Part shown: positions 1-64,000 of the stretch, in pieces
Layout of the letters: each line of letters opens with the position of its first letter
Numbering within the stretch: the stretch's first letter is position 1
NCBI GenBank assembly: GCA_976226885.1
Contig: OZ320315.1
Location: 97,464,001 to 97,528,000, forward strand
From: Iphione sp. A-MEVVRFRX5
Lineage: Eukaryota
DNA length: 64,000 nt
Direction of reading: 5' to 3'
The notes under the pieces: model-generated
What the model was told of the DNA's origin: nothing
Seen by the model: the letters and a program-made list of their open reading frames with translations, nothing else
Databases searched by the model: none
Position numbers and translations under genes: made by a program

Positions 1-405
1 CGGCTAATTGCAGATACAAAACAAATTGACACTGTTGAAGTCATTATATATATTGCCTGACGTACTCACCTAGAATAGCAATCACAGTTGGCATTTTAAA
101 TATTTGGTTCGGCTAATTACAAGTATTGCACCAATACTCTCTTAATAAAGTGATCACAGTTGGCAGTTAAGATACTGGTGTTACACTCGTAATTTGGTCA
201 AATAGCACTAGGTGTATCCAGTATGGCTGAGGTGTCGGATGGTAACAGCCATCAAATCACAGGCACAATCGTGTAATAGGATATCCCAATATACTCTCTT
301 GCATGGGGTATCACAGATTGGTTGTCTACACACACACAATCACATTCCATTCATTCATAGCCCCATTCACACTACATACTCAATTACACAAACAGTTATA
401 CATAC

Positions 406-3258
406 TCATCTCATACCATTTTTCCATCTACGCCAGTCGCACTCTTTTAGCACCTTACCCAACTTTACCTGGTTTGGAAGTTCACTCCAACTTGCTACCC
501 CTCTGTATCTCAATGATCTAGCAAATCTCATCGAGCGGGGCCTGCACACTTTCCCTCGCGTTCTGCTACCCATTCGTGTTTTGGTACCCAATCCCTTCGG
601 TAGGAGCTCCAACCGCATCAGCTTGTGCACTACCGCAGTCCCCCTATATTCGATCATGTCGAAGACCCTGTCCATACCTAGCCTCCGTTGTAGATTTGTA
701 GCACTCTGACCATCCTTAGTGATCAGTGCAGCTCTCACACAACGGTTTAGAGTGATCTGTAGCTTCACTTTGTTCGAGTAGCTAACCCCGAACAACAGCC
801 CAGCTGTGTAAACCAGATGAGTTAGCACTAGTGCTCTGAATAGCATTAGCCTCACATGAAGGGGTACCCAATGTTTTATTCTGGCAATCTGCGTAGACGC
901 TCTCCACATTTTGGCCGACGTGTTGCGGATCGCACCACCGTAGTCGAGTTTTGAATCAATGTCAAACCCCAGGAGTTTTACATTGGTTGATGCCGCTAGT
1001 TTAGTTTCGCCTATTTTCAAATCAAGGTCGAGACCAGTGGCAGTACCAAGGGGCATGTGTACGCATTTAGTAGAGCTTAGTAGGAGACCGTTGTCGCTGC
1101 ACCAATTTACAACGGAGTCAAGAGCTCGTGCCGCTTGGCTTCTCAATCGCATAAGGTCCCGCGCATGCACCAGGACAGTTAGATCATCTGCATAAAGCAC
1201 CGCTGATGCTTGGTTGGGGAGCACAGCTGTAACTGAGTCCACTACAAGGTTAAAACCTAACGGGCCAAACACCGACCCTTGCGGTACCCCATGGCAGACC
1301 ACTCTTTTGCTCGACTCGCTGTCGCCACACCTGACAAACTGACTCCTATCAGTGAGGTAGCTACTGATCATTGCCAGTAAGTTTTTACCACCCCCCACCA
1401 TCCGCAGCCGATAGAGTACATTGTCCCTGCTCACTAAGTCAAAGGCTTTTTTTAGATCGAATAAAAGCCAACATACGTACTCTTTTTGGTTAATCAGCTC
1501 TTGTGTGTCACATACGAGCTTTGCGGCCGCTGTTTCTGTACTGAACCCCTCCCTGAAGCCGTGTTGCATCATGCTGAGACTACTTTGCCGGGTCAAGTTG
1601 TTATTGATTTCCTGGCAGAACCACTTCTCACACAACTTACCAGGGAGGGGCAGTATCGACACAGGACGGTAGTTTGTCAAGTTGTTGGGGTCCCCTCCTT
1701 TGTGAATTGGACAAACCCGTGCCGTTTTCCATGCTCTGGGATATCGTCCTGTAGCATAAATCTGCTCAAATGTCCATGAAAGGAATGCTGCATGTCTAAG
1801 AAGAATTGGCTTGAGGATCCTAGTTGGGATCCCACTGAGCCCGGATGATTTTTCTATGGACACCCTCTGGACAATTTTCCTGACTTCATCAGGAGTCGGT
1901 GGGCGGATATCAAAGGTTTCGCCACGTGCGGTTGTTGATATATGCACTGGAGGTGTCCATGGCTGGCTTAACCTATCAACTGAGTCTACAAAATGGTTGT
2001 TAAATGCCTCTGCCACAGTTACTTCACTGCCCGCTTCCTCATTGACCGCGCTTGGTAGGACCATGCTCCCCTTATTCCTCCCGAGCATGTCATTTAATAC
2101 CCCCCAATTCTTTTTCATATCCCTCCCTGCCTTCTTCAGTTTCCGTTCCCAATACTCCTGTTTTTCCATCGATATTATTTTCTTGATTTCTCTATTCAAG
2201 AATTTATATATCCGATGACTATCCTCACATCCTTCACTCCTCCAGCGTTTCATGAAGTATTCCCTGTCAGCTATTACTTCCCTTGCACCTGCGCTTAGTT
2301 TGAAACCGTCCCTTGACTCCCGGACCACAACTGTTCTTGGAGGGCATGCCGCGTTTATTTCACCTCTTAGACTTTCTTCGAATGTTTCCCAAGCTTCTTC
2401 ATGATCCACCCTTATGACGTCAACAGTTTCCCCAAGGCGCCCCCCAATTTCAGACACATTCGCATTGTCCCACTTCCTGATCACCATTTCCCGTCTTATT
2501 TGACTGGTCGATCCTTTCTTTATTATTACCTCAACAGGCAGGTGGTCACTCATAGCCCATCCTCCGATACTTCCCCCCTTGTGGCCTCCAAAATTCACCC
2601 ATATGTGGTCCAGGCAATTTCCGCTTCCTACCATTGTTCCCCCTTCTATTAGTTGACTGTATCCCTTGCCCGCCAAAAGGCTCGCTATCCCACACCCCGC
2701 CTTCCCTGAGTCCCCATAATTGTAGTTAAAGTCCCCCAGAATCACTGTTTCTTGTTTGTAAGGGGCCCCCCTGGTAGTGACCACTTCGTCCAGGTACTTT
2801 ACACACTCTCCAACCTTATCTGAAGGTGGTCGGTAAACTAAGACAATTTTTAAGGGTCGTCGCTTACCACATTTAAGCGTCACACACAGTACCTCTGTAA
2901 TACTGCCCTTGGGTTCAGGCCTGTCCACACCAACTAAACGGAATGAGTCTCTGTAATAGACGAGCAGACCTCCTCCCTTCTTACCAGTCTGGGTAATCCT
3001 GTCCCTGCGAATAAGGTTATAACCACCCAATTTTAGGGTCCCATCTTCAGTCGAGTCCGTGAGCCAGCTTTCAGATAAGCAACAGACATCCACACTATCA
3101 CGCTCCATGCACTCATGCACCTCTGCTATCTTCCGACGTATACTCCTCACATTGAGGTGGACGACTTTCAGCCCCCTCATGTTCTCGCAGTCAGCCAAAG
3201 ACCAAATTTGTGAGCACACTCGATATAATACGTAAGCAAGAAAATGTCCAATGGTCAA
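406..3258 (-). CDS. LINE ORF2: apurinic endonuclease plus reverse transcriptase, uninterrupted 950 aa
   Basis: APE motifs HLNVRS, LSESWL, YRPP, GDFN, LDHIWV, SDHLPV. RT motifs YRPVSILPLPGK, QHGFR, DLKKAFD, GVPQGS.FGP, YADD, LLGF. The true start may be MRGLKVV at 3180. Confidence 0.97.
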   Translation of the reverse strand: MTIGHFLAYVLYRVCSQIWSLADCENMRGLKVVHLNVRSIRRKIAEVHECMERDSVDVCCLSESWLTDSTEDGTLKLGGYNLIRRDRITQTGKKGGGLLVYYRDSFRLVGVDRPEPKGSITEVLCVTLKCGKRRPLKIVLVYRPPSDKVGECVKYLDEVVTTRGAPYKQETVILGDFNYNYGDSGKAGCGIASLLAGKGYSQLIEGGTMVGSGNCLDHIWVNFGGHKGGSIGGWAMSDHLPVEVIIKKGSTSQIRREMVIRKWDNANVSEIGGRLGETVDVIRVDHEEAWETFEESLRGEINAACPPRTVVVRESRDGFKLSAGAREVIADREYFMKRWRSEGCEDSHRIYKFLNREIKKIISMEKQEYWERKLKKAGRDMKKNWGVLNDMLGRNKGSMVLPSAVNEEAGSEVTVAEAFNNHFVDSVDRLSQPWTPPVHISTTARGETFDIRPPTPDEVRKIVQRVSIEKSSGLSGIPTRILKPILLRHAAFLSWTFEQIYATGRYPRAWKTARVCPIHKGGDPNNLTNYRPVSILPLPGKLCEKWFCQEINNNLTRQSSLSMMQHGFREGFSTETAAAKLVCDTQELINQKEYVCWLLFDLKKAFDLVSRDNVLYRLRMVGGGKNLLAMISSYLTDRSQFVRCGDSESSKRVVCHGVPQGSVFGPLGFNLVVDSVTAVLPNQASAVLYADDLTVLVHARDLMRLRSQAARALDSVVNWCSDNGLLLSSTKCVHMPLGTATGLDLDLKIGETKLAASTNVKLLGFDIDSKLDYGGAIRNTSAKMWRASTQIARIKHWVPLHVRLMLFRALVLTHLVYTAGLLFGVSYSNKVKLQITLNRCVRAALITKDGQSATNLQRRLGMDRVFDMIEYRGTAVVHKLMRLELLPKGLGTKTRMGSRTRGKVCRPRSMRFARSLRYRGVASWSELPNQVKLGKVLKECDWRRWKNGMR

Positions 3259-3418
3259 TATACTATTTGAGTGGTGGTGTAGTAAGAAAGTAGTGGAATA
3301 TTGCTATTAAAGTCTGTGCCCGGACTAAATATAGTCAGATGATTATCAACAGGGCAACGGTGGACACACTATGGATCTAATCAGATTGTCCGATGAACAT
3401 CCATATATGGGGTAGTAT

Positions 3419-3645
3419 AAGTAAACTGTCGGTACACAATACACATATGCAAGAATAGTACAGAATACACAAGTGGATAATAACACAGAACAGAACACAC
3501 TAGCGGATAATAAGCACGGAAAATGATCATCCACATATAGGGTGGTCTAAGTTAACTGTCGGTACACAATACACATATGCAAGAATAGTACAGAATACAC
3601 AAATGGATAATAACACAGAACAGAACACACAAGCGGATAATAGTC
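3419..3645. repeat. Tandem duplication, 130-bp period, in the SGNH-ORF2 spacer
   Basis: ACTGTCGGTACACAATACACATATGCAAGAATAGTACAGAATACAC occurs at 3425 and 3555. Confidence 0.92.
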
Positions 3646-3796
3646 ACGCAAAATTGATTGGATTGGTCTGCGTAGTGTGATTTTCCTGGTTGTAGATGAC
3701 ACAAGAGTTCAAGGATATCAGAGCAACGTTTCTGGATCAGAGTCCCTTGATCTATACTACTAGAACGTGCTATTGATGAAACGATCTGACAGTTAC

Positions 3797-3833
3797 CTGG
3801 CGCTCTCCCTGGGATAACAGCTAACAACTAATA
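3797..3833. promoter_or_regulatory. Spacer segment complementary to the A1 5'UTR (partner 6240-6279)
   Basis: 3797-3809 CTGGCGCTCTCCC is the exact reverse complement of 6267-6279. Further helices: 3811-3814/6263-6266, 3815-3818/6256-6259, and 3824-3833/6240-6249 (two G:U). Confidence 0.6.
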
Positions 3834-3904
3834 ATACTGGCACATATAGATAGCAAGTTAGCAGATCTATTTAGCTAACGGAATCACGGTCAAGATTTCC
3901 CTGC

Positions 3905-4592
3905 TTAATCGATGTTCACGATATGGAGGTGTCCATATTCACGTATGAAATCCACAATTAATACCTCTAATGCAAACGACCATTCACCTACCACCTGGTG
4001 TGAGCTGGTCTGCCTTCAATAGGGAAAAGTCATTTGTCGTGACACCCCCGTTATAGGTGGTGATCGGGGCACTAAGGTCACATGGGTGCATGCCGTACCT
4101 CACTGCTGACGAGCAGCACTGCAGGTAGTGGATATATGCGGCAGCTTCCATTAGGTACTGCTCAGCGTCGTCTGTGCAGTCCGGCGAAATCACTGAGAAG
4201 TCCATCACAGGTGATGGACAGTGGACTACGGCTGGGGGTGCCGTAGCTGTATCCGACAAGACGCTCTCGATGGCATCCATGTACCACTTCACACGCTCGC
4301 TGTATGCTGCCGGGGATCCTGTGTTGACGGACCATTGGCCCGTCTCGTACTTGACCCAATCGAAGATACCTATTGCTGTAATCACGAGATGGTATCCGCT
4401 GACGTTGTAGGTCTGCAACCAAGCCAAAAGCCTCTTATATGATGCCTTTGGGATAGTCACGACGTCGACACGAGTGGGTGGAACGGAGTGTAGTTTATCT
4501 TTGAGCTGCAGCGCCGCAGGGGCCATACGCGAGTCAGTCAGCAGTAGCACTCTGGTTCGGTGACTTACATCGACTCGCGCTGGTTGCATCAT
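3905..4592 (-). pseudogene. SGNH/GDSL-hydrolase-like middle ORF of copy A1, one frameshift near 3995
   Basis: Block I-like VLLLTDSR and block III-like TAIGIFDW. After the frameshift the frame VVGEWSFALEVLIVDFIREYGHLH matches the A2 C-terminus VVVGEWTFAVQLMLSEYIQEYGHLH. Stop at 3905-3907. Confidence 0.75.
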
Positions 4593-4653
4593 TGAGGTAA
4601 CTGCGAGAGAGTAAATAACATAACCCTAAACGCTGAACGATAACATACGATCC

Positions 4654-6240
4654 TTAAGCGCTGGCAGTCGGCAAATCAGTACTAGAGGACCCAAATGAGA
4701 GAACTTCATTTCTGATTTTCACCAGCATCTTCCCTAGCAAGTTTTTACCAACGTAGCCGTTTGACCCACTTAAGGCACGTACGGTCGAGCCCGTACCGAG
4801 AATCGGGTCATTGTCAACATACACAATCTCTGATACATTACTGCGACTGAGCTTCAATCGTGCAGCCTCATTGTTTAGAAGCATTATCGACACAACTTTC
4901 CTGACCGTTACCTCTGAATTGGCCTCCCATTCTGCTGTCGAAACTATTCTGTCTCCGATTCGCTTGGCACCTTCGCCGCTCCTTGCTTTTTGAACCCTGT
5001 GTTCTGCTTCACGGTCACCGCACATGCGCGATTTGATATATTGCAGGGCGTGTTCGGGAGTTTCATAGTAGATCCCGTCCAACTTCATTGGGGTACTTTG
5101 TTGCAAAGAAAAGCAAGCGTCGTCTTTGTCGAATAATAAATTATTCCTGTCGTCGCAATCATGACTCATAATTGTGTTCTGGATCAAGTTGTTGTCATCT
5201 GGTTCGAATCTTTTACCGTCAACCACTAAGTCAATGCCACTTACGAATGCGCTGTGACCTCGTTTCCTAGCTTTTGCCGCCAGCCGCTGCTGTTTCGCAT
5301 GTAAATCAGCGGCGATCCGAGGGATATCTTCATTAATGTAGATTTGTCGATAATCTTTGAGTTTTGCTAGTACCGATCTTTTCCTGAGCAGTAGGTTCCG
5401 TGCCTCAATCGAAGTTAATAAGACGCCCACCTTTAGTTTGCCATTAATGTTGGAAAAGACGGCTGTATCCTCTATTTCGTGAGGCTTGATGCCCGCAAGT
5501 GTGTTCACCATCCTCACAATAAATGACTTGATGGATTTTTCCTCACTCGCAGGAATCCCAGTTAATACCACCTTCCTGCACCTGTCGTTGATCTCCAGAC
5601 GCATTAGATCATATTTAGTAGACATGCAGCTTTTCGAGAGATGTGATAATTGTAACTCGATGCTATCAATTTTGCTCGCAAGATCTCCGTTAACGACACT
5701 GTCATCCACCCTCCGGGTCGATTTCCCTGGTGAAATCGATGATCGTAGACTGGCAAGTTCAGCTCTAATACTTGCAAACTCAGACTTGAATTCACTGCGG
5801 ATAGCGTTAAGAACGCCTTGCCACTTACTGTTGTTTTCAGCCAAGATGTGGTCGGTGTTAGGCGCGGGAGACAGCGGCCTCCCCTCCTCCAAGTCAACGT
5901 GTATGTCTTGGTGCCCATCCGATCGAACGTTGATCCCAGCATTCTTTGTAACAGTGTCGACTCCCCCGTTATCTTTTTCAACATGAAGTGAATCCACGTT
6001 CGTATTATCACCGACCGTTTCAACGTTTGGAGTAGTTGGTTCGGTCCTGCTAGCAACTGGCGTACTCTTGTTGGTCAAGGTTGTTGTGACTGAATTATCG
6101 CTCACTGGCTCTTTGTTCTCAACATTTTCAACCGATTTGCAATCAAAACTCTCTTCAAGGCATGGTGCAGACGCCGATCTAAGCAACATTTTACTTGTAT
6201 TCGCCCGTGGAGTAGGCAGCTTTTGCGATCTTCTGCCCAT
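4654..6240 (-). CDS. LINE ORF1 (coiled coil plus L1-type RRM/CTD) with C-terminal NADAR domain, 528 aa
   Basis: Heptad region; RCRKVVLTGIPA; IYINEDIP. Then a YbiA-like block: DGIYYETPEHALQYIKS, AKRIGDRI, EWEANS, DNDPILGTG, GKNLLGKMLVKIRNEV. Confidence 0.88.
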   Translation of the reverse strand: MGRRSQKLPTPRANTSKMLLRSASAPCLEESFDCKSVENVENKEPVSDNSVTTTLTNKSTPVASRTEPTTPNVETVGDNTNVDSLHVEKDNGGVDTVTKNAGINVRSDGHQDIHVDLEEGRPLSPAPNTDHILAENNSKWQGVLNAIRSEFKSEFASIRAELASLRSSISPGKSTRRVDDSVVNGDLASKIDSIELQLSHLSKSCMSTKYDLMRLEINDRCRKVVLTGIPASEEKSIKSFIVRMVNTLAGIKPHEIEDTAVFSNINGKLKVGVLLTSIEARNLLLRKRSVLAKLKDYRQIYINEDIPRIAADLHAKQQRLAAKARKRGHSAFVSGIDLVVDGKRFEPDDNNLIQNTIMSHDCDDRNNLLFDKDDACFSLQQSTPMKLDGIYYETPEHALQYIKSRMCGDREAEHRVQKARSGEGAKRIGDRIVSTAEWEANSEVTVRKVVSIMLLNNEAARLKLSRSNVSEIVYVDNDPILGTGSTVRALSGSNGYVGKNLLGKMLVKIRNEVLSFGSSSTDLPTASA

Positions 6241-6399
6241 ATTAGCCGTAAACGCGTTATATTCCCGGGAGAGCGCCAGCGTACGTCCTACCCCGTTCGT
6301 GCCATAAGAATGAAACTGCCGATCCCCGAAAGCAACACGTACTTCAAGGTTCCTAGGGTAAATGCTCGTTTGAAGATGGGGTACAGAACAAAAACAAAG

Positions 6400-7800
6400 G
6401 CATTATGTGTGCATTTGGAAATAGAGGTCAATAGCACAAACAGCAATACCATCAGTGATGTTTCTTAGTATTTTACCCATTGCTATATGTCGACCTACCT
6501 TTCAGCAATCCATGCTGATGTCTTGACCAAACGTTTATTCTAATAGTTCTTCACCTAAGCGTTTATAAAACAAAAACTCTTCAAATATTTTTCCAGGCAG
6601 TGGTAATGTGCTAATTGGTCTGTAATTATGAAGTCATTCTCTGGTTCCTTTTTTGAATACAGGTACTCTTTTGGCTTTCACTCGACTACATATATACCAG
6701 TACTCAGGAGACAATGCCTTGTAGCCCTCCTTCAAGTATTTGGTGCTCAGGTGGTCTATAAAGAGCTAATACTGATTATGGTTTATGTTTTCTAAAGTGA
6801 TTCGAATATATCAGTATTACAAGCCAATTCATGCAGCTGTTTTACCTTCCAATCGTTGTTAACATAATTCCACTACCTTTTGTTGGCTTGTGTGACCTGT
6901 CTCGTGTCTGATAGCCTTATATTCAGTTTGATGTAAGAGTCACCTAGCCAAGTCTCAGTGAAACATGTAATAGTACAGTTCAGCTGCAGTATGTCGTCAT
7001 GTATCTTCTTGAAAAACACTACTTACATTATAATACTGAATTATGAACTTCATTGTAGTGAATTACAGGTTGATGTATTGCTACAACCATTTTATAGATG
7101 ATTTGTAGGTTTCTTTCAATCAGTTTTAGAGGTGTTTTATACAGTTCATAGAGCAATAACACAACAGGACAGTTCGAGTTTGCAACAGGATATGATGAAA
7201 TGCTTGACGATACGACCTAGTATGAGCACAAGATGAGATAGGAGCAAACAGTATACCTAGATCTCATTATACCAAAGGTCTGCTATATAACCTGGTATCT
7301 CACCTTAATTTTTCGATCTCGTCATACCAAAGGTCTGTTATATAACCTGGTAACTCACTTTCTGACACTAGGTCATCCCTGAAAACAATACAATGATCAA
7401 GTATTCGATTTATAGGCGTGCAAGTGTCAGGTGTTCCAAAACTGTTGCAGCTGTTCATACTTTCTGCTAGTCCATTATTAATGGCCACATGGATATTCAA
7501 GTTCATGTCGTACTCATCAACGTTTTTGACCATTGAACACCACTGTGTGAAAATATGGTTGGAACAAAGCATTTCTAATAGTGGTCATAGTGTACAGCCA
7601 GGGATCCTGGGATATATTGTCCAGCGAGTAAATCCCCAAGTAGATAAAGGTGACATCTGTGTCTATTGTTGGAATACTGGGGAGCTCTGGGAGCCTTTTT
7701 CCATGTATTGATCAATGTCGTCATCCTTGATGAAAGATCATATTTTGTATGTGTTCCCACTTCTGGGACCAGGAAACTCTTAGTAGAAATACTGTTGAGC
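6400..7800 (-). pseudogene. Decayed, internally deleted LINE: SGNH-like remnant, APE remnant, RT remnant
   Basis: Minus-strand fragments YLLGD and IHVAINN (7400-7650); TCFTETWLG (about 6950); PVFKKG and NYRPISTLPLPGKIFE (6580-6670). Confidence 0.65.
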
Positions 7801-9300
7801 TGCATTTCCCTAGCTTTGTTTCTTGAGATTTGGAAGGTCAGAAATATTTTGGCATCCCATGTGGGATGGAAGTGTTGGGGTAGGTTGGGCTCCTGCCCTT
7901 TTCTCCACGTATGTGCTTACCAGAAAAAACACCCCTTCTCCAATAAGGGAAAATGTCTATAGCCAATGACATGACAGGTAAAGGTCAAATGTGCGAGACA
8001 GTTTTTGATCTGTTCTGTTGAGGAGCCAGTGCCATCCCTCCACAGCGTTGTTGGTTTTGATGGAGTGCCAAAAGATATGACATACAGATGGTAGCCATAC
8101 AGAGCTGTTGATCCAAGTCCTCCTGATGTATTCTAGGAGCTGGTCAACTACTTTAATTGTTAGGGCAAATACCCTCAACTCCTCATTGTGTGTATCTGGC
8201 AGGAATGGCAGGGCCATTGCTTGCCACTGGTAGCTGTGTGTTGCCTGATGTCATGTAAATTTATTGTAGACCCAGGGCTTGGATCTTCCTCCATACTGCT
8301 TGTGTCCAATGGAACACACAGCCCTTGACTCAAGCAATAGGCAGTACTTCAACAGCTTCAAACAGCTGGCTTCAAAATCCATGACTTCAAAATCCATGAC
8401 TACACGCTTCTCTAGTAGGTGCTCTGTTGGCAGTTTCTTGGTGATCTTCTTCAGCACCTGCTTGTAGTCCTTTTTCTCTTGGTACAACATAAGCATGAAC
8501 ATCAGCAGCACTTGTTTCATCTTGTCCCCTTCATCAAGGAATCCATGGATGGACCAGAGCTGAACAAATGGATGTCAGATGATCTTGAAGGTACCATCCA
8601 TGTACCAGGTCTTGCACTTGCTCAGAAGCTCCAGCTGCTGACTTGTAGAAAAGATCAGATGTTTTGTCCTGTATAATTCCATATGGAAGGAAGTCTTACA
8701 CAGTTCAAACTCAACACAGTTCAAACTAAACTTCTTTTGGTTCCTCAGGTACCAGGTCAGTGCATTGTCCAGTGGCTCCCTGTACCAAGTTGGCTGGGGC
8801 AGGCTGGCAGCCAGGGGAGCTCCACTGCTGCAGCTGTACTTGTAATAACTCCTCTATGTGTGTCTGGAAAAGATTGTAGAAACATTACTTGCTGAAAGTA
8901 GTGATGTCTTGCCTTGTGCTGCATGTAGGTCTCCTGAAGACCTATAGCTTCCTCACTACTGCCCCTGTCCAATGGACGACTCACTCTGCAGACAGATGGC
9001 CAACTTCCTGTTTTGAAATCCATTGCCTCTCGCTTCACTGCCAGGTGTTCCGTTGGCAGCTTCTTGATGATCTTCTTCACCACCCACTTGTAATCCTTTT
9101 TCTCTTGGCATGACAATGGCAGTGGCATCTGCTTCAAGTTGTCTCCATCAATGAGCCCATAAATTACCTACACCTGAAAAAATGGGTGGCAGACTATTTT
9201 GAAGGTTCCATCCAGGTACCAGGAATTGCACTGACTTAGAAGCTCCAGCTGCTGACTTGTAGCAAAGATCAGGTGTCTTTGTCCTGGCCCACATAACAGA
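7780..9300 (-). mobile_element. Decayed MULE (Mutator) transposase, two tandem diverged copies of the DDE N-terminal segment
   Basis: FATSQQLELL and WYLDGTFKI (about 9200-9270 and 8580-8660); KKDYK.V.KKI.KKLPTEHL and VMDFE (8400-8480, 9040-9110); MALPFLP and TNNAVEGWH (7957-8217). Confidence 0.85.
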
Positions 9301-9572
9301 TGTTGCAGCTGATTGCATAGATGTTGCTGCTCTTGCAGGTTGCTTTTCGTTTTGTTTCGTGTTATGCTTTGTTGATTGGTTCATTATTCTCCGTTCTCCC
9401 ATTTACGTAATTAGTACCTGTGTCGTCGTCCTGTTTTGCTCGTTGTTACCTTGACTATTGTTGATCTTTTTATGCGTTCTTCCACCTCTTCATTGAGGAC
9501 CACCCCTCAGACCCAGTGTCTGAAAAGGGCGTTGAACCTGGCTTGGATGCACAGGGACTATCTGAACCTTGG

Positions 9573-10112
9573 TCAGATTTTGGACCAGTAGGCTGTCTTG
9601 CCTCTCCTTGCGGGTGTCCTTTTCTGTTTTCTTTCGCGCATTGTGTGGCGTAGTCCCAGCATTCTGCAATCTGTTTGGCGGTCAGCTTTGTCTCGACCTT
9701 GGCCAAGTCTGCCACAGCCTCGCCCTGGCCTTTCTGGCCTGGTCTCCTTTACATATCTCTGTCTTAGCTCGCAGAGAATAATTCTTAAGTTCTCATTGTC
9801 TCGGTAGAAGGTCGCTAAAGGTGTTGTCAGGATACTGCTGCGCAGGATCAGCCCCATTTCTAGCGCCTCCTCTAGGAACTTTGCTCGGGTGTCACTCTTT
9901 GCTTGTGTCCAGAGTGTTCTCATCGCTTTCTGCCAACTGTCCAAATAGCCAGCACTCCTCACCACGGTTAGGTCTTCAGATTCACCTGGTGTTCTCTGGT
10001 CATTGAAGGTCTCGTTTGGCCTTTTGAGGTGCAATTTCCTGGGTCTGACGTGCTTAATTTGCTCTGCTTCATCGTAATCGTTCTTGTCTTCCTCCAAGGA
10101 CAGGTTCTGCAT
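9573..10112 (-). pseudogene. Remnant homologous to the long N-terminal extension of the Penelope-like ORF at 36275-38122
   Basis: Ungapped 66-aa alignment with 27 identities: GYLDSWQKAMR...LEMGLIL..I.T.PL..F.R...LRQR vs GYVTSWNTAMR...LERGNIL..I.T.PL..F.R...MRQR. Confidence 0.7.
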
Positions 10113-10249
10113 CTCTGTCTCATGGACAGGTTCTGCATCTCTGTCTCATAATCGTTGCCATCTAGGTCTGCCAGGGTGCATAGCTGCGTTAGGGTGTCCG
10201 TTGATCGCCTGTAGCTTGCCATTATGAAGGATCTCTGAAATATACAAAT

Positions 10250-13200
10250 ATAAGGTGCTTAGGTAAGTCACTTATTCGAGGAACATGAGGTGAAGGGTTT
10301 CTACCAGAGTGATAAGACGCTACCGGGCACAACACTGGGTCAGGTGCCGCATGGAAAGTGACCCCTCGATTCTGATAATAACACTGCTAAAGTTTTTGCC
10401 CACTTCCGGAACCACAATAAGTGAAAGGCGCTGTAACATGACATTCCCTTGATAAGTGACGAGTAGGACCATACCACTGAGCTGCCATGGGGGCAACATC
10501 TGATTGTCAGAGACCCGCTTAATACATCACCAAAATAGCACATAACAAACATCTGCTGCATGATGTGCTTAATATCGCTTGGGTCAAACAGCTCCTCTGA
10601 TGGGGAACGTGAGTCTTCAATCGTCGTACATCCAGAGCCAGCCGCACTTCCCGCGAAGCAAAGGCCGACGCGTCACCATGGGCATCAGCCAGGAATCGTC
10701 ACATGGATCCAATGATATTGATGATGGTACCAGGACAGCTGAACTGCATATGTGATAGGGTGTGTCTAACCTGCGCAATGGACAGTTGGAGCATGTATGC
10801 GCAAATCGCTTGTGAACACCAGTGGCCGAGCTTCATTGTGGTACGGACGGGGGTGCCATCCTATAAGGCGACCTGCACCCCTCCACGCCTGAGACCATGT
10901 ATTGTGGGATGGGGCGCCGGGACGTCCACGCACTATAGGGCATCAGCCCACAGTCAGCGCGCCACTCGTAGTGGGATTGCATCTTTTTCACAAGGAAAGG
11001 TGTAAACCAGATGGTCAGGGAGGCCGGAGTCCACGTCCTGTTAGGCCGCTGCATACGATACACCATGTAACGACAATCTCCTTTGTCTGGTTCGGTCTAG
11101 TCTTGAACCACCGGGCATGCTGCTGTCGATGACAGCATCACGTTTCCATAAATGATATCTTGGATTGAATGCAGCCATTGACTGCAGGAAGAGGTTAGAC
11201 TGCCGGAGAGGCGAGAGGAAAAGCTGCATGAAACCCAAGGCAGCCTGTCAGCCAATGGTAGAGTGACCAAGGGCATCTACTAATTTCCTCAGCAGTCCAG
11301 CAGGAACAATCGGGGGATGACGATGTGGACTAGGCGTGATCCTCAATGCCCTGATAGCATTCTTTACTTGACAGCTATCCCATGGTGCTGTATATCTGTC
11401 CATATCAACGTAGTGCGCCTTGATCTGGGAGATATTATTAGCTACATACGGGGCCGGGATGCCAGGTATTCAATGTACTCACATACATATCAGATCGCTG
11501 GTGCCAGTGGGTTAAAATTATATTTACAGGCAAAATCATCAAATCTCAACAGCCGAGAGATGGATTGTTGGTGTCCCTGGTCTGACTGCCTGCGTCTGCA
11601 GGACTTCCACGTGTCTTAATAGGGCGTCATACTCGGGATCTGGAATGTATCAGAGATAGGGGGCATAATTATGAGCCCAAGCAGATGGGGATACAGATTG
11701 TAGGGCATATTGTTTTATCATAGCTCTGTATTTTCTGCGGCGGCGGACGAGTTCCCCACGTGACTGAGAGCGTCTGCTACTTGCATTTCGGCATCTGGGA
11801 CGTGCTGGCCCATTGTTGCAGCTTGCATCCATAGGGCGTGAGCAGAAGTGTTAATGACATGGCCGCGGCCCCTACCATGGTTGAAGATGTTGACAGTCGG
11901 CTTTTTATTGCACCTAATAAGGATGATGTCTCCGTTGTCGATACGTGGAGTGAATGTCCTAAGTGCCAGGAGGCAATTAATAGCCTCCAATTGGCTAATG
12001 TGGTGAACTTGAGCCACTGCCTTAGGCCAGATGTACGAGTACATGACAGTTCCATCAGTAGCTCCTGCTCCAGTGATGCAGGCATCTGCTTAAATCAGAA
12101 CATTGTGGGGGAGCGGAGCTAAGAATGATTTGCAGTTGCACTTTTCATTATACATTCGGAGCCAACGAAGATCCACTATGACGCTCGTGTTCTGCATTTC
12201 TGATTGCCTCAAGAAGGCGGCACATATACAGTCTGGCTGGAGCTATGATCTTGGCAAGATGGTTAACCTTGCCTGCTAGTCTCCTTGCCTTGCATAACGA
12301 AATGTCCTCATTTGCTGCCTTCACAAAGTGTTTGACATAGAACCGAAGCTTCTCTGTCAGTATTGACAACTGCACTTTGTCCATGTTAAAAACAACTCCC
12401 TGCCACTTGACTTGGTATGCTGGAGGCTGGAGTTTGGCCGTTGCCACTGTGAGGCCAGGTGATGTTGCACTGTTCGATAGTCTCTTTCTGCATCACGGTC
12501 TGCATGTGTGATGATGAGGATATCATCCAGGTACATCAGTGTTTGTATACCAATAGCAGCAAAGTGTTTGACCTAGAAATCCGTGACCCTGTACATACAC
12601 AAGGCAGAACAACCCGCCCCAAAAGCCAATGCCATATCTACATAGTAGGCTCTGTGCGTGAAGATTCCTTATAAAGGCCAATCTCCAGAAGACATCTGGA
12701 AATGTCTATAGGCCCTTTTTAGGTCCACGACTGTGACAAGAGGCGGTGTGTCGTCTTGCAGGAGCATTCACACTGCATCGCTGATTGTTGGCAATCTTTG
12801 GTCATGTCGTGTGCCTGCGATAATCTTCTTCTCACTATATTTGTTGACATTCGCTTGCTGTGGGTATGACAAATCGACTATGACTCCCCTTGATTCGTCA
12901 GGCTTTGGGTGAGTTATTAATGGTGCAACATTAAACCACGGATAGAATGGGGCATCTTGAAAAGGTCCAAGCAATGCGCCGTCCTGCAATTAGGTCTCGA
13001 CATAATCAGATATGGCTCGAGGAAATGCTGGTGCTGATGGGTGATTGTCTGTGTCGACATTAGACAGAGGGGGGCTTCCATATCCCATAGGAAACCCATA
13101 GCCAACGCCCATCAGCACAAGCTTATCATGAGGGTGCCCAGTAGTCCCGTTTTGCCATTGTTGGAATGGCAGACTGCTGTCAACTGGGATCCTGGCTGCT

Positions 13201-15400
13201 TGGAAGTTCGATACTCCAGTTGCCAACACAGCATCATAGATGTATGCCCTCTGTGGGGATAGATGTGTGGGGGTAGGCCATGTGTAACGGCGGTGTTCCT
13301 CTAGGGCATACTAGGGCAGTAATTGAATGATTTGACCAGTGCCCTGTAACGATGTGTGACATATACATCATGTTCGTAACCCGATCACTCCAGCAGTCAA
13401 TGTAACTGCATAACTGGAGCAATCGGGGAAGGGTCAGGGACATAAGAAACAGTTCAGCAACACATGGGGTTGATGTACAGAATTGGTACGGTAAAGGTGT
13501 AACAAACGTGTGTCCGTCTAGTTAAAAATTTAACTCATGGTTTTCCTGGGCATTGCATTGCATTGCTATTTGTTTTCAGGCGGTCCTTTTTCCTCCAGCG
13601 TGGTTCTGCAGACTTTGCTGTGCTTGATGATCCCTGTCCTAGACTTTCATCCATGTCTTTCTCGCACAGGCTGTGGCCACATGCTGGCAGTCTCGATTTC
13701 CAACACCACACCATACGGCGCACCTGTGCCACAATGTAAGAGGTCCGCGGTGGAATTAAACTGCAGCCAATGAAAGTCTGGTGTGCAACCGGTGTATAGC
13801 CTCCTCGGCGAACCATATCAGCTTATGTTGGTGGATCTGGCCGAACGTAGTGAGCGACCAGTCCTTACCACTGTCCAGTTGCCCTGGGTTGCGTCCTCAC
13901 ATATTTCAGGTATGTGTGTCAAGTACCTATGTAGCTCATAGTCCATGGAGAACTCGTCCAATGCCCTGTTACATAATGCCAGGATATATTCGGGCAGAGT
14001 CCACTCGTCAATAGAGGGCCTTTTCTTTACTGCGACCGCTATATTCCTAGGGAGTGACACAAAGGGTCGCCATCACTTATTTACCTCTTGAGTGATGGGG
14101 TCAGGACGAAATGTTGTCCCTGTCTTGCCTACGGTATCCACCATTGTCAGGGTGTCTCTATTCACTCAGGCCCTCGTTGAACGACCATCTATCCCCACTG
14201 TTGTACTGCAACCTCACTCCTACTATGTTGAGTAGCCGGGGTAGAATGTACAGGTGGTTGACTAAAGTCTTTGCTATGTCTTTGCTATCCAGCCATGGCC
14301 AAGGTGGTCGGGTGGAGCTGACCATATGCCCACCAGTAGCCATGGACCGCTTCTTCTTGACCGGTTTTGTGACCGTACACCTAACTTTCGGTTCTTTCTC
14401 TCCTATTCTGGGCTTTCTTGTCTCTAGGCGCAATATGGCCATACAGCCCCCTATCCGCTTCATCCTGAAAAGAATGTAAAACATGTCAGCACGTGGATTT
14501 TTTGGTGAGAGACACAGGCAAGCACAGGATGCCCAGCTGCTAGACGTCCTGCCTCATCCTCTCAACGTGAGAAGCACCTACAGGCACACTTGACATCACG
14601 TCTGCAACCTCTATCTGCACCACTGGAACATGCCAGTAGACAATCCTGACATGCAACTTGGCTTGGCTGGTAGCAGCGAGAAGGTGAGGCCTTTCCTGTC
14701 TTGAACACAGAGATGGCCGCCGCGCATTTGCACTGGTTACAAAGCAACTGAGCGAGCGGGGTGTGTACATGTCGTATATAATGCCATGACTGTGGCGCCC
14801 TCGCTTGCAATGGCCTAGCATTATTCATGCCGCTCCGATGTGTTTGCGATTAGCTGCTTCCTTAGTCAAGGCACATGTCGTCGGGTATGTGCCTTTGCTA
14901 AGCCGTCATATCATCAGGATTCTGCCTAGATCTAATGAGAGAACATGTTTTGGAGTAAAGCCATGTAAGGCCTGGGGAAACGTAGATCTGTGTCCTTGAT
15001 TGGGAACGGTGGCACTTCATGGTCAAGAATGTCGTCAACCTTATGAATATCAGCCTTTTGACCAAAGTGGACATCTTTGGGCTTCTTGCAGCCTGTCTTA
15101 TCACAGGAAGTATCAGAATCAGTGGTGTAGCCCTATTTTCCGACATGCTGGTGAGAGCTTCAAGCCCAGGACCTGCTGGACGACCTTCTTTTTATGCTCC
15201 TTCTTTGAATCCTGTCATGCATCCGGCCTTGCAAGGTCTTGTCCATTTTTGAGATAGTTTGTAGCAATTGTGAAGTGGTCATCTGAGGGTGGAGGCTGGC
15301 TTGCTGCCGGGGCCGAGAGCTCAGGTGGTTGGTCTGGCTGCGAGGCCCCGGCCTTTACAATCAATGTTGATATGTACCTATGAAGCAGGATCTTTCAAGG
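10250..15400 (-). mobile_element. Decayed Ngaro-type tyrosine-recombinase (DIRS order) retrotransposon, copy 1
   Basis: Gag (IPEICEDATQGNWTVVR, 13818-14060). RT (NFQAARIPVDSSL, GFPMGY, GPFQDAPF, VIVDLSYP). RNase H (HISQLEAINCLLAL). YR (LRQSNL about 11190; HGLRRGG and GHWCSQAICAY about 10790-10890). Second YR fragment KWAKT...LCPV at 10330-10420. Confidence 0.88.
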
Positions 15401-15604
15401 GCAGAGAGTGATTTACTGTCGTGTGTCCATAACCCTCCTCTTCTAGATAGTCAGATGCCTTCCAACAGTCTAAGGTGATGAAAACCAATTAACTTCATGA
15501 ATTTCTTTTTTGAAAATTTTATTTATCCTGACAGTCCAACTGGTGCCAGCGTATTCTACTACAATTTTCTCAAAGGAAATTCTATTTGTATGATATGTTG
15601 AATA

Positions 15605-15795
15605 CCCAGTGTTTTTTTTTTAAATGTTCTAAAAAAGTTTTTGTAAAACGTTTTTAGAACGTTTTTTCCAAAAAACGTTCTAAAAACGTTTTCTTATCTG
15701 GTTAGGAAAACGTTATACAAACTTTCATTTACAACATTTTAACGTTTTTTACAACGTTTTTACAACGTTTTTAAAACGTTTATGTGTTGGCTGGG
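15605..15795. mobile_element. Small non-autonomous DNA element (CCCAG...CTGGG termini) with AACGTT repeats and a central palindrome
   Basis: Terminal CCCAG/CTGGG. Perfect 23-bp inverted arms at 15645-15667 and 15670-15692. No clear TSD. It interrupts a LINE RT remnant (RHQHGFLPG at about 15860-15890). Confidence 0.6.
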
Positions 15796-18169
15796 AAATA
15801 CCAAGTGTTGTTACCATCAGGGATGTCTCTTAGTATTTCACCCATTGCTGTCTTTGTCGATGTACCTGGCAGGAATCCATGCTGATGTCTTGACCTAAAG
15901 TTGATTCTAAATAGTTCTTCATTTAAGACCTTACAATTGATTTGAATTTAATATAGGTCGCCCTGAGAGGGCATTGTTCATGACATGGATATGATACAAA
16001 TAAGTATTTCGATAGGTTGTAGACAGACTGTTGAAATAAAGGAGTAAATGATTGGATACGCATAGCATTATATTTTGTGTTGATAAAAGAATGTAGAAAA
16101 AATAAACAAAGAAGAAAACTAATATATATAACATTGATAATCAGTTATTATGTCAGTATTATGTCAACATAATACAAAGAGAAATTTAAAGGTACCGTTG
16201 ATATCATTTAACAAAGAAAGTTCAAATTATAAAGAAATAACGCATAGCAATGGTGGAAAAGGTGTAATAATTTAAAACTGACACATATTAGAAAGGAAAA
16301 ATGTTTTTTTGAGACAGAAATTTGGCAGTCAATCTGAATTCCAATATGTTCCTCCCTTAACACATTATCAATATTGTTGCAACGTTTTGTTGCAGAGTAG
16401 TATAATGATTTCCGTATTAACTCATTTCTGGGTGTTGGCAATGATGAAGTGCACTCTAACAGGTACCGAAACAATCAAAAACAAATAAACAAGTCTTTCC
16501 TTGCATTACTTTGAATACAGCTCCGAGATGGTCTGCCAAAGCTCTTAGTTTTCTCATGTGGCCCCATAGGGCCTTATTATTCATTGCTGGCCAGTCGTCC
16601 TACCGGGTCTTGGAAGGTGCTTAGTGATTCTCTTGAGTTCGGGTCTGCAGCTTTAGCTGTGGGTAAAACATATAGCAGGCGTATTTGGTACCCCTCTGGT
16701 TTCGTAGGTTGGCTGGTTTAGTTCAACGTAGTTCTCAACATGGTTAATATGTGAATGTGAATTACCACTAACCCCACGTTGCTCGACATGGTGGCGGCTT
16801 GCTACAAAATGTCTATTTTCACCCTTTACATAAGGGTGGTCTAAGTGTACTCACTTCTTGTCCAGTAGTCCATACAGGGCGGCTACTCCGTTTCTGGTTA
16901 GAGTTGAGGCCAGGGTTCTGGCGGGCCTGCCTTGGCCGCGGCCTGCTCCCCTCCCACCTAGGCGAAAAGCCGGCTGCTGCTGCCTATCATTCTCTTCAAG
17001 TTGGTATCGGCCAATGTCCAAAAGGTCAGATAGCCCTGTCTCTTTGAGAATAATAAGATCTGATCTCTTGTTGACATCCTCAATTGTTTCAGCCTTAATT
17101 TTGACCTCATCTCATCAGCATATGATCTGCTTAACTGCAGCTCAGAGGAGTCCTTGATTTGGCTTTCGATAATGGCCGCTTGGGTCTTGGGCCGCTGATT
17201 TACAAGCAGCCGCAGTCGTCCGCTCCAGATAGCCATATTTTTTTAAATAATAAGGGTGACATGGGCCTTTTTAAGGCTATAAAGCTCTTCCCTTATGTGG
17301 TCATCTTTGATATAACCTGGGATTGGCGTCCTGCTTATACTGCATTGCAACATGAAGGACTGTGACTTAATTTTCCTTATAAAACTAAGCCAAACTGAAT
17401 TCCGCATATAAGCACCAGTGTGGCGCATGGCTGACATCCAAGTTTCAACAGCAGAAGTGGGAAGGTCTTCCAACCAAGTATGTGACTGCAAAGAGAAAAG
17501 ACAGGGTTTATTATTGTTTCTTTTACATGCAAATCTTGGGATCGGGGTGCTAGTCACTCTTGTCACCTGGACAGCAGGATGTTGGATGTGACTTCCCGCT
17601 ATAAATAGCAAGTTCTGTAATGTATCATTGATAGCAACATCAGTTTCAACTATATCCTATGGTCAAAGTCAAACACTGATGCATACATTAATGACTCAGT
17701 CACAAAGTAAGACTTCTGTATGGTGGTCTCGCAAAGAAATTATTTCCATTTCGAAATCCATCTCATCAGGAACAAACACAGTATGTTGGTCCACTAGAAA
17801 CCCTATTTCTGTGGTTGACGAAAAAGATACTGAGGCGATTAGTGAGATTATTAGTAAAATAATTAGTACAGTAATACAGAAGGAAAGGGCTGGGAATGTA
17901 ACTTTTCCTTATCACCTGAGGATATCCCTATGGATTCAATCATCCAGGTGGGAGTATCATTGAGGCGAACAATCTTCAAAAGTGATTACCTGGACAAAGC
18001 ATGGTCAACAGACGGAATTCCTATGAATTCTAGCAGTCTGAGGCCAGTGTGTCCAAGTATCCACAGACAAAAACGGTGAACGGGTACACTATCAACAGAC
18101 AGAATTCCCATGAATTCAATCAATCTTAGACCTAAGTACCCAAAAGTCTATATCGAGTGCTAAAAAAGT

Positions 18170-18775
18170 TCAACAATACAGTTTGTGGAGGAACTTCTTG
18201 TATTCTTCCACCATCAGTCTCCTGCCGACCACTCCAAAATGGCAGCCATCAGATAATTGACTCAGTTTGTTCACCTGATGCCGGTTCACTTTGGTATGCA
18301 CAATGGAACCAATGAACGGTGTGGGCTGATTATTTCCTCTGTTGAAGCAAAAGATAAATGCATTAATTTTGTGCATGGCTCGGTTAATCACTTTTTGTTC
18401 CCTATTGAACTTACTTTTGTCTAGTAAGGTATGTGATAAATGTTCATTATATCGACATATATCTATACCAACAAATTGTGAAAAAATGATAAAACCGCTT
18501 CTGAAATGATCGTTTAACTTGTCATAGCATGTACTGATTATGAGAGTCAGTCTGTCACTTATCAACATCGGGTCCTCGTCAGGTAGATTGACCTGCCTTC
18601 CACTCTTATTTGTTATGTCACATATTCCAGCCTGTATTATTATATACAGTGGAGTTTTTTCTGTCAGCACAGATATCCCTTTCCCAGGAAAGCAGTGAAC
18701 CTTGATGGCGACACCCATTCTCCAGAGGTCTCCTTCCAGTAGACCTGCAATTGAATCTGAAAACACGTGACTGGT
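18170..18775 (-). CDS. SGNH-hydrolase-like ORF of copy B1
   Basis: VFSDS (block I), VHCFPGKG, IIIQAGICDIT (block III), LSDGCHFG (block V D-x-x-H). No ATG before the motifs; in frame with the NADAR stop codon. Confidence 0.75.
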   Translation of the reverse strand, partial: TSHVFSDSIAGLLEGDLWRMGVAIKVHCFPGKGISVLTEKTPLYIIIQAGICDITNKSGRQVNLPDEDPMLISDRLTLIISTCYDKLNDHFRSGFIIFSQFVGIDICRYNEHLSHTLLDKSKFNREQKVINRAMHKINAFIFCFNRGNNQPTPFIGSIVHTKVNRHQVNKLSQLSDGCHFGVVGRRLMVEEYKKFLHKLYC

Positions 18776-20510
18776 TCATGTCGAATTGTCAGCGGGCACT
18801 GGTGTTCTCCCTGCTAGCTCACTCCTAATTGTGCAAAGCATTTTGCCCAGCTCATTTCTACCAGGAAACTCCCCTGTCAAAATGCCTGTCGACTTCACAT
18901 TTACACCTGCCCCCCAGAATTGGTTTTTGACCGCTTGCACCAAAGACAATTCACCAGTTCTCAACAGGGCCACTCGCATACCCTTGTTCTGGTTATATTT
19001 AGCACAGAGTATGTTTTTCAATAGGGACAACCGGTCTTCATGAGTCAGTGTTGAGTCAATTAGCATACCCTTCCGTAGTAGTGCTGATGGCTCCTCGATA
19101 GCTATGAGTTCTAGCACCAGTTTATTATTCTTGATCATTTTTGCTTGTTGTTTTTGCTAAGAACGCCTGCTCTGCACTCGTGTACAACGTGTCATTTTAA
19201 GTCAATGGGCAGCGATATATGGTACTCAATGGGTGGTTGCGACCATGAAAGCCAAGTGTGCTGTCCGATCTATTTTCAGCCGCTCTTTCGAGTGAGAGAC
19301 CAGCTGGTAAGTTTTTGAGTGTTCTTGTGGTATACACACTACTGTTTACTACTAATTTGTCACCGTCTAATTTTGACGTATAGTTCAAGGACTAAGACAA
19401 ATGGTGGACACTACGTAATTCGGCTCGATTAATCCTCTCTGGTCCAGTCAAATCGTCATTCAACAATATCCCCCGTCTTTCTCGTAGATTTCCCCTTCCT
19501 TGCATGATTGCAATTTTAGAGGACTGTCTGGTCATTTGGACTAATGTCCCTCACCTTCCCTTCTCTTTTCATACTCAATCTGTAGATCATGTCTATGTCT
19601 GTTTTCGTCATGGTCGGGCATGCTAATTGAAACAATTCCATCACCCTTGTGTTTAATCTTTCAAAGTTTTCACCTCCTCCTTCTAGCAACCCTGAGATAA
19701 TGATATTCGAGCTCCTCTGCTGTTTTTCTAGCCTTATGTGACTGTTCTCCCTCTCGTTTACTTTCTGGGTTAATTTCCCGAACTTGATGGAATTAATACC
19801 TCTCATTGTTTTCAAGCTCTCTACAGTTGCTCGTAGTTCCTTATTCTCTCTTTCTAGCGAGTCGACCATTGTTAGAATGTCATTCTGATCGCTTTTAATT
19901 GAACTAATTAGTTCAGTGTTCTCCTGATAGTAACCTGAAGGGATTCTAATATACTCTTTGTCTCAGTCACATGCTTCTGTAGTATCTCTTCCAATTTTGT
20001 CACTATCTGTTTCATTTCCCCACTTATTTCTTGCATCAGACCGTGATTCAATAACGACATTGGTTCTTCCTCTGTCGATGTTGTCTGTAAGCTCTGTAAA
20101 AATTTGAAAATGGTTGCTTGAACTATTTTGGGAGAATGTTCAGTAAGCTGAATGCTCTTTTTGTGTCCTTCTCTTCCTCATTAGGTGACCTATCCTTTCT
20201 TTTCTTACTTTCTTCATCAATGGTTTGGTCTAATGGCTGTGACTGCTCTACACCTGTATCTACAATACTATCCCTGTATGGTACTGATTTTGTATCATTA
20301 GCTATAGGTGTCTGTGAAATAGTTTATATGTGTGTATATGTTGCTAGGGCCACCTAACATATGTGCACTCATATACGGAGTATGAACTGCATAATTCATG
20401 TGTGCCGGGGGTGGCTGTTGTTGTGCCATTGTTGGTGTAGTCATGACCGCATTCACATACCCACTAGCCGTTGCTGGCGACAGGTCTATAATTAGATTGG
20501 GGTCTGACAT
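18776..20510 (-). pseudogene. ORF1-NADAR of copy B1 (frameshifted)
   Basis: HPLSTIY...LYTSAEQAFLAK (19150-19230); AKYNQNKGMRVALLRTGELSLVQAVKNQFWGAG...PGRNELGKMLCTIRSEL (18776-19138). Confidence 0.88.
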
Positions 20511-20979
20511 GCCTGCAATATCGCCCTACTGTTTCACAGAGAATATGTTTTTTGATTCCTTTCTGTCTATAAATCGACAATATTGGGCTCAGTACAGTTT
20601 ATTTAGGTGATATAGCACTTGCGGAACTAGTCTCTTATTTCAGTAGACACAAAACAAACTACTTATCCAATTTTGTAGCTTATTTCCACACTTCGCTGGC
20701 TCCGCCGTTCACCGCACGTCCGTCTCACACCGCTGCCATTTTTGGTTGACAAACGGCACACGACTGGATCAATGTTGTCATCTTCGATGAATGACATTTT
20801 GCCTGCTCTCCTGGTAATTGTCTTCAATGAATGACATTTTGTCTGTGTTTCCCCTTCTGGATGTGTGGGCATAGTGTTTCTCCTCCTTGTGTCTTATGAA
20901 AAACTTATATATATTTCAGACCTTAGGTTTCTTTCACCTCTGGTTTTGCTTGAGCGGTAGTCAAAGCAGTATAAATACT

Positions 20980-21300
20980 GTGTATAATTCCATTCTGCTT
21001 GTTGAGCTGCTGTTTTCTAGCTTTATTGTTCCTTGATTTTTGGAAGTAGTATTATGGCATCCCATCTGAGCTGAAAGTGTTGGGGCAGGTTGGGCTCCTG
21101 CCCTTTTCTCCATGTATGTGCTTACCAGAAAAATCTCCCTGTCCCTTGAGAAAAAATGACAGATAAAGGTCAAAGGTGTAAGACGGTGTTTTGAGCATTT
21201 TCCTTCGTTCTTTGGTTGTGATCGAGTCTTCTCCTCAAGCAAATATATTATCAGACATGTTGATCGCATGTGTTTTTACAGGTGCATCCCTCAGAGTGGT
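20980..21300 (-). mobile_element. MULE 3' fragment, same family as 7780-7950
   Basis: GTTGGGCTCCTGCCCTTTTCTCCA.GTATGTGCTTACCAGAAAA is shared with about 7885-7930. Confidence 0.7.
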
Positions 21301-21353
21301 GCAATCTGCAGTTCCCTTCTCTCCACTTTATGAAAAATGGAAGTTCGTCCAAT

Positions 21354-21776
21354 TGTAACAAAACTCAAGACGACACAGGTTTCCAAGTTGGTTGATCTTC
21401 TTTATTACGGACAGTACACATACAAGTGGTAATCACAGAGCTCTCCAAAAAGTGTGAAGAAATTAAGACATTATATACAGATAGGTTACGACCCTATGTC
21501 AGGTCATAGTTCGTAACCTTAAGCACAAAGTTCACAATAGTTCCTAACCTTAGGTCATAGTTCACTCGACCTTCGACATGGATGCATGACCTGGGTCATG
21601 ACCAGTGTCCCACCCTGGCACCTTTCAATGATGGATGTAAAAGCTGTCAACACCCACCCTGGAAGTGCGTCCCCATTCCAACATAGCATTTTTGAGACTA
21701 CCCTGTCACTTTTTATATAGGTTATGAGTGTCTACTGGTGTGTGGGATGGCAATGTCCAGATGCCACTTTGTAACA
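21354..21776 (-). mobile_element. Possible solo LTR
   Basis: TG...CA termini; on the minus strand a TATAAAA box (about 21715) precedes AATAAA (about 21403). No TSD found. Confidence 0.35.
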
Positions 21777-22103
21777 TGGCACACCTCTTAGACAAGGATC
21801 CACACTTATAAACTTATATCTGTACACTATATATAGGCACTCTCTGAGACATAATAATCACGAATCGTGTACTCATTAAGGTATCCTATCTGTTCGCAAT
21901 ATGATGTCTGCAATATGAATGTCCGCCATATTAACACTACTGTGTTACGCAATGTTGAACATGCGGCCATGGCGCCACATTGTACCAGGTGCTCAAGATG
22001 ATATGGCCTTTCATGCAGACAAACTGTATGTTTATCTGCAAGCATAGCCAGGAAGGCTGAAACATTTTCAGTATACTTATTGCTTTGATGATACTCATTC
22101 CGA

Positions 22104-22120
22104 TGCTGGGGAGCAAGGTG

Positions 22121-22159
<39 letters not shown>

Positions 22160-23025
22160 TTGTTTATTGTCTCAGTGATCTTCTTATAGAAGTTGTTCAG
22201 GTTGGGACGTTATACATTCATGGTAGATTCATACATATGGATCAATCTTTAAATTTTTACCATCTTATTGAATTCTTTCATTGTTTTGCGGTTTCTTGAT
22301 ACAGCAGGGAGGTTATTCCACAAAGTACAACCTATCTCAAACAGGGACTTACAGATACTCCTAGCTTTAGAGGTATACATCGAGATTCTCTTAGTACGTC
22401 CAGCCCTCATGTGATTTCTTGTTCTTAATGGTAGTATTTCATGTAGTACCAGAGAGTGTACAAATTTTACTGTTATAATTTTAATTCTGTGTTCAAATTC
22501 ATAAATTAGTCCTAGATATATGGGATTCTGTCTATATCCAGTTATTTTCTTGCAGAGTATCATATGTGCACATCTAAGATATGTTCTTTTCACTTTGTTG
22601 AGGATAATTCTATTAGTACCACAGATAAATGGTGCAATGTAATCAATACAGGAATATATAAACAATTTGAACAGTGTTACCCTGATTTCCTCAGGCAGAT
22701 AGCGTTTTGTCTTTCATATTGTATAGGCAGAGTTCCACATACAGCGGATGACATTATTACACATTTCTTTCCAGTTGAGCTTTTCATTGATTACATACCC
22801 AAGTATTTTGACAGTTTTGCACCTCTTTAGTTTATATCCATTAGATTCTATTTCACTTATATTCAAATGGAGGTTGCCTAAGATACAAAAAGCGCTTTTC
22901 TCATGACATACAATCAAGTTATGATGATAGCACCATTTCATAGTATATTCATAGGTTCTTCTGACATTTTTGATTAAGTCCTCTGCAGTGCGTCCTCGTA
23001 CCACAAAAGTAATGTCATCTGCATA
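22104..23025 (-). pseudogene. LINE copy B2, 3' segment: RT from YADD to C-terminus plus (ATT)n tail
   Basis: Minus strand TAT GCA GAT GAC at 23025-23014 (YADDITFVVRG); KTVKILGYVINEKLNW; AATAAA followed by an (ATT)n tail at 22104-22150. Confidence 0.88.
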
Positions 23026-23027
23026 TT

Positions 23028-23180
23028 AAGAGAATACGTGGACATGGTGAAAATACAAATGGCCGTACGAGTTGAGTATGGGAATAATTTTTGAACGAGG
23101 CCGCAGGCCGAGTTCAAAAATTATTCCCATACTCAACGAGTCGGCCGTTTGTATTTTCATCTTGTCCACGTATTCTTTTT
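23028..23180. repeat. Long imperfect palindrome at the Crypton terminus
   Basis: About 75-bp arms around a GCA loop; perfect 26-bp core GTTGAGTATGGGAATAATTTTTGAAC. Confidence 0.93.
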
Positions 23181-23550
23181 ATTATACGGCCTTATTTCAT
23201 TACATCTATTGCATTTCTTACCTTGCAATTGGCGTTCACTGTTGTTTTCGCTGCCATTTTGTATTTTAACAGGAAGTGCGTAATATGAATTTCCGGTTTA
23301 CGGCACTCTGGTTTTTTTTTAGCATTTTAAGTTAATATCCAAGTATAAAGAAACAAATTTGATAAAAAACGTGTTTATTTGTATTTTCAAGAATTCCAAC
23401 ACATGAATTTTCTTATAATGTGGTACTTCTTGAAGGACTCTTTTTTAACGAACTATCGTTTCAAAAGTGGTTATGGTTAATAGCATAACTGCAAGTGCGC
23501 ACATGGACTTGTGCATTTTTTCAACGTTCCGAAATGTGGATATTGTTGAT

Positions 23551-25665
23551 CTACATGTGGAAATTTATATTTATTGTGCTGTTCTGGAACGTATTGCCAG
23601 TAAGCATGCCATGTAGCATTTGCCGTTGAAGCTTCATTGCTTTTGTGTTTCCATCCTCATCCCTGAGTGCCACTTCGCACTGAAAGACAGAGCGAGCGGG
23701 AGGTGAATTAGAGAAGAGAATTTTTTCCTGTTAATTCAAGTGGACAATTACTTAATGAAGATGGACTAGTTTTGTGTTTTTATGTGTGGCTTACCGTTTT
23801 GGTCTGGGAACAAGGAATATCATCATCATCTTCTTCTGGATGCTCGATGCTCGGAGTTGGAGCATCTTCCCTTACAACGGTGGATGTCGGTTTTGTCGCC
23901 TGCACTGGTTGCGCTGCTGCTTCGCTGTTGGTGAGTTGATCCTATAATTAAGTATGAAAGTGCTTCATTATTTGAAATGTTGATGCTTTTATGGTGGCTG
24001 TGGAATTTAGAAAATACGTTTAGAAAATTCCTTTTCAGCAACATGAATACCATATTTTTCAATTTACTTTAAAGAGAAACTTGGGAGGGGTTTTGAGAGT
24101 CGTAATATACATACCGCCCATGTTATGCGTTTTTTCGGAGGTGGTGCGGCCAGGGTGTCGTCATCATCTTTCTTCTTTGAGAGAATGGAAAACATCTGTT
24201 GTTGCTGCTGGTAGGATGCATTGGCGTAGTGTGTGAGACTGCTGACACTCTTGTGCCCAGATAACTGAGCAACAATGACAGGTGGAACTCCAGCGTGAAT
24301 TAAGGAAGAACAGCTTGTCTTCCTTACGGAATGGTTGGTCTTCTTTCCTGATATGCCAGCCTGTTCCGCCATGGTACGCATAATCTTTCCTAGTTCGTTC
24401 ACTCCAAGGGGCGATCTTGCATACCAGATATCTGATGAAGGCTTCCGTCTCAAGTTGATAGCAAGGAAGTACGGTGAGTCGTCTTCGAACGTGCCAGTAG
24501 GCCTATGCCTAGTGTACTCTCTGTGTAGAAATATTGGGCACCTCACGGGGTTATCATTATCTCTCCACATCTTTGGGCTGAAGGCTCGAATATTGCTGCT
24601 ATCTCCCTGGCGGGTTTTTGTGGTGCGTTCCTGAAATTCCAAATAATCATGACCTCTTGCATCCCTCTTCTCTGAAATGTCGCCCCATTTCAGCTGCCGG
24701 GCCTCCTTACGGCCCCTGAACCCCAGGTATTTCGTAAATAAATACCATAGGGCATTTCGTAACACACGTGGATCGTCAGGGCCCATCAGCTTTTTGGACC
24801 AAAGGATGTCCTCCTCATCCGGGGTGATCGCATCCGACTACAAAAGAAATGTATTCAGCAATTTTTTAGCATTTTTTCTGTATATTCAGATATTAGTTCA
24901 GTAATTTTTTCGTAATGCTATTGTTTCAGTATTCCATGCCGTTACTGTGAATAAGACAAGGAAGTGTCGTCTGCTACACTCTACGAATGAATGAATGTAA
25001 ACAATGTAGACTAAGTGGTGTTCAGACTATTTATGCGAATTGGTTAGCATGAATATAAAAAATATTTTAAGTTTAACACTCACCTTGCATGGTTTATTGC
25101 CTAAACCCTGCGACTTGAGGTGTTTCTTCTTGCTCTCTATTATTTTTGGGCATGTCTCGAAGTCGGGTTCAATCACAATGTTCTTGCCATATTTTCGCTC
25201 CTCCAAGTGCCTTTTGATGCTGCTGAACATCGAAGTGAGTGTTGAGGGTTCATATTCCTCTCCTGAGGTTTTTGTAGCGTGGAGGAAAAACTTTCCTAGC
25301 AAAATATCAAGTTGTTTCGATGGGATCGTCTCCAGTGCCCGTCCTTCTCCTATTTCGCGGAAGTATTCGTTCACCTTTGTAACATCGCGGACTGTTTTCT
25401 TCACGGTCTCAGGGTTTCTTTTACCAAGGATGTATTTCCTTAATTCTTTTTCATCTTCTTCAAAGTCACTGCCGTTGTCATAGAAAATGACCGCTGGTTC
25501 ATCAGGCTTGGATGACACGTCTGGTTCAGGAATTAATTCCACTACTTCGGCCTGTTCTGCTGCTTCATTTTCACCCTGGTAACCAGTAAATATGACTTCC
25601 TCAGGTCCAGCAGCTATCCACTCCGATAAACTCATGTTGAGCTTCGCAATATCTCTTTCTCCCAT
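23551..25665 (-). CDS. Crypton tyrosine recombinase (DUF3504/KCTD1-like), 4 predicted exons, 526 aa
   Basis: Exons 25665-25084, 24837-24115, 23941-23795, 23679-23551. Three phase-0 GT-AG introns (GTGAGT, GTATGT, GTAAGC donors). Splicing gives GNKPCK-SDAITPDEEDILW. Catalytic-type motifs GFRGRKE, TKTRQG, NHSVRKT, SGHKS, LTHY; C-terminus GNTFQNSTININF. The first intron is the best supported. Confidence 0.85.
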
Positions 25666-25809
25666 TATCCTGGAAGAACGCACGGCTTGCACTGCATATT
25701 TCTACTATTTTCCAGCAGGAGGCGCTGCCGCGGTAGTGCCGTACAATATGGATTACTGAACCCCCCTGCGAGTGCATTAATTTTACCCTGTATCAGCATT
25801 GCCGTATAA

Positions 25810-26417
25810 TAAATTGTTATTTTCATGTCACTCGGTACATGGTCAGTAATTCCATTTATACAGATTGCAAAGCCTAAGGGCCCAAACGTACTATCTTGTG
25901 GTATGCCAAATTTCTGTGGTAAAAGTTGGGATACACAGTTATTTACATTGACATATTGAAACCTATTCGTGAAATGATTTTGTATAAGTGATATCGTGGA
26001 GTTGTCTGCACCCTCAATCTTCAATATGCGTACTATTAGGTCTTGATTGAGTACATCCAAAGCCTTAGTTAGGTCAAAGGCAGCAATGGAGACTAAGTAA
26101 CCATCATTGATATAATCCATGCAATTTTTTAGTATACTTGCCATAGCCGTTTTGGTCGATCTCTTGGGTAGGAACCAATATTGATGAGGCGACCAGAATT
26201 CATTAATGAATAGTTGAGTGATTAGTATTTGACAAAAGATTTTTTCAAATAATTTTCCTGGTAGGGGCAGATTGCTTATTGGTCTGTAATTACTAACAAT
26301 ATTTTTATCACCTTTCTTGTGGATGGGTACAACCCTGGCAATTTTCCATGCATCAATGTATATACCACTTCGTAAGACAGCATTGAACAGCACAGTAAGA
26401 GTACAAGTTGATATTTT
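25810..26417 (-). pseudogene. LINE copy B2, middle segment (RT N-terminal half)
   Basis: WKIARVVPIHKKG, YRPISNLPLPGKLFEK, FDLTKALD, GIPQDSTFGPLGF, ending in DMKITI-Y at the Crypton junction. Confidence 0.9.
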
Positions 26418-26963
26418 AAGGGATGAGCTGTGCGCAATCTAGCCATTATTCGCCAAAGGTGGTGCTGGGATACTGGATGTCCTGGGTGTGGAGGGAACCG
26501 AAGCCTACGCTAATGTGGCTAAGAGGTTCCCCAGGGCGGGCCCTTGATATGACGTCACTATTCCCACTAGATTAATCCTAATCAAACGTCATGAACTCAT
26601 TTAATTAGAGTATTAATCACGTGGTCAGTGACGTCATCCAAGGGATGATTTGTCTACCGCGCCAGTATCCCTGCACCTGGACCTCACTGGTCCTTGGGAG
26701 GGAAGAAACCCTAGCCGAGGCCTGTGAAATGGTCCGCAGACGAGTAGGGATTTCGGGAGCCAAGTCCCTTGTCCCTAACAAAAAGCCACTCCAGAGCCGA
26801 GTTAAGAAAAAACTTGGCCACAAAGCCTTTATTTCTGAGGACACATTGGTGGTAACGACAGAGTGACAAAAAATATGCTTACTGTAAGGCAGTTACAAGT
26901 ACCAACACGCTTAGTCTGTGGCCTATTCGTGCTTTCCAGGATCGTGCGACAGAATTCTCCTGG

Positions 26964-28148
26964 TCACCGAATCGGCCTTTTATAGAAGCGCGTAAACGTT
27001 GACTCATTGGCCCAACCTCCTGCCTTCAGGATTGTATCCAGTGGCAGTCCCATTTGCAGGCCCTTGCTGTTAGAGGCCGATCTCGTACTGTGGGCCGTGA
27101 AGGTGTCCATGTCTAGGCCACAGGACTTCAGGGTGTCTTTGGTATACTTGGCCAGCGTTGACCCCGTCACAGGGACCTTGTGGGAGTAGCCCACAAACAG
27201 TGCACCCTTGTGATTGAAACCGTCTGTTGCAGTGATATACGTTGCAAGGTGGTCATAGACGCACAACGTCTTGTCCTCAAACAGGTGAAACGTCAAGGTG
27301 GGGTTCTCGAAATTCTGTCTCGAGTGCTCCAGACTTCTGGAGATCCTGATTGTGCAGGTGTCGTGGTCGAACCGGACGTCCTCTCTTTTTGCGACTTGGA
27401 GGGTCTGCACTCTCTGCCCGGAGGCCAGTAGGCATAGGGTCACCGTCTTCTTGGTGAGCCTCTCCAGGTTGAGAGTGTGTGCCTCACCCCATGTGGCCAG
27501 TCTCCTCAGCACTGGGCCTACGTCCCAGACATCTTTGTGTTTGGCCACAAAGGGTTTGGCTTGCCTGACTCCCCGCATAAACCTCATGACATGCGGGTGC
27601 AAGCCAAAGGTGAGGTTACCCTCCAATATCACAAAACTGGAGAGTAGGCTGCGAGCCGCATTGATGGTGGAATAGGATAGGTCCTCCTTGACGAGCCCTT
27701 CCAAGAACTCTAAGGCATGCAGGAGGCCGGGAGCCCTTGAGTCCACTCCGTTGGCCGTGCAGAAGGCCTCGAAGCGGGTTAGCAGAGACAAGTACTGCTT
27801 CTTGGAGGACACGGCCCAGCCCTGGGCCATGCGTTGGGCGATCGGCCCCGGGAGCCCGACCCCCATGAGCCCGACCCCCATGAGCTTCGCCGTCATAGGG
27901 TCAGGATCCAGAGGTTCATCCTCCCTGCGCACGGGTGGTGTTCTTGGTGGCCCCGTGTCAGCGTGTCTGTCTCCACCGGCAGCCGTCTCTCCGCTCTGAA
28001 GGGCAGTGTCCTGGCTGCATTGTACCAGGGCTGTGTCCTCCAATGCGGGAGGATCAACAGCCCCCGTGGTCTCTCCCATCTGATCTTGTGTAGGACCCTG
28101 GGGATAACAGAGAACAGGGGAAAGATGAGCGCATGCAGACCTGTCCAA
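26964..28148 (-). CDS. DIRS tyrosine recombinase, 394 aa
   Basis: SGQRVQTL (R), HSTRSAS (HxxR), AGGWANESTFTRFY (W, Y). Confidence 0.93.
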   Translation of the reverse strand: MDRSACAHLSPVLCYPQGPTQDQMGETTGAVDPPALEDTALVQCSQDTALQSGETAAGGDRHADTGPPRTPPVRREDEPLDPDPMTAKLMGVGLMGVGLPGPIAQRMAQGWAVSSKKQYLSLLTRFEAFCTANGVDSRAPGLLHALEFLEGLVKEDLSYSTINAARSLLSSFVILEGNLTFGLHPHVMRFMRGVRQAKPFVAKHKDVWDVGPVLRRLATWGEAHTLNLERLTKKTVTLCLLASGQRVQTLQVAKREDVRFDHDTCTIRISRSLEHSRQNFENPTLTFHLFEDKTLCVYDHLATYITATDGFNHKGALFVGYSHKVPVTGSTLAKYTKDTLKSCGLDMDTFTAHSTRSASNSKGLQMGLPLDTILKAGGWANESTFTRFYKRPIR

Positions 28149-29913
28149 TCAAGGGAAAAAAGCATCACAGGCAAAGGCCTCTGGGTCATATCCCCAGGAG
28201 ACATAACGGTCACATTTACAGTTATGACTGGAGGCAAACAGGTCTATGTCAATACGGGTGTGCCCCCCCCCCCTTTCCTCTTCAAGGAGAGTGGCAAACA
28301 CGGCAGGGTTGAGAGCCCACTCCCCGCAGTCCTTGTATTGCCGGCTAGCCTCGTCCGCCATGATGTTGTCCACCCCCGCACAGAAGGCCATCGTCAGGGT
28401 GATTTTCCTTTTCTCACAGAAAACTAGGATCTCCCTTGCCAGATCATTGCAGGGTGGTGATCTGGCCGATCCCTTGTTCTGGATGGTCAGCAGCGTGGTG
28501 GTGTTGTCCGTATGTATACGGACGTGCTTCCCCACGCACAGGCTCTCTGCTTGGATCAGTGCTGCCTTCACTGCCCAGAGTTCCAGCTCGTTGATGTGTC
28601 TCTGAGCTGTACGTGTCGTACAGGCCTCTCTGTACGACCAATTTGTGGATTCCACATACATGCCCCAGCCCGTCTTTGATGCGTCTGTATAAATCTCGAC
28701 TTGGACTGGGGGATCTTTTATGGCTCGGGCGTCCTTGCCGATGTGCCCTATCCACCATTGCAGGTCCCGCTTGGATCTCTCTGAGATTGTGGTGGTGGCC
28801 TGATAGTCTCCCCGGGAGGCTAGGAGGCCTTGATTCTTGTCCAACACCAGGTTCATTGTGTAAAGGTGGGCCAGGGGTATGGCCTGTGAGGTGGCCTGTA
28901 GTTTGCCAGCCAGGCAGGCCAGCTGCCTGACCGAGGCGGAGTCCTTACGCAGGTACTCCATGCAAACCTTCTTTATGTCCGCCACCTTCCCTGCCGGCAA
29001 ACTGACCGTGAGCGAGGGTGAGTCGATCACGAAGCCCAGATGTTCTACTCGCTGCATGGACGTCAGCACCGACTTATCCGGATGGATGAGGAACCCCAAG
29101 TCCTGTAGCATCTCGACCAGGACCTTGGTGCCCTGAGATACTACCCCAGCATCTCTGTGGCAGACCAGAATGTCATCAAGGTAGGCCGAGATGATGGCAT
29201 CGGTGCGCTGCCTGACATCGCCCAACACTGCTTGCATCATCTTGGTGAACATCCGCGGTGCGGATGCCAACCCGTTCGGTAGGCAAGTGAAGTGGTACCT
29301 GTCCTTCCCCAGTATGAACTGGAGGAAGTCCCTGTCTCTGTCCCGGACCGCAACCGAGAAGTATGCATGAACAATGTCCACTGATGTAAAGTAGAAATTC
29401 CTCCCTATCAGAGGGAGGACGGCTGGCAGATTGTCCATCTTGAAATGTTGGTGGGGGACCCATTCGTTGAACCTCTTAAGGTTCAGGATCACTCTGTGGG
29501 TCCCATCCTTCTTGGGCCTTAGGAAGAACGTGGATACAAAAGCATGGTCCAAAGGACCCGCCTTCTCCATGACTCCTTCCTCCAACATGCCGTCGACCAG
29601 CCGGCGGAAGATGTCAAAATCCTTGTGCGATTCCGGTACCGACGGAGTGGTATCCTGGGAAACCGGAGAGGTCTAGGGTAACTCCTCGCACTAAGCCGCG
29701 GATGTAGGAGTTCCCCGTCAGGTGGTCCCAGCTGTCTGCCCTGTCTGCCACTCTCCCTGCTCTAAAGGGTCCTGGGGAGAGAGTACATGATACACGACAC
29801 TCAACCGGGGAAGTAGGCAAACTGGTACCCACCTCTACTTCTTCGGCCTCTGGTTCTTGTGTGTGGCAGACCTCTTGGTCTGCCGGCGCTGGCCATTTTT
29901 TGACTGCTGGCAA
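27893..29913 (-). pseudogene. DIRS pol: RT, RNase H and N6-adenine methyltransferase-like domain; two frameshifts (about 29650 and 28156-28161)
   Basis: PKKDGTHRVILNLK, CLPNGLASAPRMFTK, YLDD, IYTDAS, HINELEL, TDN, MADEASR, IDLFAS. After the frameshift: SLDW...FP.FSVIPRVLHKI...PHWRTQPWY. Confidence 0.92.
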
Positions 29914-31248
29914 TGCCCACCGCCTCCGCTGCTGTGGCTGGAGTGACTCTGCTGGCTGCTGCCACCTTGGCGTCCGTGATGGGGGCCGCTATACCCAGGC
30001 ATGCCCTGGTGGGCCTGGGGCCTCGGTGTCGTTTGCGCCGGCTTTGAAGGGGGGCGGCGCGTCGTCAGCGTCTGCTCGAGCTTCCGGGCCTCTGAGCATT
30101 CCCTGACCCAGTCCGGAATGTTCTCGCCCAGCAGAAGCTCCCAGTCCTCCTGGGGCCCAGTCAGGCAGAGTCGGCGATAGGCCGGCGGAAGCCGGTAGCG
30201 GATGATGTCTCTCCTCTGGTGGTTGAGGAGATAGGACTCTCTGCCCATCAGCTTCATAGATGTGGTCACCCTTGCGACCATCTCCTTGGGGTTGAGTGGT
30301 TGCCCTGCATTGTACGCGCTGACGATATCAAGCAGAGGCAGGGTGGCGAACTGGTTCAGGTGGAGGATTTCCGCCACCTGCTTGTCACGGCTGATGTCCG
30401 AGTCCTTGAGCATGAGCTCCGTGTTCAGCTTAGTCCTCTTCAGGACTTTGAGGTTTTCTGGCCTCTCCAGAGTGTCTGTGAGCTCCTTGGCCTTGGCCCT
30501 GGTCAGGGGGAAGTTCCAGTACATGGTGACAAGTCTTTCCACCGCTTCAGATGCGGCCGCTGTCACCTTGTCCTCCACAGGGGGGCGCTCTCCCTGGAAC
30601 TCTTCCAGGCGACTGCTCTGAGCCGAGGCCTGGGCTACCGGGGCATTCCCAGCCGGATCTGACGCCGGTGCGGGAGCGCCCGGCGGGTCCTGTGGCACTT
30701 GCCAAATGTCCATTGGGGCGGGGTCCACGGGGGCTGACAGTACGCTGTCCTCCTCCCATGGTTCCTCCTCGCTGCTGGAGTACTCCGAGCTGGAGATCTG
30801 GTGTCTCCGTCTCTTGTGCTCCCTGTACCGGGGGGACTCGCTGCAGCCTAGGCCCATGCGGTCCACACAGGCCTCCGCCATGCAACGCATCGCCATGAGC
30901 ATCTGCTCGCTGCCGAAGGCTCTGCCCCAGTCGGCCGAGCCCCCTGAGGTGCGTCTCGATGACGACCGGGACCTAGACCGGGATCCCGAACCGGACCCTG
31001 ATCTAGATCGAACGCGGCGCTGCTTCCGATCCGTCCTCTGGGACCTACCCCTGTCGGGGATGGCCTCCGAGGCCAGCTTCGAGCCCGATGGCTTGCCATG
31101 TCCCGGTTTGGGAGTGGTCGCTCCTGACCTGGGGGTCTGCTTGGTGACGCCGCCCTTCGACCCTTTGTGGACGACCGGATTTGGGTGTCATCCAGATTTT
31201 CCTGAGGGTCAATCTGGCCACATTGAAGAGTGGGGAAGGTTCTGCCAT
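29835..31248 (-). pseudogene. DIRS gag-like ORF; open 29835 to about 31185, with a probable frameshift near 31170
   Basis: ERPENLKVLKRTKLNTEL, NHQRRDII, LLGENIP; Arg/Ser-rich N-terminus; position upstream of pol. Confidence 0.75.
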
Positions 31249-31427
31249 GGTGAGATGGTGGTGAAGATCTTCTGGAGTTCCACTGGACTTCTTTACTGAT
31301 CAGCAAGTGGTCAGCAGATGTCTGGATTCCTCTCCAGGGGTCCCTTAAGAACCCCTCCCAGGTGCTTACACCCAGGTCCACTCTCTCACTCTTATCACTG
31401 AACAAACGATAAGGGATGGGGGTCCAT

Positions 31428-31490
31428 GTTTGGACCGTCCCCCACCCTCGTTTGGACTGTCCCCTTGCTCTCGTTTGGACTGTCCCCCCC
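31428..31490. repeat. Three 22-23 bp tandem repeats in the DIRS 5' region
   Basis: GTTTGGAC(C/T)GTCCCC at 31428, 31450 and 31473. Confidence 0.85.
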
Positions 31491-32504
31491 TTTGCCATCT
31501 CTGGCCATCTTGGCCATCAATGCCAAACCATAGGAAGGGGCAGTGTTATTGCGATAACTTATGAACCGTTGGTCCTATGTGCACGAAATTTCGTGTGCGT
31601 GCTTCTGAGACCCATGCGCAAGTTTTTCAGAACAAAGGACTCTGAGGCCTGAGGTCTTCTGACATGGTGTCTCCCGCACTCGACCCCGGCGAAAGCGTAA
31701 CCACTGTTTCGGCATAACTTTGCCGCAAATTGTTGTATTGACTTTATTTTTGGAACGTACGTAGCCCCGGATAGGGTGGATGTGCACACTAATTTTAAGA
31801 GCAATCGAAGCATATTAGCAGGACTTATGGCCGAGGGACCATAACAAAGTGGTCATAGTCCCAGAGGGAGTCTACTCGCAGGTCTGTGCCGCGTCTTCGG
31901 CTGCACCTCCGGGGGGATGGTACAAACATTTTCAGGTGCCTCCACCCACGTCCGCTTTCCCATGACGTCACAGGACTCGGGAGCCCGTGGGAGACCCCGT
32001 ATTGGGGTTGGCCTTTGTACCTGCGTGCGCATCCGTACGGAGCTACGACTTTGTGGGAACATAGTGTGTAAGTTGTGTGTACTTTTCCCAAAGTTTGGGC
32101 GGGCTGCGGCCATTTTGGATTTTTGCTCCAAAGTTATTCAGAGTGTTCCCGGAGCGGTCCGGGAGCACTGCGGGCCAGTGATGCTACCAGTATGTTACCA
32201 TGTTCAGCTTCGACATTCCCCAGGAAGGCCAGGGTGTGTCGGAAGGGGGGGTTATTCTCATAGAGAACATACCCCTAGGCAAAATGTGAATATGCCAGGA
32301 CTGTATTTGGCCAGAAGGAGAGCCTCGTACAACCCTTACATACTCAAGGTGTCCCCCCTCTCTCAGCATCAGCTGAGGGAGGAGAGGACAGACTAGGTCA
32401 CGAGGAGCGTTGGGACACGTCCGCACGCTCCAAGCAACAAGCACAGAATGGCTAGATTGCGCACAGCTCATCCCTTGGATGACGTCACTGACCACGTGAT
32501 TAAT

Positions 32505-32680
32505 TCATGTTGCGATGCAATATCTGCAATCTGCAATAAATCCTTGCCGGGAAAAAAGTGCACATTCACCAAGAAGTGTTCCCGCCATAGATCGTAGTCT
32601 ACATTTCTCCCATGAGAATCAGTAAAAATATACTGATCGCTTGGGTTAGTCACGGACCTCACGAATAAGTGCCATTTCAA
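32505..32680 (-). pseudogene. N-terminus of the SGNH-like ORF of copy B2, cut by the DIRS element
   Basis: YIFTDSHGR...VHFFPGKDL, homologous to B1 VFSDS...VHCFPGKG. Confidence 0.7.
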
Positions 32681-34310
32681 TCAACACTCCGCGTGTGTGT
32701 TACTGTTCTTTGAACAATGACGAGCGGAGCAAGTAGATGCCCTAGCTGGTTGGTACCAATATAGGTGCCGTTTTCAATGTCAGGTGACCTTAGGCCACAC
32801 CCAGCATCCCAGAAACTGTCCTGAGTTGCCTCTATCAACATTTGATAATCCGTTTCCAACAGTTTGTCGGTGAGGTAGTTGTTCTGCTCAAATTTTTCTC
32901 GAACGCCCACCCTATGAACCTTCCAACTATCATCCATAACAATACCTGCTGCCTTGGCTTTTATGTGGATGGGGTCACGCAGTTGAAATAGCTCAGTAAG
33001 TTTGTGACCATCCTTCATATGCATTGCTTTGGCTACTGCAAAAGCTTGTTCGGCGCAATTGAATTTATTTCCCTTCCATACAAATTCACAGGGAAGGAAG
33101 GATGATGCATCCCATTGAAAGCTAGGCCTACTTCAGTAATTACCTCGGACGCACTCTCCAATGAGAGATTTGAGGGGAGCTTATGTAATGAGGTACTTGT
33201 ATATGTTTGGCCCTTTATAATTAGCCGGTCATTCTCCAATTTGGCAGTAATCCCCAGAGATTTTGCTCTTTGAAAGACCAATCATAGGTCGTTCCTTGAT
33301 GATTGGTCAATTGATGTCAGATCATCATTTAACCAGACTCCCTTTGTATTCTTCAATTTTGATTTATTGCATATGATATCTTGTTTGGTAGAAGTTTTCA
33401 CAAAGCTAACCAGAATGTCCTTGTGCTTACCCTCTCTCTTTGGCCCTAGTCTGAAGCATAAATCTATCGCAGTACCGATTATTGTGGGGACCGGAATGTT
33501 CGGAATTGCGATCACTTTTCTAATCAAATCATTATGATTTTTCCTGATCAGACTCGTTAATTCCGGCAATTATAATGTTATTCTTCCTCTGAATTTCGTT
33601 CCCTTTCCATATCATTTGCATCACAAGACGTAAGTCGTTCCTTTACAAAGTTTAGTTCACACCTATGCGATTTTGAGTCTCCCTTGAGAATCTCTATTTC
33701 TGCACGTAGCTTGGCTATCGATGCGCTGCAAAAACATGGAGGTTTCTCCTGTGCTGCATTCATCTGTTTACGTAAGTCAGAGATATCCTGGGCATTAGTC
33801 TTTGTTTGGTTCTCAAGCTGTTTAACAAGTGCAGTGGTTTCTCGATTACTCTGTTTAATTGTTTCTGGTCACTTACGTAAGTTTTTGTTTCAATCGAGGC
33901 AGTCATGGTTGTTAGCGTCTGTGCGATAGCACTCATTTGGTTCACAAGACCTACAAAGTCCGAACCAAATTTTATTGGTTGAGAGTCATCTTGGTTTATT
34001 TCATCCTCGCCCTTATTTTTCTTGGGAAGAGGGAAAGTAGGTGGTGAGCCATGGTCACGTTTTTGATTTTCCAGTGTTGGACATCCCTGACTGGTTAATA
34101 GTCCCACCCACTAGATGATCATGTACAATTTTGGGGGCTAGAGTGATCATGAACCAATTCGAGGGGCATATTACCAGTATTCCACGTGATTGTGTCAATA
34201 AGGTTTGCTGTGATATTGTCCATAGGTAATAAGTTCACTTTGTCGTCAGGGTCTGTTACTTTCAAAATCGATTGAGGAGTGGAACACAGCAGTTGTATGG
34301 TGGATAGCAT
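32677..34310 (-). pseudogene. ORF1-NADAR of copy B2 (several stops and frameshifts)
   Basis: IDLCFRLGPKREG and VWLNDDLT (L1-type RRM/CTD); FNCAEQAFAVAKA; EKFEQNNYLTDKLLET...EATQDSFWDAG...GTNQLGHLL. Confidence 0.88.
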
Positions 34311-34510
34311 TGGCGGCAGTTGAGAGTCTTAAAATTAGATCTCGAAGTTTAGCGCTTGCAGTTAGGCACTGCATGGACAAATTATCACTCATGGTCAGCA
34401 GTCAACAAAAGTTGGTTATTTTACTCCAATGAGAAAAATGTTACGACTATGTATGTGCCCAGGTTATGCACTACACTCAAATGAATGTATACTCACAGTT
34501 TATGTAGTAT

Positions 34511-37500
34511 CATTGGGTCGACGTGGGCTAGGCCTGTGCTTATTGAGTGCTACCGAGTCAAGTAACCAGCCAGCTACACTGTGTATGTTTGTGTATGTTT
34601 ACTGCCATTTGGCTGGTGTTAATCATGGGACAGTATCTGCATTTTGTATTATTACAGAGGTTGTTCCTCGTGGTATTCTCTTGTTTCTTTTTGTATTCAA
34701 GGAACCTTGCCCTCACCAGCAGTGCATCTCTTAGATTTTGTGGTCTCTTGTAGGCTATTGTTAGCCCTCCTCCTGATATTTCTTTGGTTGTTTTAGATTT
34801 CTGTAGGTATCTCCAGTTTTTCCTTACTATTTGTTCAATCTGCTTGTTGTCTGGGTGGTATTTAGTTATAAGTATTGTTGGGTGTGTTTTATCTTCGGTC
34901 TTTTGTATTTTTCGTAGCAGCAGGGAGCGACGTTTTTTTGATGCCTTGTGTAAGTCTCTGCATATTACATCCATGGGGTATCCTCTTTCCCTGAAATTTC
35001 TAGCCTTGATTAGGCTATGTCTGATGAAATCCTCATCTTTGCTGCATATTCGTCTCACCCTTAAGAACACACTGTATGGTATGTTCTTTTTCATAGCAGG
35101 TGGATGAGCCGAATTAAAGTGTAGAATGCTGTTGACATCTGTATCTTTTACATGTAGTTCAGTGTGTATCACTCCCTTCTCCTGTCAGAGTATTTTCTTG
35201 TCTAGGAAGTTTATTTCCCTTTTCGACTTCTCTACAGTGAATTTTATGTTCTCGTCAGCTTCTTGCATTGTTCTAATGAAGTTCTCTAGTTCTGGTTCTC
35301 CATGTGGCCATAGAAAAAATATGTCATCTATAAACCTCACGTATAACCTTGGTAAGAGGGGTTGTGTGAAAACATGTTCCTCTTCGAATTGACTCATAAA
35401 TAGGTTGGCATATGCTGGGGCTACTCTAGTTCCCATTGCTGTCCCTCCTATCTGTAAGTATTCTTCTCCATTGAATTTGAAGTCATTCTTTGTTAGTACC
35501 ATTGCTAACAGTTATATCTCTATTGGTTTTGTTTGCATTTTCGAGTTTGTTTAGAAAGTCTGTCGTGTCTTTTAGGTATGATTTCTGTAATTCTGCGATG
35601 GGTCATAGGAACTGGTCTATCCAAGCTGATGTTTTCTCTGTTACGCTTCCATTACCTGATATCACGGGTCTACCTGGAGGTGGTCGTGTTGGTTTTTGAA
35701 TTTTAGGTAATAGATATAGTTCCGGTGTTCTGGGTTTCTTGTTGATCAGTCTTTCTCCTATTCTTGGATCAATCTTTTCTTCATACACCAGTTTTTCTAC
35801 TAAGTCTAATAATTCTGTTTGGAATACATTTCTTCTGAGCATCTTGTATAGTATTTTTTGTTTTGCAGTTGCTTGAGTCCTTCGTTCTTATAGTCTTTGC
35901 GGTTTTGTACCACTATCGCTCCTCCTTTATCTGCTTTCTTTATTACTATGTTTTCATTGTTTCGTCAAATTCTTATACCTCGGGTTTCTAGGGTGTATTG
36001 TTTCTAGTTCAAAGTCATTGACATTAATCATTATCTCTAATAGTGGCGGGCCTGTGGGACCTCTCTTTATATATTCTGGTTTGTCTATTTTCTTTATTAT
36101 TTCTATTCCAGCTGGACCACTTGGCTTTGTATTGTCTTTGAAATACGATCTATATCGTAATTTATTATGATAATTGTCTAGGTCTATTTTCTTTTCGCCG
36201 AGGTTGATTTCTCCAGGGGTTGGACAAAAGCTTATGTCTTATCTTATAATGAAGAACTGTTATTAGAGAAAGGACTATGTAGAGAGGTTTACTACCTTCG
36301 GTTTATTCTCTATAGTGACATTATTTATTCTTTCTTTTAATCTTTTAAGGCATTTCTCATCAGTACAGATACAATCTTTTTCTAGCATCTGTATTAAACA
36401 TATTCGATCACTTTTCTGGTCTTGATGATCCTGAATGATGGTTGTATTTTCTGTTGTTCTCTCCTGGTTGTTGTTTCGTCCTACTTCTTCCCTAGCAGGC
36501 TCTTTGTTCGGCTTGTCGTCATCGGTCAATGGCTCGGTAGTGTTGCTTTCTAAGGATCTGAAATAATTTCGTATGTCAGTACATTTCATGCCACTCCCTG
36601 TCTGTATTGGTGACAGAATCAATTTTTCATTTTTATTTTTCATGTTCTTACACATATTGTTAGATGTCTTTTTAATTTTGTTCCTACATGTATTATTTGA
36701 TCTCTTCTTAGTTTTTCCAATTTTTTCATGGTCATCGTCTGTCAATGTATCTTTTGGGTCAATCTGCATTTCTTCTTTGTTGAGGCTCACGGTTGTTCTC
36801 TTGCTGGTTCCCTCGATCGGGTCTGAGGCGGGTTTTTTCACCTGGGCGCTTCGTCCACGCTTTGATGGTTGCCCCCTCAGACCCAGTCTGTGAAAAGGGG
36901 GTCTGCTGTTGTATGTGCCTGCAGAGGCTGAATGGATGGGTGATACCACATCTCTTGTCAAGTTGGGCATAAGCAATGTATCTTGCCTTTTCTCTAGATC
37001 TTGTCGAGTTTCTCTCTGTACTTGTTCTTTATGTGTTCTTACATACATCCTGCTTGCTGAGATCTCTTTTCTGCTGAGCTGTGTCTCTATTCTGGCTATT
37101 TCTGTCTCAGCCTCATCTTTTGTGATCTGTGCTATTTTCCGTAGGGAGACAGCACATCTCTCCATTTGTTCGCGGGCATGTCTTTGTCTCATGATCGTCA
37201 TGTCTGTCTGCAACTCCTCATCACCGCGATGGAAACCTGGTAGAGGTGCTGTATGGATGTTGTTCTTCAAGATGTTCCCTCTCTCGAGGCACTGCCTGTT
37301 GAATTCTGCTCATTCTGTGCTGCGGACTGAAGTCGCAATCTTCCGCATCGCTGTATTCCAGCTTGTTACATAGCCCTCACTGAGGTTCTTCAGCCATGGT
37401 TGGCTCTGGAAAATAGAATTGTTTTGATTTTTCTTGGTTATATCGTTCTTTGGTGTGTGGCAGGGTCTCTCTTTGTTTTTATTACTTCTACCCTTATCAT

Positions 37501-38370
37501 TCTGTACTAGCAGGGGGATTTCTTTAGTTAATGTTACTGGGTTAATTTCACAGTCTTCTCTCTTTTGTCTTTTTGCCAAGGGTGTTCCTTCTAAATGACT
37601 GCTGTTTCTTTTCTTTGTGTGGGTCTCCTTATAACGATCTCTCTTCATCTTATCATTGGTCATTTTTCTACCCCATATCCATGACTTTAATTCATGGACC
37701 GAATGATTGATTTTTCGTTTGAGTTGGTTAATTTTCTCAAAGTCTAAGGTGTTACTTACCTCTAGCTTCTGTTTTGAAGTCGGGGCTGGTTCTGGTGCTT
37801 TCTCTGGTTCGTCATTGAACTTGTACTGGTAAGGCACTTGTTCTTCCAATATTTCTTCGTCTGGGTGGTTGTCAGACGAATCATCTTCGTCCATTTCTTG
37901 GTCATCTCCTAGGATGCACAAGTTTGTCAGAGTTTCCGACATCTTCCTGGTTTGATTCATAAGAGGATCTATTTGGTTCCTTTCTGTTCGCGGTTGTACC
38001 ACGATTTCGTCCGTATTCGTTCTTTTTATATCTGTCAAAGGCAAGATTGCATCAGTGCCTTTGTCTAGAGCTGATTGTATCGGCTCTGTGGGACCGTCTT
38101 TGGCGGTTTTCTGGTCAGTCATGTTACTATAGTTTTTGTCTGCGCTCCGAAGGGGTGTTTTCTGTCTATCGCTGTCTTTTGCGACTCACGCCCTATGTGT
38201 GTTAGTTATTTTTAACCCTCAGGGGGTTATGTAATGCTTCGTCGCTACGCTCTGTTGCCTTTGCAAGGCGTGTTCGTCTGGTCAATTGTCTTTTAGCATG
38301 GATTCGTGTTCGGTATAAGGTGAGTGGTTTTGTCACCGTATATTTGTTTATTTCTATTCTTGCTTTCTGT
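34511..38370 (-). mobile_element. Penelope-like retroelement, internally deleted, GIY-YIG truncated
   Basis: VVNLST, FCPTP, PELYLLPKIQK, GRPVISG, GTAMGTRVAPAYANLFM, RFIDDIF, INFLD, SAHP, C..C.YC. The RT block between about 35500 and 35520 is missing. Outer limits are inferred from a 13-bp direct repeat. Confidence 0.88.
36275..38122 (-). pseudogene. About 615-codon N-terminal extension of the Penelope ORF, with one in-frame TGA at 37310-37312
   Basis: ORFs 37310-38122 and 36275-37270 are in the same frame. The TGA aligns with Arg in the 9573-10112 homolog. The frame ends in PKVVNLST, the usual start of the Penelope RT region. Confidence 0.75.
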
Positions 38371-38585
38371 GTTTATGTAGTATGGTCCTCTTAAATATAC
38401 CTGATATTCACGAATTTTCCTGGGACCGTGCTATGCCACGTCTGCTCTACTCCAGCACCATCTGATAACTGTTCGGAGTGGTTCGTTTTGAGTTTGTACA
38501 ATTTAAGTACATGTAAGAAGTGATATTTTCCTGTTAGCACACGCACTATAGCATCCGCTATGCACTGCATGTGGTTAGCCATTAT

Positions 38586-39165
38586 TTCAAGATTTCAAGA
38601 TTTCAAGATTTTATCTCCTTCTCCATGATACAAATTTAGGAGCTTGTCTTAGAAATATTAATCCATACAAATACGGTGCACAAAAGCTGTGCTCCCGTCA
38701 CCATAGCTGAAAGAGTGAGAATGTGATTTATAATTTTGCCTATTTCTGCCACTGCCTTTTCGAGTTGTTCCAATCTGTCTGTAGCCTTGACAGAAAGCCA
38801 TATATATTTCAGATGTCCGCAATAAAAAAAAACTTGCATATTAAGGGATGCTCAAGATTTCAAGATTTTATCTCCTTCTCCATGATACAAATTTAGGAGC
38901 TTGTCTTGGAAATATTAATCCATACAAATACGGTGCACAAAAGCTGTGCTCCCGTCACCATAGCTGAAAGAGTGAGAATGTGATATATAATTTTGCCTAT
39001 TTCTGCCACTGCCTTTTCTAGTTGTTCCAATCTGTCTGTAGCCTTGACAGAAAGCCATATATATTTCAGATGTCTGCAATAAAAAAAAACTTGCATATTA
39101 AGGGTTGCTCAAAAGGAGATAGAAAGCCATTTATATTGCCAATGTCTGCCATAAAAAAAACTTGG
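38586..39165 (-). repeat. 257-bp tandem duplication (two full copies plus a partial), each with an (AATCTTGA)n LINE-type tail
   Basis: TTATCTCCTTCTCCATGATAC at 38611 and 38868; near-identical short ORFs 38636-38839 and 38893-39096. Confidence 0.88.
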
Positions 39166-39368
39166 GGGTTTCTGAAATGGAAATAAAACACACATTATTC
39201 ATGAATTGGGCTGTTTAGGCAGCTACAGGCTCGAAGCAGATGTCCTGTAGTGATCCCCCTTTTGTCATAGCAGTCCCACAGTTTGGAGAACTTCCCTTGG
39301 ATCTGCTTAGTTGATTTGCATTGATATCTTGTCAGCTTGTTAAGGTTTTGCCTGCAGGGGAACAAAAG

Positions 39369-39560
39369 TCAAGCGTCCTTATGTAACTGTTCCATCAATT
39401 TGTACATGTTAATGTCCTTAGAATTGATGTGGTGGTGCCAGCCTTCAATGTCGTTGTATGTCTGTATGCAAGTCCATATACTGACCAAGAAGAACCCAGG
39501 CAAGTTGCATTCTGGATCCATGTATCCTGATGTAGTCAACCAGTGGTTGGACAACAGGGG
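39369..39560 (-). pseudogene. MULE transposase C-terminal fragment
   Basis: WSI...IQTYNDIEGWHHHIN...YKLMEQLH. Confidence 0.75.
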
Positions 39561-39854
39561 TAGCTTTGTCATGGAGGTTCGGATTTGATTGGCGGCTGAG
39601 TCAGTCGGCGGCAAGGTCAGTCGGTGGCCGATTCAGTCGGCGGCCTAGTCATCCTGCTACCGTTCTGGGTTTGAGGGGGCATTTTTGGCCTTGGGTCCTA
39701 ACGTCTCCTGTTTTTTGGGGGGGCCCTCAGATGGGAAGAAGTCTTGATGGTTTGGGATTGATGGATGTTAGTTCAGTCCTCACTGGCTTGTTGCGTGTCC
39801 GCAGGACAATGTGTGGGCCACTGCAGGCCAGCTAGCGGGTATATATCTGAAATT

Positions 39855-41092
39855 TACAAGAATACAAGAATAGTTTATTCTCTTCTTAAGTGACATTGTC
39901 ACACGATCTCCCAGCGAACAGGATGTGTTGTCAAGGAATAACTGGCGTGTATCTCAATACTAGGATGAATAAGCTGTAATCCTGCATTCATTTTAGTGAT
40001 CGTTTCTCTCACTACTCTTGCACGTTCTTTGACGTGCTATCGTTAATCTTCCCGAAGTACTATTCTTCGTCCAGCCTGTAGAGAATGCTACTTCAATAGG
40101 TTTTGGGTCTTCACTAACTTTTTTTTATTTCTTCCTAGAAATAAGCTGATTCTTTATTTCAGGCTAGTTACGTCTTTCATTCTGAAGTATGAAGCTTGCG
40201 ACTACAGGCTGCTATCTGCAATTCTATGAACGAAACATTATATAGCGGATTCATCCTCTTTATGCACTGCCAAGTGATTCATACGTTTGTCATCGTTGAT
40301 TCTTGTGCGGACATGTATGTCTGATAAGACGCCTTCTGAACTGATTAGCTTCAGCACACGTCCAGAGGGAGATTGGGAGATCTAGTGAATACATGCGATA
40401 TATTAGGCATAACAGGGCTCTATTGCCTCTTGCCTCTAATGTTTCCAGCTTCATTCTTTTTCTTACCGATGTATTTGACGGATATGAGAAATGTTTTCCT
40501 ATTACCTCACATTACTCGATTGCAACTAGTTTGTAGCGTGTCCATTACTTCTTTACCATGACTTACTATCAAGGGAAGAGTATAATCATATATCGATAGG
40601 AGGAAGCCTTTGAAAAGTCTACTCTTGTCAGTGAATGATAGATATGTGGTGAGTTTGCTTAAGTAGCACTCCCTCTGTCTTGTTCTTTTTAATTTACTTA
40701 CCATTCATTGCAAGTTTAGCCCCTCATCACTGGTAAATCCTAGAAATTTCACATTCCTCAACCCTCAACAGCAAGTCTAGCTGCCTACTCTTGCCAAGAA
40801 GCATATAAAATGTTTTTTCTATGCTTATAATCAACCTGGTAGAGCACGTCCATTCAATTATGTCTCGAATACCATGCCGTAATTTCAGTCTTAGCCCCAT
40901 GGCATTTGCAGCTGATGCATGACAATTGAGCCCTCGGTATATCGCTAATTAACACACTAAACAAAAAGGGACCCAATATGCTTCCCTGTGGTACACCTAT
41001 GGAGTTTACTCTAGGATTTGATGATTTGTTATTACAACGGACATAATGCTCTCTCGATTCCAAGATACGAGATAAGCTTCGATAGAACACTG
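39855..41092 (-). pseudogene. LINE RT 3' half with tail
   Basis: GVPQGSILGPFLF; IYDYTLPL; AATAAA plus ATTCTTGT repeat tail at about 39855-39885. Confidence 0.85.
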
Positions 41093-43560
41093 GGAGTCAC
41101 ATGAATCTTTATGGGTTTGGGATATCGTCTTTCAAGCTTAACAGCTTTTAGAGCATTCACAACTCGTCGAGTAGACTAAGGAGTACAGTCCTGTCCCATC
41201 TCGACCTGGTGAATTTTAACGGCACTGATGACATTGCCCACTGACGACGGCAGCATATTTTCGGCTAAAACCTCAATGAACGCACATACATCAAAGTCCG
41301 TTGGTCTTTCATGGTCAATGTCATGCTCCTCGCAGAAGACGACGATTCTTCGGACCGCCGACCATCTATTGGCATATGTGCCTGGGCAAACAGCTGCGCG
41401 TTGTCTTGCTTCCGCTTGCTGGTAGAGGAGGTCTAAGTGAGGATCTAGTACAAAAATGTTCGTATTCAATGGCCAAGAATATGAATGGCATACGTTTTAG
41501 AGACAGATCAGCTATCATGTGTTGAGCATTACGTTGATGTAAATACGAGATACGGTATCTAGAGAGTGCATCTGCCAAAAGCATGTGGCGACCGGGTACC
41601 TGAGATGTATGCATATCAGCATAGGACCTAGGCCACTCAAATGTGTAGTACCGCTCATAATCGGTTGCACTTGCGGCACGAAGACATGCGTCTGCGACAA
41701 TGACATTAGATACATATGGAACATCTATCACAATACCAAGCCACACGGCTGATTTTGCAGGCTTCTGTACTTCCTCATGGGCGATTGTGAGGCCTAACCT
41801 TTTGAACAAAGCACAGGCGTACTCGTGACTATCTGCATAGCATGATGGTAACATTGAGAAATAATCACGAGGTCGTCTAAATACATGAGAGCTGCAATGC
41901 CCTTGTGAGCCAGGTGGCGGAGGAGAAACTCAGCCACTTTTTGCATGACAAATGAACGACTCTGCACACTGAACGGTAGTACAGTGTCGAAGTAGTAACT
42001 ATCTGCAAATTTTATGCCAAGCAAAGGCCAGTCAAGAGGGCATACAGGAAAATGCCTGTATGCCCTCTTGAGATCAATGACAGACAAGTATGGATCATGT
42101 GTATTCATAATAACAGAGATCAAATTGTCAACTTATGGAAGGGTGTGGCCTGCCGGAGCTCCATACCAGAAACCTTTTTTAATAAAACGGTTTATGTTAG
42201 ACTCTTTAAAGGACAAATTAGCTATGACACGCCTTCCTCCTGTAGATTTTTCAGCAGTCACTAGTGGGGATACGTTACACCAAGGAACAAAGGGAGGGGC
42301 ATGAAACGGGCCTTGAAGAGCAGCGAGGTGAGATTCTTTATCCAAGTACTCGTGGATTTGGTCTGGAAACCTAGTGGCGGATGGATGATTATCATATGCA
42401 TGATTACACAAAAGGGGGCAGCATATTGTAGGGAAAATCCTAACCTTATACCATCAAACACCATTTTATCACTTGAATGGCCGGTACCAGCTTTTTCCCA
42501 GTCTGAAATAGAAAGACATGATGGAACGTACAGTCATGGACCAATTGCATTTGGACAACCGTGACTTCTCACGACATTATATACCTGTACACAATGATCA
42601 TTTACACAGGCAATGGGAGTGGGCCACGATTGCACATGGTAAACATCAAGGCAGTTTGTAAGCCAGGGACAGAATGGAGTGCCGGCTGAGAGCCAGTACA
42701 GCTTTGATCACTGACGAGGTCAGCGATTTGAGCCAGTGGAGGCAAGGTGGCGATTGAGGTTACATAATCGTGACCACTGGCATTGAATGGTGAGTCAATG
42801 TTACATTGATCAATAGGAGATGGACTTGGTGCTTGCTGAAATACGTCATGCACTGCTGGAGCAGCAGCTGCAGGTAGATGTGTAGGGCTCAGTTTTTTGT
42901 GGACAACTGAGCCGGCTCGAAACGATCCACACGCTCGAGCCTCTTAGGGGGAGGCCTGTCGGCTGTCGTGTAGTGTCGGTGAGGCGCGGACGGCTGATCT
43001 TGTTTACCAATAAGACGGGCCTTCATAGCGCATGCCAGTACAGTGTGGGCACACTCCTTGATGCCCACACCGTACCAGCACACAGCGCAGCGGTGTGCAT
43101 CGACCATACCATCTGCAGTATGGCCATCTTCTTCGGTACTCATGCCCATGTTGTATAAGTGACATGGGCAGCATTTCACTTCATCAGGAACTGAGCTGCG
43201 CACTATCGAGAACCTTGTGCGCATTGACTGGATAGCTTCAGAATGGCCCCAGGTAATGTTGCCATGATTTATCTCATCCAGAATGGCTAATGACCACGTT
43301 CTAACCACTGACCAGCGGCAGGTAACTGAATCTTCACACACCTCTGCTATGTGTCTGAGAACGTGCTTGCGATTGGAGCGATCCTTCGCAAATGCGCACA
43401 GACCAACAATGTGTTCTAACACGGATAAATCATCAGGTTTTCTTTCTCCGTTAGCATAGCCTGAAGAGTGTTCGGCCAAGTTTGGAGCAGGTTCTTGTTG
43501 AGAAACACGACTAGCGGACGAGCCAGGAGCTGACTGCGCTTCCACTTCAGGCGGTTGCTG
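41093..43560 (-). mobile_element. Decayed Ngaro-type retrotransposon, copy 2 (gag, RT, RNase H, YR N-terminus)
   Basis: IAEVCEDSVTCRWSVVRTW and a CCHC-like C-terminus (42889-43545); GPFHAPPF, VIANLSF; DLKRAYRH, YLDD; WLG; LADALSR; VCAFIEVLAEN...VISAVK. Confidence 0.88.
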
Positions 43561-43577
43561 TTTTTAGTGACCCATAC

Positions 43578-43970
43578 TTATGACCATCCCACAACGTGGT
43601 CAGCGCCAGACTGACCGGTTGCTGGGCCGGCCACACATGACCAATGAAGCTGCATGAGGGCGCCACCCCCATGTGGCCAAATTATATTGATACATGACTT
43701 TGCAGTGTCATGAATTAAGGTGGGTTTTTCTATATATTGATTTAACCCTACTGAGTAGCAAGCACTTAGTAGATCCCTCTTTCCTGCACTATGGTTTAGC
43801 ATGTTGGTAGTAAAGTCGCCTCCCATGATTATTTCTGCATAACCCGATTTCCTCAGGGCAAGTAGTTTCTCCTTCAAACTCTCTAGAAATTCACATACCT
43901 TCCCCTGAGGTGGGAGGTATACCGACCCAGGATTACCGGTTTCCGGTAGGGGGTTGTTAGTTTTAGCCAC
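43578..43970 (-). pseudogene. LINE APE endonuclease fragment
   Basis: VYLPPQG, IIMGGDF, LNQYIEKPT, SCINII. Confidence 0.8.
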
Positions 43971-43974
43971 ACAC

Positions 43975-45150
43975 TTTCCATGTCAGCATCATTCACACTA
44001 TCTTGCTCCTCTGCCAGTGGGATGTTATCTTCTTCATCTTTGAGGAAGCATTTCCTGACTGTGTCAGGTTTGACCTATCAGAGAGAGTCCCTCACCCAGT
44101 AAACCACCTGGTGCAGATCCACTGACTTCATCAGGGACTGAAGGTCTATGGGCCCCTCAGTGGAGTCAGCCTTCTGGATGAAGTAACTGAGGAGCTTGCT
44201 CTTGTAGATTGATTCTAGATTCAGAATGATGCCCTGATCCAGTGGCTGGAGTCTTGAAGTAGCATGTGGAGGGAGGAACACCATCTCCACATTGCTGCGC
44301 CTCATATCATCTGGGTGTGAGGGGGCATTGTCCAGGAGGAGAAGAACATTTCTTTCTTGCCTTTTCATCTTCTGGTTGAATTTCTGGATCGACTCCTGGA
44401 ATATGGAGGCTGTCATCCAGGACCTGGAGTTTGCCTTCCAAGTGACAGGGAGTGCAGACATGTCCACGTGTCTGAAGCACCAGGGCTTCTGGGCCTTCCC
44501 TATCACCAGGGTTTTTTCAAACTCTCCCTCCATGTTGCAACACAGAGCGAGAGTGATCCTTTCTTTTGACTTCTTAACCCCACTGGCTGATGATCCTTTC
44601 TGGGCAAGGGTCTTGTCAGGCACTATCCTATGGAAGAGCCCGGTCTCATCCATATTGTAGATGTCCCTGGGGGTATATCCCCTGAGCTTCTCAGGGAGCT
44701 GCTGGAGCCAATCCTCCACTGTGACCTCTGATACACCACCACTCTCCCCACACACCTTCAAGGCCCCAATGGAGTGCCTGATCTTGAAGTGTTGCAGCCA
44801 CCCCACTGAGGCCTTGAAGTCTGGCAGGTTGAGCTCCTTGCTCAGGGTCAAGGCCCTCTTCTGGATTGCAGGCCCTGAGATGGGGATGTTCAGGGACCTT
44901 ATCCTGCAGAACCACTTGTAACATGCTTCATCCAGGTCAGAAAGGTCAGTGGAGTAGTGGTGCCTCTTGACTGAGGGGTATGGTGATTTCTCAAACTGCT
45001 CCATGATCTCCCTCTTACTCTTTAGGATACACTGGACTTGTTTTCCCAACCTTGAACTCCTCAGCAAGGCTCCTCTGGCTTCACCCTGTGGAGACTCTCA
45101 TGAGCTTCACCTTGTCTTCAAGGGAGAGATCGTTTCTGGGCATCTTGGCT
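43975..45150 (-). mobile_element. pogo/Tigger-family DD35D transposase (CENP-B HTH plus DDE), disrupted
   Basis: LSLEDKVKL; PISGPAIQKRA; FKASVGWL; NMDETG; LLLDNAPSH; QPLDQGII. Confidence 0.93.
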
Positions 45151-45595
45151 GGAGAGGTCTGGAGAGGTGTGTCTTCACTGGAATCCAGGGAAAGAGTGAT
45201 TTCTGTAGCTGTCTGCACCTCCTTATGTATGGAAGAGGGAGGGGAACCACGGTCAACCACCCCCGGCTGACCCTGTTGTCAAACAGTAAAGCCAGTTCTT
45301 TGGGTTTGAATCTTTTGCGGTGTGCCTTCAGGTTGGGGGTTTCCATTGCTCTGGCGGCTGCAGCGGTTGCTTGTCGATTTTCGTTTGGTGTCTTGAAGGT
45401 GAAGAGTGTTGCCTTGCTGTGTCTGCCTGAAAAATGAAAATACACAATAGAATTATAAATTCCAATGGGTGTGTATGTAATTATAGATATAACTATTTAT
45501 ATATATATATGTATATGCTTGATTTAACAGTGAGTGATAGGGAGGAGTTAGCATACAATATTACATTATATGTTGTCTTGTCAGATAAAAAACAC

Positions 45596-46175
45596 CTACC
45601 TCCTGTTCTAATCCACCCCTACCTCATCTGACTCCTACCACTACCCACTCTTTCCCTACCTCATCCTACTCCTACCACTACCCACTCAACACTACCTGTT
45701 GTCTAGTCACATAAAGAAATCCTAGCTCCTATCCTACTCCACCCCTACCTCATCCTACTCCTGCCGCTACCCACTCCCCATACATGTCTAGTCGCATAAA
45801 AAATCCTACCTCCTCTCTAACTCCTCCCCTACCTCCCCCTACTCCTACCACTACCCACTCACCATACATGTCTAGTCACATAAAAAATCCTACCTCCTGT
45901 CTAACTCCACCCCTACCTCACCCTACTCCTACCACTACCCACTCAACATACATGTCTAGTCACATGAAAAAAAATCCTACCTCCTATCCTACTCCACCCC
46001 TACCTCATCCTACTCCTACTACTACCCACTCCCCCTACCTCTTCTCTAGTCACATAAAAAATCCTACCTTCTATACTACTCCTCCCCTACCTCATCCTAC
46101 TCCTACCACTACCCACTCACCACTAACTGTTGTCTTTTTACATAAAAAAATACCTCCTGTACTGCTTATCCTACT
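45596..46175. repeat. C/A-rich minisatellite, 84-90 bp unit, about 6-7 copies
   Basis: TCTAGTC(A/G)CAT at about 45702, 45787, 45871, 45955 and 46045. Confidence 0.92.
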
Positions 46176-46188
46176 CCAATATATAAAA

Positions 46189-46468
46189 ATTAAAACAAAG
46201 GTTCTACAAAATGTGAACTGCACACATGGTGCGCTGGTGTTGGTTTGAACAGTCGACCTCTCTTGTCCAGACGCTTTATGGCAACAATCCAATGCTCCCT
46301 CCTTGCCTTATCCTTGGGGAAACTGAAGTAGCGCACACCTGATCCAAATGCTTTTGTCTGCTGACTTGTATTGGCACAGCCAGGAACATAGCAGAAGTTG
46401 CCCCCTCGATTGCCCCACTTGCTCAGTCGAGGTGACTTCTTGGGAGTTTTTTTAGGTGATGGATTTAT
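46189..46468 (-). other. THAP zinc-finger domain coding segment, not in the ORF track
   Basis: Open frame FCYVPGCANT...YFSFPKDKARREHWIVAIKR...FKPTPAHHVCSSHFVE, carrying the C2CH, FP and W signature. No in-frame ATG. Confidence 0.88.
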
Positions 46469-47149
46469 CTTGATAACAGCCCAGTTTTAGGAGAAAAATA
46501 AAAGAAAAATTAAAAACATATGTCAGACACAACAAATTATAAATACATGTACTACACCAGTACATTGAGAAACACTAGATGAAAATGCATTTTTTTAGGT
46601 TACGAAAAACTACATTTACTACCTTTTTATTTAGGGTTATGTAGACAACCTAAATAAAAATAGATCAATGCAAATAACTTCTATTCTATAATATGGTTAG
46701 AAATTACAGTGTGCATTGGCAAAGATATTTTTATATAAGGGAAAGCATTAACTTTGAGTTGCCATTGTTGGTGGTGAGTGGGCATTCCTTGCACCGCGTC
46801 AACATATGTGGCCGCCGTGTCCAGCAGTATGTTCATTAGTGCACTCGCTTCCATTGACTCTCGGGGTTAAAATGTCCTAGAGGGCTATTCAGAGTGACTG
46901 GTAATGTTCCCCGAGTTGGTTTGTCTCTAGTTTTCTGCTTTAAAGCATTGTATGTGATTGTTATTCCGTAGACATTGCCGCTGCTCCTCCCCGGTAGCGG
47001 GAACACGTCCCGTCACGTTCGCGCCATAACCCAATGGTTGATACAATACCATCATTACAATTCACATGGTTTCAACGATATGATATATATCCAAAGTGTA
47101 TTTTTGTACTCGGCCCGGACATGGTATACATTAACACAATTTGGTTTGA

Positions 47150-48140
47150 CTCAACTTGGACATACAAATACATCATAATCTCTGCACTCAAGATTGTCAA
47201 TGTATAATACTTTTACTTCATCCAACATTAAAATTCTGATGAACACTTACTGTACATGAACTTTTTAAATTTGCTTTTGAATTGACAATTTGAAGTTTCA
47301 GTGAACTGCCTAGGAAGGTCATTCCACATTGTAAAACCCCTGTTAATAAGGGAATTATGATACTTCCCTCATCACCTTACTTATTACTTAAATGACGACT
47401 ACGTGACCATTGCCTGTGTTCTTTCCTTAATTCTAACTCTGTTTTCCTATATAATAGAATTGTCTGTATATTGGCTCTTATACTGAGAGGTAATAATTTC
47501 ATCTCTCTCAACAAATTAACATAGCCGAGTGCTCTTCGATAGATTTGCCGTAGAGTTACTTCCAGTCTTCCTACTAGATTTCTTCTATATTCAGGTATAA
47601 AGCAGGTACCATATTCTGCCAGAGGTTGGATATACAGTCTAATTCGATACAACACATTGACCTTAGAATCGAGCTTTTGATGCAATACTCCCAAGATGTT
47701 TATTAAAACTCATAGTTTCATCAAGTACCACTCCCAGGTATCTGTAGCGTCTTACTCTCCTTACCCTTTCACCATTAGATGTCAAATTTAATGATATTTC
47801 CATATTCTTTGCCAGGCTGTTGCTTGTTATCATAAATTCGGCCTTTTTCATGTTGACTAGTATCTAATTAGGGTCATATCATTCAATTGCCTTGTTCAGA
47901 TCATTCTGTAACCTTTGTTGGAGCTCTTCCAGATTGTTACTGCTGGTGTAAATTACAGTATCATCAGCATGTAACAATATCTCACTTTGTTCGATGGCAT
48001 TGGTTAGGTTGTTGATTAATATTCTAAACAGTAACAGTCCGAGAGTAGATCCCTGTGGGACTCCACAATAAATTCTTTCAGATTTGGATACTTTCCCATT
48101 TGCTTTTACCTTTGGACATCTATGTAACAACTATTGCCTA
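47150..48140 (-). pseudogene. LINE RT 3' half (CR1/L2 group)
   Basis: CGVPQGSTLG, LLHADDTVIY, YRYLGVVLDETMSF, GFTMWNDLP. Confidence 0.88.
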
Positions 48141-49139
48141 AAGTACTCTATTTCGTTTGACATTCCATTTTGCTTAGTTTATGCAATAGTATTGTATGAT
48201 TTACTTCAGATATTTTTATTGAGGTCTCCGCACATGTTTACAGAGTTTTCCACAGCAATAGGTATTGGCTATAAAACTGGAAATTAAGTGACAAAGTATC
48301 TAATAGAGAAGTAGATAATTTAAATAATAGTAACAGTGTTGTCAAAACTAATTTTGTATAGGTATTTGATAAACATATGAAAGCAATGAACCAGAATATA
48401 ATGTAGTAAGTAAACAAAAGTAACAAGACACTCAAATATTCATAATTGATCGCAAAAGCAAAGTACAGTTCGAATCTTATTTACAGAATAAACTTTCCAC
48501 AAAATACATGATTACATACGCTAAGCAATTAACGGCATGACATATAGAGAACAGTTTATGCACAACAAGAGCCACACCCACCACCATCTAACTTGATACA
48601 GCAGTATGAAAAACATGCAAGACAAATAGAATGGGCAAGTAAACTGGTACAAACAGCGGCACGAAATAAAGACGAATTATGACATGGAAAAATTGATTAA
48701 ATATTAAGTAAATGTACATGCATGGGATAACACTGACTAGTAAACAATAGAGTAACTCAGAAGTTGTATGCAATGAGCTCTTCGCCTGACTTCAATCAAA
48801 ATTTACTGAAAACTTGCATGGATAACCCTGATTATACAAGCTCTAAATAAGGCCACAACATGCCTGTAACTGTACATGCCCTCATAGAGCGGTACAATAC
48901 ATCTACCACTTCCTGGTTTTATACAGACGATCATGAGCATCGCAACAGAGACTAGCAATCAAACTTATATGTAAAGAGTCCAAGATATGTACTTATGAGT
49001 TTGTACAGATAATGAAAACCCATAGTACTATATCATTTGCAAGCTTGTTTCATTGAGATCCAGGATCTGACTACACATAGGGTTAGACAGACAATACAAG
49101 TTTTTCATTATGGACAACACTAGCCTGACTTCACAATAG

Positions 49140-51884
49140 GCTCAAGTACACATACTATCAGGTACCCTTTTGCTAAGCTTTACACTCAGAGGTAGGGCAT
49201 TCCATTTTACAGTGCCTTTTTGGCGGAATGACTTAGCATACATTGCACTGGTTGGTTTGCTCACCACTCCACATAGTCTGTCCAAGCCTTGTCATCGTCT
49301 TGGCTTTGGAGGGTATGAGCCCAAGACTCATCAGCCTATGCGTACATTGCATGCCTCTCACAGCAATTATCTCCTCAATCCTAGGAACATTGAATCTATC
49401 ATGTAGTACACGAGCAGGCAAGTAGTTTCTTACCTGAAGGCAAACTCTGGCACATTTATGTATGAAGGATTGTAACCTAATTCTCTGTGATACACTGATA
49501 GCATACAACATAACAGCATGATATTTGACATGCGCTAGTACTAGTGACGCAAATAATTGTTTCCTAGCTGAGATTGGTAGTAGGTGCTTGGCCCTGCCAA
49601 CATGTAAAGCTGCCAGCCACATCTTCTTTTTAGGGCTTTGATTGTTTGGTTACACTTCAACTGACTGTCCCCGGAGTAGCCTAGAAGAGTGCAGTTTGGA
49701 ACCATTTGCATTGGTTCACCATCTAAAGTTAGATCCAAATCAGCTCCTGCTGCTCTACCCACCTGCAGGTAGGAACACTTAGAGATACTCAAGACTAGTC
49801 CTGTTTTGTGACTCCATTCAGACACGGCACGGATTACCTGCGAGCAGCGATCTCGAAGGCGGAGCAGATCCCTAGCACCAATAGTTATTGACAGATCATC
49901 AGCATAAATGGTCGGTTTACAGAACTTTGGCAAGTGTTGGACTATATCATTGATGACTAAAATGAAAGCGTAAGGCCCAACGATTGAACCTTGAGGCACA
50001 CCATGCTTTACAGGTTTAATTGACGAGACTTCTCCCCGACACTTTACTCTCTGGTACCTGTCGTTGAGATAACTACTGAAGAAACCCCTTGTCTTATGAC
50101 CAACCCCAAGTTTCGCTAGTTCAGATAATATTTTGCCATGTGGGATTACGTCAAAGGCCTTTTTAAAATCAAACATTAATATTGTGGTATATAGCCCTTG
50201 ATTGCAATATTCCTGAGCGTCACCTATGATTGTCATGATAGCAGTTTCAGTAGATCTTAAACCCCGGAAACCATGTTGTGCCATATGTAGCAGTCCCTGT
50301 GACTCAATCCAACCCATCATCTTTCCCATCATCCATCTTCCCAGGAAGTGGGAGTATGGTAATTGGACGGTAGTTTGCAATGTCCTCTTTGCTCCCTTTC
50401 TTGTACACCGGTGTTACCCTCCCCTGTTTCCATGACATAGGGAATGAGCTAGCTAATATGCAATTGACAAACACCCAGGTTAAGAAGGCATGGAATCTAA
50501 TTAGGACAGGTTTTAAGATTTTGGTAGGGACACCATCTATTCCAGAGGGTTTTGTTGTCTTTTGTTTCTTGATCAGATCCACTATCTCTCTTGATTCTGG
50601 AATAGGAAGCTCAAATTGTTGATCAGTCATACTATTGACACATTCATGCTCTATTCTTGTGTCATCTACTAGCTTGTCAACCTCACTAATGAAGAAATTG
50701 TTGAAGGAGTCAGTTAGTTCCTTATTCCCATTAATATTACTCCCTGCACTAGGTAAGATGTCCTTATTACCTGCTCTTCCCGTCGCCTCATTAAGCACCG
50801 CCCATGTTCTTCTGGAATCACCATGTGCATCACTAAGTCTACTCTGCCACCATACCCTCCTTTCTGATTTTAAGGCCTTCTTCACTTTCTTGTCAAGATA
50901 CTTGTAAATTCTCAGGTCATCCAATGTACGGTACTTTCTCCATTTTTTGAAGAAATATTCCCTATCTTTATGCAGGCTATTTAGCCCAGCACTAGGTTCA
51001 AAGTTGTTTCTATCCAGCCTCACCTTTCTACTTTTTTCGGGGCAAGACAATGCCAGTTCTTCTTTTAATCTAGCCTCAAATTCATCCCATCTCTGCACAT
51101 GATCTCCTTCCATTATGCCAACTCCACTACTTTCTAGGGTTTCACATAAGTCAGGCACATCTACCTTTCCCCATTCCCTGTAGTTCTTAGTTTCAGACCT
51201 ACAGAAGCCCCCACCTTTCTTTATTGTGACGGATATCGGGAGATGATCACTCAGGTGCAGAGAACCTACTTCAGACCCCCTATGGTCATCAAAGTTCACC
51301 CATAGGTGATCAAGGCATCCCTCAGAATCGATCATAGTGGAATCTGTTACCAACTGCCTCATCCCTCTCCCATGTAGGTAGTTAGCCGCCCCTAACCCCA
51401 CTTTGCATGTATTTGAGAAATGGTAATTGAAATCCCCCCAAACCACCCTGTCACTTCGTCTCAGATTGAAAAAGTCTTTCATAGCATAGTCAATAGCTGA
51501 CACAGAGTCCGATGCCTTGTCACCTGGCGGCCTGTATACACAGAGCAGTTCAATTGGACGTCTCATTCCTGCCTTTAGTTTTATTCCTAAGATTTCTGTC
51601 GATGAGTCTGCAACTGTTAATACTCTACTGTCCAGCACAGTGTAATGTGACCTATAATAAATAATGAGTCCACCCCCCTTTTTCTTGCTAGTTGGGGACC
51701 TGTCTGCCCTGACTGTACTGTACCCTGGGATATAAACGCTGCTATCCAAGTGATTACTTGATAGCCAACTCTAAGTTATCCCACAAATGTAAACACCCTC
51801 TTTATAGAGATAATCAGCTAGACAGTTTTTCTTCTTAGCTATACTCCTTATGTTGTAGAACATTATCTTGGCACCAGGGGCCAT
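49140..51884 (-). pseudogene. ORF2 APE-RT of copy A2 (one stop, about 3 frameshifts)
   Basis: MAPGAKIMFYNIRS (ATG at 51884), YRPP, GDFN, SDHLPI, YRPITILPLP, QHGFR, DFKKAFD, GVPQGS, YADD. Confidence 0.93.
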
Positions 51885-52550
51885 TTCGAAGATGATAGGG
51901 ATAACAGGACTGAGGTAGTTAACACAGAGTCAGTATCACAGTTAGCAGTGAATGTTTGGTAGATAATGACCAAACCTTATATGAACACAATGTAAGCCAG
52001 TAGTTCAATATATAAAAAGAAGAGATAGAGTATGGAAAACAATTAAGGAAGAGAAATTTACACGGCTTCGATAACCATTGAACAAACTGACTAGTATGAT
52101 ACACTGAGATAAATTATATGTGGGTAGAATAGTGCCTTGTGGGATAAATCGCACTTAGCACTCAACATTTACACAGATATATGCGAATTGCTGTATGCAG
52201 ATAAATCAAGAAAGCTTCGATTTAACTAACAACTTGGATATATTCAAGTTTTAGCAATCATTGAATGTTGACCAATTGTTAGAGAACCACCACGCACTCA
52301 TAAAGATCGATTGAGTGTGAGAAAGAATACAAGTACAGAAACACCTGGGGTATTTCATCCACAATGACTTAGTAGAGTTGGTGGACACTGTGAGTAGTGG
52401 TATTGAGTTACAAACCTTAATTCACATACAATCTACTGGTACCAGACTGTACACAGATAAGAGATTATGCCAAAGATTCAAGTTAGTTGTGTACGTAAGT
52501 ACTGGTTGTCAGTGCACTATGTCTATGCGTTCTATAAGTGCTCTCTGTCC

Positions 52551-52569
52551 GTGCTCCCCCGGCAACATC
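52551..52569. promoter_or_regulatory. Spacer segment complementary to the A2 5'UTR (partner 55743-55761)
   Basis: GTGCTCCCCCGGCAACATC vs the minus-strand UTR GTGCTCTCCCGGCGACATC: 17/19 identical, and both differences give G:U pairs in the element RNA. Confidence 0.65.
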
Positions 52570-53090
52570 CAGCACCCAAGATGGAAAAAAGAAATCCTCC
52601 TGATTAAATCACAGAAAAACTCTCATGAGTAAATCAAAAAGTAATGATATGTTTCTTAAACACCAGTCTAAATGACCTCCTGACTAAATCATACAGTTAA
52701 AGGTAAGTGTATTAAATATGTGTATGTACCGTCAATATTACGCAACCAAACTATATACCATTAACACATAAATAAACACAGGTCTCACCCAAGGTAGGGG
52801 CAAAATATTACAACACGATACATAAGTAGAATATTAGGTAGATAATGTAATAGAAGAGGTATATAAAGATCCTGGTAATATTCATTGCAAGCGCACCACC
52901 AATTTTTGGCACTTAACATAAGTATATCTGAGGTAACATGCTAGGATACTATTGACTCTCAGATAATCTAGCAAGATATAAGCTTAATACCAGCGGTGTA
53001 CACAGACTAGTGCCATATTCATTGTGCTCACCCAACTGGTTGTTGGTATTTCTGTTGTTGCAGGCACAAATTACCCAATCCAAGGACATC

Positions 53091-53780
53091 TTATGGATGT
53101 GAATGGTGGAGATGTCCATACTCCTGAATGTACTCTGACAGCATAAGTTGCACCGCAAATGTCCACTCCCCCACTACCACCGGTTTGGGGGTGTACCCAT
53201 CACTGCCTAGTAGTGAAAAATCATTCACAATATCCCCATCAATGTTTTTACTCACAGGAGTGGAGAATAGGCACGGGTGAAGTCCAATGGAGCATGCTGA
53301 GTCCTCGCAATACATATTGCTAATGTAGACGGCCATGTCTAGCTTCAGCTGCTCAAGATCGTCCTCAATATCCGGTTCAAATCTCTGGAGGTCCACACTT
53401 GGTGACCCACAGAAGATCAGATGTGGTTCACCCTCGCCTGAATTGCAGCGCCTTGCAATTCTGGAGATACTCTTTCGGATCTTCTTAGCGTACTCAGCAG
53501 GAGTACCAGTTTGGACGCACCACTGGCCAGTCTCCCATCGCAGCCAGTCGTGCGCACCAGCAGCAATTATCACCAGATGAAAATGACCGACGTCTCCATA
53601 CGACAGCCAACGTGCGATGCGCCTGTAACTACAGCGTTCAAGCGTGATCAGATAGATTTTCGTAGGTGGGAGGAGATGCAAGACTCCTTGCAGTCCCTTA
53701 AACGCTGGGGCGGTTCGCTCATCCGCGATGATCAGTACGTGTGTACGATGCGTGACTGACTCGTACGCTGGGTACTGCAT
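53091..53780 (-). CDS. SGNH-like middle ORF of copy A2 (open; probable start MQYPAY at 53780)
   Basis: Collinear homolog of the A1 middle ORF (HRTHVLIIADER, AAGAHDW, WETGQW, GLHPC, NDFSLL). Confidence 0.8.
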   Translation of the reverse strand: MQYPAYESVTHRTHVLIIADERTAPAFKGLQGVLHLLPPTKIYLITLERCSYRRIARWLSYGDVGHFHLVIIAAGAHDWLRWETGQWCVQTGTPAEYAKKIRKSISRIARRCNSGEGEPHLIFCGSPSVDLQRFEPDIEDDLEQLKLDMAVYISNMYCEDSACSIGLHPCLFSTPVSKNIDGDIVNDFSLLGSDGYTPKPVVVGEWTFAVQLMLSEYIQEYGHLHHSHP

Positions 53781-53907
53781 CTTCGAAGCTGAAACACATC
53801 CAATGTACATGGTTCTAGCAAGCATCATTACTCAGAAAACATTAGCTAGAGTGAGATGATACACGATCTATTGCATGATATAGTGTGTATGGCACTAAAT
53901 CAGTAGT

Positions 53908-55724
53908 CTAACCTACTAGTTCTTCTCTTATTGACATTAGGGCCTTTCCCAAAATGTTTTTTCCATCCACAACATTAGTCGACTCGCAGTACCCGTTCCT
54001 AATTCTGGGTCACGATCAACATATTTAATAGATTGCTTGCCAGTCGCGATCAGCGCAGCTTTAGCCTCCCTGTTGTTCCTTATTACATGTCACATCACGT
54101 TATCCATAATTACCTTTGAATTGCAATCCCATTTTTCTCCTTTCTGCACTTTGCGATTCACTTTCCTTGCTTCCTCCACTGATTCGCAGTTGTTTATTTC
54201 TCGCGCGAAATCTAAGTCTCGCTCCAAACGAGATCTTAGGTGGTGGAATGCGACTTCCGGTGAATCGTGTTGTTTACCTTCGAGGATTAAGGGGGAGAGG
54301 CATGCTGGTGATAATAAGTTGTGGTCCCTGTCAAAGCAAAACTCTTTGCCAGTTTCGACATAGTTTAGACCATTGGTACGCAGAAATTCCGGCAAGTATG
54401 CAGTATCTTTTGGGGTGTATTTCGCTCCATCTATGAACAAGTAGACACCCCTGACACTCGCTTTACTACCATGTGCACGGGCCTTGTAAGCTAGTCTGTG
54501 CTGTTTTCGATTTATGTCAGTGGCACTGGGAGGTAAGTCTTCCCTGATGAAGATACATTTTAGCTCCTGCATTGTATTGAGTTTGCCTTTGCTTTTCAGA
54601 ATTAGGTTCCTACCCTCTATTGAGTCCAGTAAAACCACCACTCGTATCTTGCTCCTCTGTTCACCTAGAATGTTGTAGTCAACAACTTCAGCAGGCCTAA
54701 TGTTCGCCACCATCTTCACTATATGTCGAATCCTTTCACCCACGTTGTTTCTGTGTTTCGCATCTATCCGATCAATAACAACTCTCCGACAGCGATCCTT
54801 CACCTCAATTCTCGTCAAGTCTAGTTTGAGGTTATTGCACTTGTCTCCAATTGCTCTTATGTGCTCATCCATCTTTATCAATTGTGATTCAATTTCAGAG
54901 TGCAACTTTGTTGTATGCCTTTGCTCTAATGTTTTCCTTTCTTCAGCTAGTTTCACAATGCTCTCTTTAACACCTGTTAAGTCTGTCCTTATAGCAGACA
55001 ATTCACCGTCAACTCGCTCCTTAAAAAGAGTGAAATCCTTTTCTAGGTTGCTCATAGAGTTAAGTATCATATTGTTTATTCCAGAGCGCCTTGAGTCAGC
55101 CCCAGGGATGTCACTACTTGAAGTTTGATCAGGCGTGCCCTTCAAACCTACGTCCTGGATCACAGGTAAGGATGTGTCCGATCTAGTGACACCAACTGTC
55201 ACATCCGATTTTGTTGCATTCCCGCTCGTACAAACTGTGCTCTCATCATCATGTTCGACCAGATACCTATCCTGATTTTCATCCTGATCATTAGTAGATA
55301 AGGCACAGTCCACAGGATCCTTTGGTATAGCCCCTTGTCCAACGCTGTCACACACTGACACCGACTCCAGGGAACCGGCCATGTCATGTTTATGCAGTAC
55401 AACTTGTGAACCGCTCCCTATTTGCTGGTCCTGTGTGCTGTCCTGTGCAGCAGCAACACTTTCATTAGGATTGTTGCTACCGATCCGGACTGTCTTGTCT
55501 TGAGCAGCCCAATCAATCTCACCTTTGGTCAGCTTCTTGAGGGTGACAGTTGGTCGCAGATACAGCAGCACCATTTCCCTATTGTCACCCGTCAGTTTGA
55601 AAACCATATTTGGATCGATCGCATTGCCATTTCCATTGCAGATCCGGTCACCTACGATTCTTGTTGGCAGTCTCGGTAGAATGTTTGCCTTGTATGCATT
55701 CTTTTTTGGAGCTTTAGTTCCCAT
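53908..55724 (-). pseudogene. ORF1-NADAR of copy A2 (stop at 54090, frameshift near 53980)
   Basis: RCRRVVIDRI, IFIREDLP, EGKQHDSPEVAFHH. After the stop: YVDRDPELGTG, then GKNILGKALMSIREEL. Confidence 0.88.
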
Positions 55725-55899
55725 GATTACCCACTGGAACTCGATGTCGCCGGGAGAGCACTGGAGCCACGTCTACTCAGGCGCCATGTTCAATACTTTC
55801 TTTTACTGAATCAGATCCCTTGCGACAATCAAAAATATGGCCTTAATGTACCTGTTGCTATTTAAGGCTTCATATATATAATTAGTAAAGACTGTAGTT

Positions 55900-57030
55900 G
55901 CTGTTCCTGTGCTATAGTTTGATCTAAATCCATATGTTGTGTGACTCCAGATAGTCAGTCATTTGTCCATGTAAATCCTTTTCTATTTTGTTTGAAAATA
56001 TACTGAGTATGCTTATTGCCCTATAGTTACCTATATCAATATGAGTTCCCCCTTTATGTTTCGCAGTTTCACACAATTCTTTCCAACCTAATGGAATGTA
56101 TTTGAAGCATAAAGACTGATTAATTAGGTTCTTTACCTCTGTTTTCAAGCTAAGTAGTATATCCCTAGAGACTGTCATGTTAATATCGAGCCACCCAGTT
56201 GGTTTATTTGTGGGTAGTTTTTCAAAGTCACATACTCTCAACAAATTCGAGGTTAGAACCACCCTGATAAGTCCCCCCTCTCAGTATCGCCCACTTTGTC
56301 TAATTGTCTCAATATACTTGGTCCAATGCCAATGTAAATTTTTTGATTTCTTCACGATATATTAAGCTGTTCAAGAGGTTTCGATTTACTATAATATTTC
56401 ATAATTCTGAACCTTCTGCCCTGATCATTGAAGCAGCAAGACCAATAATAGAATGAGATAACAAGGTAACACGTGTCGACTGTTGAACCAACTGCGTCAT
56501 ACCATATTCATTCATATTCAAAAACTTACTTGTGGTTGGTGTATTTGTCGCCATGTTGTAATTGAAATCTCCAGTAATAATTATATGCTGACTTTCTTTA
56601 CATTTCCTCCTAATACTATTGATTAAATCATAAAGAACGGCCTACGGTACTGTCGCCGGCCGATACAACCAACTAGTTTAATAACGCCCTTCGTTTAGTA
56701 TTGTAGGTAAATGGATATCAATTCTATCTGTCCATCTTATAAATCTTCCCAAATTTCTTTGTACGATAACATATCTTTAATATAGACAAAGGTCCCCCCC
56801 TCCTACAACTCCTGCCCTTTTTCGCTTCCTATCATTTCGTATCATTCTATACCCAGTTATTTCGACAAGTGAATCTGAAATCTCGACACTTAACCAAGTT
56901 TCAGACAATACATGTATTCCAAGTAGCGAGTCTTCGTTATAAACATAGTCATGTACCTGTGCTAGTTTACTCACTCGACTTCTGATATTCATTACAACTA
57001 TGATATATATGTATATATTATGTATATATA
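55900..57030 (-). pseudogene. Internally deleted LINE APE/RT fragments
   Basis: MNIRS, LSETWL, GYRMIRNDR; NYRAISILSIFS. Confidence 0.8.
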
Positions 57031-57339
57031 AAATCAGTCTTGCAGAATAAGGGCCGCTCAGTAGGGAATACGGAAGAAGATGATGAATGATGAAATGAAA
57101 CATATATTTGCACAGTCATAGCTTTCAGATCATGGATGCAACGGTCAGTGTGCATCATAAATATAATTACACCACAAGTAGGCAGTACTAGTAAAGTTTG
57201 GAGTGAAAGATATAGTGCCTAAGTAAACAATAGTAAGCGTAGTAGTAGTAGTATATCATAATGTACTGCTAGTAGAATATACTAGATTTCTAGTATTGTT
57301 CAGTACAGACCATATATATCAGCAGAATAAGAAGGATTT

Positions 57340-60300
57340 TCAAGATTCAAGGTTTTATTGTTATCTGCGTGTACAGAGTTCATCATGACTGAATACAAAA
57401 AAGAACAGTGCTGGACTCTTCAGTATGCATAAGGTGCATACTAGGCATTTACTACTTAGAAAATAGGTTACCTATGTAATTCTTGTGTGCACAATAAAGT
57501 CTCAAACTTCCTCGTCATCTCTTGTCTTCTTTTACCACAACCAACTATGTATTAACACTCGTGACTCTATTCGTCAATCACCGTGCGCTACAGACAAACA
57601 GAGTTACAGACGCCACTAGCTGTCAGATAACATAAAAACAAGTCACTACCTCACATGTTACAGTGTATCGTCTATAAAGCAGTTACCCTTCCATATGACC
57701 AAACAATGTGATAATACAGAGAGTCACAGACGCCACTGGCTATCAGCTGAACTTATATACAGTTATCGCAAGCACACGTTGCAGTTACCCTTTGATACGA
57801 CCAACTAATATGAAACCTATTGATATAACAATGTCACAAAGTCACAAAGTTAAGGGCAGTCCCACTCCCATGGTACGACCAACTTATATGAAACCTGTTG
57901 ATATAACAATGTCACAAAGTCACAAAGTTAAGGGCAGTCCCACTCCCATTACAGCATGCCGAGACCTATGGATATCACAATGTCACAAAGTCACAAAGGT
58001 TAGGGCAGTCCCACTCCCATTACATCATGCCAAGCAAAGCATCTCTTTTTAAAGCACCCCACATTGACATCAGCTTCTTTATCAACACTTAAGTGTCCTG
58101 TTTACCTCCACCATTTGACATTGCTTCCCACGTCCGTACACACATTACACCTTTAATGCCCATACCTTCAGTTCAGACATTTCCCTCATTCATCTACACG
58201 TTCACATCAATCATTCATCGGCACGGTACAGTTGGACCTTCATTCTCCCCAAACCCCTTCCGCTGAGAGGGTCAACCTGTGACATAAGCCCCCTTGGGCA
58301 GCTTCAGGCTCATTTTTGCTCCTTCTGACAATGAGTTCCACCTGCTCATCCCTTTGTAAGCAGTTGAGCAAGCAAAGGCAGTGGAGCGTGGCCTCTCAAT
58401 GCTAAACCTAGATACACGTCCTAGCCTAGTTTTTGCTTTCTTGCATTTATTCAGGAGGCCTAGGTGAAACAAGCGGTGAAGTGCACACAGCCCTTGACGT
58501 TGTATCACACGATCAATTCTCTTGATTCCTAGCTTCTTATGCATAGTAGAAGCTGACAGGAATTCCTCATGTTGCAGGGCCATCCTGCAGCACTTGTTAA
58601 GATGGATCTGCATGCCCACCTGATCTGAGCTGGACAGGCTGTACAATGAGACCCCATGATATCTGAACATGGGTAACAGTAAGGCTTTGACTAAATGTAG
58701 GCTGGCCTTAAAGGGCAGCGTTCTCTTCAGCCTTCCCAGCCACTAACAGTGGCCCAAGTTTTCAACTTTACCACTCTCATGTTGTGTTTCATCGTCAGAT
58801 TGCCATTCAGATGGAATCCTAACAGCGTTATCACCATTTCCAGCCTCAGATCCAAGGGGATGCCCAAGTGGCAGATAAGCACACCACTTAGGGCTAGGCA
58901 GTAGCCCAGTCCTAGAACTCCAGTCATGGAAAGCATCCTGTACCCTCAGTGCCACTGCCCATAGCCTTAGCAGGTCTCATGACCAAACCAAGACCAACAA
59001 ATTGTCCGCCTACATGACAGGATAGCTACATTCCAGTAGACACGACAGCAGCGAGTCCACTACTAGTGAGAAGGCGCTTGGTCCAAAGACTGAACCCTGG
59101 GGGACACCCTGCTTCAAACTGTTATCTTACGTCCAGTTACGTTACTAAGCCAGTTACGTTACTAAGCTTATGTAGTATCCTCCATTCAGGAGGTCCCAAG
59201 CCTTGTTCATCAGACAGGCAATTGCTGCCTCCGTCCCTCTCCCAGCTCTAAAACCATGCTGGAATTCGTGTAGCTTGTTTTCCCAATCTAGCTTGGTCCT
59301 CAGCTCCGGTATGAACCAACCCCCAGAGATTTTACCCTGAATGGGTAAAATTGACACTGGTCTGTAATTGGAGACTTCATTCGGGTTACCCTTCTTGAAT
59401 ATAGGGATGACCCTGGTGATCTTCCAAGATCTGGGATACCTGCCTCTGCGGTATGACGACTTTGTGATTTTCTGTTTCTTGATGATCCGCAGGAGTTGAG
59501 GTGGCATAGGTGGAGACAGCTCGAAGCCAGTTGTGGTGGCACGCACTATCGTGGCCTCCTCAGTTTTGCATATTTCGCTCAGGCTTTCAACACCCTCAAT
59601 GAAGTAAGAATTGAAAGCATCTGCTACTAATAGCCCTCCTTCTGCCATAATTTTCTCACTATCCGGCAGTGCTTTTTCTTTGTTGGACGTACCTAGTGCA
59701 TCATGTAGTATGGACCACAACTTGGCACTGTCATGTCCTGCTTCTCAAACCCTGTGTTCCCAGTGTTTCTTCCAAAACAACTTTCGGCTATCTTCACCAG
59801 TGGCTATCCACCACTGCTCAGGCTGCCTTCACTACTACTGATCAGAACCTAAATTCTCCACCCGTCCTGCCAATCCCAAACTACTTGTTGGAGATTTATT
59901 CACCTCAGGCCCCCATCCCCTGCATTAAGAAATATGGTTAGGAGGCTGTGAATGGCAATCAAAGAGCTGGTCTACTTGACAATACTTCTTCTCGGTGGTC
60001 ACTCTCCACTCTCCCCTCTCCTTCATCTCACTGGTACAGCCTCACTCGCATAGTGTGCAGGCATAACGGGGTCCTTCTTCGCACCCCTCACACATGTTGT
60101 AGACTTCTACAACATGAAAAACATGGAATGTTGAAGTTATGGGGCACCCATTCCCCCTCTCCCCAATGTACCCATCACACAAAAAAGCAAAGTACAAAGT
60201 GGGATGCATAGAATGGGGACCCTCATACTCACTTTCCAGGCATCTGCCCCCTTTGAGTACACCCTGGGGTCTCCTCTACTAGGGCCTCCTTGTCGCAAGA

Positions 60301-60780
60301 TACCATCGACCCTGCAAACATAAAAGACGAGAAACATCTTGTGAGCCCCACTTCCAGCATTCTCTGCATTCCCGCTCTGTCTTCTGTCTACTACTCTCAT
60401 AGACAGTCTCCATAGTCTTGAATCGTTTATCATTGATCTTACTCATCGACAGAGTGAAGCATTGTATGGCAGTTAACTCGAGCTTTGCACTTTTCTTGAG
60501 GATTTTTTTGGAATAAGGTGATGACTCTACCACTCCATGTTGCTTAATCTCGTTGTTCTGGTCGACTACCAATGTCTTGATTGTTGTTTTCTTGTCCGAC
60601 ATCTAGGCAGAGACTCGTCATATTCAAATTCTTGTTGTAAGCCTGGGGTGCATAGGGCAGTGAGGGTCTCTACCAGATCCATTCTCAGGCAATATTGAAG
60701 AATTGCTAATGAGCTAAAGTCATTCCTCTAGAGTTCTGTAAAGGACTGTCTCACAATATTCATATTGTAGGCTGCTGAGA
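57340..60780 (-). mobile_element. Decayed ORF2 plus 3'UTR of a third lineage-A-like LINE; no ORF1 or SGNH recognised
   Basis: NYRPVSILPIQGK, FQHGFR; the C-terminus 58272-58670 is homologous to A1; AATAAA plus CTTGAAT tail at about 57340-57360. Confidence 0.8.
57795..58030. repeat. About 75-bp tandem repeat, 3 copies, in a LINE 3'UTR
   Basis: ACAATGTCACAAAGTCACAAAG...GGGCAGTCCCACTCCCAT three times. Confidence 0.9.
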
Positions 60781-61299
60781 ATATTGACCATTGTTAAGTA
60801 TGGCATGATGGTCATTGTCATGTGAAGCCCAGTAAAGTTTTGAGAAAAGGATATGTTTCATGGATTTCACAAAGAAATTATGCAATGGACTATGTTGCAC
60901 ACTTTTTTCGTGGGGCACACAGTACTAGCCAATTTAAAAGAAGCAGACTACATCTTAGCCATCACTTCTTTAGTGGCTTTCTAAAGTTTAGAATCTACTG
61001 TAAATGATAGTTTGGTCCGTGTAACCAAGGCTATTTTCTCATATCCCACGTGCAGGTCTAGGTCAAAGCTAGTTGCAAGCATTTACTTACACTGAATAAG
61101 GGCAGTGATAGTCCTCTTAGTCTAAGCAAGTCCGACAGAGTGTGGAACAATGTGCTAATTGTGATAGAAAGTATTTTGTGTGAAGAATTGCTCTCAACGT
61201 GCCTTGAATTGTAAAGCGATTATTGCATCGTTGGACTCACCTGTACTGATGCCAATGCTGTCTTGGAAATCTGTAAAGGATTAAGGCTGATAATCGAAC

Positions 61300-62900
61300 C
61301 TACTGGTGTGGTGTAAAATTTATTGTTACACTCCTCGGCAGTTGAGCAGCATTGAGGTATCAAGCCCCTTATTCCTCCCACAGCTTGCTGATCTGTCCTT
61401 CACACTCGAGCCTTTTCATTGTTTGCCCGTGCTGCATCTTTGCTTTCACTCACAAGCTTATGGTAGATGGGTACCAGAACAACTTCTTCATACATTAGCT
61501 TTTACAAGGCAGTAGAAGTGCAGATTTCATGGACAGCTTTGACATTAAGGCTGTTCTGCCACTCCTCGGTATCATTGGCCAATCTTCAATTGTGCATAGT
61601 CAGCAGGAGTATAGCTGCCAGTGATCAGCTGCCATTTGATATAGGAGGCAAGAGGTTTTTCTAAAAGAGGAGGTGTCCTTATCTTCAGCCACTCAAAGCT
61701 CTGGGCAATGTGTTCCACTAGTAGATATGACAGAGCTAGCAGGTGGCGGATGTATGTGTGTCATGCAGCTTTCTTGTAGTATTGCTTTTTCTGTCCAAGA
61801 TCACCAACACATTTCATGATGGCCTGGGCCCAGTGGAAGGAGCATCCCTACACCTTACCTTTGGAAATACTAATCTCACTCCAATCCACATAGCCTTCTC
61901 AAAGTTACATACAACCTTCTGTACCTTTGGATGATGGAGTAGCTTCTTGAGGGCTTTAAGCACTGTGACATTCCTTCTCAACATAAAGGTAAATGCCAAG
62001 GGCACCTGTTTCAAATTGCCTTCCTCTGACTCGATACAGGTGTGCATGCTGAATAGCTGATAGAAAGGTACTTTCACCACCTGAATTGTAGCATGTGTAC
62101 CATGTTGTTGCAGTTTGGATGTTGGAGGGTCTCAGGGTGCACAAAGTAAAATGTCTTTGGTTTGACAGGCTGCATGTCCTCACACATATGATCAAGCAAC
62201 CTGACAAGAAGAGCTGTGTCTGGTAGATTATCATGACTGTCTGCTTCACTTAACAGCTCACGAATCACACAGGGAGATGGTTTTAGAAGATCAGCAGCAG
62301 CTTGGTCCTTCACTTTCTTACAAACTGTTTCTTGTGTTCTAACCCAATATCAGGAGGATGTGTGTGTCCTGCTTTTTCATAATGGAACTCTGACCTATGT
62401 TGGAGGACAGCTCTTTGACACTTGGCTGACTTCTTGCTGCATTTCCAGTTGATAGTGTGCTTGCCCGTCACCTGAGATAGTACCCAATGTTATCTGTCAG
62501 GAGGTCATTCCCATTTCTCAATGCTCCTTTAAGAATCTCAAACTTTGGCTGTTCAATGGACACAGGAAGCTCTGGGTGGTTGCAGTCAAAATCCACTTTA
62601 TCTAGTTGCACATCAGCAGCAACTGAGAATTTAATGGGAACTTGGTCACCTCATGTAGGGAGAGTCATGTCAAACTCATCTTGCCAGCTGAAGTCCCTCG
62701 TGGTAAGGTCCTGCTGCTCATCACAGTGTCATTCATCTTCTGCTGGTTCAATTTACATATCACTGGCATTAGTCATATTCTCCACAGAGACACATGAAGC
62801 ACTTCCAGTGTTGCAGCTAAACATCTCCCCATTGCAACTGTTGATAGAAGGACCTTGAGATATCAGTGTTGCACACACTGTGCTACCAACCACCACAGAA
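61300..62900 (-). mobile_element. Decayed MULE with FLYWCH domain
   Basis: FEILKGALRNGNDLLTDNIG...WKCSKKSAKC...GHTHPPD; KQVPLAF; CNFEKAMW...VFP. Confidence 0.85.
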
Positions 62901-63199
62901 GTCACAAGCCAATGACAAGAAGTAACTTCTGGAAGTAACTTCTTTTGTGCAGAAAGCACATGTAAACCTTGGTGTTGTCATCATAAGACCGGTTTTAAGA
63001 CTGATGATAACTTGCTACCCCATGTTTATACCACTGCTGCTCACCATCAAAGAGCCTTTATATTCACTTTGATAATTACAGGTGATGAAAGATCATACTA
63101 GGATGAGGGGGTAGCAGACCAGGTGCCCTGAGCCTTTATTTTTTTCATTAGCGCACCCAGTTGTTGTAAATTTGTAGCCCCCCCCCCCTCTTGTCTAAA

Positions 63200-64000
63200 G
63201 CTATGGATTGAGCCGTGCGACGGATCATAGCCTAGCGATCTATCAATGATTCTGAGGATATCTGAGGATATCTGATATTACTTGCATCTGAAAGGGCCTC
63301 TTTTGTACAGGATCCCTGAATAATGGTTGGGGGTGCTCGTCTACTGGATCTGCATCACACATCTGTTCCAAAAGGGCAGTTGGGCAATACATTTTACCTG
63401 CTATCCTCTGCACGAGAATGAATCTAGCCTGGTTCTGCGAAAATGTTTTTGACAATGCTGTGCTCTCATGACCAAATGCAATGTCCTGCCTAGTCGACTG
63501 CTTATTACAATCGTATTCAATATACCACTTTGTAAATATGTTTGACTGACGAACAGGTGAATAATGCAATACGCTAAATATTGCCTTTAGCACTGTTGCT
63601 AATAGCCCCATCCTATGGCAGAATTCAATGTGTTTTTTAAACGTTCAAATGTAACTGACCACATTCATCATACAACGTGGAGGTATGTTCCTCTTTACCG
63701 ACATTATTGCTGTAGTGACCTTGATACGCTGACACGCCTGGTAGCTATGCTGGTCGACGACGAGCCTCATCATCCTCAGGGCCGATACATGCTGCTCAAC
63801 TACTCACTGGGGAGATGAATTTGTTTAAATACTCAATGTACAAACATATATCATCTGGACAAATCGGTTCCATCAACATATCATAATGTGAAAAGAATCC
63901 TAGGGCTAATTTAAACATACAGAGCCTGGCTCGGTGTGTGGACTGAGTTACCCCCTGCTGCTGTCGTATGGCTGCCTGCTGTGCTAGCTTTGTTAACCAT
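63200..64000 (-). pseudogene. Ngaro-type tyrosine recombinase fragment, copy 3
   Basis: ICLYIEYL; KAIFSVLHYSPVRQSNIF; TRQDI; SKT; YCP; PLF. Confidence 0.78.

Follow-up and report, generated by a model that had tools for sequence, protein, structure and literature searches.

The window examined here, a stretch of 64,000 nucleotides (C4:97464001-97528000 on contig OZ320315.1, which measures 118.4 Mb in a genome of 1.18 Gb), lies within an array of transposable elements (TEs) that are almost all oriented on the minus strand. This co-orientation is real and is larger than the initial annotation of the window had stated: in the 264 kb of DNA formed by the window and 100 kb on each side of it (window coordinates -100000 to +164000), 46 of 48 TE coding loci are on the minus strand. 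On our analysis, a piRNA cluster is a plausible reading of the array, with about an even chance of being right, and the best explanation at hand.

Co-Orientation of the Elements in the Window and Its Flanks

The stop-to-stop ORFs of the window were collected in six frames, and each strand was run separately against Pfam. No match to a TE family was obtained among the 234 plus-strand ORFs of at least 52 aa, in agreement with the initial annotation, in which no TE fragment had been found on that strand. The 84 plus-strand ORFs of at least 80 aa matched no Pfam family at all, and the 150 ORFs of 52–79 aa (over 1–58.9 kb) gave one chance-level match to a non-TE family. The 111 minus-strand ORFs of at least 80 aa yielded RVT_1 (ten times), NADAR (three times), and Phage_integrase (twice), together with Exo_endo_phos(_2), DDE_1, HTH_Tnp_Tc5, DUF3504, THAP, RT_RNaseH, and RNase_H, and 128 short minus-strand ORFs added one weak RVT_1 match. 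ORFs of at least 200 aa numbered 20 on the minus strand vs two on the plus strand; both of the latter were rejected as candidates, being antisense frames inside a DIRS-like element of 59–64% GC. The features of the window are listed in Table 1.

Table 1. Features of the array in window coordinates (positions with a sign lie outside the window).
Feature	Position	Strand	Remark
Internal segment of co-oriented transposon array	1..64000	n/a	Array runs at least 100 kb further both ways
Intact three-ORF LINE	409..6402	-	Copies at 95–99% identity elsewhere in the genome
ORF2 of this LINE, endonuclease and reverse transcriptase	409-3303	-	
SGNH-like ORF of this LINE	3987-4625	-	
ORF1 of this LINE, with NADAR	4657-6402	-	
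Decayed reverse-transcriptase fragment	11721..12492	-	DIRS-type profile
Short LINE reverse-transcriptase fragment	15783..15947	-	
LINE ORF1 NADAR fragment	18779..19156	-	
LINE reverse transcriptase	22717..26438	-	Halves 22717-23025 and 25668-26438, nested Crypton between
Crypton, tyrosine recombinase with DUF3504 and QRICH1-like domain	24067..25701	-	Nested in LINE, same orientation
Full-length DIRS-like element	26418..32505	-	Inverted 37-bp termini
Recombinase of this element	26967-28148	-	
RT/RNase H of this element	28152-29672	-	
LINE ORF1/NADAR fragment	32680..33569	-	
Decayed reverse-transcriptase fragments	40730..42132	-	
pogo DNA transposon, DDE_1 and Tc5 HTH	44027..45274	-	ORF 44081-45097
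ORF with THAP zinc finger	46193..46486	-	
LINE reverse-transcriptase fragment	47666..48130	-	
Second three-ORF LINE, near-full-length	48205..55803	-	98% identical copy on another contig
ORF2 of this LINE	49544-51929	-	
SGNH-like ORF of this LINE	53094-53831	-	
ORF1-NADAR of this LINE	54093-55772	-	
Additional LINE RT and endonuclease fragments	55806..57115	-	
LINE reverse-transcriptase fragment	58746..59744	-	
Tyrosine-recombinase fragment	63101..63644	-	Second DIRS/Ngaro-like family
Lone tyrosine-recombinase fragment	-58177 to -57563	+	Exception to the bias
Intact three-ORF LINE	+138990 to +145036	+	Exception to the bias

The per-ORF scans and local profiles resolved 16–19 separate coding TE pieces in the window, all of them on the minus strand (two-sided binomial p = 3e-5 for 16 of 16), and the figure of about 25 minus-strand pieces given in the initial annotation is a fair count of fragments. 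Among the families named there, LINE, DIRS-like, Crypton, pogo, and THAP were verified, MULE was found in the flanks only, and Penelope and Ngaro were not confirmed by name. No Gypsy or LTR elements were seen in the array, and no Rfam match was observed within the window. The ORF at 36278-37309 had no usable match in an Atlas search, and a literature search on NADAR-LINE elements found nothing.

The bias extends well beyond the window. Loci were counted with iterated local profiles, seeded with the domains of the window and applied to all ORFs of at least 40 aa over the 264 kb, which gave 46 loci, 44 on the minus and two on the plus strand (binomial p = 3e-11). A second recombinase family, whose fragment in the window is 53% identical to a recombinase ORF at -49.5 kb, contributed two more minus-strand loci and brought the total to 46 of 48. 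The ratio of minus to plus was about 30:1 for LINEs, about 9:1 for DIRS-like elements, and about 9:0 for DNA transposons, the last consisting of five pogo loci, two MULE loci, one Crypton, and one THAP ORF. In the Pfam scans of the flanks, minus-strand ORFs gave RVT_1 (seven and 13 times), DDE_1 (four times), MULE (twice), integrase (twice), and NADAR (four times), and the matches among the 81 plus-strand ORFs of at least 100 aa came from a single LINE only (RVT_1, endonuclease, NADAR). Extending the window to find the point where the bias ends, a check proposed earlier, showed that it carries on through 100 kb on each side, and neither its end nor a promoter was reached within the 264 kb.

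The two exceptions are an intact LINE and a lone recombinase fragment, which matches its DIRS counterpart at 27% identity (E 3e-18). Two long plus-strand ORFs were considered as further exceptions and rejected, as they are actually antisense frames of minus-strand recombinase genes; a third long plus-strand ORF (at least 200 aa, +110.9 kb) showed no TE or other credible match. Outside the 264 kb, a whole-genome DNA search revealed a LINE RT in minus sense at -283.7 kb and, at +270.6 kb, a repeat inverted relative to the window copies.

Independence and Age of the Insertions

Self-comparison of the 264 kb without satellites identified 14 dispersed repeat families of 2–4 copies each, joined by 24 links, of which 23 were direct; the single inverted link involves the plus-strand LINE. 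No dispersed duplicate longer than 3 kb was found in the 264 kb, and the sole dispersed pair longer than 1.5 kb outside the satellites is a 2.8-kb LINE pair of 81% identity. Duplication therefore does not account for the number of loci. The satellite arrays themselves occur only in the intervals -94 to -91 kb and +75 to +99 kb. Segmental or tandem duplication was accordingly rejected as the cause of the co-orientation, there being no dispersed block above 3 kb and the satellites being confined, and growth of the array through insertion into satellite was rejected on the positions of the satellites.

The LINE, DIRS, and pogo families of the array occur elsewhere in the genome on both strands in roughly equal numbers, indicating that the bias is local and is no property of the assembly. 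For the full-length DIRS-like element, at least 18 copies at 88–96% identity were found elsewhere, and for the pogo transposon at least 24 copies at 88–94% identity, in each case on both strands. The insertions are of mixed ages, with elements 94–99% identical to copies elsewhere lying among decayed fragments (66–80% matches).

A Proposed Long Plus-Strand Transcript and Alternative Explanations

For unrelated families to be co-oriented, something external to them must impose a direction on the whole region, and we know of nothing but a long transcript that does so for all TE classes. If the region is read as one long plus-strand transcript, antisense insertions would be tolerated and could be the source of antisense piRNAs. 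Sense insertions would carry their own termination and splice signals, so that the downstream precursor would be cut off, and would then be lost by selection. That hardly any element of any class escapes the bias points to such a removal of sense insertions, as they would terminate a long precursor. The window may be the inner part of one plus-strand transcription unit that serves as a piRNA source of the uni-strand, flamenco type, a reading that we consider slightly more likely than not. A cluster of this type had been proposed in the initial annotation. A very large, TE-dense locus, co-oriented across old, young, and nested elements of unrelated classes, in a host with PIWI-clade genes, is borne out; transcription, its plus-strand direction, and piRNA production are what we infer from it.

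The attributes of a cluster were found in TE density (48 loci with TE coding sequence over the 264 kb), in co-orientation (46 of 48 loci minus and 23 of 24 repeat links direct), and in the presence of host PIWI-clade Argonautes. Five Piwi-domain loci were found in the genome, and their C-terminal exon sequences are PIWI-type in four and AGO-type in one. In a comparison with PDB, one PIWI-type locus gave E values of 5e-31 to Piwi vs 3e-12 to AGO2, and the order was reversed for the AGO-type locus, with AGO2 above Piwi.

Two compositional marks did not discriminate between the readings. Depletion of poly(A) signals on the plus strand was not observed, AATAAA being no rarer there than composition predicts (plus/minus ratio 0.69 observed vs 0.59 expected), a point against the cluster reading. 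CpG depletion, which might have betrayed transcription in the germline, was likewise rejected, because the value of the array (0.47) falls within the range of random loci elsewhere (0.22–0.76).

Among the alternatives, the one that survives best is that the array occupies one or more giant introns of a host gene on the plus strand, or another long transcript that yields no piRNA, and that sense insertions have been eliminated for causing termination or mis-splicing of the host transcript. The same selective logic accounts for the bias in every TE class, and the antisense bias known from host-gene introns likewise arises where sense insertions into a long transcript are selected against. Intron orientation biases are, however, incomplete, and for DNA transposons they are weak or absent, whereas the bias here is far more complete, at about 96% overall, present in every class, and 9:0 for DNA transposons. 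No exon was detected by the ORF search on the plus strand, which compared ORFs of at least 52 aa in the window and at least 100 aa in the flanks with Pfam and found no non-TE domain over the 264 kb save one chance-level match; short exons would escape it. The AGGTRAGT motif with a pyrimidine tract, the fly-type recursive splice site, is absent from both strands of the 264 kb, and an intron of at least half a megabase would be extreme. The plus-strand host intron, which the initial annotation had named as the alternative, is weakened by the lack of non-TE domains and recursive splice sites and by the near-completeness of the bias, and we regard an intron or other long non-piRNA transcript as rather unlikely.

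Taken as such, a bias in all classes is no better evidence for a piRNA precursor than for any other long essential transcript.

Insertion that is itself biased in orientation, with no selection on a transcript, appears considerably less probable. Target-primed reverse transcription onto the T-rich strand left by A-rich LINEs, or the direction of replication forks, could produce such a bias; the plus strand is indeed T-rich (81119 T vs 71042 A), LINEs make up the majority of the elements, and a self-reinforcing LINE bias is conceivable. It would nevertheless leave unexplained the co-orientation of the cut-and-paste pogo and MULE elements, of the Crypton, and of the DIRS-like recombinase elements, and site-specific insertion into a tandem repeat is contradicted by the confinement of the satellites. 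Equally improbable in our estimation is transcription from the minus strand, in the sense of the elements, or no transcription as a unit, with the co-orientation serving some other heterochromatin role. The direction of transcription is one that we infer, which leaves room for this explanation, but the AATAAA signals of the elements are commoner on the minus strand (207 vs 143), by which long minus-strand transcripts would often be cut, and we know of no system of the minus-strand or heterochromatin type. That a few independent events were copied many times over through segmental or tandem duplication, or that the assembly is in error, is highly improbable: nested pieces are not fully independent and three tandem arrays lie within the 264 kb, but the lone dispersed pair longer than 1.5 kb outside the satellites is only 81% identical, and the 14 small families stand beside many single-copy fragments from eight or so superfamilies.

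Relation to Known piRNA Clusters

Most of the detailed work on giant uni-strand piRNA clusters that capture TEs almost entirely in antisense comes from Drosophila. The array resembles flamenco and flam-like clusters in being a TE graveyard of hundreds of kilobases with near-complete co-orientation, in containing nested insertions, and in mixing recent elements with old ones. The Drosophila flam-type bias concerns Gypsy-type endogenous retroviruses only, whereas LINEs, DIRS-like elements, and DNA transposons are affected here. Clusters of the flam type in Drosophila span 227–1085 kb and show a clear strand bias (PMC10643416), and the array is of a size that fits this range. In the annelid Capitella teleta, small-RNA profiling revealed no massive cluster and no piRNA locus larger than 10 kb (PMC8915122). 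If the host is of annelid type, Capitella teleta would be its nearest studied relative with a PIWI pathway; it differs in that its piRNA loci do not exceed 10 kb, compared with at least 264 kb for the array described here. The array is a candidate for a further example of a known uni-strand cluster type, and, if the host is an annelid, the contrast with Capitella teleta is the main point.

In its broadest form, the piRNA-cluster reading would mean that a lophotrochozoan carries a uni-strand cluster of flamenco size (at least 0.5 Mb), one of several here, with selection acting on every TE class; we give this a chance slightly short of even. The array bears on whether flamenco-type traps occur outside insects, and, if they do, also on how their orientation is kept up, whether antisense piRNAs are what selection favors or a precursor that ends too early is what it disfavors. 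If the reading is true, giant TE traps of the uni-strand kind would seem to be an ancient answer shared widely among animals and not a specialty of flies.

Plus-strand exceptions to the array

Within the 264 kb formed by the window and 100 kb on either side, an intact three-ORF LINE was the sole clear sense-oriented element (table). Its closest copies elsewhere share 93–95% identity with it, and the element may have inserted recently or be polymorphic. A lone tyrosine-recombinase fragment also lies on the plus strand, where it adjoins a minus-strand recombinase fragment from a different family; no further copies of the plus-strand fragment were found within the 264 kb.

Positions of the features discussed (window coordinates unless a chromosome is named)
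Feature	Locus	Position	Strand	Description
Three-ORF LINE, intact	L018:4990 to L019:1036	+138990 to +145036	plus	ORF1-NADAR, SGNH-like ORF, EN-RT
Tyrosine-recombinase fragment, lone	L005:1823-2437	-58177 to -57563	plus	
Tandem array	L012-L014	+75400 to +99100		monomers roughly 0.9 kb
Tandem array	L001	-94300 to -90900		monomers roughly 0.9 kb
Long open frames (n=2; 344 aa, 291 aa)		36278-38185	minus	strongly A-rich stretch
Piwi-domain gene loci (n=5)	L031-L036	G000 C2:129.40 Mb, C1:40.06 Mb, C4:107.59 Mb, C19:28.68 Mb, C1:167.01 Mb		

Other components of the array

The DIRS-like element at 26418-32505, with a GC content of 56–64% and inverted termini of 37 bp, carries long antisense open frames at 27783-28424 and 30622-31296 and is represented by at least 18 near-full-length copies genome-wide. 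The 344-aa and 291-aa minus-strand frames may not be genes; neither was matched in a Pfam search, nor was the 344-aa frame in an Atlas search. One minus-strand ORF of the upstream flank (among L001-L010) matched NUMOD1, a DNA-binding module found in homing endonucleases. The two tandem arrays sit within the transposon array and break its run of TE ORFs.

Piwi-domain loci and extent of the bias

Judged by their C-terminal exons, four of the five Piwi-domain loci belong to the PIWI clade and one to the AGO clade. An inverted copy of the window's 8.0–8.8 kb repeat was observed at about +270.6 kb (L025, C4:97733110-97736661); the strand bias of the array may end or flip somewhere between +188 and +270 kb.

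What the first reader, a model, noticed from the sequence alone, without database searches (positions are those of the whole stretch)
406..6240. LINE retrotransposons carrying a NADAR (ADP-ribose/N-glycosidase) domain on ORF1 plus a separate SGNH module
Seen: four copies (4654-6240, 18776-20510, 32677-34310, 53908-55724) have an L1-type coiled-coil/RRM ORF1 ending in a YbiA-like block (E-H/Q motif, W, D/N-x-x-x-G, G-x-N-x-L-G-x-x-L-x-x-x-R). Each is followed by an SGNH-like frame and, where preserved, APE-RT. The copies form two very divergent lineages, so the layout is old and maintained, not a one-off capture. Established: NADAR enzymes include E. coli YbiA (riboflavin-intermediate N-glycosidase) and the antitoxins that remove DarT1 ADP-ribose from guanine in ssDNA. 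Guanine-specific DNA ADP-ribosyltransferases exist in animals (pierisins, clam CARP-1). Esterase, PHD and RRM domains are known in LINE ORF1; I do not recall NADAR being described there, but cannot check. Inference: a retroelement-encoded eraser that protects RNP RNA or TPRT ssDNA from host ADP-ribosylation, i.e. a candidate counter-defence system.
Basis: partly seen in the sequence, partly recalled or inferred. Interest (0 to 1): 0.9.

Follow-up and report, generated by a model that had tools for sequence, protein, structure and literature searches.

The report
LINEs carrying NADAR and SGNH modules
Four copies of an old group of jumping genes (LINE retrotransposons) carry a genuine NADAR domain, an enzyme type that strips ADP-ribose from DNA/RNA bases, on their RNA-packaging protein, plus a separate esterase-fold gene; both are kept by selection, but three of the four copies belong to lineages that have lost key catalytic residues, the fusion was already noted in oyster LINEs in 2025, and its function is untested.

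Summary
Copy 1 (minus strand, 406-6305) is a three-ORF LINE.
- ORF1p has a disordered N-terminus, coiled coil, RRM, CTD (L1 ORF1p fold) and a C-terminal NADAR domain (Pfam 55.8 bits; YbiA/NADAR fold).
- A stand-alone ORF has the SGNH-hydrolase fold (Z 14.9).
- ORF2 is APE-RT.

Copies 2-4 are decayed relatives from two lineages only about 20% identical.

The genome holds thousands of NADAR-ORF1 frames. In 59 of 60 sampled loci the SGNH-type ORF follows directly. NADAR and that ORF evolve at dN/dS of about 0.02-0.34, like the RRM.

- A 2025 paper (PMC12477816) already notes NADAR in ORF1 of oyster LINEs catalogued in Repbase, and this scan reported the fusion many times on other DNA of this genome.
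- The "eraser" role is untested, and catalytic residues are substituted. In the lineage of copies 1 and 4 the last-strand Glu is Tyr/Phe, the Trp is Leu, and the SGNH Ser/Asn/His are lost. Copy 2's family has Lys, Glu and Asp changed to Gln, Gln and Asn. Only copy 3's lineage, like most other sampled families, keeps the canonical site.

Verdict: a real, ancient, selected and barely described LINE design. Counter-defence remains a plausible hypothesis.

The parts
6241..6305 (-). Copy 1: 5' UTR. The 5' end of the element is at about 6305.
   Evidence: Similarity to the near-full-length family copies starts at query position 896 of window:1-7200:-. Alignment with the C1 copy agrees.
4654..6240 (-). 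Copy 1: intact ORF1 (528 aa), an L1-type ORF1p with a C-terminal NADAR domain.
   Evidence: ORF list. Pfam NADAR. AF2 model. Foldseek hits to YbiA 2b3w, NADAR 8bau and human L1 ORF1p 2yko.
5584..5853 (-). Copy 1 ORF1: coiled coil (residues about 130-219). Residues 1-134 upstream are predicted disordered.
   Evidence: AF2 helices 130-168 and 180-219; pLDDT below 50 for residues 6-134.
5206..5574 (-). Copy 1 ORF1: RRM-like domain (residues 223-304) and CTD (308-345).
   Evidence: beta-alpha-beta-beta-alpha-beta topology with pLDDT around 90. Foldseek 2yko E 1.1e-4, TMt 0.52, plus many RRMs.
4684..5142 (-). Copy 1 ORF1: NADAR domain (residues 367-519). It keeps E396 and K403. Y474 replaces the last-strand catalytic Glu and L481 replaces the Trp. 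D476 and D478 are conserved.
   Evidence: Pfam 55.8 bits. Foldseek 2b3w TMt 0.70 and 8bau TMt 0.65. Residue mapping, with numbering from PMC11543638.
3984..4592 (-). Copy 1: middle ORF (202 aa) with an SGNH-hydrolase fold and no catalytic Ser/Asn/His. A frameshift cuts it about 30 codons before the normal end; the remainder reads in another frame down to about 3905.
   Evidence: Homologues are 231 aa. Frames. AF2 of the 93%-identical L003 copy gives pTM 0.78. Foldseek finds 91 SGNH/GDSL hits. VIA-align Z 14.9 to 1yzf.
3181..3904 (-). Copy 1: spacer of about 725 nt between the middle ORF and the first ATG of ORF2 (3180). No domain was found in it.
   Evidence: ORF list, frames. The most variable stretch among family copies falls here.
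406..3258 (-). Copy 1: ORF2, open throughout. The APE endonuclease is at about 2533-3156 and the reverse transcriptase at about 961-1704.
   Evidence: Pfam Exo_endo_phos E 3.8e-10 and RVT_1 E 1.7e-28.
1..405 (-). Copy 1: 3' UTR. It continues about 420 nt beyond the window start and ends in an (ACAAT)3-4 repeat.
   Evidence: Four family copies align up to that repeat and then diverge.
18812..20510 (-). Copy 2: decayed ORF1-NADAR with stops and frameshifts. It belongs to a family whose NADAR has Lys, Glu and Asp replaced by Gln, Gln and Asn.
   Evidence: tblastn with the intact relative L032. Pfam on 18776-19138. Frames. Alignment.
18170..18766 (-). Copy 2: middle ORF (198 aa) with the SGNH motifs DS..G and DGCH.
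   Evidence: It is 67% identical to the L032 middle ORF.
32722..34132 (-). Copy 3: decayed ORF1-NADAR of a family with the canonical catalytic motif (nearest relative L057).
   Evidence: tblastn. Pfam on 32677-33024. Alignment.
32495..32650 (-). Copy 3: 52-aa fragment of the middle ORF with its DS.G motif. The element is interrupted downstream.
   Evidence: tblastn at 67% identity to the L057 middle ORF. Alignment.
53973..55724 (-). Copy 4: ORF1-NADAR of copy 1's lineage. The NADAR is broken by an in-frame stop and a frameshift.
53091..53828 (-). Copy 4: middle ORF (245 aa), a pseudo-SGNH with Glu at the nucleophile position.
49281..51875 (-). Copy 4: ORF2 (APE-RT) in three frames.
   Evidence: Pfam. 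tblastn at 36-40% identity to copy 1 ORF2.

Best explanation
These are copies of an ancient, very diverse group of autonomous non-LTR retrotransposons (LINEs) with three genes.

Shown:
- ORF1p is an L1-type RNA-packaging protein (disordered N-terminus, trimer-type coiled coil, RRM, CTD) that ends in a NADAR domain.
- A stand-alone SGNH-fold protein follows it directly.
- An APE endonuclease/reverse transcriptase comes next.
- Both accessory modules are integral, selected parts of the element, not captured passengers.

Inferred:
- NADAR, tethered to the element's own RNA by ORF1p, most likely recognises ADP-ribose-type N-glycosidic adducts on the RNA, the cDNA or the nicked target.
- In families with the full E..K / E / W active site (copy 3's lineage and most other sampled families) it probably hydrolyses them.
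- In the lineage of copies 1 and 4, and in copy 2's family, the canonical catalytic residues are replaced while the domain stays under purifying selection. There it probably acts as a binding or scaffold module, or with altered chemistry.
- The pseudo-SGNH of copies 1 and 4 is likewise probably non-catalytic, as in the Oskar OSK domain.
- Whether the modification being read or erased is laid down by a host defence enzyme is not known.
For: Anatomy:
- Pfam NADAR, APE and RT.
- AF2 model of ORF1 with Foldseek hits to YbiA, P. nicotianae NADAR and the human L1 ORF1p trimer.
- A profile of 17 canonical LINE NADARs hits 8bau at E 5.5e-20 and 2b3w at E 3.3e-18.
- The middle ORF model is SGNH: 91 Foldseek hits and Z 14.9 over 177 residues.
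- The copy 2/3-type middle ORFs have invariant Ser, Gly, Gly and D-G-x-H. They align to GDSL-derived chains and, weakly, to the ZfL2-1 LINE esterase 4c1b.

Integral to the element:
- 59 of 60 sampled loci have the middle ORF directly 3' of ORF1-NADAR.
- 141 of the 150 best public matches cover the CC/RRM region through NADAR in one stretch.
- Public contigs show ORF1-NADAR next to APE-RT and next to a middle-ORF homologue.

Selection:
- NADAR dN/dS is 0.14-0.23 between families of copy 1's lineage and 0.02-0.10 in the other lineage, including the Gln/Gln/Asn family. The middle ORF gives 0.03-0.34.
- Copy 1 against its 94% relatives gives NADAR 0.23-0.25, against 0.5-0.8 for the disordered N-terminus.

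LINE behaviour:
- 5'-truncated copies, one of them 99% identical.
- A short tandem-repeat 3' end.

Active-site states: mapped.
Against: - No biochemical or expression data. No sequencing run could be listed.
- The catalytic substitutions argue against hydrolysis only by analogy with E. coli C7 and P. nicotianae NADAR mutants. The conserved Asp two residues after the Tyr/Phe (D476 in copy 1) could conceivably take over, as an Asp two residues away does in DarT1-linked NADARs.
- The RT clade was not resolved.
- The SGNH assignment in copy 1's lineage rests on a predicted structure (pLDDT 75).
- Pfam GDSL models do not reach significance on either lineage.
Confidence: 0.7

Rival explanations
1. 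ORF1p-NADAR is an active eraser that removes host-imposed ADP-ribose from guanine (or cytosine) in the LINE RNA or TPRT single-stranded DNA. It would be a retroelement counter-defence against host nucleic-acid ADP-ribosyltransferases such as CARP-1 or pierisin relatives.
For: - Canonical families keep E43, K50, E125 and W133 equivalents in at least 90% of 17 diverse families.
- All four NADAR families tested hydrolyse G-ADPr, and several hydrolyse C-ADPr, on DNA and RNA (PMC11125620; PMC12945103).
- CARP-1 homologues are reported mainly in Bivalvia.
- ESM Atlas look-alikes of these ORFs are from molluscs and annelids.
- Phage T4 uses an orphan NADAR against DarTG1 (PMC11825919).
- An oyster nidovirus also carries NADAR, YbiA-like and Macro domains.
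Against: - There is no evidence that any host ART targets LINE nucleic acids.
- No ART was found in this genome with PF03496 or PF01375; this is inconclusive because the controls were silent.
- The lineage at the finding's coordinates, and copy 2's family, lack key catalytic residues yet persist and stay under selection. Erasing therefore cannot be the universal selected function.
Confidence: 0.18
2. NADAR in these elements is mainly a non-catalytic ligand- or nucleic-acid-binding module that helps RNP assembly, localisation or regulation. The ligand could be ADP-ribose, NAD, NAD-capped or ADP-ribosylated RNA. Catalysis would be dispensable, and the canonical residues in many families would be retained for binding.
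For: - There were two separate losses of catalytic residues, with continued strong purifying selection and intact frames of 500-700 aa.
- The SGNH Ser/Asn/His were lost in parallel in copy 1's lineage.
- There is a precedent for a non-catalytic SGNH fold, Oskar, listed in PMC3905857.
Against: - 22 of the 23 sampled loci outside copy 1's lineage and copy 2's family keep the last-strand catalytic Glu, together with the first Glu, the Lys and the Trp. Near-invariance across families about 35% identical is most simply explained by catalysis.
Confidence: 0.3
3. NADAR processes an RNA-end or metabolite adduct unrelated to host defence.
For: - PMC12477816 suggests a role in processing the RNA intermediate.
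- The original prediction of the family linked it to NAD/ADP-ribose and RNA processing (cited).
- E. coli YbiA is a riboflavin-intermediate N-glycosidase.
Against: - Phosphate-linked ADP-ribose on DNA/RNA ends is listed as reversed by macrodomains, PARG and ARH3, not by NADARs (Table 1 of PMC12945103).
- A metabolic role gives no reason for tethering the enzyme to an RNA chaperone.
Confidence: 0.1
4. Artefact. The NADAR and SGNH frames are host gene fragments or chance ORFs lying next to LINEs, not parts of them.
For: - None beyond the lack of a significant Pfam GDSL hit.
Against: - Same order and spacing in 59 of 60 loci across families down to about 20% identity.
- ORF1 frames run uninterrupted from the coiled coil into NADAR.
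- Purifying selection.
- The same fusion in independent public assemblies.
Confidence: 0.01

Closest known systems
Tx1-classified LINE families of Crassostrea gigas in Repbase whose ORF1 carries a YbiA-family NADAR domain (noted in PMC12477816, Genome Biol 2025)
   Same: A LINE ORF1 protein with a YbiA-type NADAR domain in a lophotrochozoan. This is very probably the same group of elements.
   Different: - The paper gives one sentence and a supplementary alignment. It makes no mention of a separate SGNH ORF, of an L1-type CC-RRM-CTD, of selection, or of loss of catalytic residues.
- I could not compare sequences or confirm the Tx1 assignment. The RT motifs and the (ACAAT)n 3' end look more CR1/L2-like to me, but that is from memory and was not tested.
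Human/mammalian L1 ORF1p (type II ORF1: coiled coil, RRM, CTD; PDB 2yko)
   Same: The predicted fold of residues about 130-345 matches the L1 ORF1p trimer (Foldseek E 1.1e-4, TMt 0.52). Type II ORF1 is also known in the CR1, L2 and R1 clades (PMC4120745).
   Different: - No Pfam Transposase_22 hit.
- An extra 150-residue enzyme-fold domain follows the CTD.
Esterase (SGNH) ORF1p of CR1/L2/RTEX LINEs, e.g. ZfL2-1 (PDB 4c1b; PMC3905857), and the GDSL ORF3 of bdelloid Vesta/Athena retroelements (PMC5408684)
   Same: - A retroelement-encoded SGNH-fold protein upstream of pol.
- The copy 2/3-type ORFs keep Ser, Gly, (Asn) and Asp-x-x-His.
- There is a weak profile hit to 4c1b (E 0.044).
- Athena-L also carries GDSL derivatives without catalytic residues.
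   Different: - Here the esterase is a separate ORF with no coiled coil of its own. It sits between an RNA-binding type II ORF1 and ORF2, whereas esterase ORF1ps lack RNA-binding domains (PMC3905857).
- In copy 1's lineage the catalytic residues are gone.
NADAR superfamily enzymes: E. coli YbiA (2b3w), P. nicotianae NADAR (8bau), DarT1-linked NADAR antitoxins, phage T4 gp30.3
   Same: - Same fold and motifs (E-x6-K, last-strand Glu, D..W-G, G-x-N-x-L-G...R) in the canonical LINE families.
- As with the phage protein, it is an orphan NADAR carried by a genetic parasite.
   Different: - It is fused to an RNA chaperone and has no linked transferase.
- Copies 1 and 4 have Tyr/Phe for the Glu and Leu for the Trp.
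- Copy 2's family has Gln, Gln and Asn for Lys, Glu and Asp.
- Activity is untested.
Other genetic parasites with NADAR: an Ectocarpus Gypsy lineage with NADAR at the N-terminus of Pol (PMC12477816), and Pacific oyster nidovirus PONV1 (PMC12377751)
   Same: Independent recruitment of NADAR by retroelements and RNA viruses, one of them in a bivalve host.
   Different: Different element classes and a different position of the domain. The Ectocarpus domain looks bacterial in origin, according to that paper.

Membership tests
NADAR superfamily (Pfam PF08719) | Profile match above the curated cut-off (35.1 bits) | tested here: met
   Copy 1 scores 55.8 bits. The copy 2 piece scores 50.3 and the copy 3 piece 39.7. 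Copy 4's truncated ORF has no Pfam hit but is homologous to copy 1. In the genome, 150 of 150 scored loci are over the cut-off.
NADAR superfamily (Pfam PF08719) | YbiA-like fold | tested here: met
   Foldseek on the AF2 model: 2b3w E 4.4e-6, TMt 0.70; 8bau E 1.1e-5, TMt 0.65. pLDDT is about 90-95 over residues 380-480.
NADAR superfamily (Pfam PF08719) | First catalytic Glu and Lys seven residues later (E43/K50 of P. nicotianae; E88/K95 of E. coli C7) | tested here: met
   Copy 1 has E396 and K403; the Glu is invariant and the Lys at least 90% conserved in 17 families of its lineage. In copy 2's family the Lys is Gln.
YbiA family of NADARs | Catalytic Glu in the last beta-strand (E125 of P. nicotianae NADAR) | tested here: not met
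   It is Tyr/Phe in copies 1 and 4 and in every sampled ORF1 of their lineage that is intact through this strand. It is Gln in copy 2's family (7 loci). It is Glu in 22 of the 23 other sampled loci, including copy 3's nearest relative. The group as a whole is therefore YbiA-type, but three of the four window copies belong to lineages that lost the feature.
YbiA family of NADARs | Hydrolysis of ADP-ribosyl-guanine or N-glycosidase activity | not testable with these tools
   This needs a biochemical assay.
Type II (L1-like) ORF1p | Coiled coil followed by a single RRM and a CTD | tested here: met
   AF2 secondary structure and topology. Foldseek 2yko/2ykp/2ykq E 1e-4 to 2e-3. There is no Pfam Transposase_22 hit, so membership is at fold level only.
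SGNH/GDSL hydrolases | SGNH flavodoxin-like fold | tested here: met
   The model of the middle ORF from copy 1's family has pTM 0.78. Foldseek finds 91 hits at E<=1e-3 and all top hits are SGNH/GDSL. VIA-align gives Z 14.9, rmsd 3.3 over 177 residues to 1yzf, and all 50 top entries are SGNH.
SGNH/GDSL hydrolases | Catalytic Ser (block I), Gly (II), Asn (III) and Asp-x-x-His (V) | tested here: inconclusive
   The copy 2/3-type ORFs have invariant Ser, Gly, Gly and D-G-x-H, with Asn in most families. In copy 1's lineage the Ser position varies (S/T/M/G/C/E/A), Asn is Phe and His is Thr, so the feature is not met there.
SGNH/GDSL hydrolases | Sequence-profile match (Pfam Lipase_GDSL / Lipase_GDSL_2) | tested here: not met
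   The best E-values are 0.038 and 0.086, each in one of 22 members, and there is none for copy 1. A profile against PDB gives 5.8e-5 to a GDSL-derived design and 0.044 to the LINE esterase 4c1b.
APE-type non-LTR retrotransposon (LINE) | APE endonuclease and reverse transcriptase in one ORF, no LTRs, 5'-truncated copies | tested here: met
   Pfam. Family copies are truncated at query positions 4003-6779 while sharing the 3' end. The shared 3' terminus is (ACAAT)n. A target-site duplication was not evident.
Tx1 clade (Repbase class given to the oyster NADAR-ORF1 LINEs) | Placement of the RT within Tx1 in a reference phylogeny | not testable with these tools
   No labelled reference RT sequences were available. 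The nearest public ORF2s are only about 25% identical and unnamed. The PDB hits to L1 ORF2p and R2 are equally remote.

The most novel reading that the evidence does not exclude
In lophotrochozoans, base ADP-ribosylation of nucleic acids by CARP-1/pierisin-type transferases acts as an innate defence against retroelements and RNA viruses. On this reading LINEs (through ORF1p-NADAR) and an oyster nidovirus (NADAR plus Macro) carry erasers, an animal counterpart of the phage-DarTG conflict. The families that replaced the catalytic residues would have moved from erasing to sequestering or sensing the mark, possibly together with the co-degenerated SGNH partner.
Probability: 0.12. Interest if true: 0.85.

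Novelty: new variant of a known kind. Interest (0 to 1): 0.5.

Why it matters
- LINE ORF1 proteins are normally seen as RNA chaperones. Here an enzyme fold of the ADP-ribose world has been welded to one, has been kept by selection, and has been amplified to thousands of copies. That makes NADAR one of the commonest "enzyme" domains in this genome.
- Surveys that report NADAR genes in animals may therefore be counting transposon ORFs.
- If the canonical domains are active, retroelements would join phages as carriers of nucleic-acid de-ADP-ribosylases. That would point to base ADP-ribosylation as an animal anti-transposon mechanism.
- The natural series of canonical, Gln/Gln/Asn and Tyr/Leu variants is a ready-made set for separating binding from catalysis. 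Each comes with an intact or a degenerate SGNH partner.

Tried and rejected
- The search for homologous proteins with whole ORF1 and with a profile of 22 middle ORFs returned nothing. These are word-filter blanks, not evidence of absence, because the exhaustive HMMER search found thousands of ORF1-NADAR relatives.
- ORF2 search: only about 25%-identical unnamed proteins, so the clade could not be read from names. PDB phmmer is equally remote to L1 ORF2p and R2.
- Host ADP-ribosyltransferase search with PF03496 and PF01375 in the window's own genome: no hits, but the control genomes were silent too, so this is inconclusive.
- Complex prediction of the NADAR domain with the middle ORF: no verdict, and it is not used as evidence either way.
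- The look-up of sequencing runs: none was listed, so expression could not be examined and read laying was not used.
- Pfam on the middle ORFs: no significant GDSL hit.
- Local HMMs of the middle ORF against 199 public proteins and against loci L061-L064: no match. The 250-350-residue C-terminal extensions of some public ORF1-NADAR proteins are therefore not SGNH, and not all relatives carry the middle ORF.
- Target-site duplication for copy 1: none evident.
- The chance-ORF or host-gene explanation was considered and rejected on linkage and selection.

Full report
**Anatomy of copy 1**

On the minus strand, window 6305 to 1 and beyond, lies one LINE.
- A 65-nt 5' UTR precedes an intact 528-aa ORF1 (6240..4654).
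- After a 61-nt gap comes a 202-aa ORF (4592..3984).
- After a spacer of about 725 nt comes ORF2, open from 3258 to 406 with its first ATG at 3180.
- Pfam finds NADAR (PF08719, E 8.6e-15, 55.8 bits against a cut-off of 35.1) at ORF1 residues 377-512.
- Pfam finds Exo_endo_phos and RVT_1 in ORF2, and nothing in the middle ORF.
- Comparison with the rest of the genome puts the 5' end at about 6305.
- The 3' end lies about 420 nt beyond the window start, where four family copies share an (ACAAT)3-4 repeat and then diverge.
- The family is small, about eight copies. Three are near full length and several are 5'-truncated, one of them 99% identical. This is the usual LINE pattern and suggests recent activity.
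- Copy 1 is not fully intact. Its middle ORF shifts frame about 30 codons before the end seen in its relatives.

**The other three copies**

- Copy 4 (55724..49281) belongs to the same deep lineage as copy 1. Its ORF1 is about 30% identical. Its NADAR is broken by a stop and a frameshift, its middle ORF is open (245 aa) and its ORF2 is in pieces.
- Copies 2 (20510..18170) and 3 (34132..32495) belong to a second lineage, about 20% identical to the first in ORF1.
- Both are riddled with stops and frameshifts in ORF1, but their C-terminal pieces still hit Pfam NADAR (E 4.2e-13 and 7.5e-10).
- Copy 2 keeps an open middle ORF and has no ORF2 behind it. Copy 3 keeps only 52 residues of the middle ORF before it is interrupted.

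**ORF1 is L1-type plus NADAR**

An AlphaFold2 model was built on an alignment of 17 families of copy 1's lineage.
- Residues 1-134 are disordered.
- Two long helices span 130-219.
- A beta-alpha-beta-beta-alpha-beta domain spans 223-304, followed by a small sheet (CTD).
- A compact helical domain spans 367-519 with pLDDT of 90 or more.
- Foldseek against the PDB returns, in order, E. coli YbiA (2b3w, E 4.4e-6, TMt 0.70), P. nicotianae NADAR with ADP-ribose (8bau, TMt 0.65) and the human LINE-1 ORF1p trimer (2yko, E 1.1e-4), then RRMs.
- A profile of 17 canonical NADAR domains from the second lineage hits 8bau at E 5.5e-20 and 2b3w at E 3.3e-18.

**Active-site states**

- The structural and mutational work on NADARs (PMC11543638) names four key residues. 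They are E43 and K50 (E88/K95 in E. coli C7), the last-strand E125 that defines the YbiA family, and W133 and D130 at the pyrophosphate.
- The HMMER alignments map these residues onto E-x6-K and L-I-E-A-S-x-D-x-F-W-G.
- Copy 1's lineage: the first Glu is invariant and the Lys nearly so across the 17 full-length families aligned. Every ORF1 that is intact through the last strand has Tyr/Phe for the last-strand Glu and Leu (His in one) for the Trp. An Asp two residues further on is nearly invariant.
- Copy 2's family (7 loci): Lys, Glu and Asp have become Gln, Gln and Asn, and the Trp is kept.
- The remaining 23 loci sampled from the second lineage: 22 keep the Glu, one has Ala, and all keep the Trp. 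Copy 3's nearest relative is among them.
- Three of the four window copies therefore come from lineages that lack a canonical NADAR active site.

**The middle ORF is SGNH-fold**

- A model of the 231-aa protein of copy 1's family (pLDDT 75, pTM 0.78) matches 91 PDB chains at E<=1e-3. All the top matches are SGNH/GDSL hydrolases.
- VIA-align gives Z 14.9 (rmsd 3.3, 177 residues) to 1yzf, and all 50 top entries are SGNH.
- The second-lineage ORFs have an invariant Ser in x-D-S-x-G, invariant Gly in blocks II and III, G-x-N-D in most families, and invariant D-G-x-H.
- Their profile aligns blocks III and V to GDSL-derived chains (E 5.8e-5). It also weakly touches 4c1b, the esterase of the zebrafish ZfL2-1 LINE (E 0.044).
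- hhalign links the two lineages' ORFs over 181 columns (E 2.4e-4, probability 44%).
- That alignment shows what copy 1's lineage lost. The nucleophile position is S/T/M/G/C/E/A, the Asn is Phe and the His is Thr.
- Pfam GDSL models do not reach significance.

**Linkage, abundance and selection**

- Searching the window's own genome (1.18 Gb) gave 3937 first-look candidates with copy 1 ORF1, 3137 with copy 2's NADAR piece and 4416 with Pfam NADAR.
- Every scored locus was significant, and most lie in open frames of 500-700 aa.
- In 59 of 60 fetched loci a homologue of the middle ORF starts within a few dozen bases of the ORF1 stop.
- Nei-Gojobori dN/dS values are listed below.

| Comparison | NADAR | Neighbouring region | Middle ORF |
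|---|---|---|---|
| Between families, copy 1's lineage | 0.14-0.23 | CC-RRM 0.17-0.28 | 0.13-0.34 |
| Between families, second lineage (includes the Gln/Gln/Asn family, NADAR 0.06-0.09) | 0.02-0.10 | n/a | 0.03-0.14 |
| Copy 1 against its 94% relatives | 0.23-0.25 | disordered N-terminus 0.5-0.8 | 0.15-0.20 |

- Many deeper pairs are saturated at synonymous sites.
- Both modules, degenerate or not, are under constraint as strong as that on the RRM.

**Outside this genome**

- An exhaustive HMMER search of 1.84 billion representatives with the ORF1 profile found 4972 proteins at E<=1e-3 and 933 at E<=1e-10.
- For 141 of the best 150, one alignment runs from the coiled-coil/RRM region through NADAR. 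Ten that were checked have strong Pfam NADAR hits.
- One ENA scaffold has ORF1-NADAR (811 aa) followed by APE-RT. A 5-Mb contig has two tandem ORF1-NADAR genes before APE-RT. Neither has a middle ORF.
- A Logan contig has ORF1-NADAR followed at once by a 234-aa middle-ORF homologue (E 1e-37) with the Ser and D-G-C-H motifs.
- ESM Atlas look-alikes are eukaryotic, with Annelida and Mollusca the commonest recorded phyla. These are leads only.

**Literature**

- PMC12477816 (2025) reports NADAR at the N-terminus of Pol in an Ectocarpus Gypsy lineage. [quoted passage not shown] No other paper in the library joins NADAR and ORF1.
- Type II ORF1 occurs in the L1, CR1, L2 and R1 clades. Esterase ORF1 occurs in CR1, L2 and RTEX (PMC4120745, PMC3905857, PMC5408684). 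There the esterase replaces, rather than accompanies, an RNA-binding ORF1.
- NADARs of all families reverse G-ADPr, and several reverse C-ADPr, on DNA and RNA. CARP-1 homologues are mainly found in bivalves (PMC12945103). An oyster nidovirus carries NADAR, YbiA-like and Macro domains (PMC12377751).
- This scan's earlier notes on other DNA of the same genome reached much the same conclusions. I re-derived them independently. I differ from one note, which could not confirm the SGNH fold.

**Interpretation**

- Shown: the architecture, its age, its copy number and its selection.
- Inferred: what NADAR does.
- The near-invariance of the four key residues across most families argues for catalysis on an ADP-ribose-type N-glycoside, carried out on the element's own nucleic acids because the enzyme is tethered by ORF1p.
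- The two separate losses with continued constraint argue that binding or scaffolding alone can suffice.
- The parallel degeneration of the SGNH partner in copy 1's lineage hints that the two modules work together. It is a single event, however, and the complex prediction gave no verdict.
- The counter-defence idea is biologically plausible and testable, but nothing here supports it directly.

**Not resolved**

- The RT clade.
- Expression.
- Presence of host nucleic-acid ADP-ribosyltransferases.
- Active-site geometry in the model.

Noticed in passing
window 26964-31500 (minus strand): A GC-rich block (0.56-0.59) carries long ORFs: a gag-like 355 aa, a 479-aa ORF whose sequence reads like RT/RNase H, and a 394-aa ORF that reads like a tyrosine recombinase. 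It looks like a DIRS/Ngaro-type retroelement. It sits between copy 3's middle-ORF fragment (32495) and LINE RT fragments at 26399-25809, so it may be nested in copy 3.
   Followed up: no
window 22273-26399: LINE RT fragments (ORF2 residues 493-689 at 26399-25809 and 689-939 at 23025-22273) are split exactly at residue 689 by about 2.8 kb of foreign DNA. An earlier scan note reads this DNA as a Crypton inserted in the YADD codons.
   Followed up: partly
window 56468-56998 and 58311-59771 (minus strand): Further LINE ORF2 remnants, 28-33% identical to copy 1 ORF2. No ORF1-NADAR or middle ORF was detected upstream at E<1e-5.
   Followed up: no
G000:C22:27636416-27636865: One NADAR locus scores far above all the others (176 bits against 109 or less) in a 329-aa frame. 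It may be the host's own NADAR gene rather than a LINE ORF1.
   Followed up: no
window 1-170 and beyond the window start: The 3' UTR of copy 1's family is about 0.8 kb long. It contains imperfect direct repeats of about 85 nt (the words ccaactgtgat...aattagcc recur) and ends in (ACAAT)3-4 rather than poly(A).
   Followed up: partly
window 3181-3904: There is an unusually long spacer of about 725 nt between the middle ORF and the ORF2 start codon. It is also the stretch that differs most among family copies (pieces break at query 3678-4003). How ORF2 is translated is unclear.
   Followed up: no
public proteins P0047, P0058; locus L062: P0047 (1075 aa) consists of five tandem NADAR domains. P0058 (4240 aa) has seven matched stretches. 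L062 carries two identical 664-aa ORF1-NADAR genes 2.8 kb apart, upstream of one APE-RT.
   Followed up: no
public proteins P0049, P0055, P0067, P0071, P0081: Several public ORF1-NADAR proteins continue for 250-350 residues after NADAR. This extension matches neither Pfam nor the middle-ORF profiles.
   Followed up: partly
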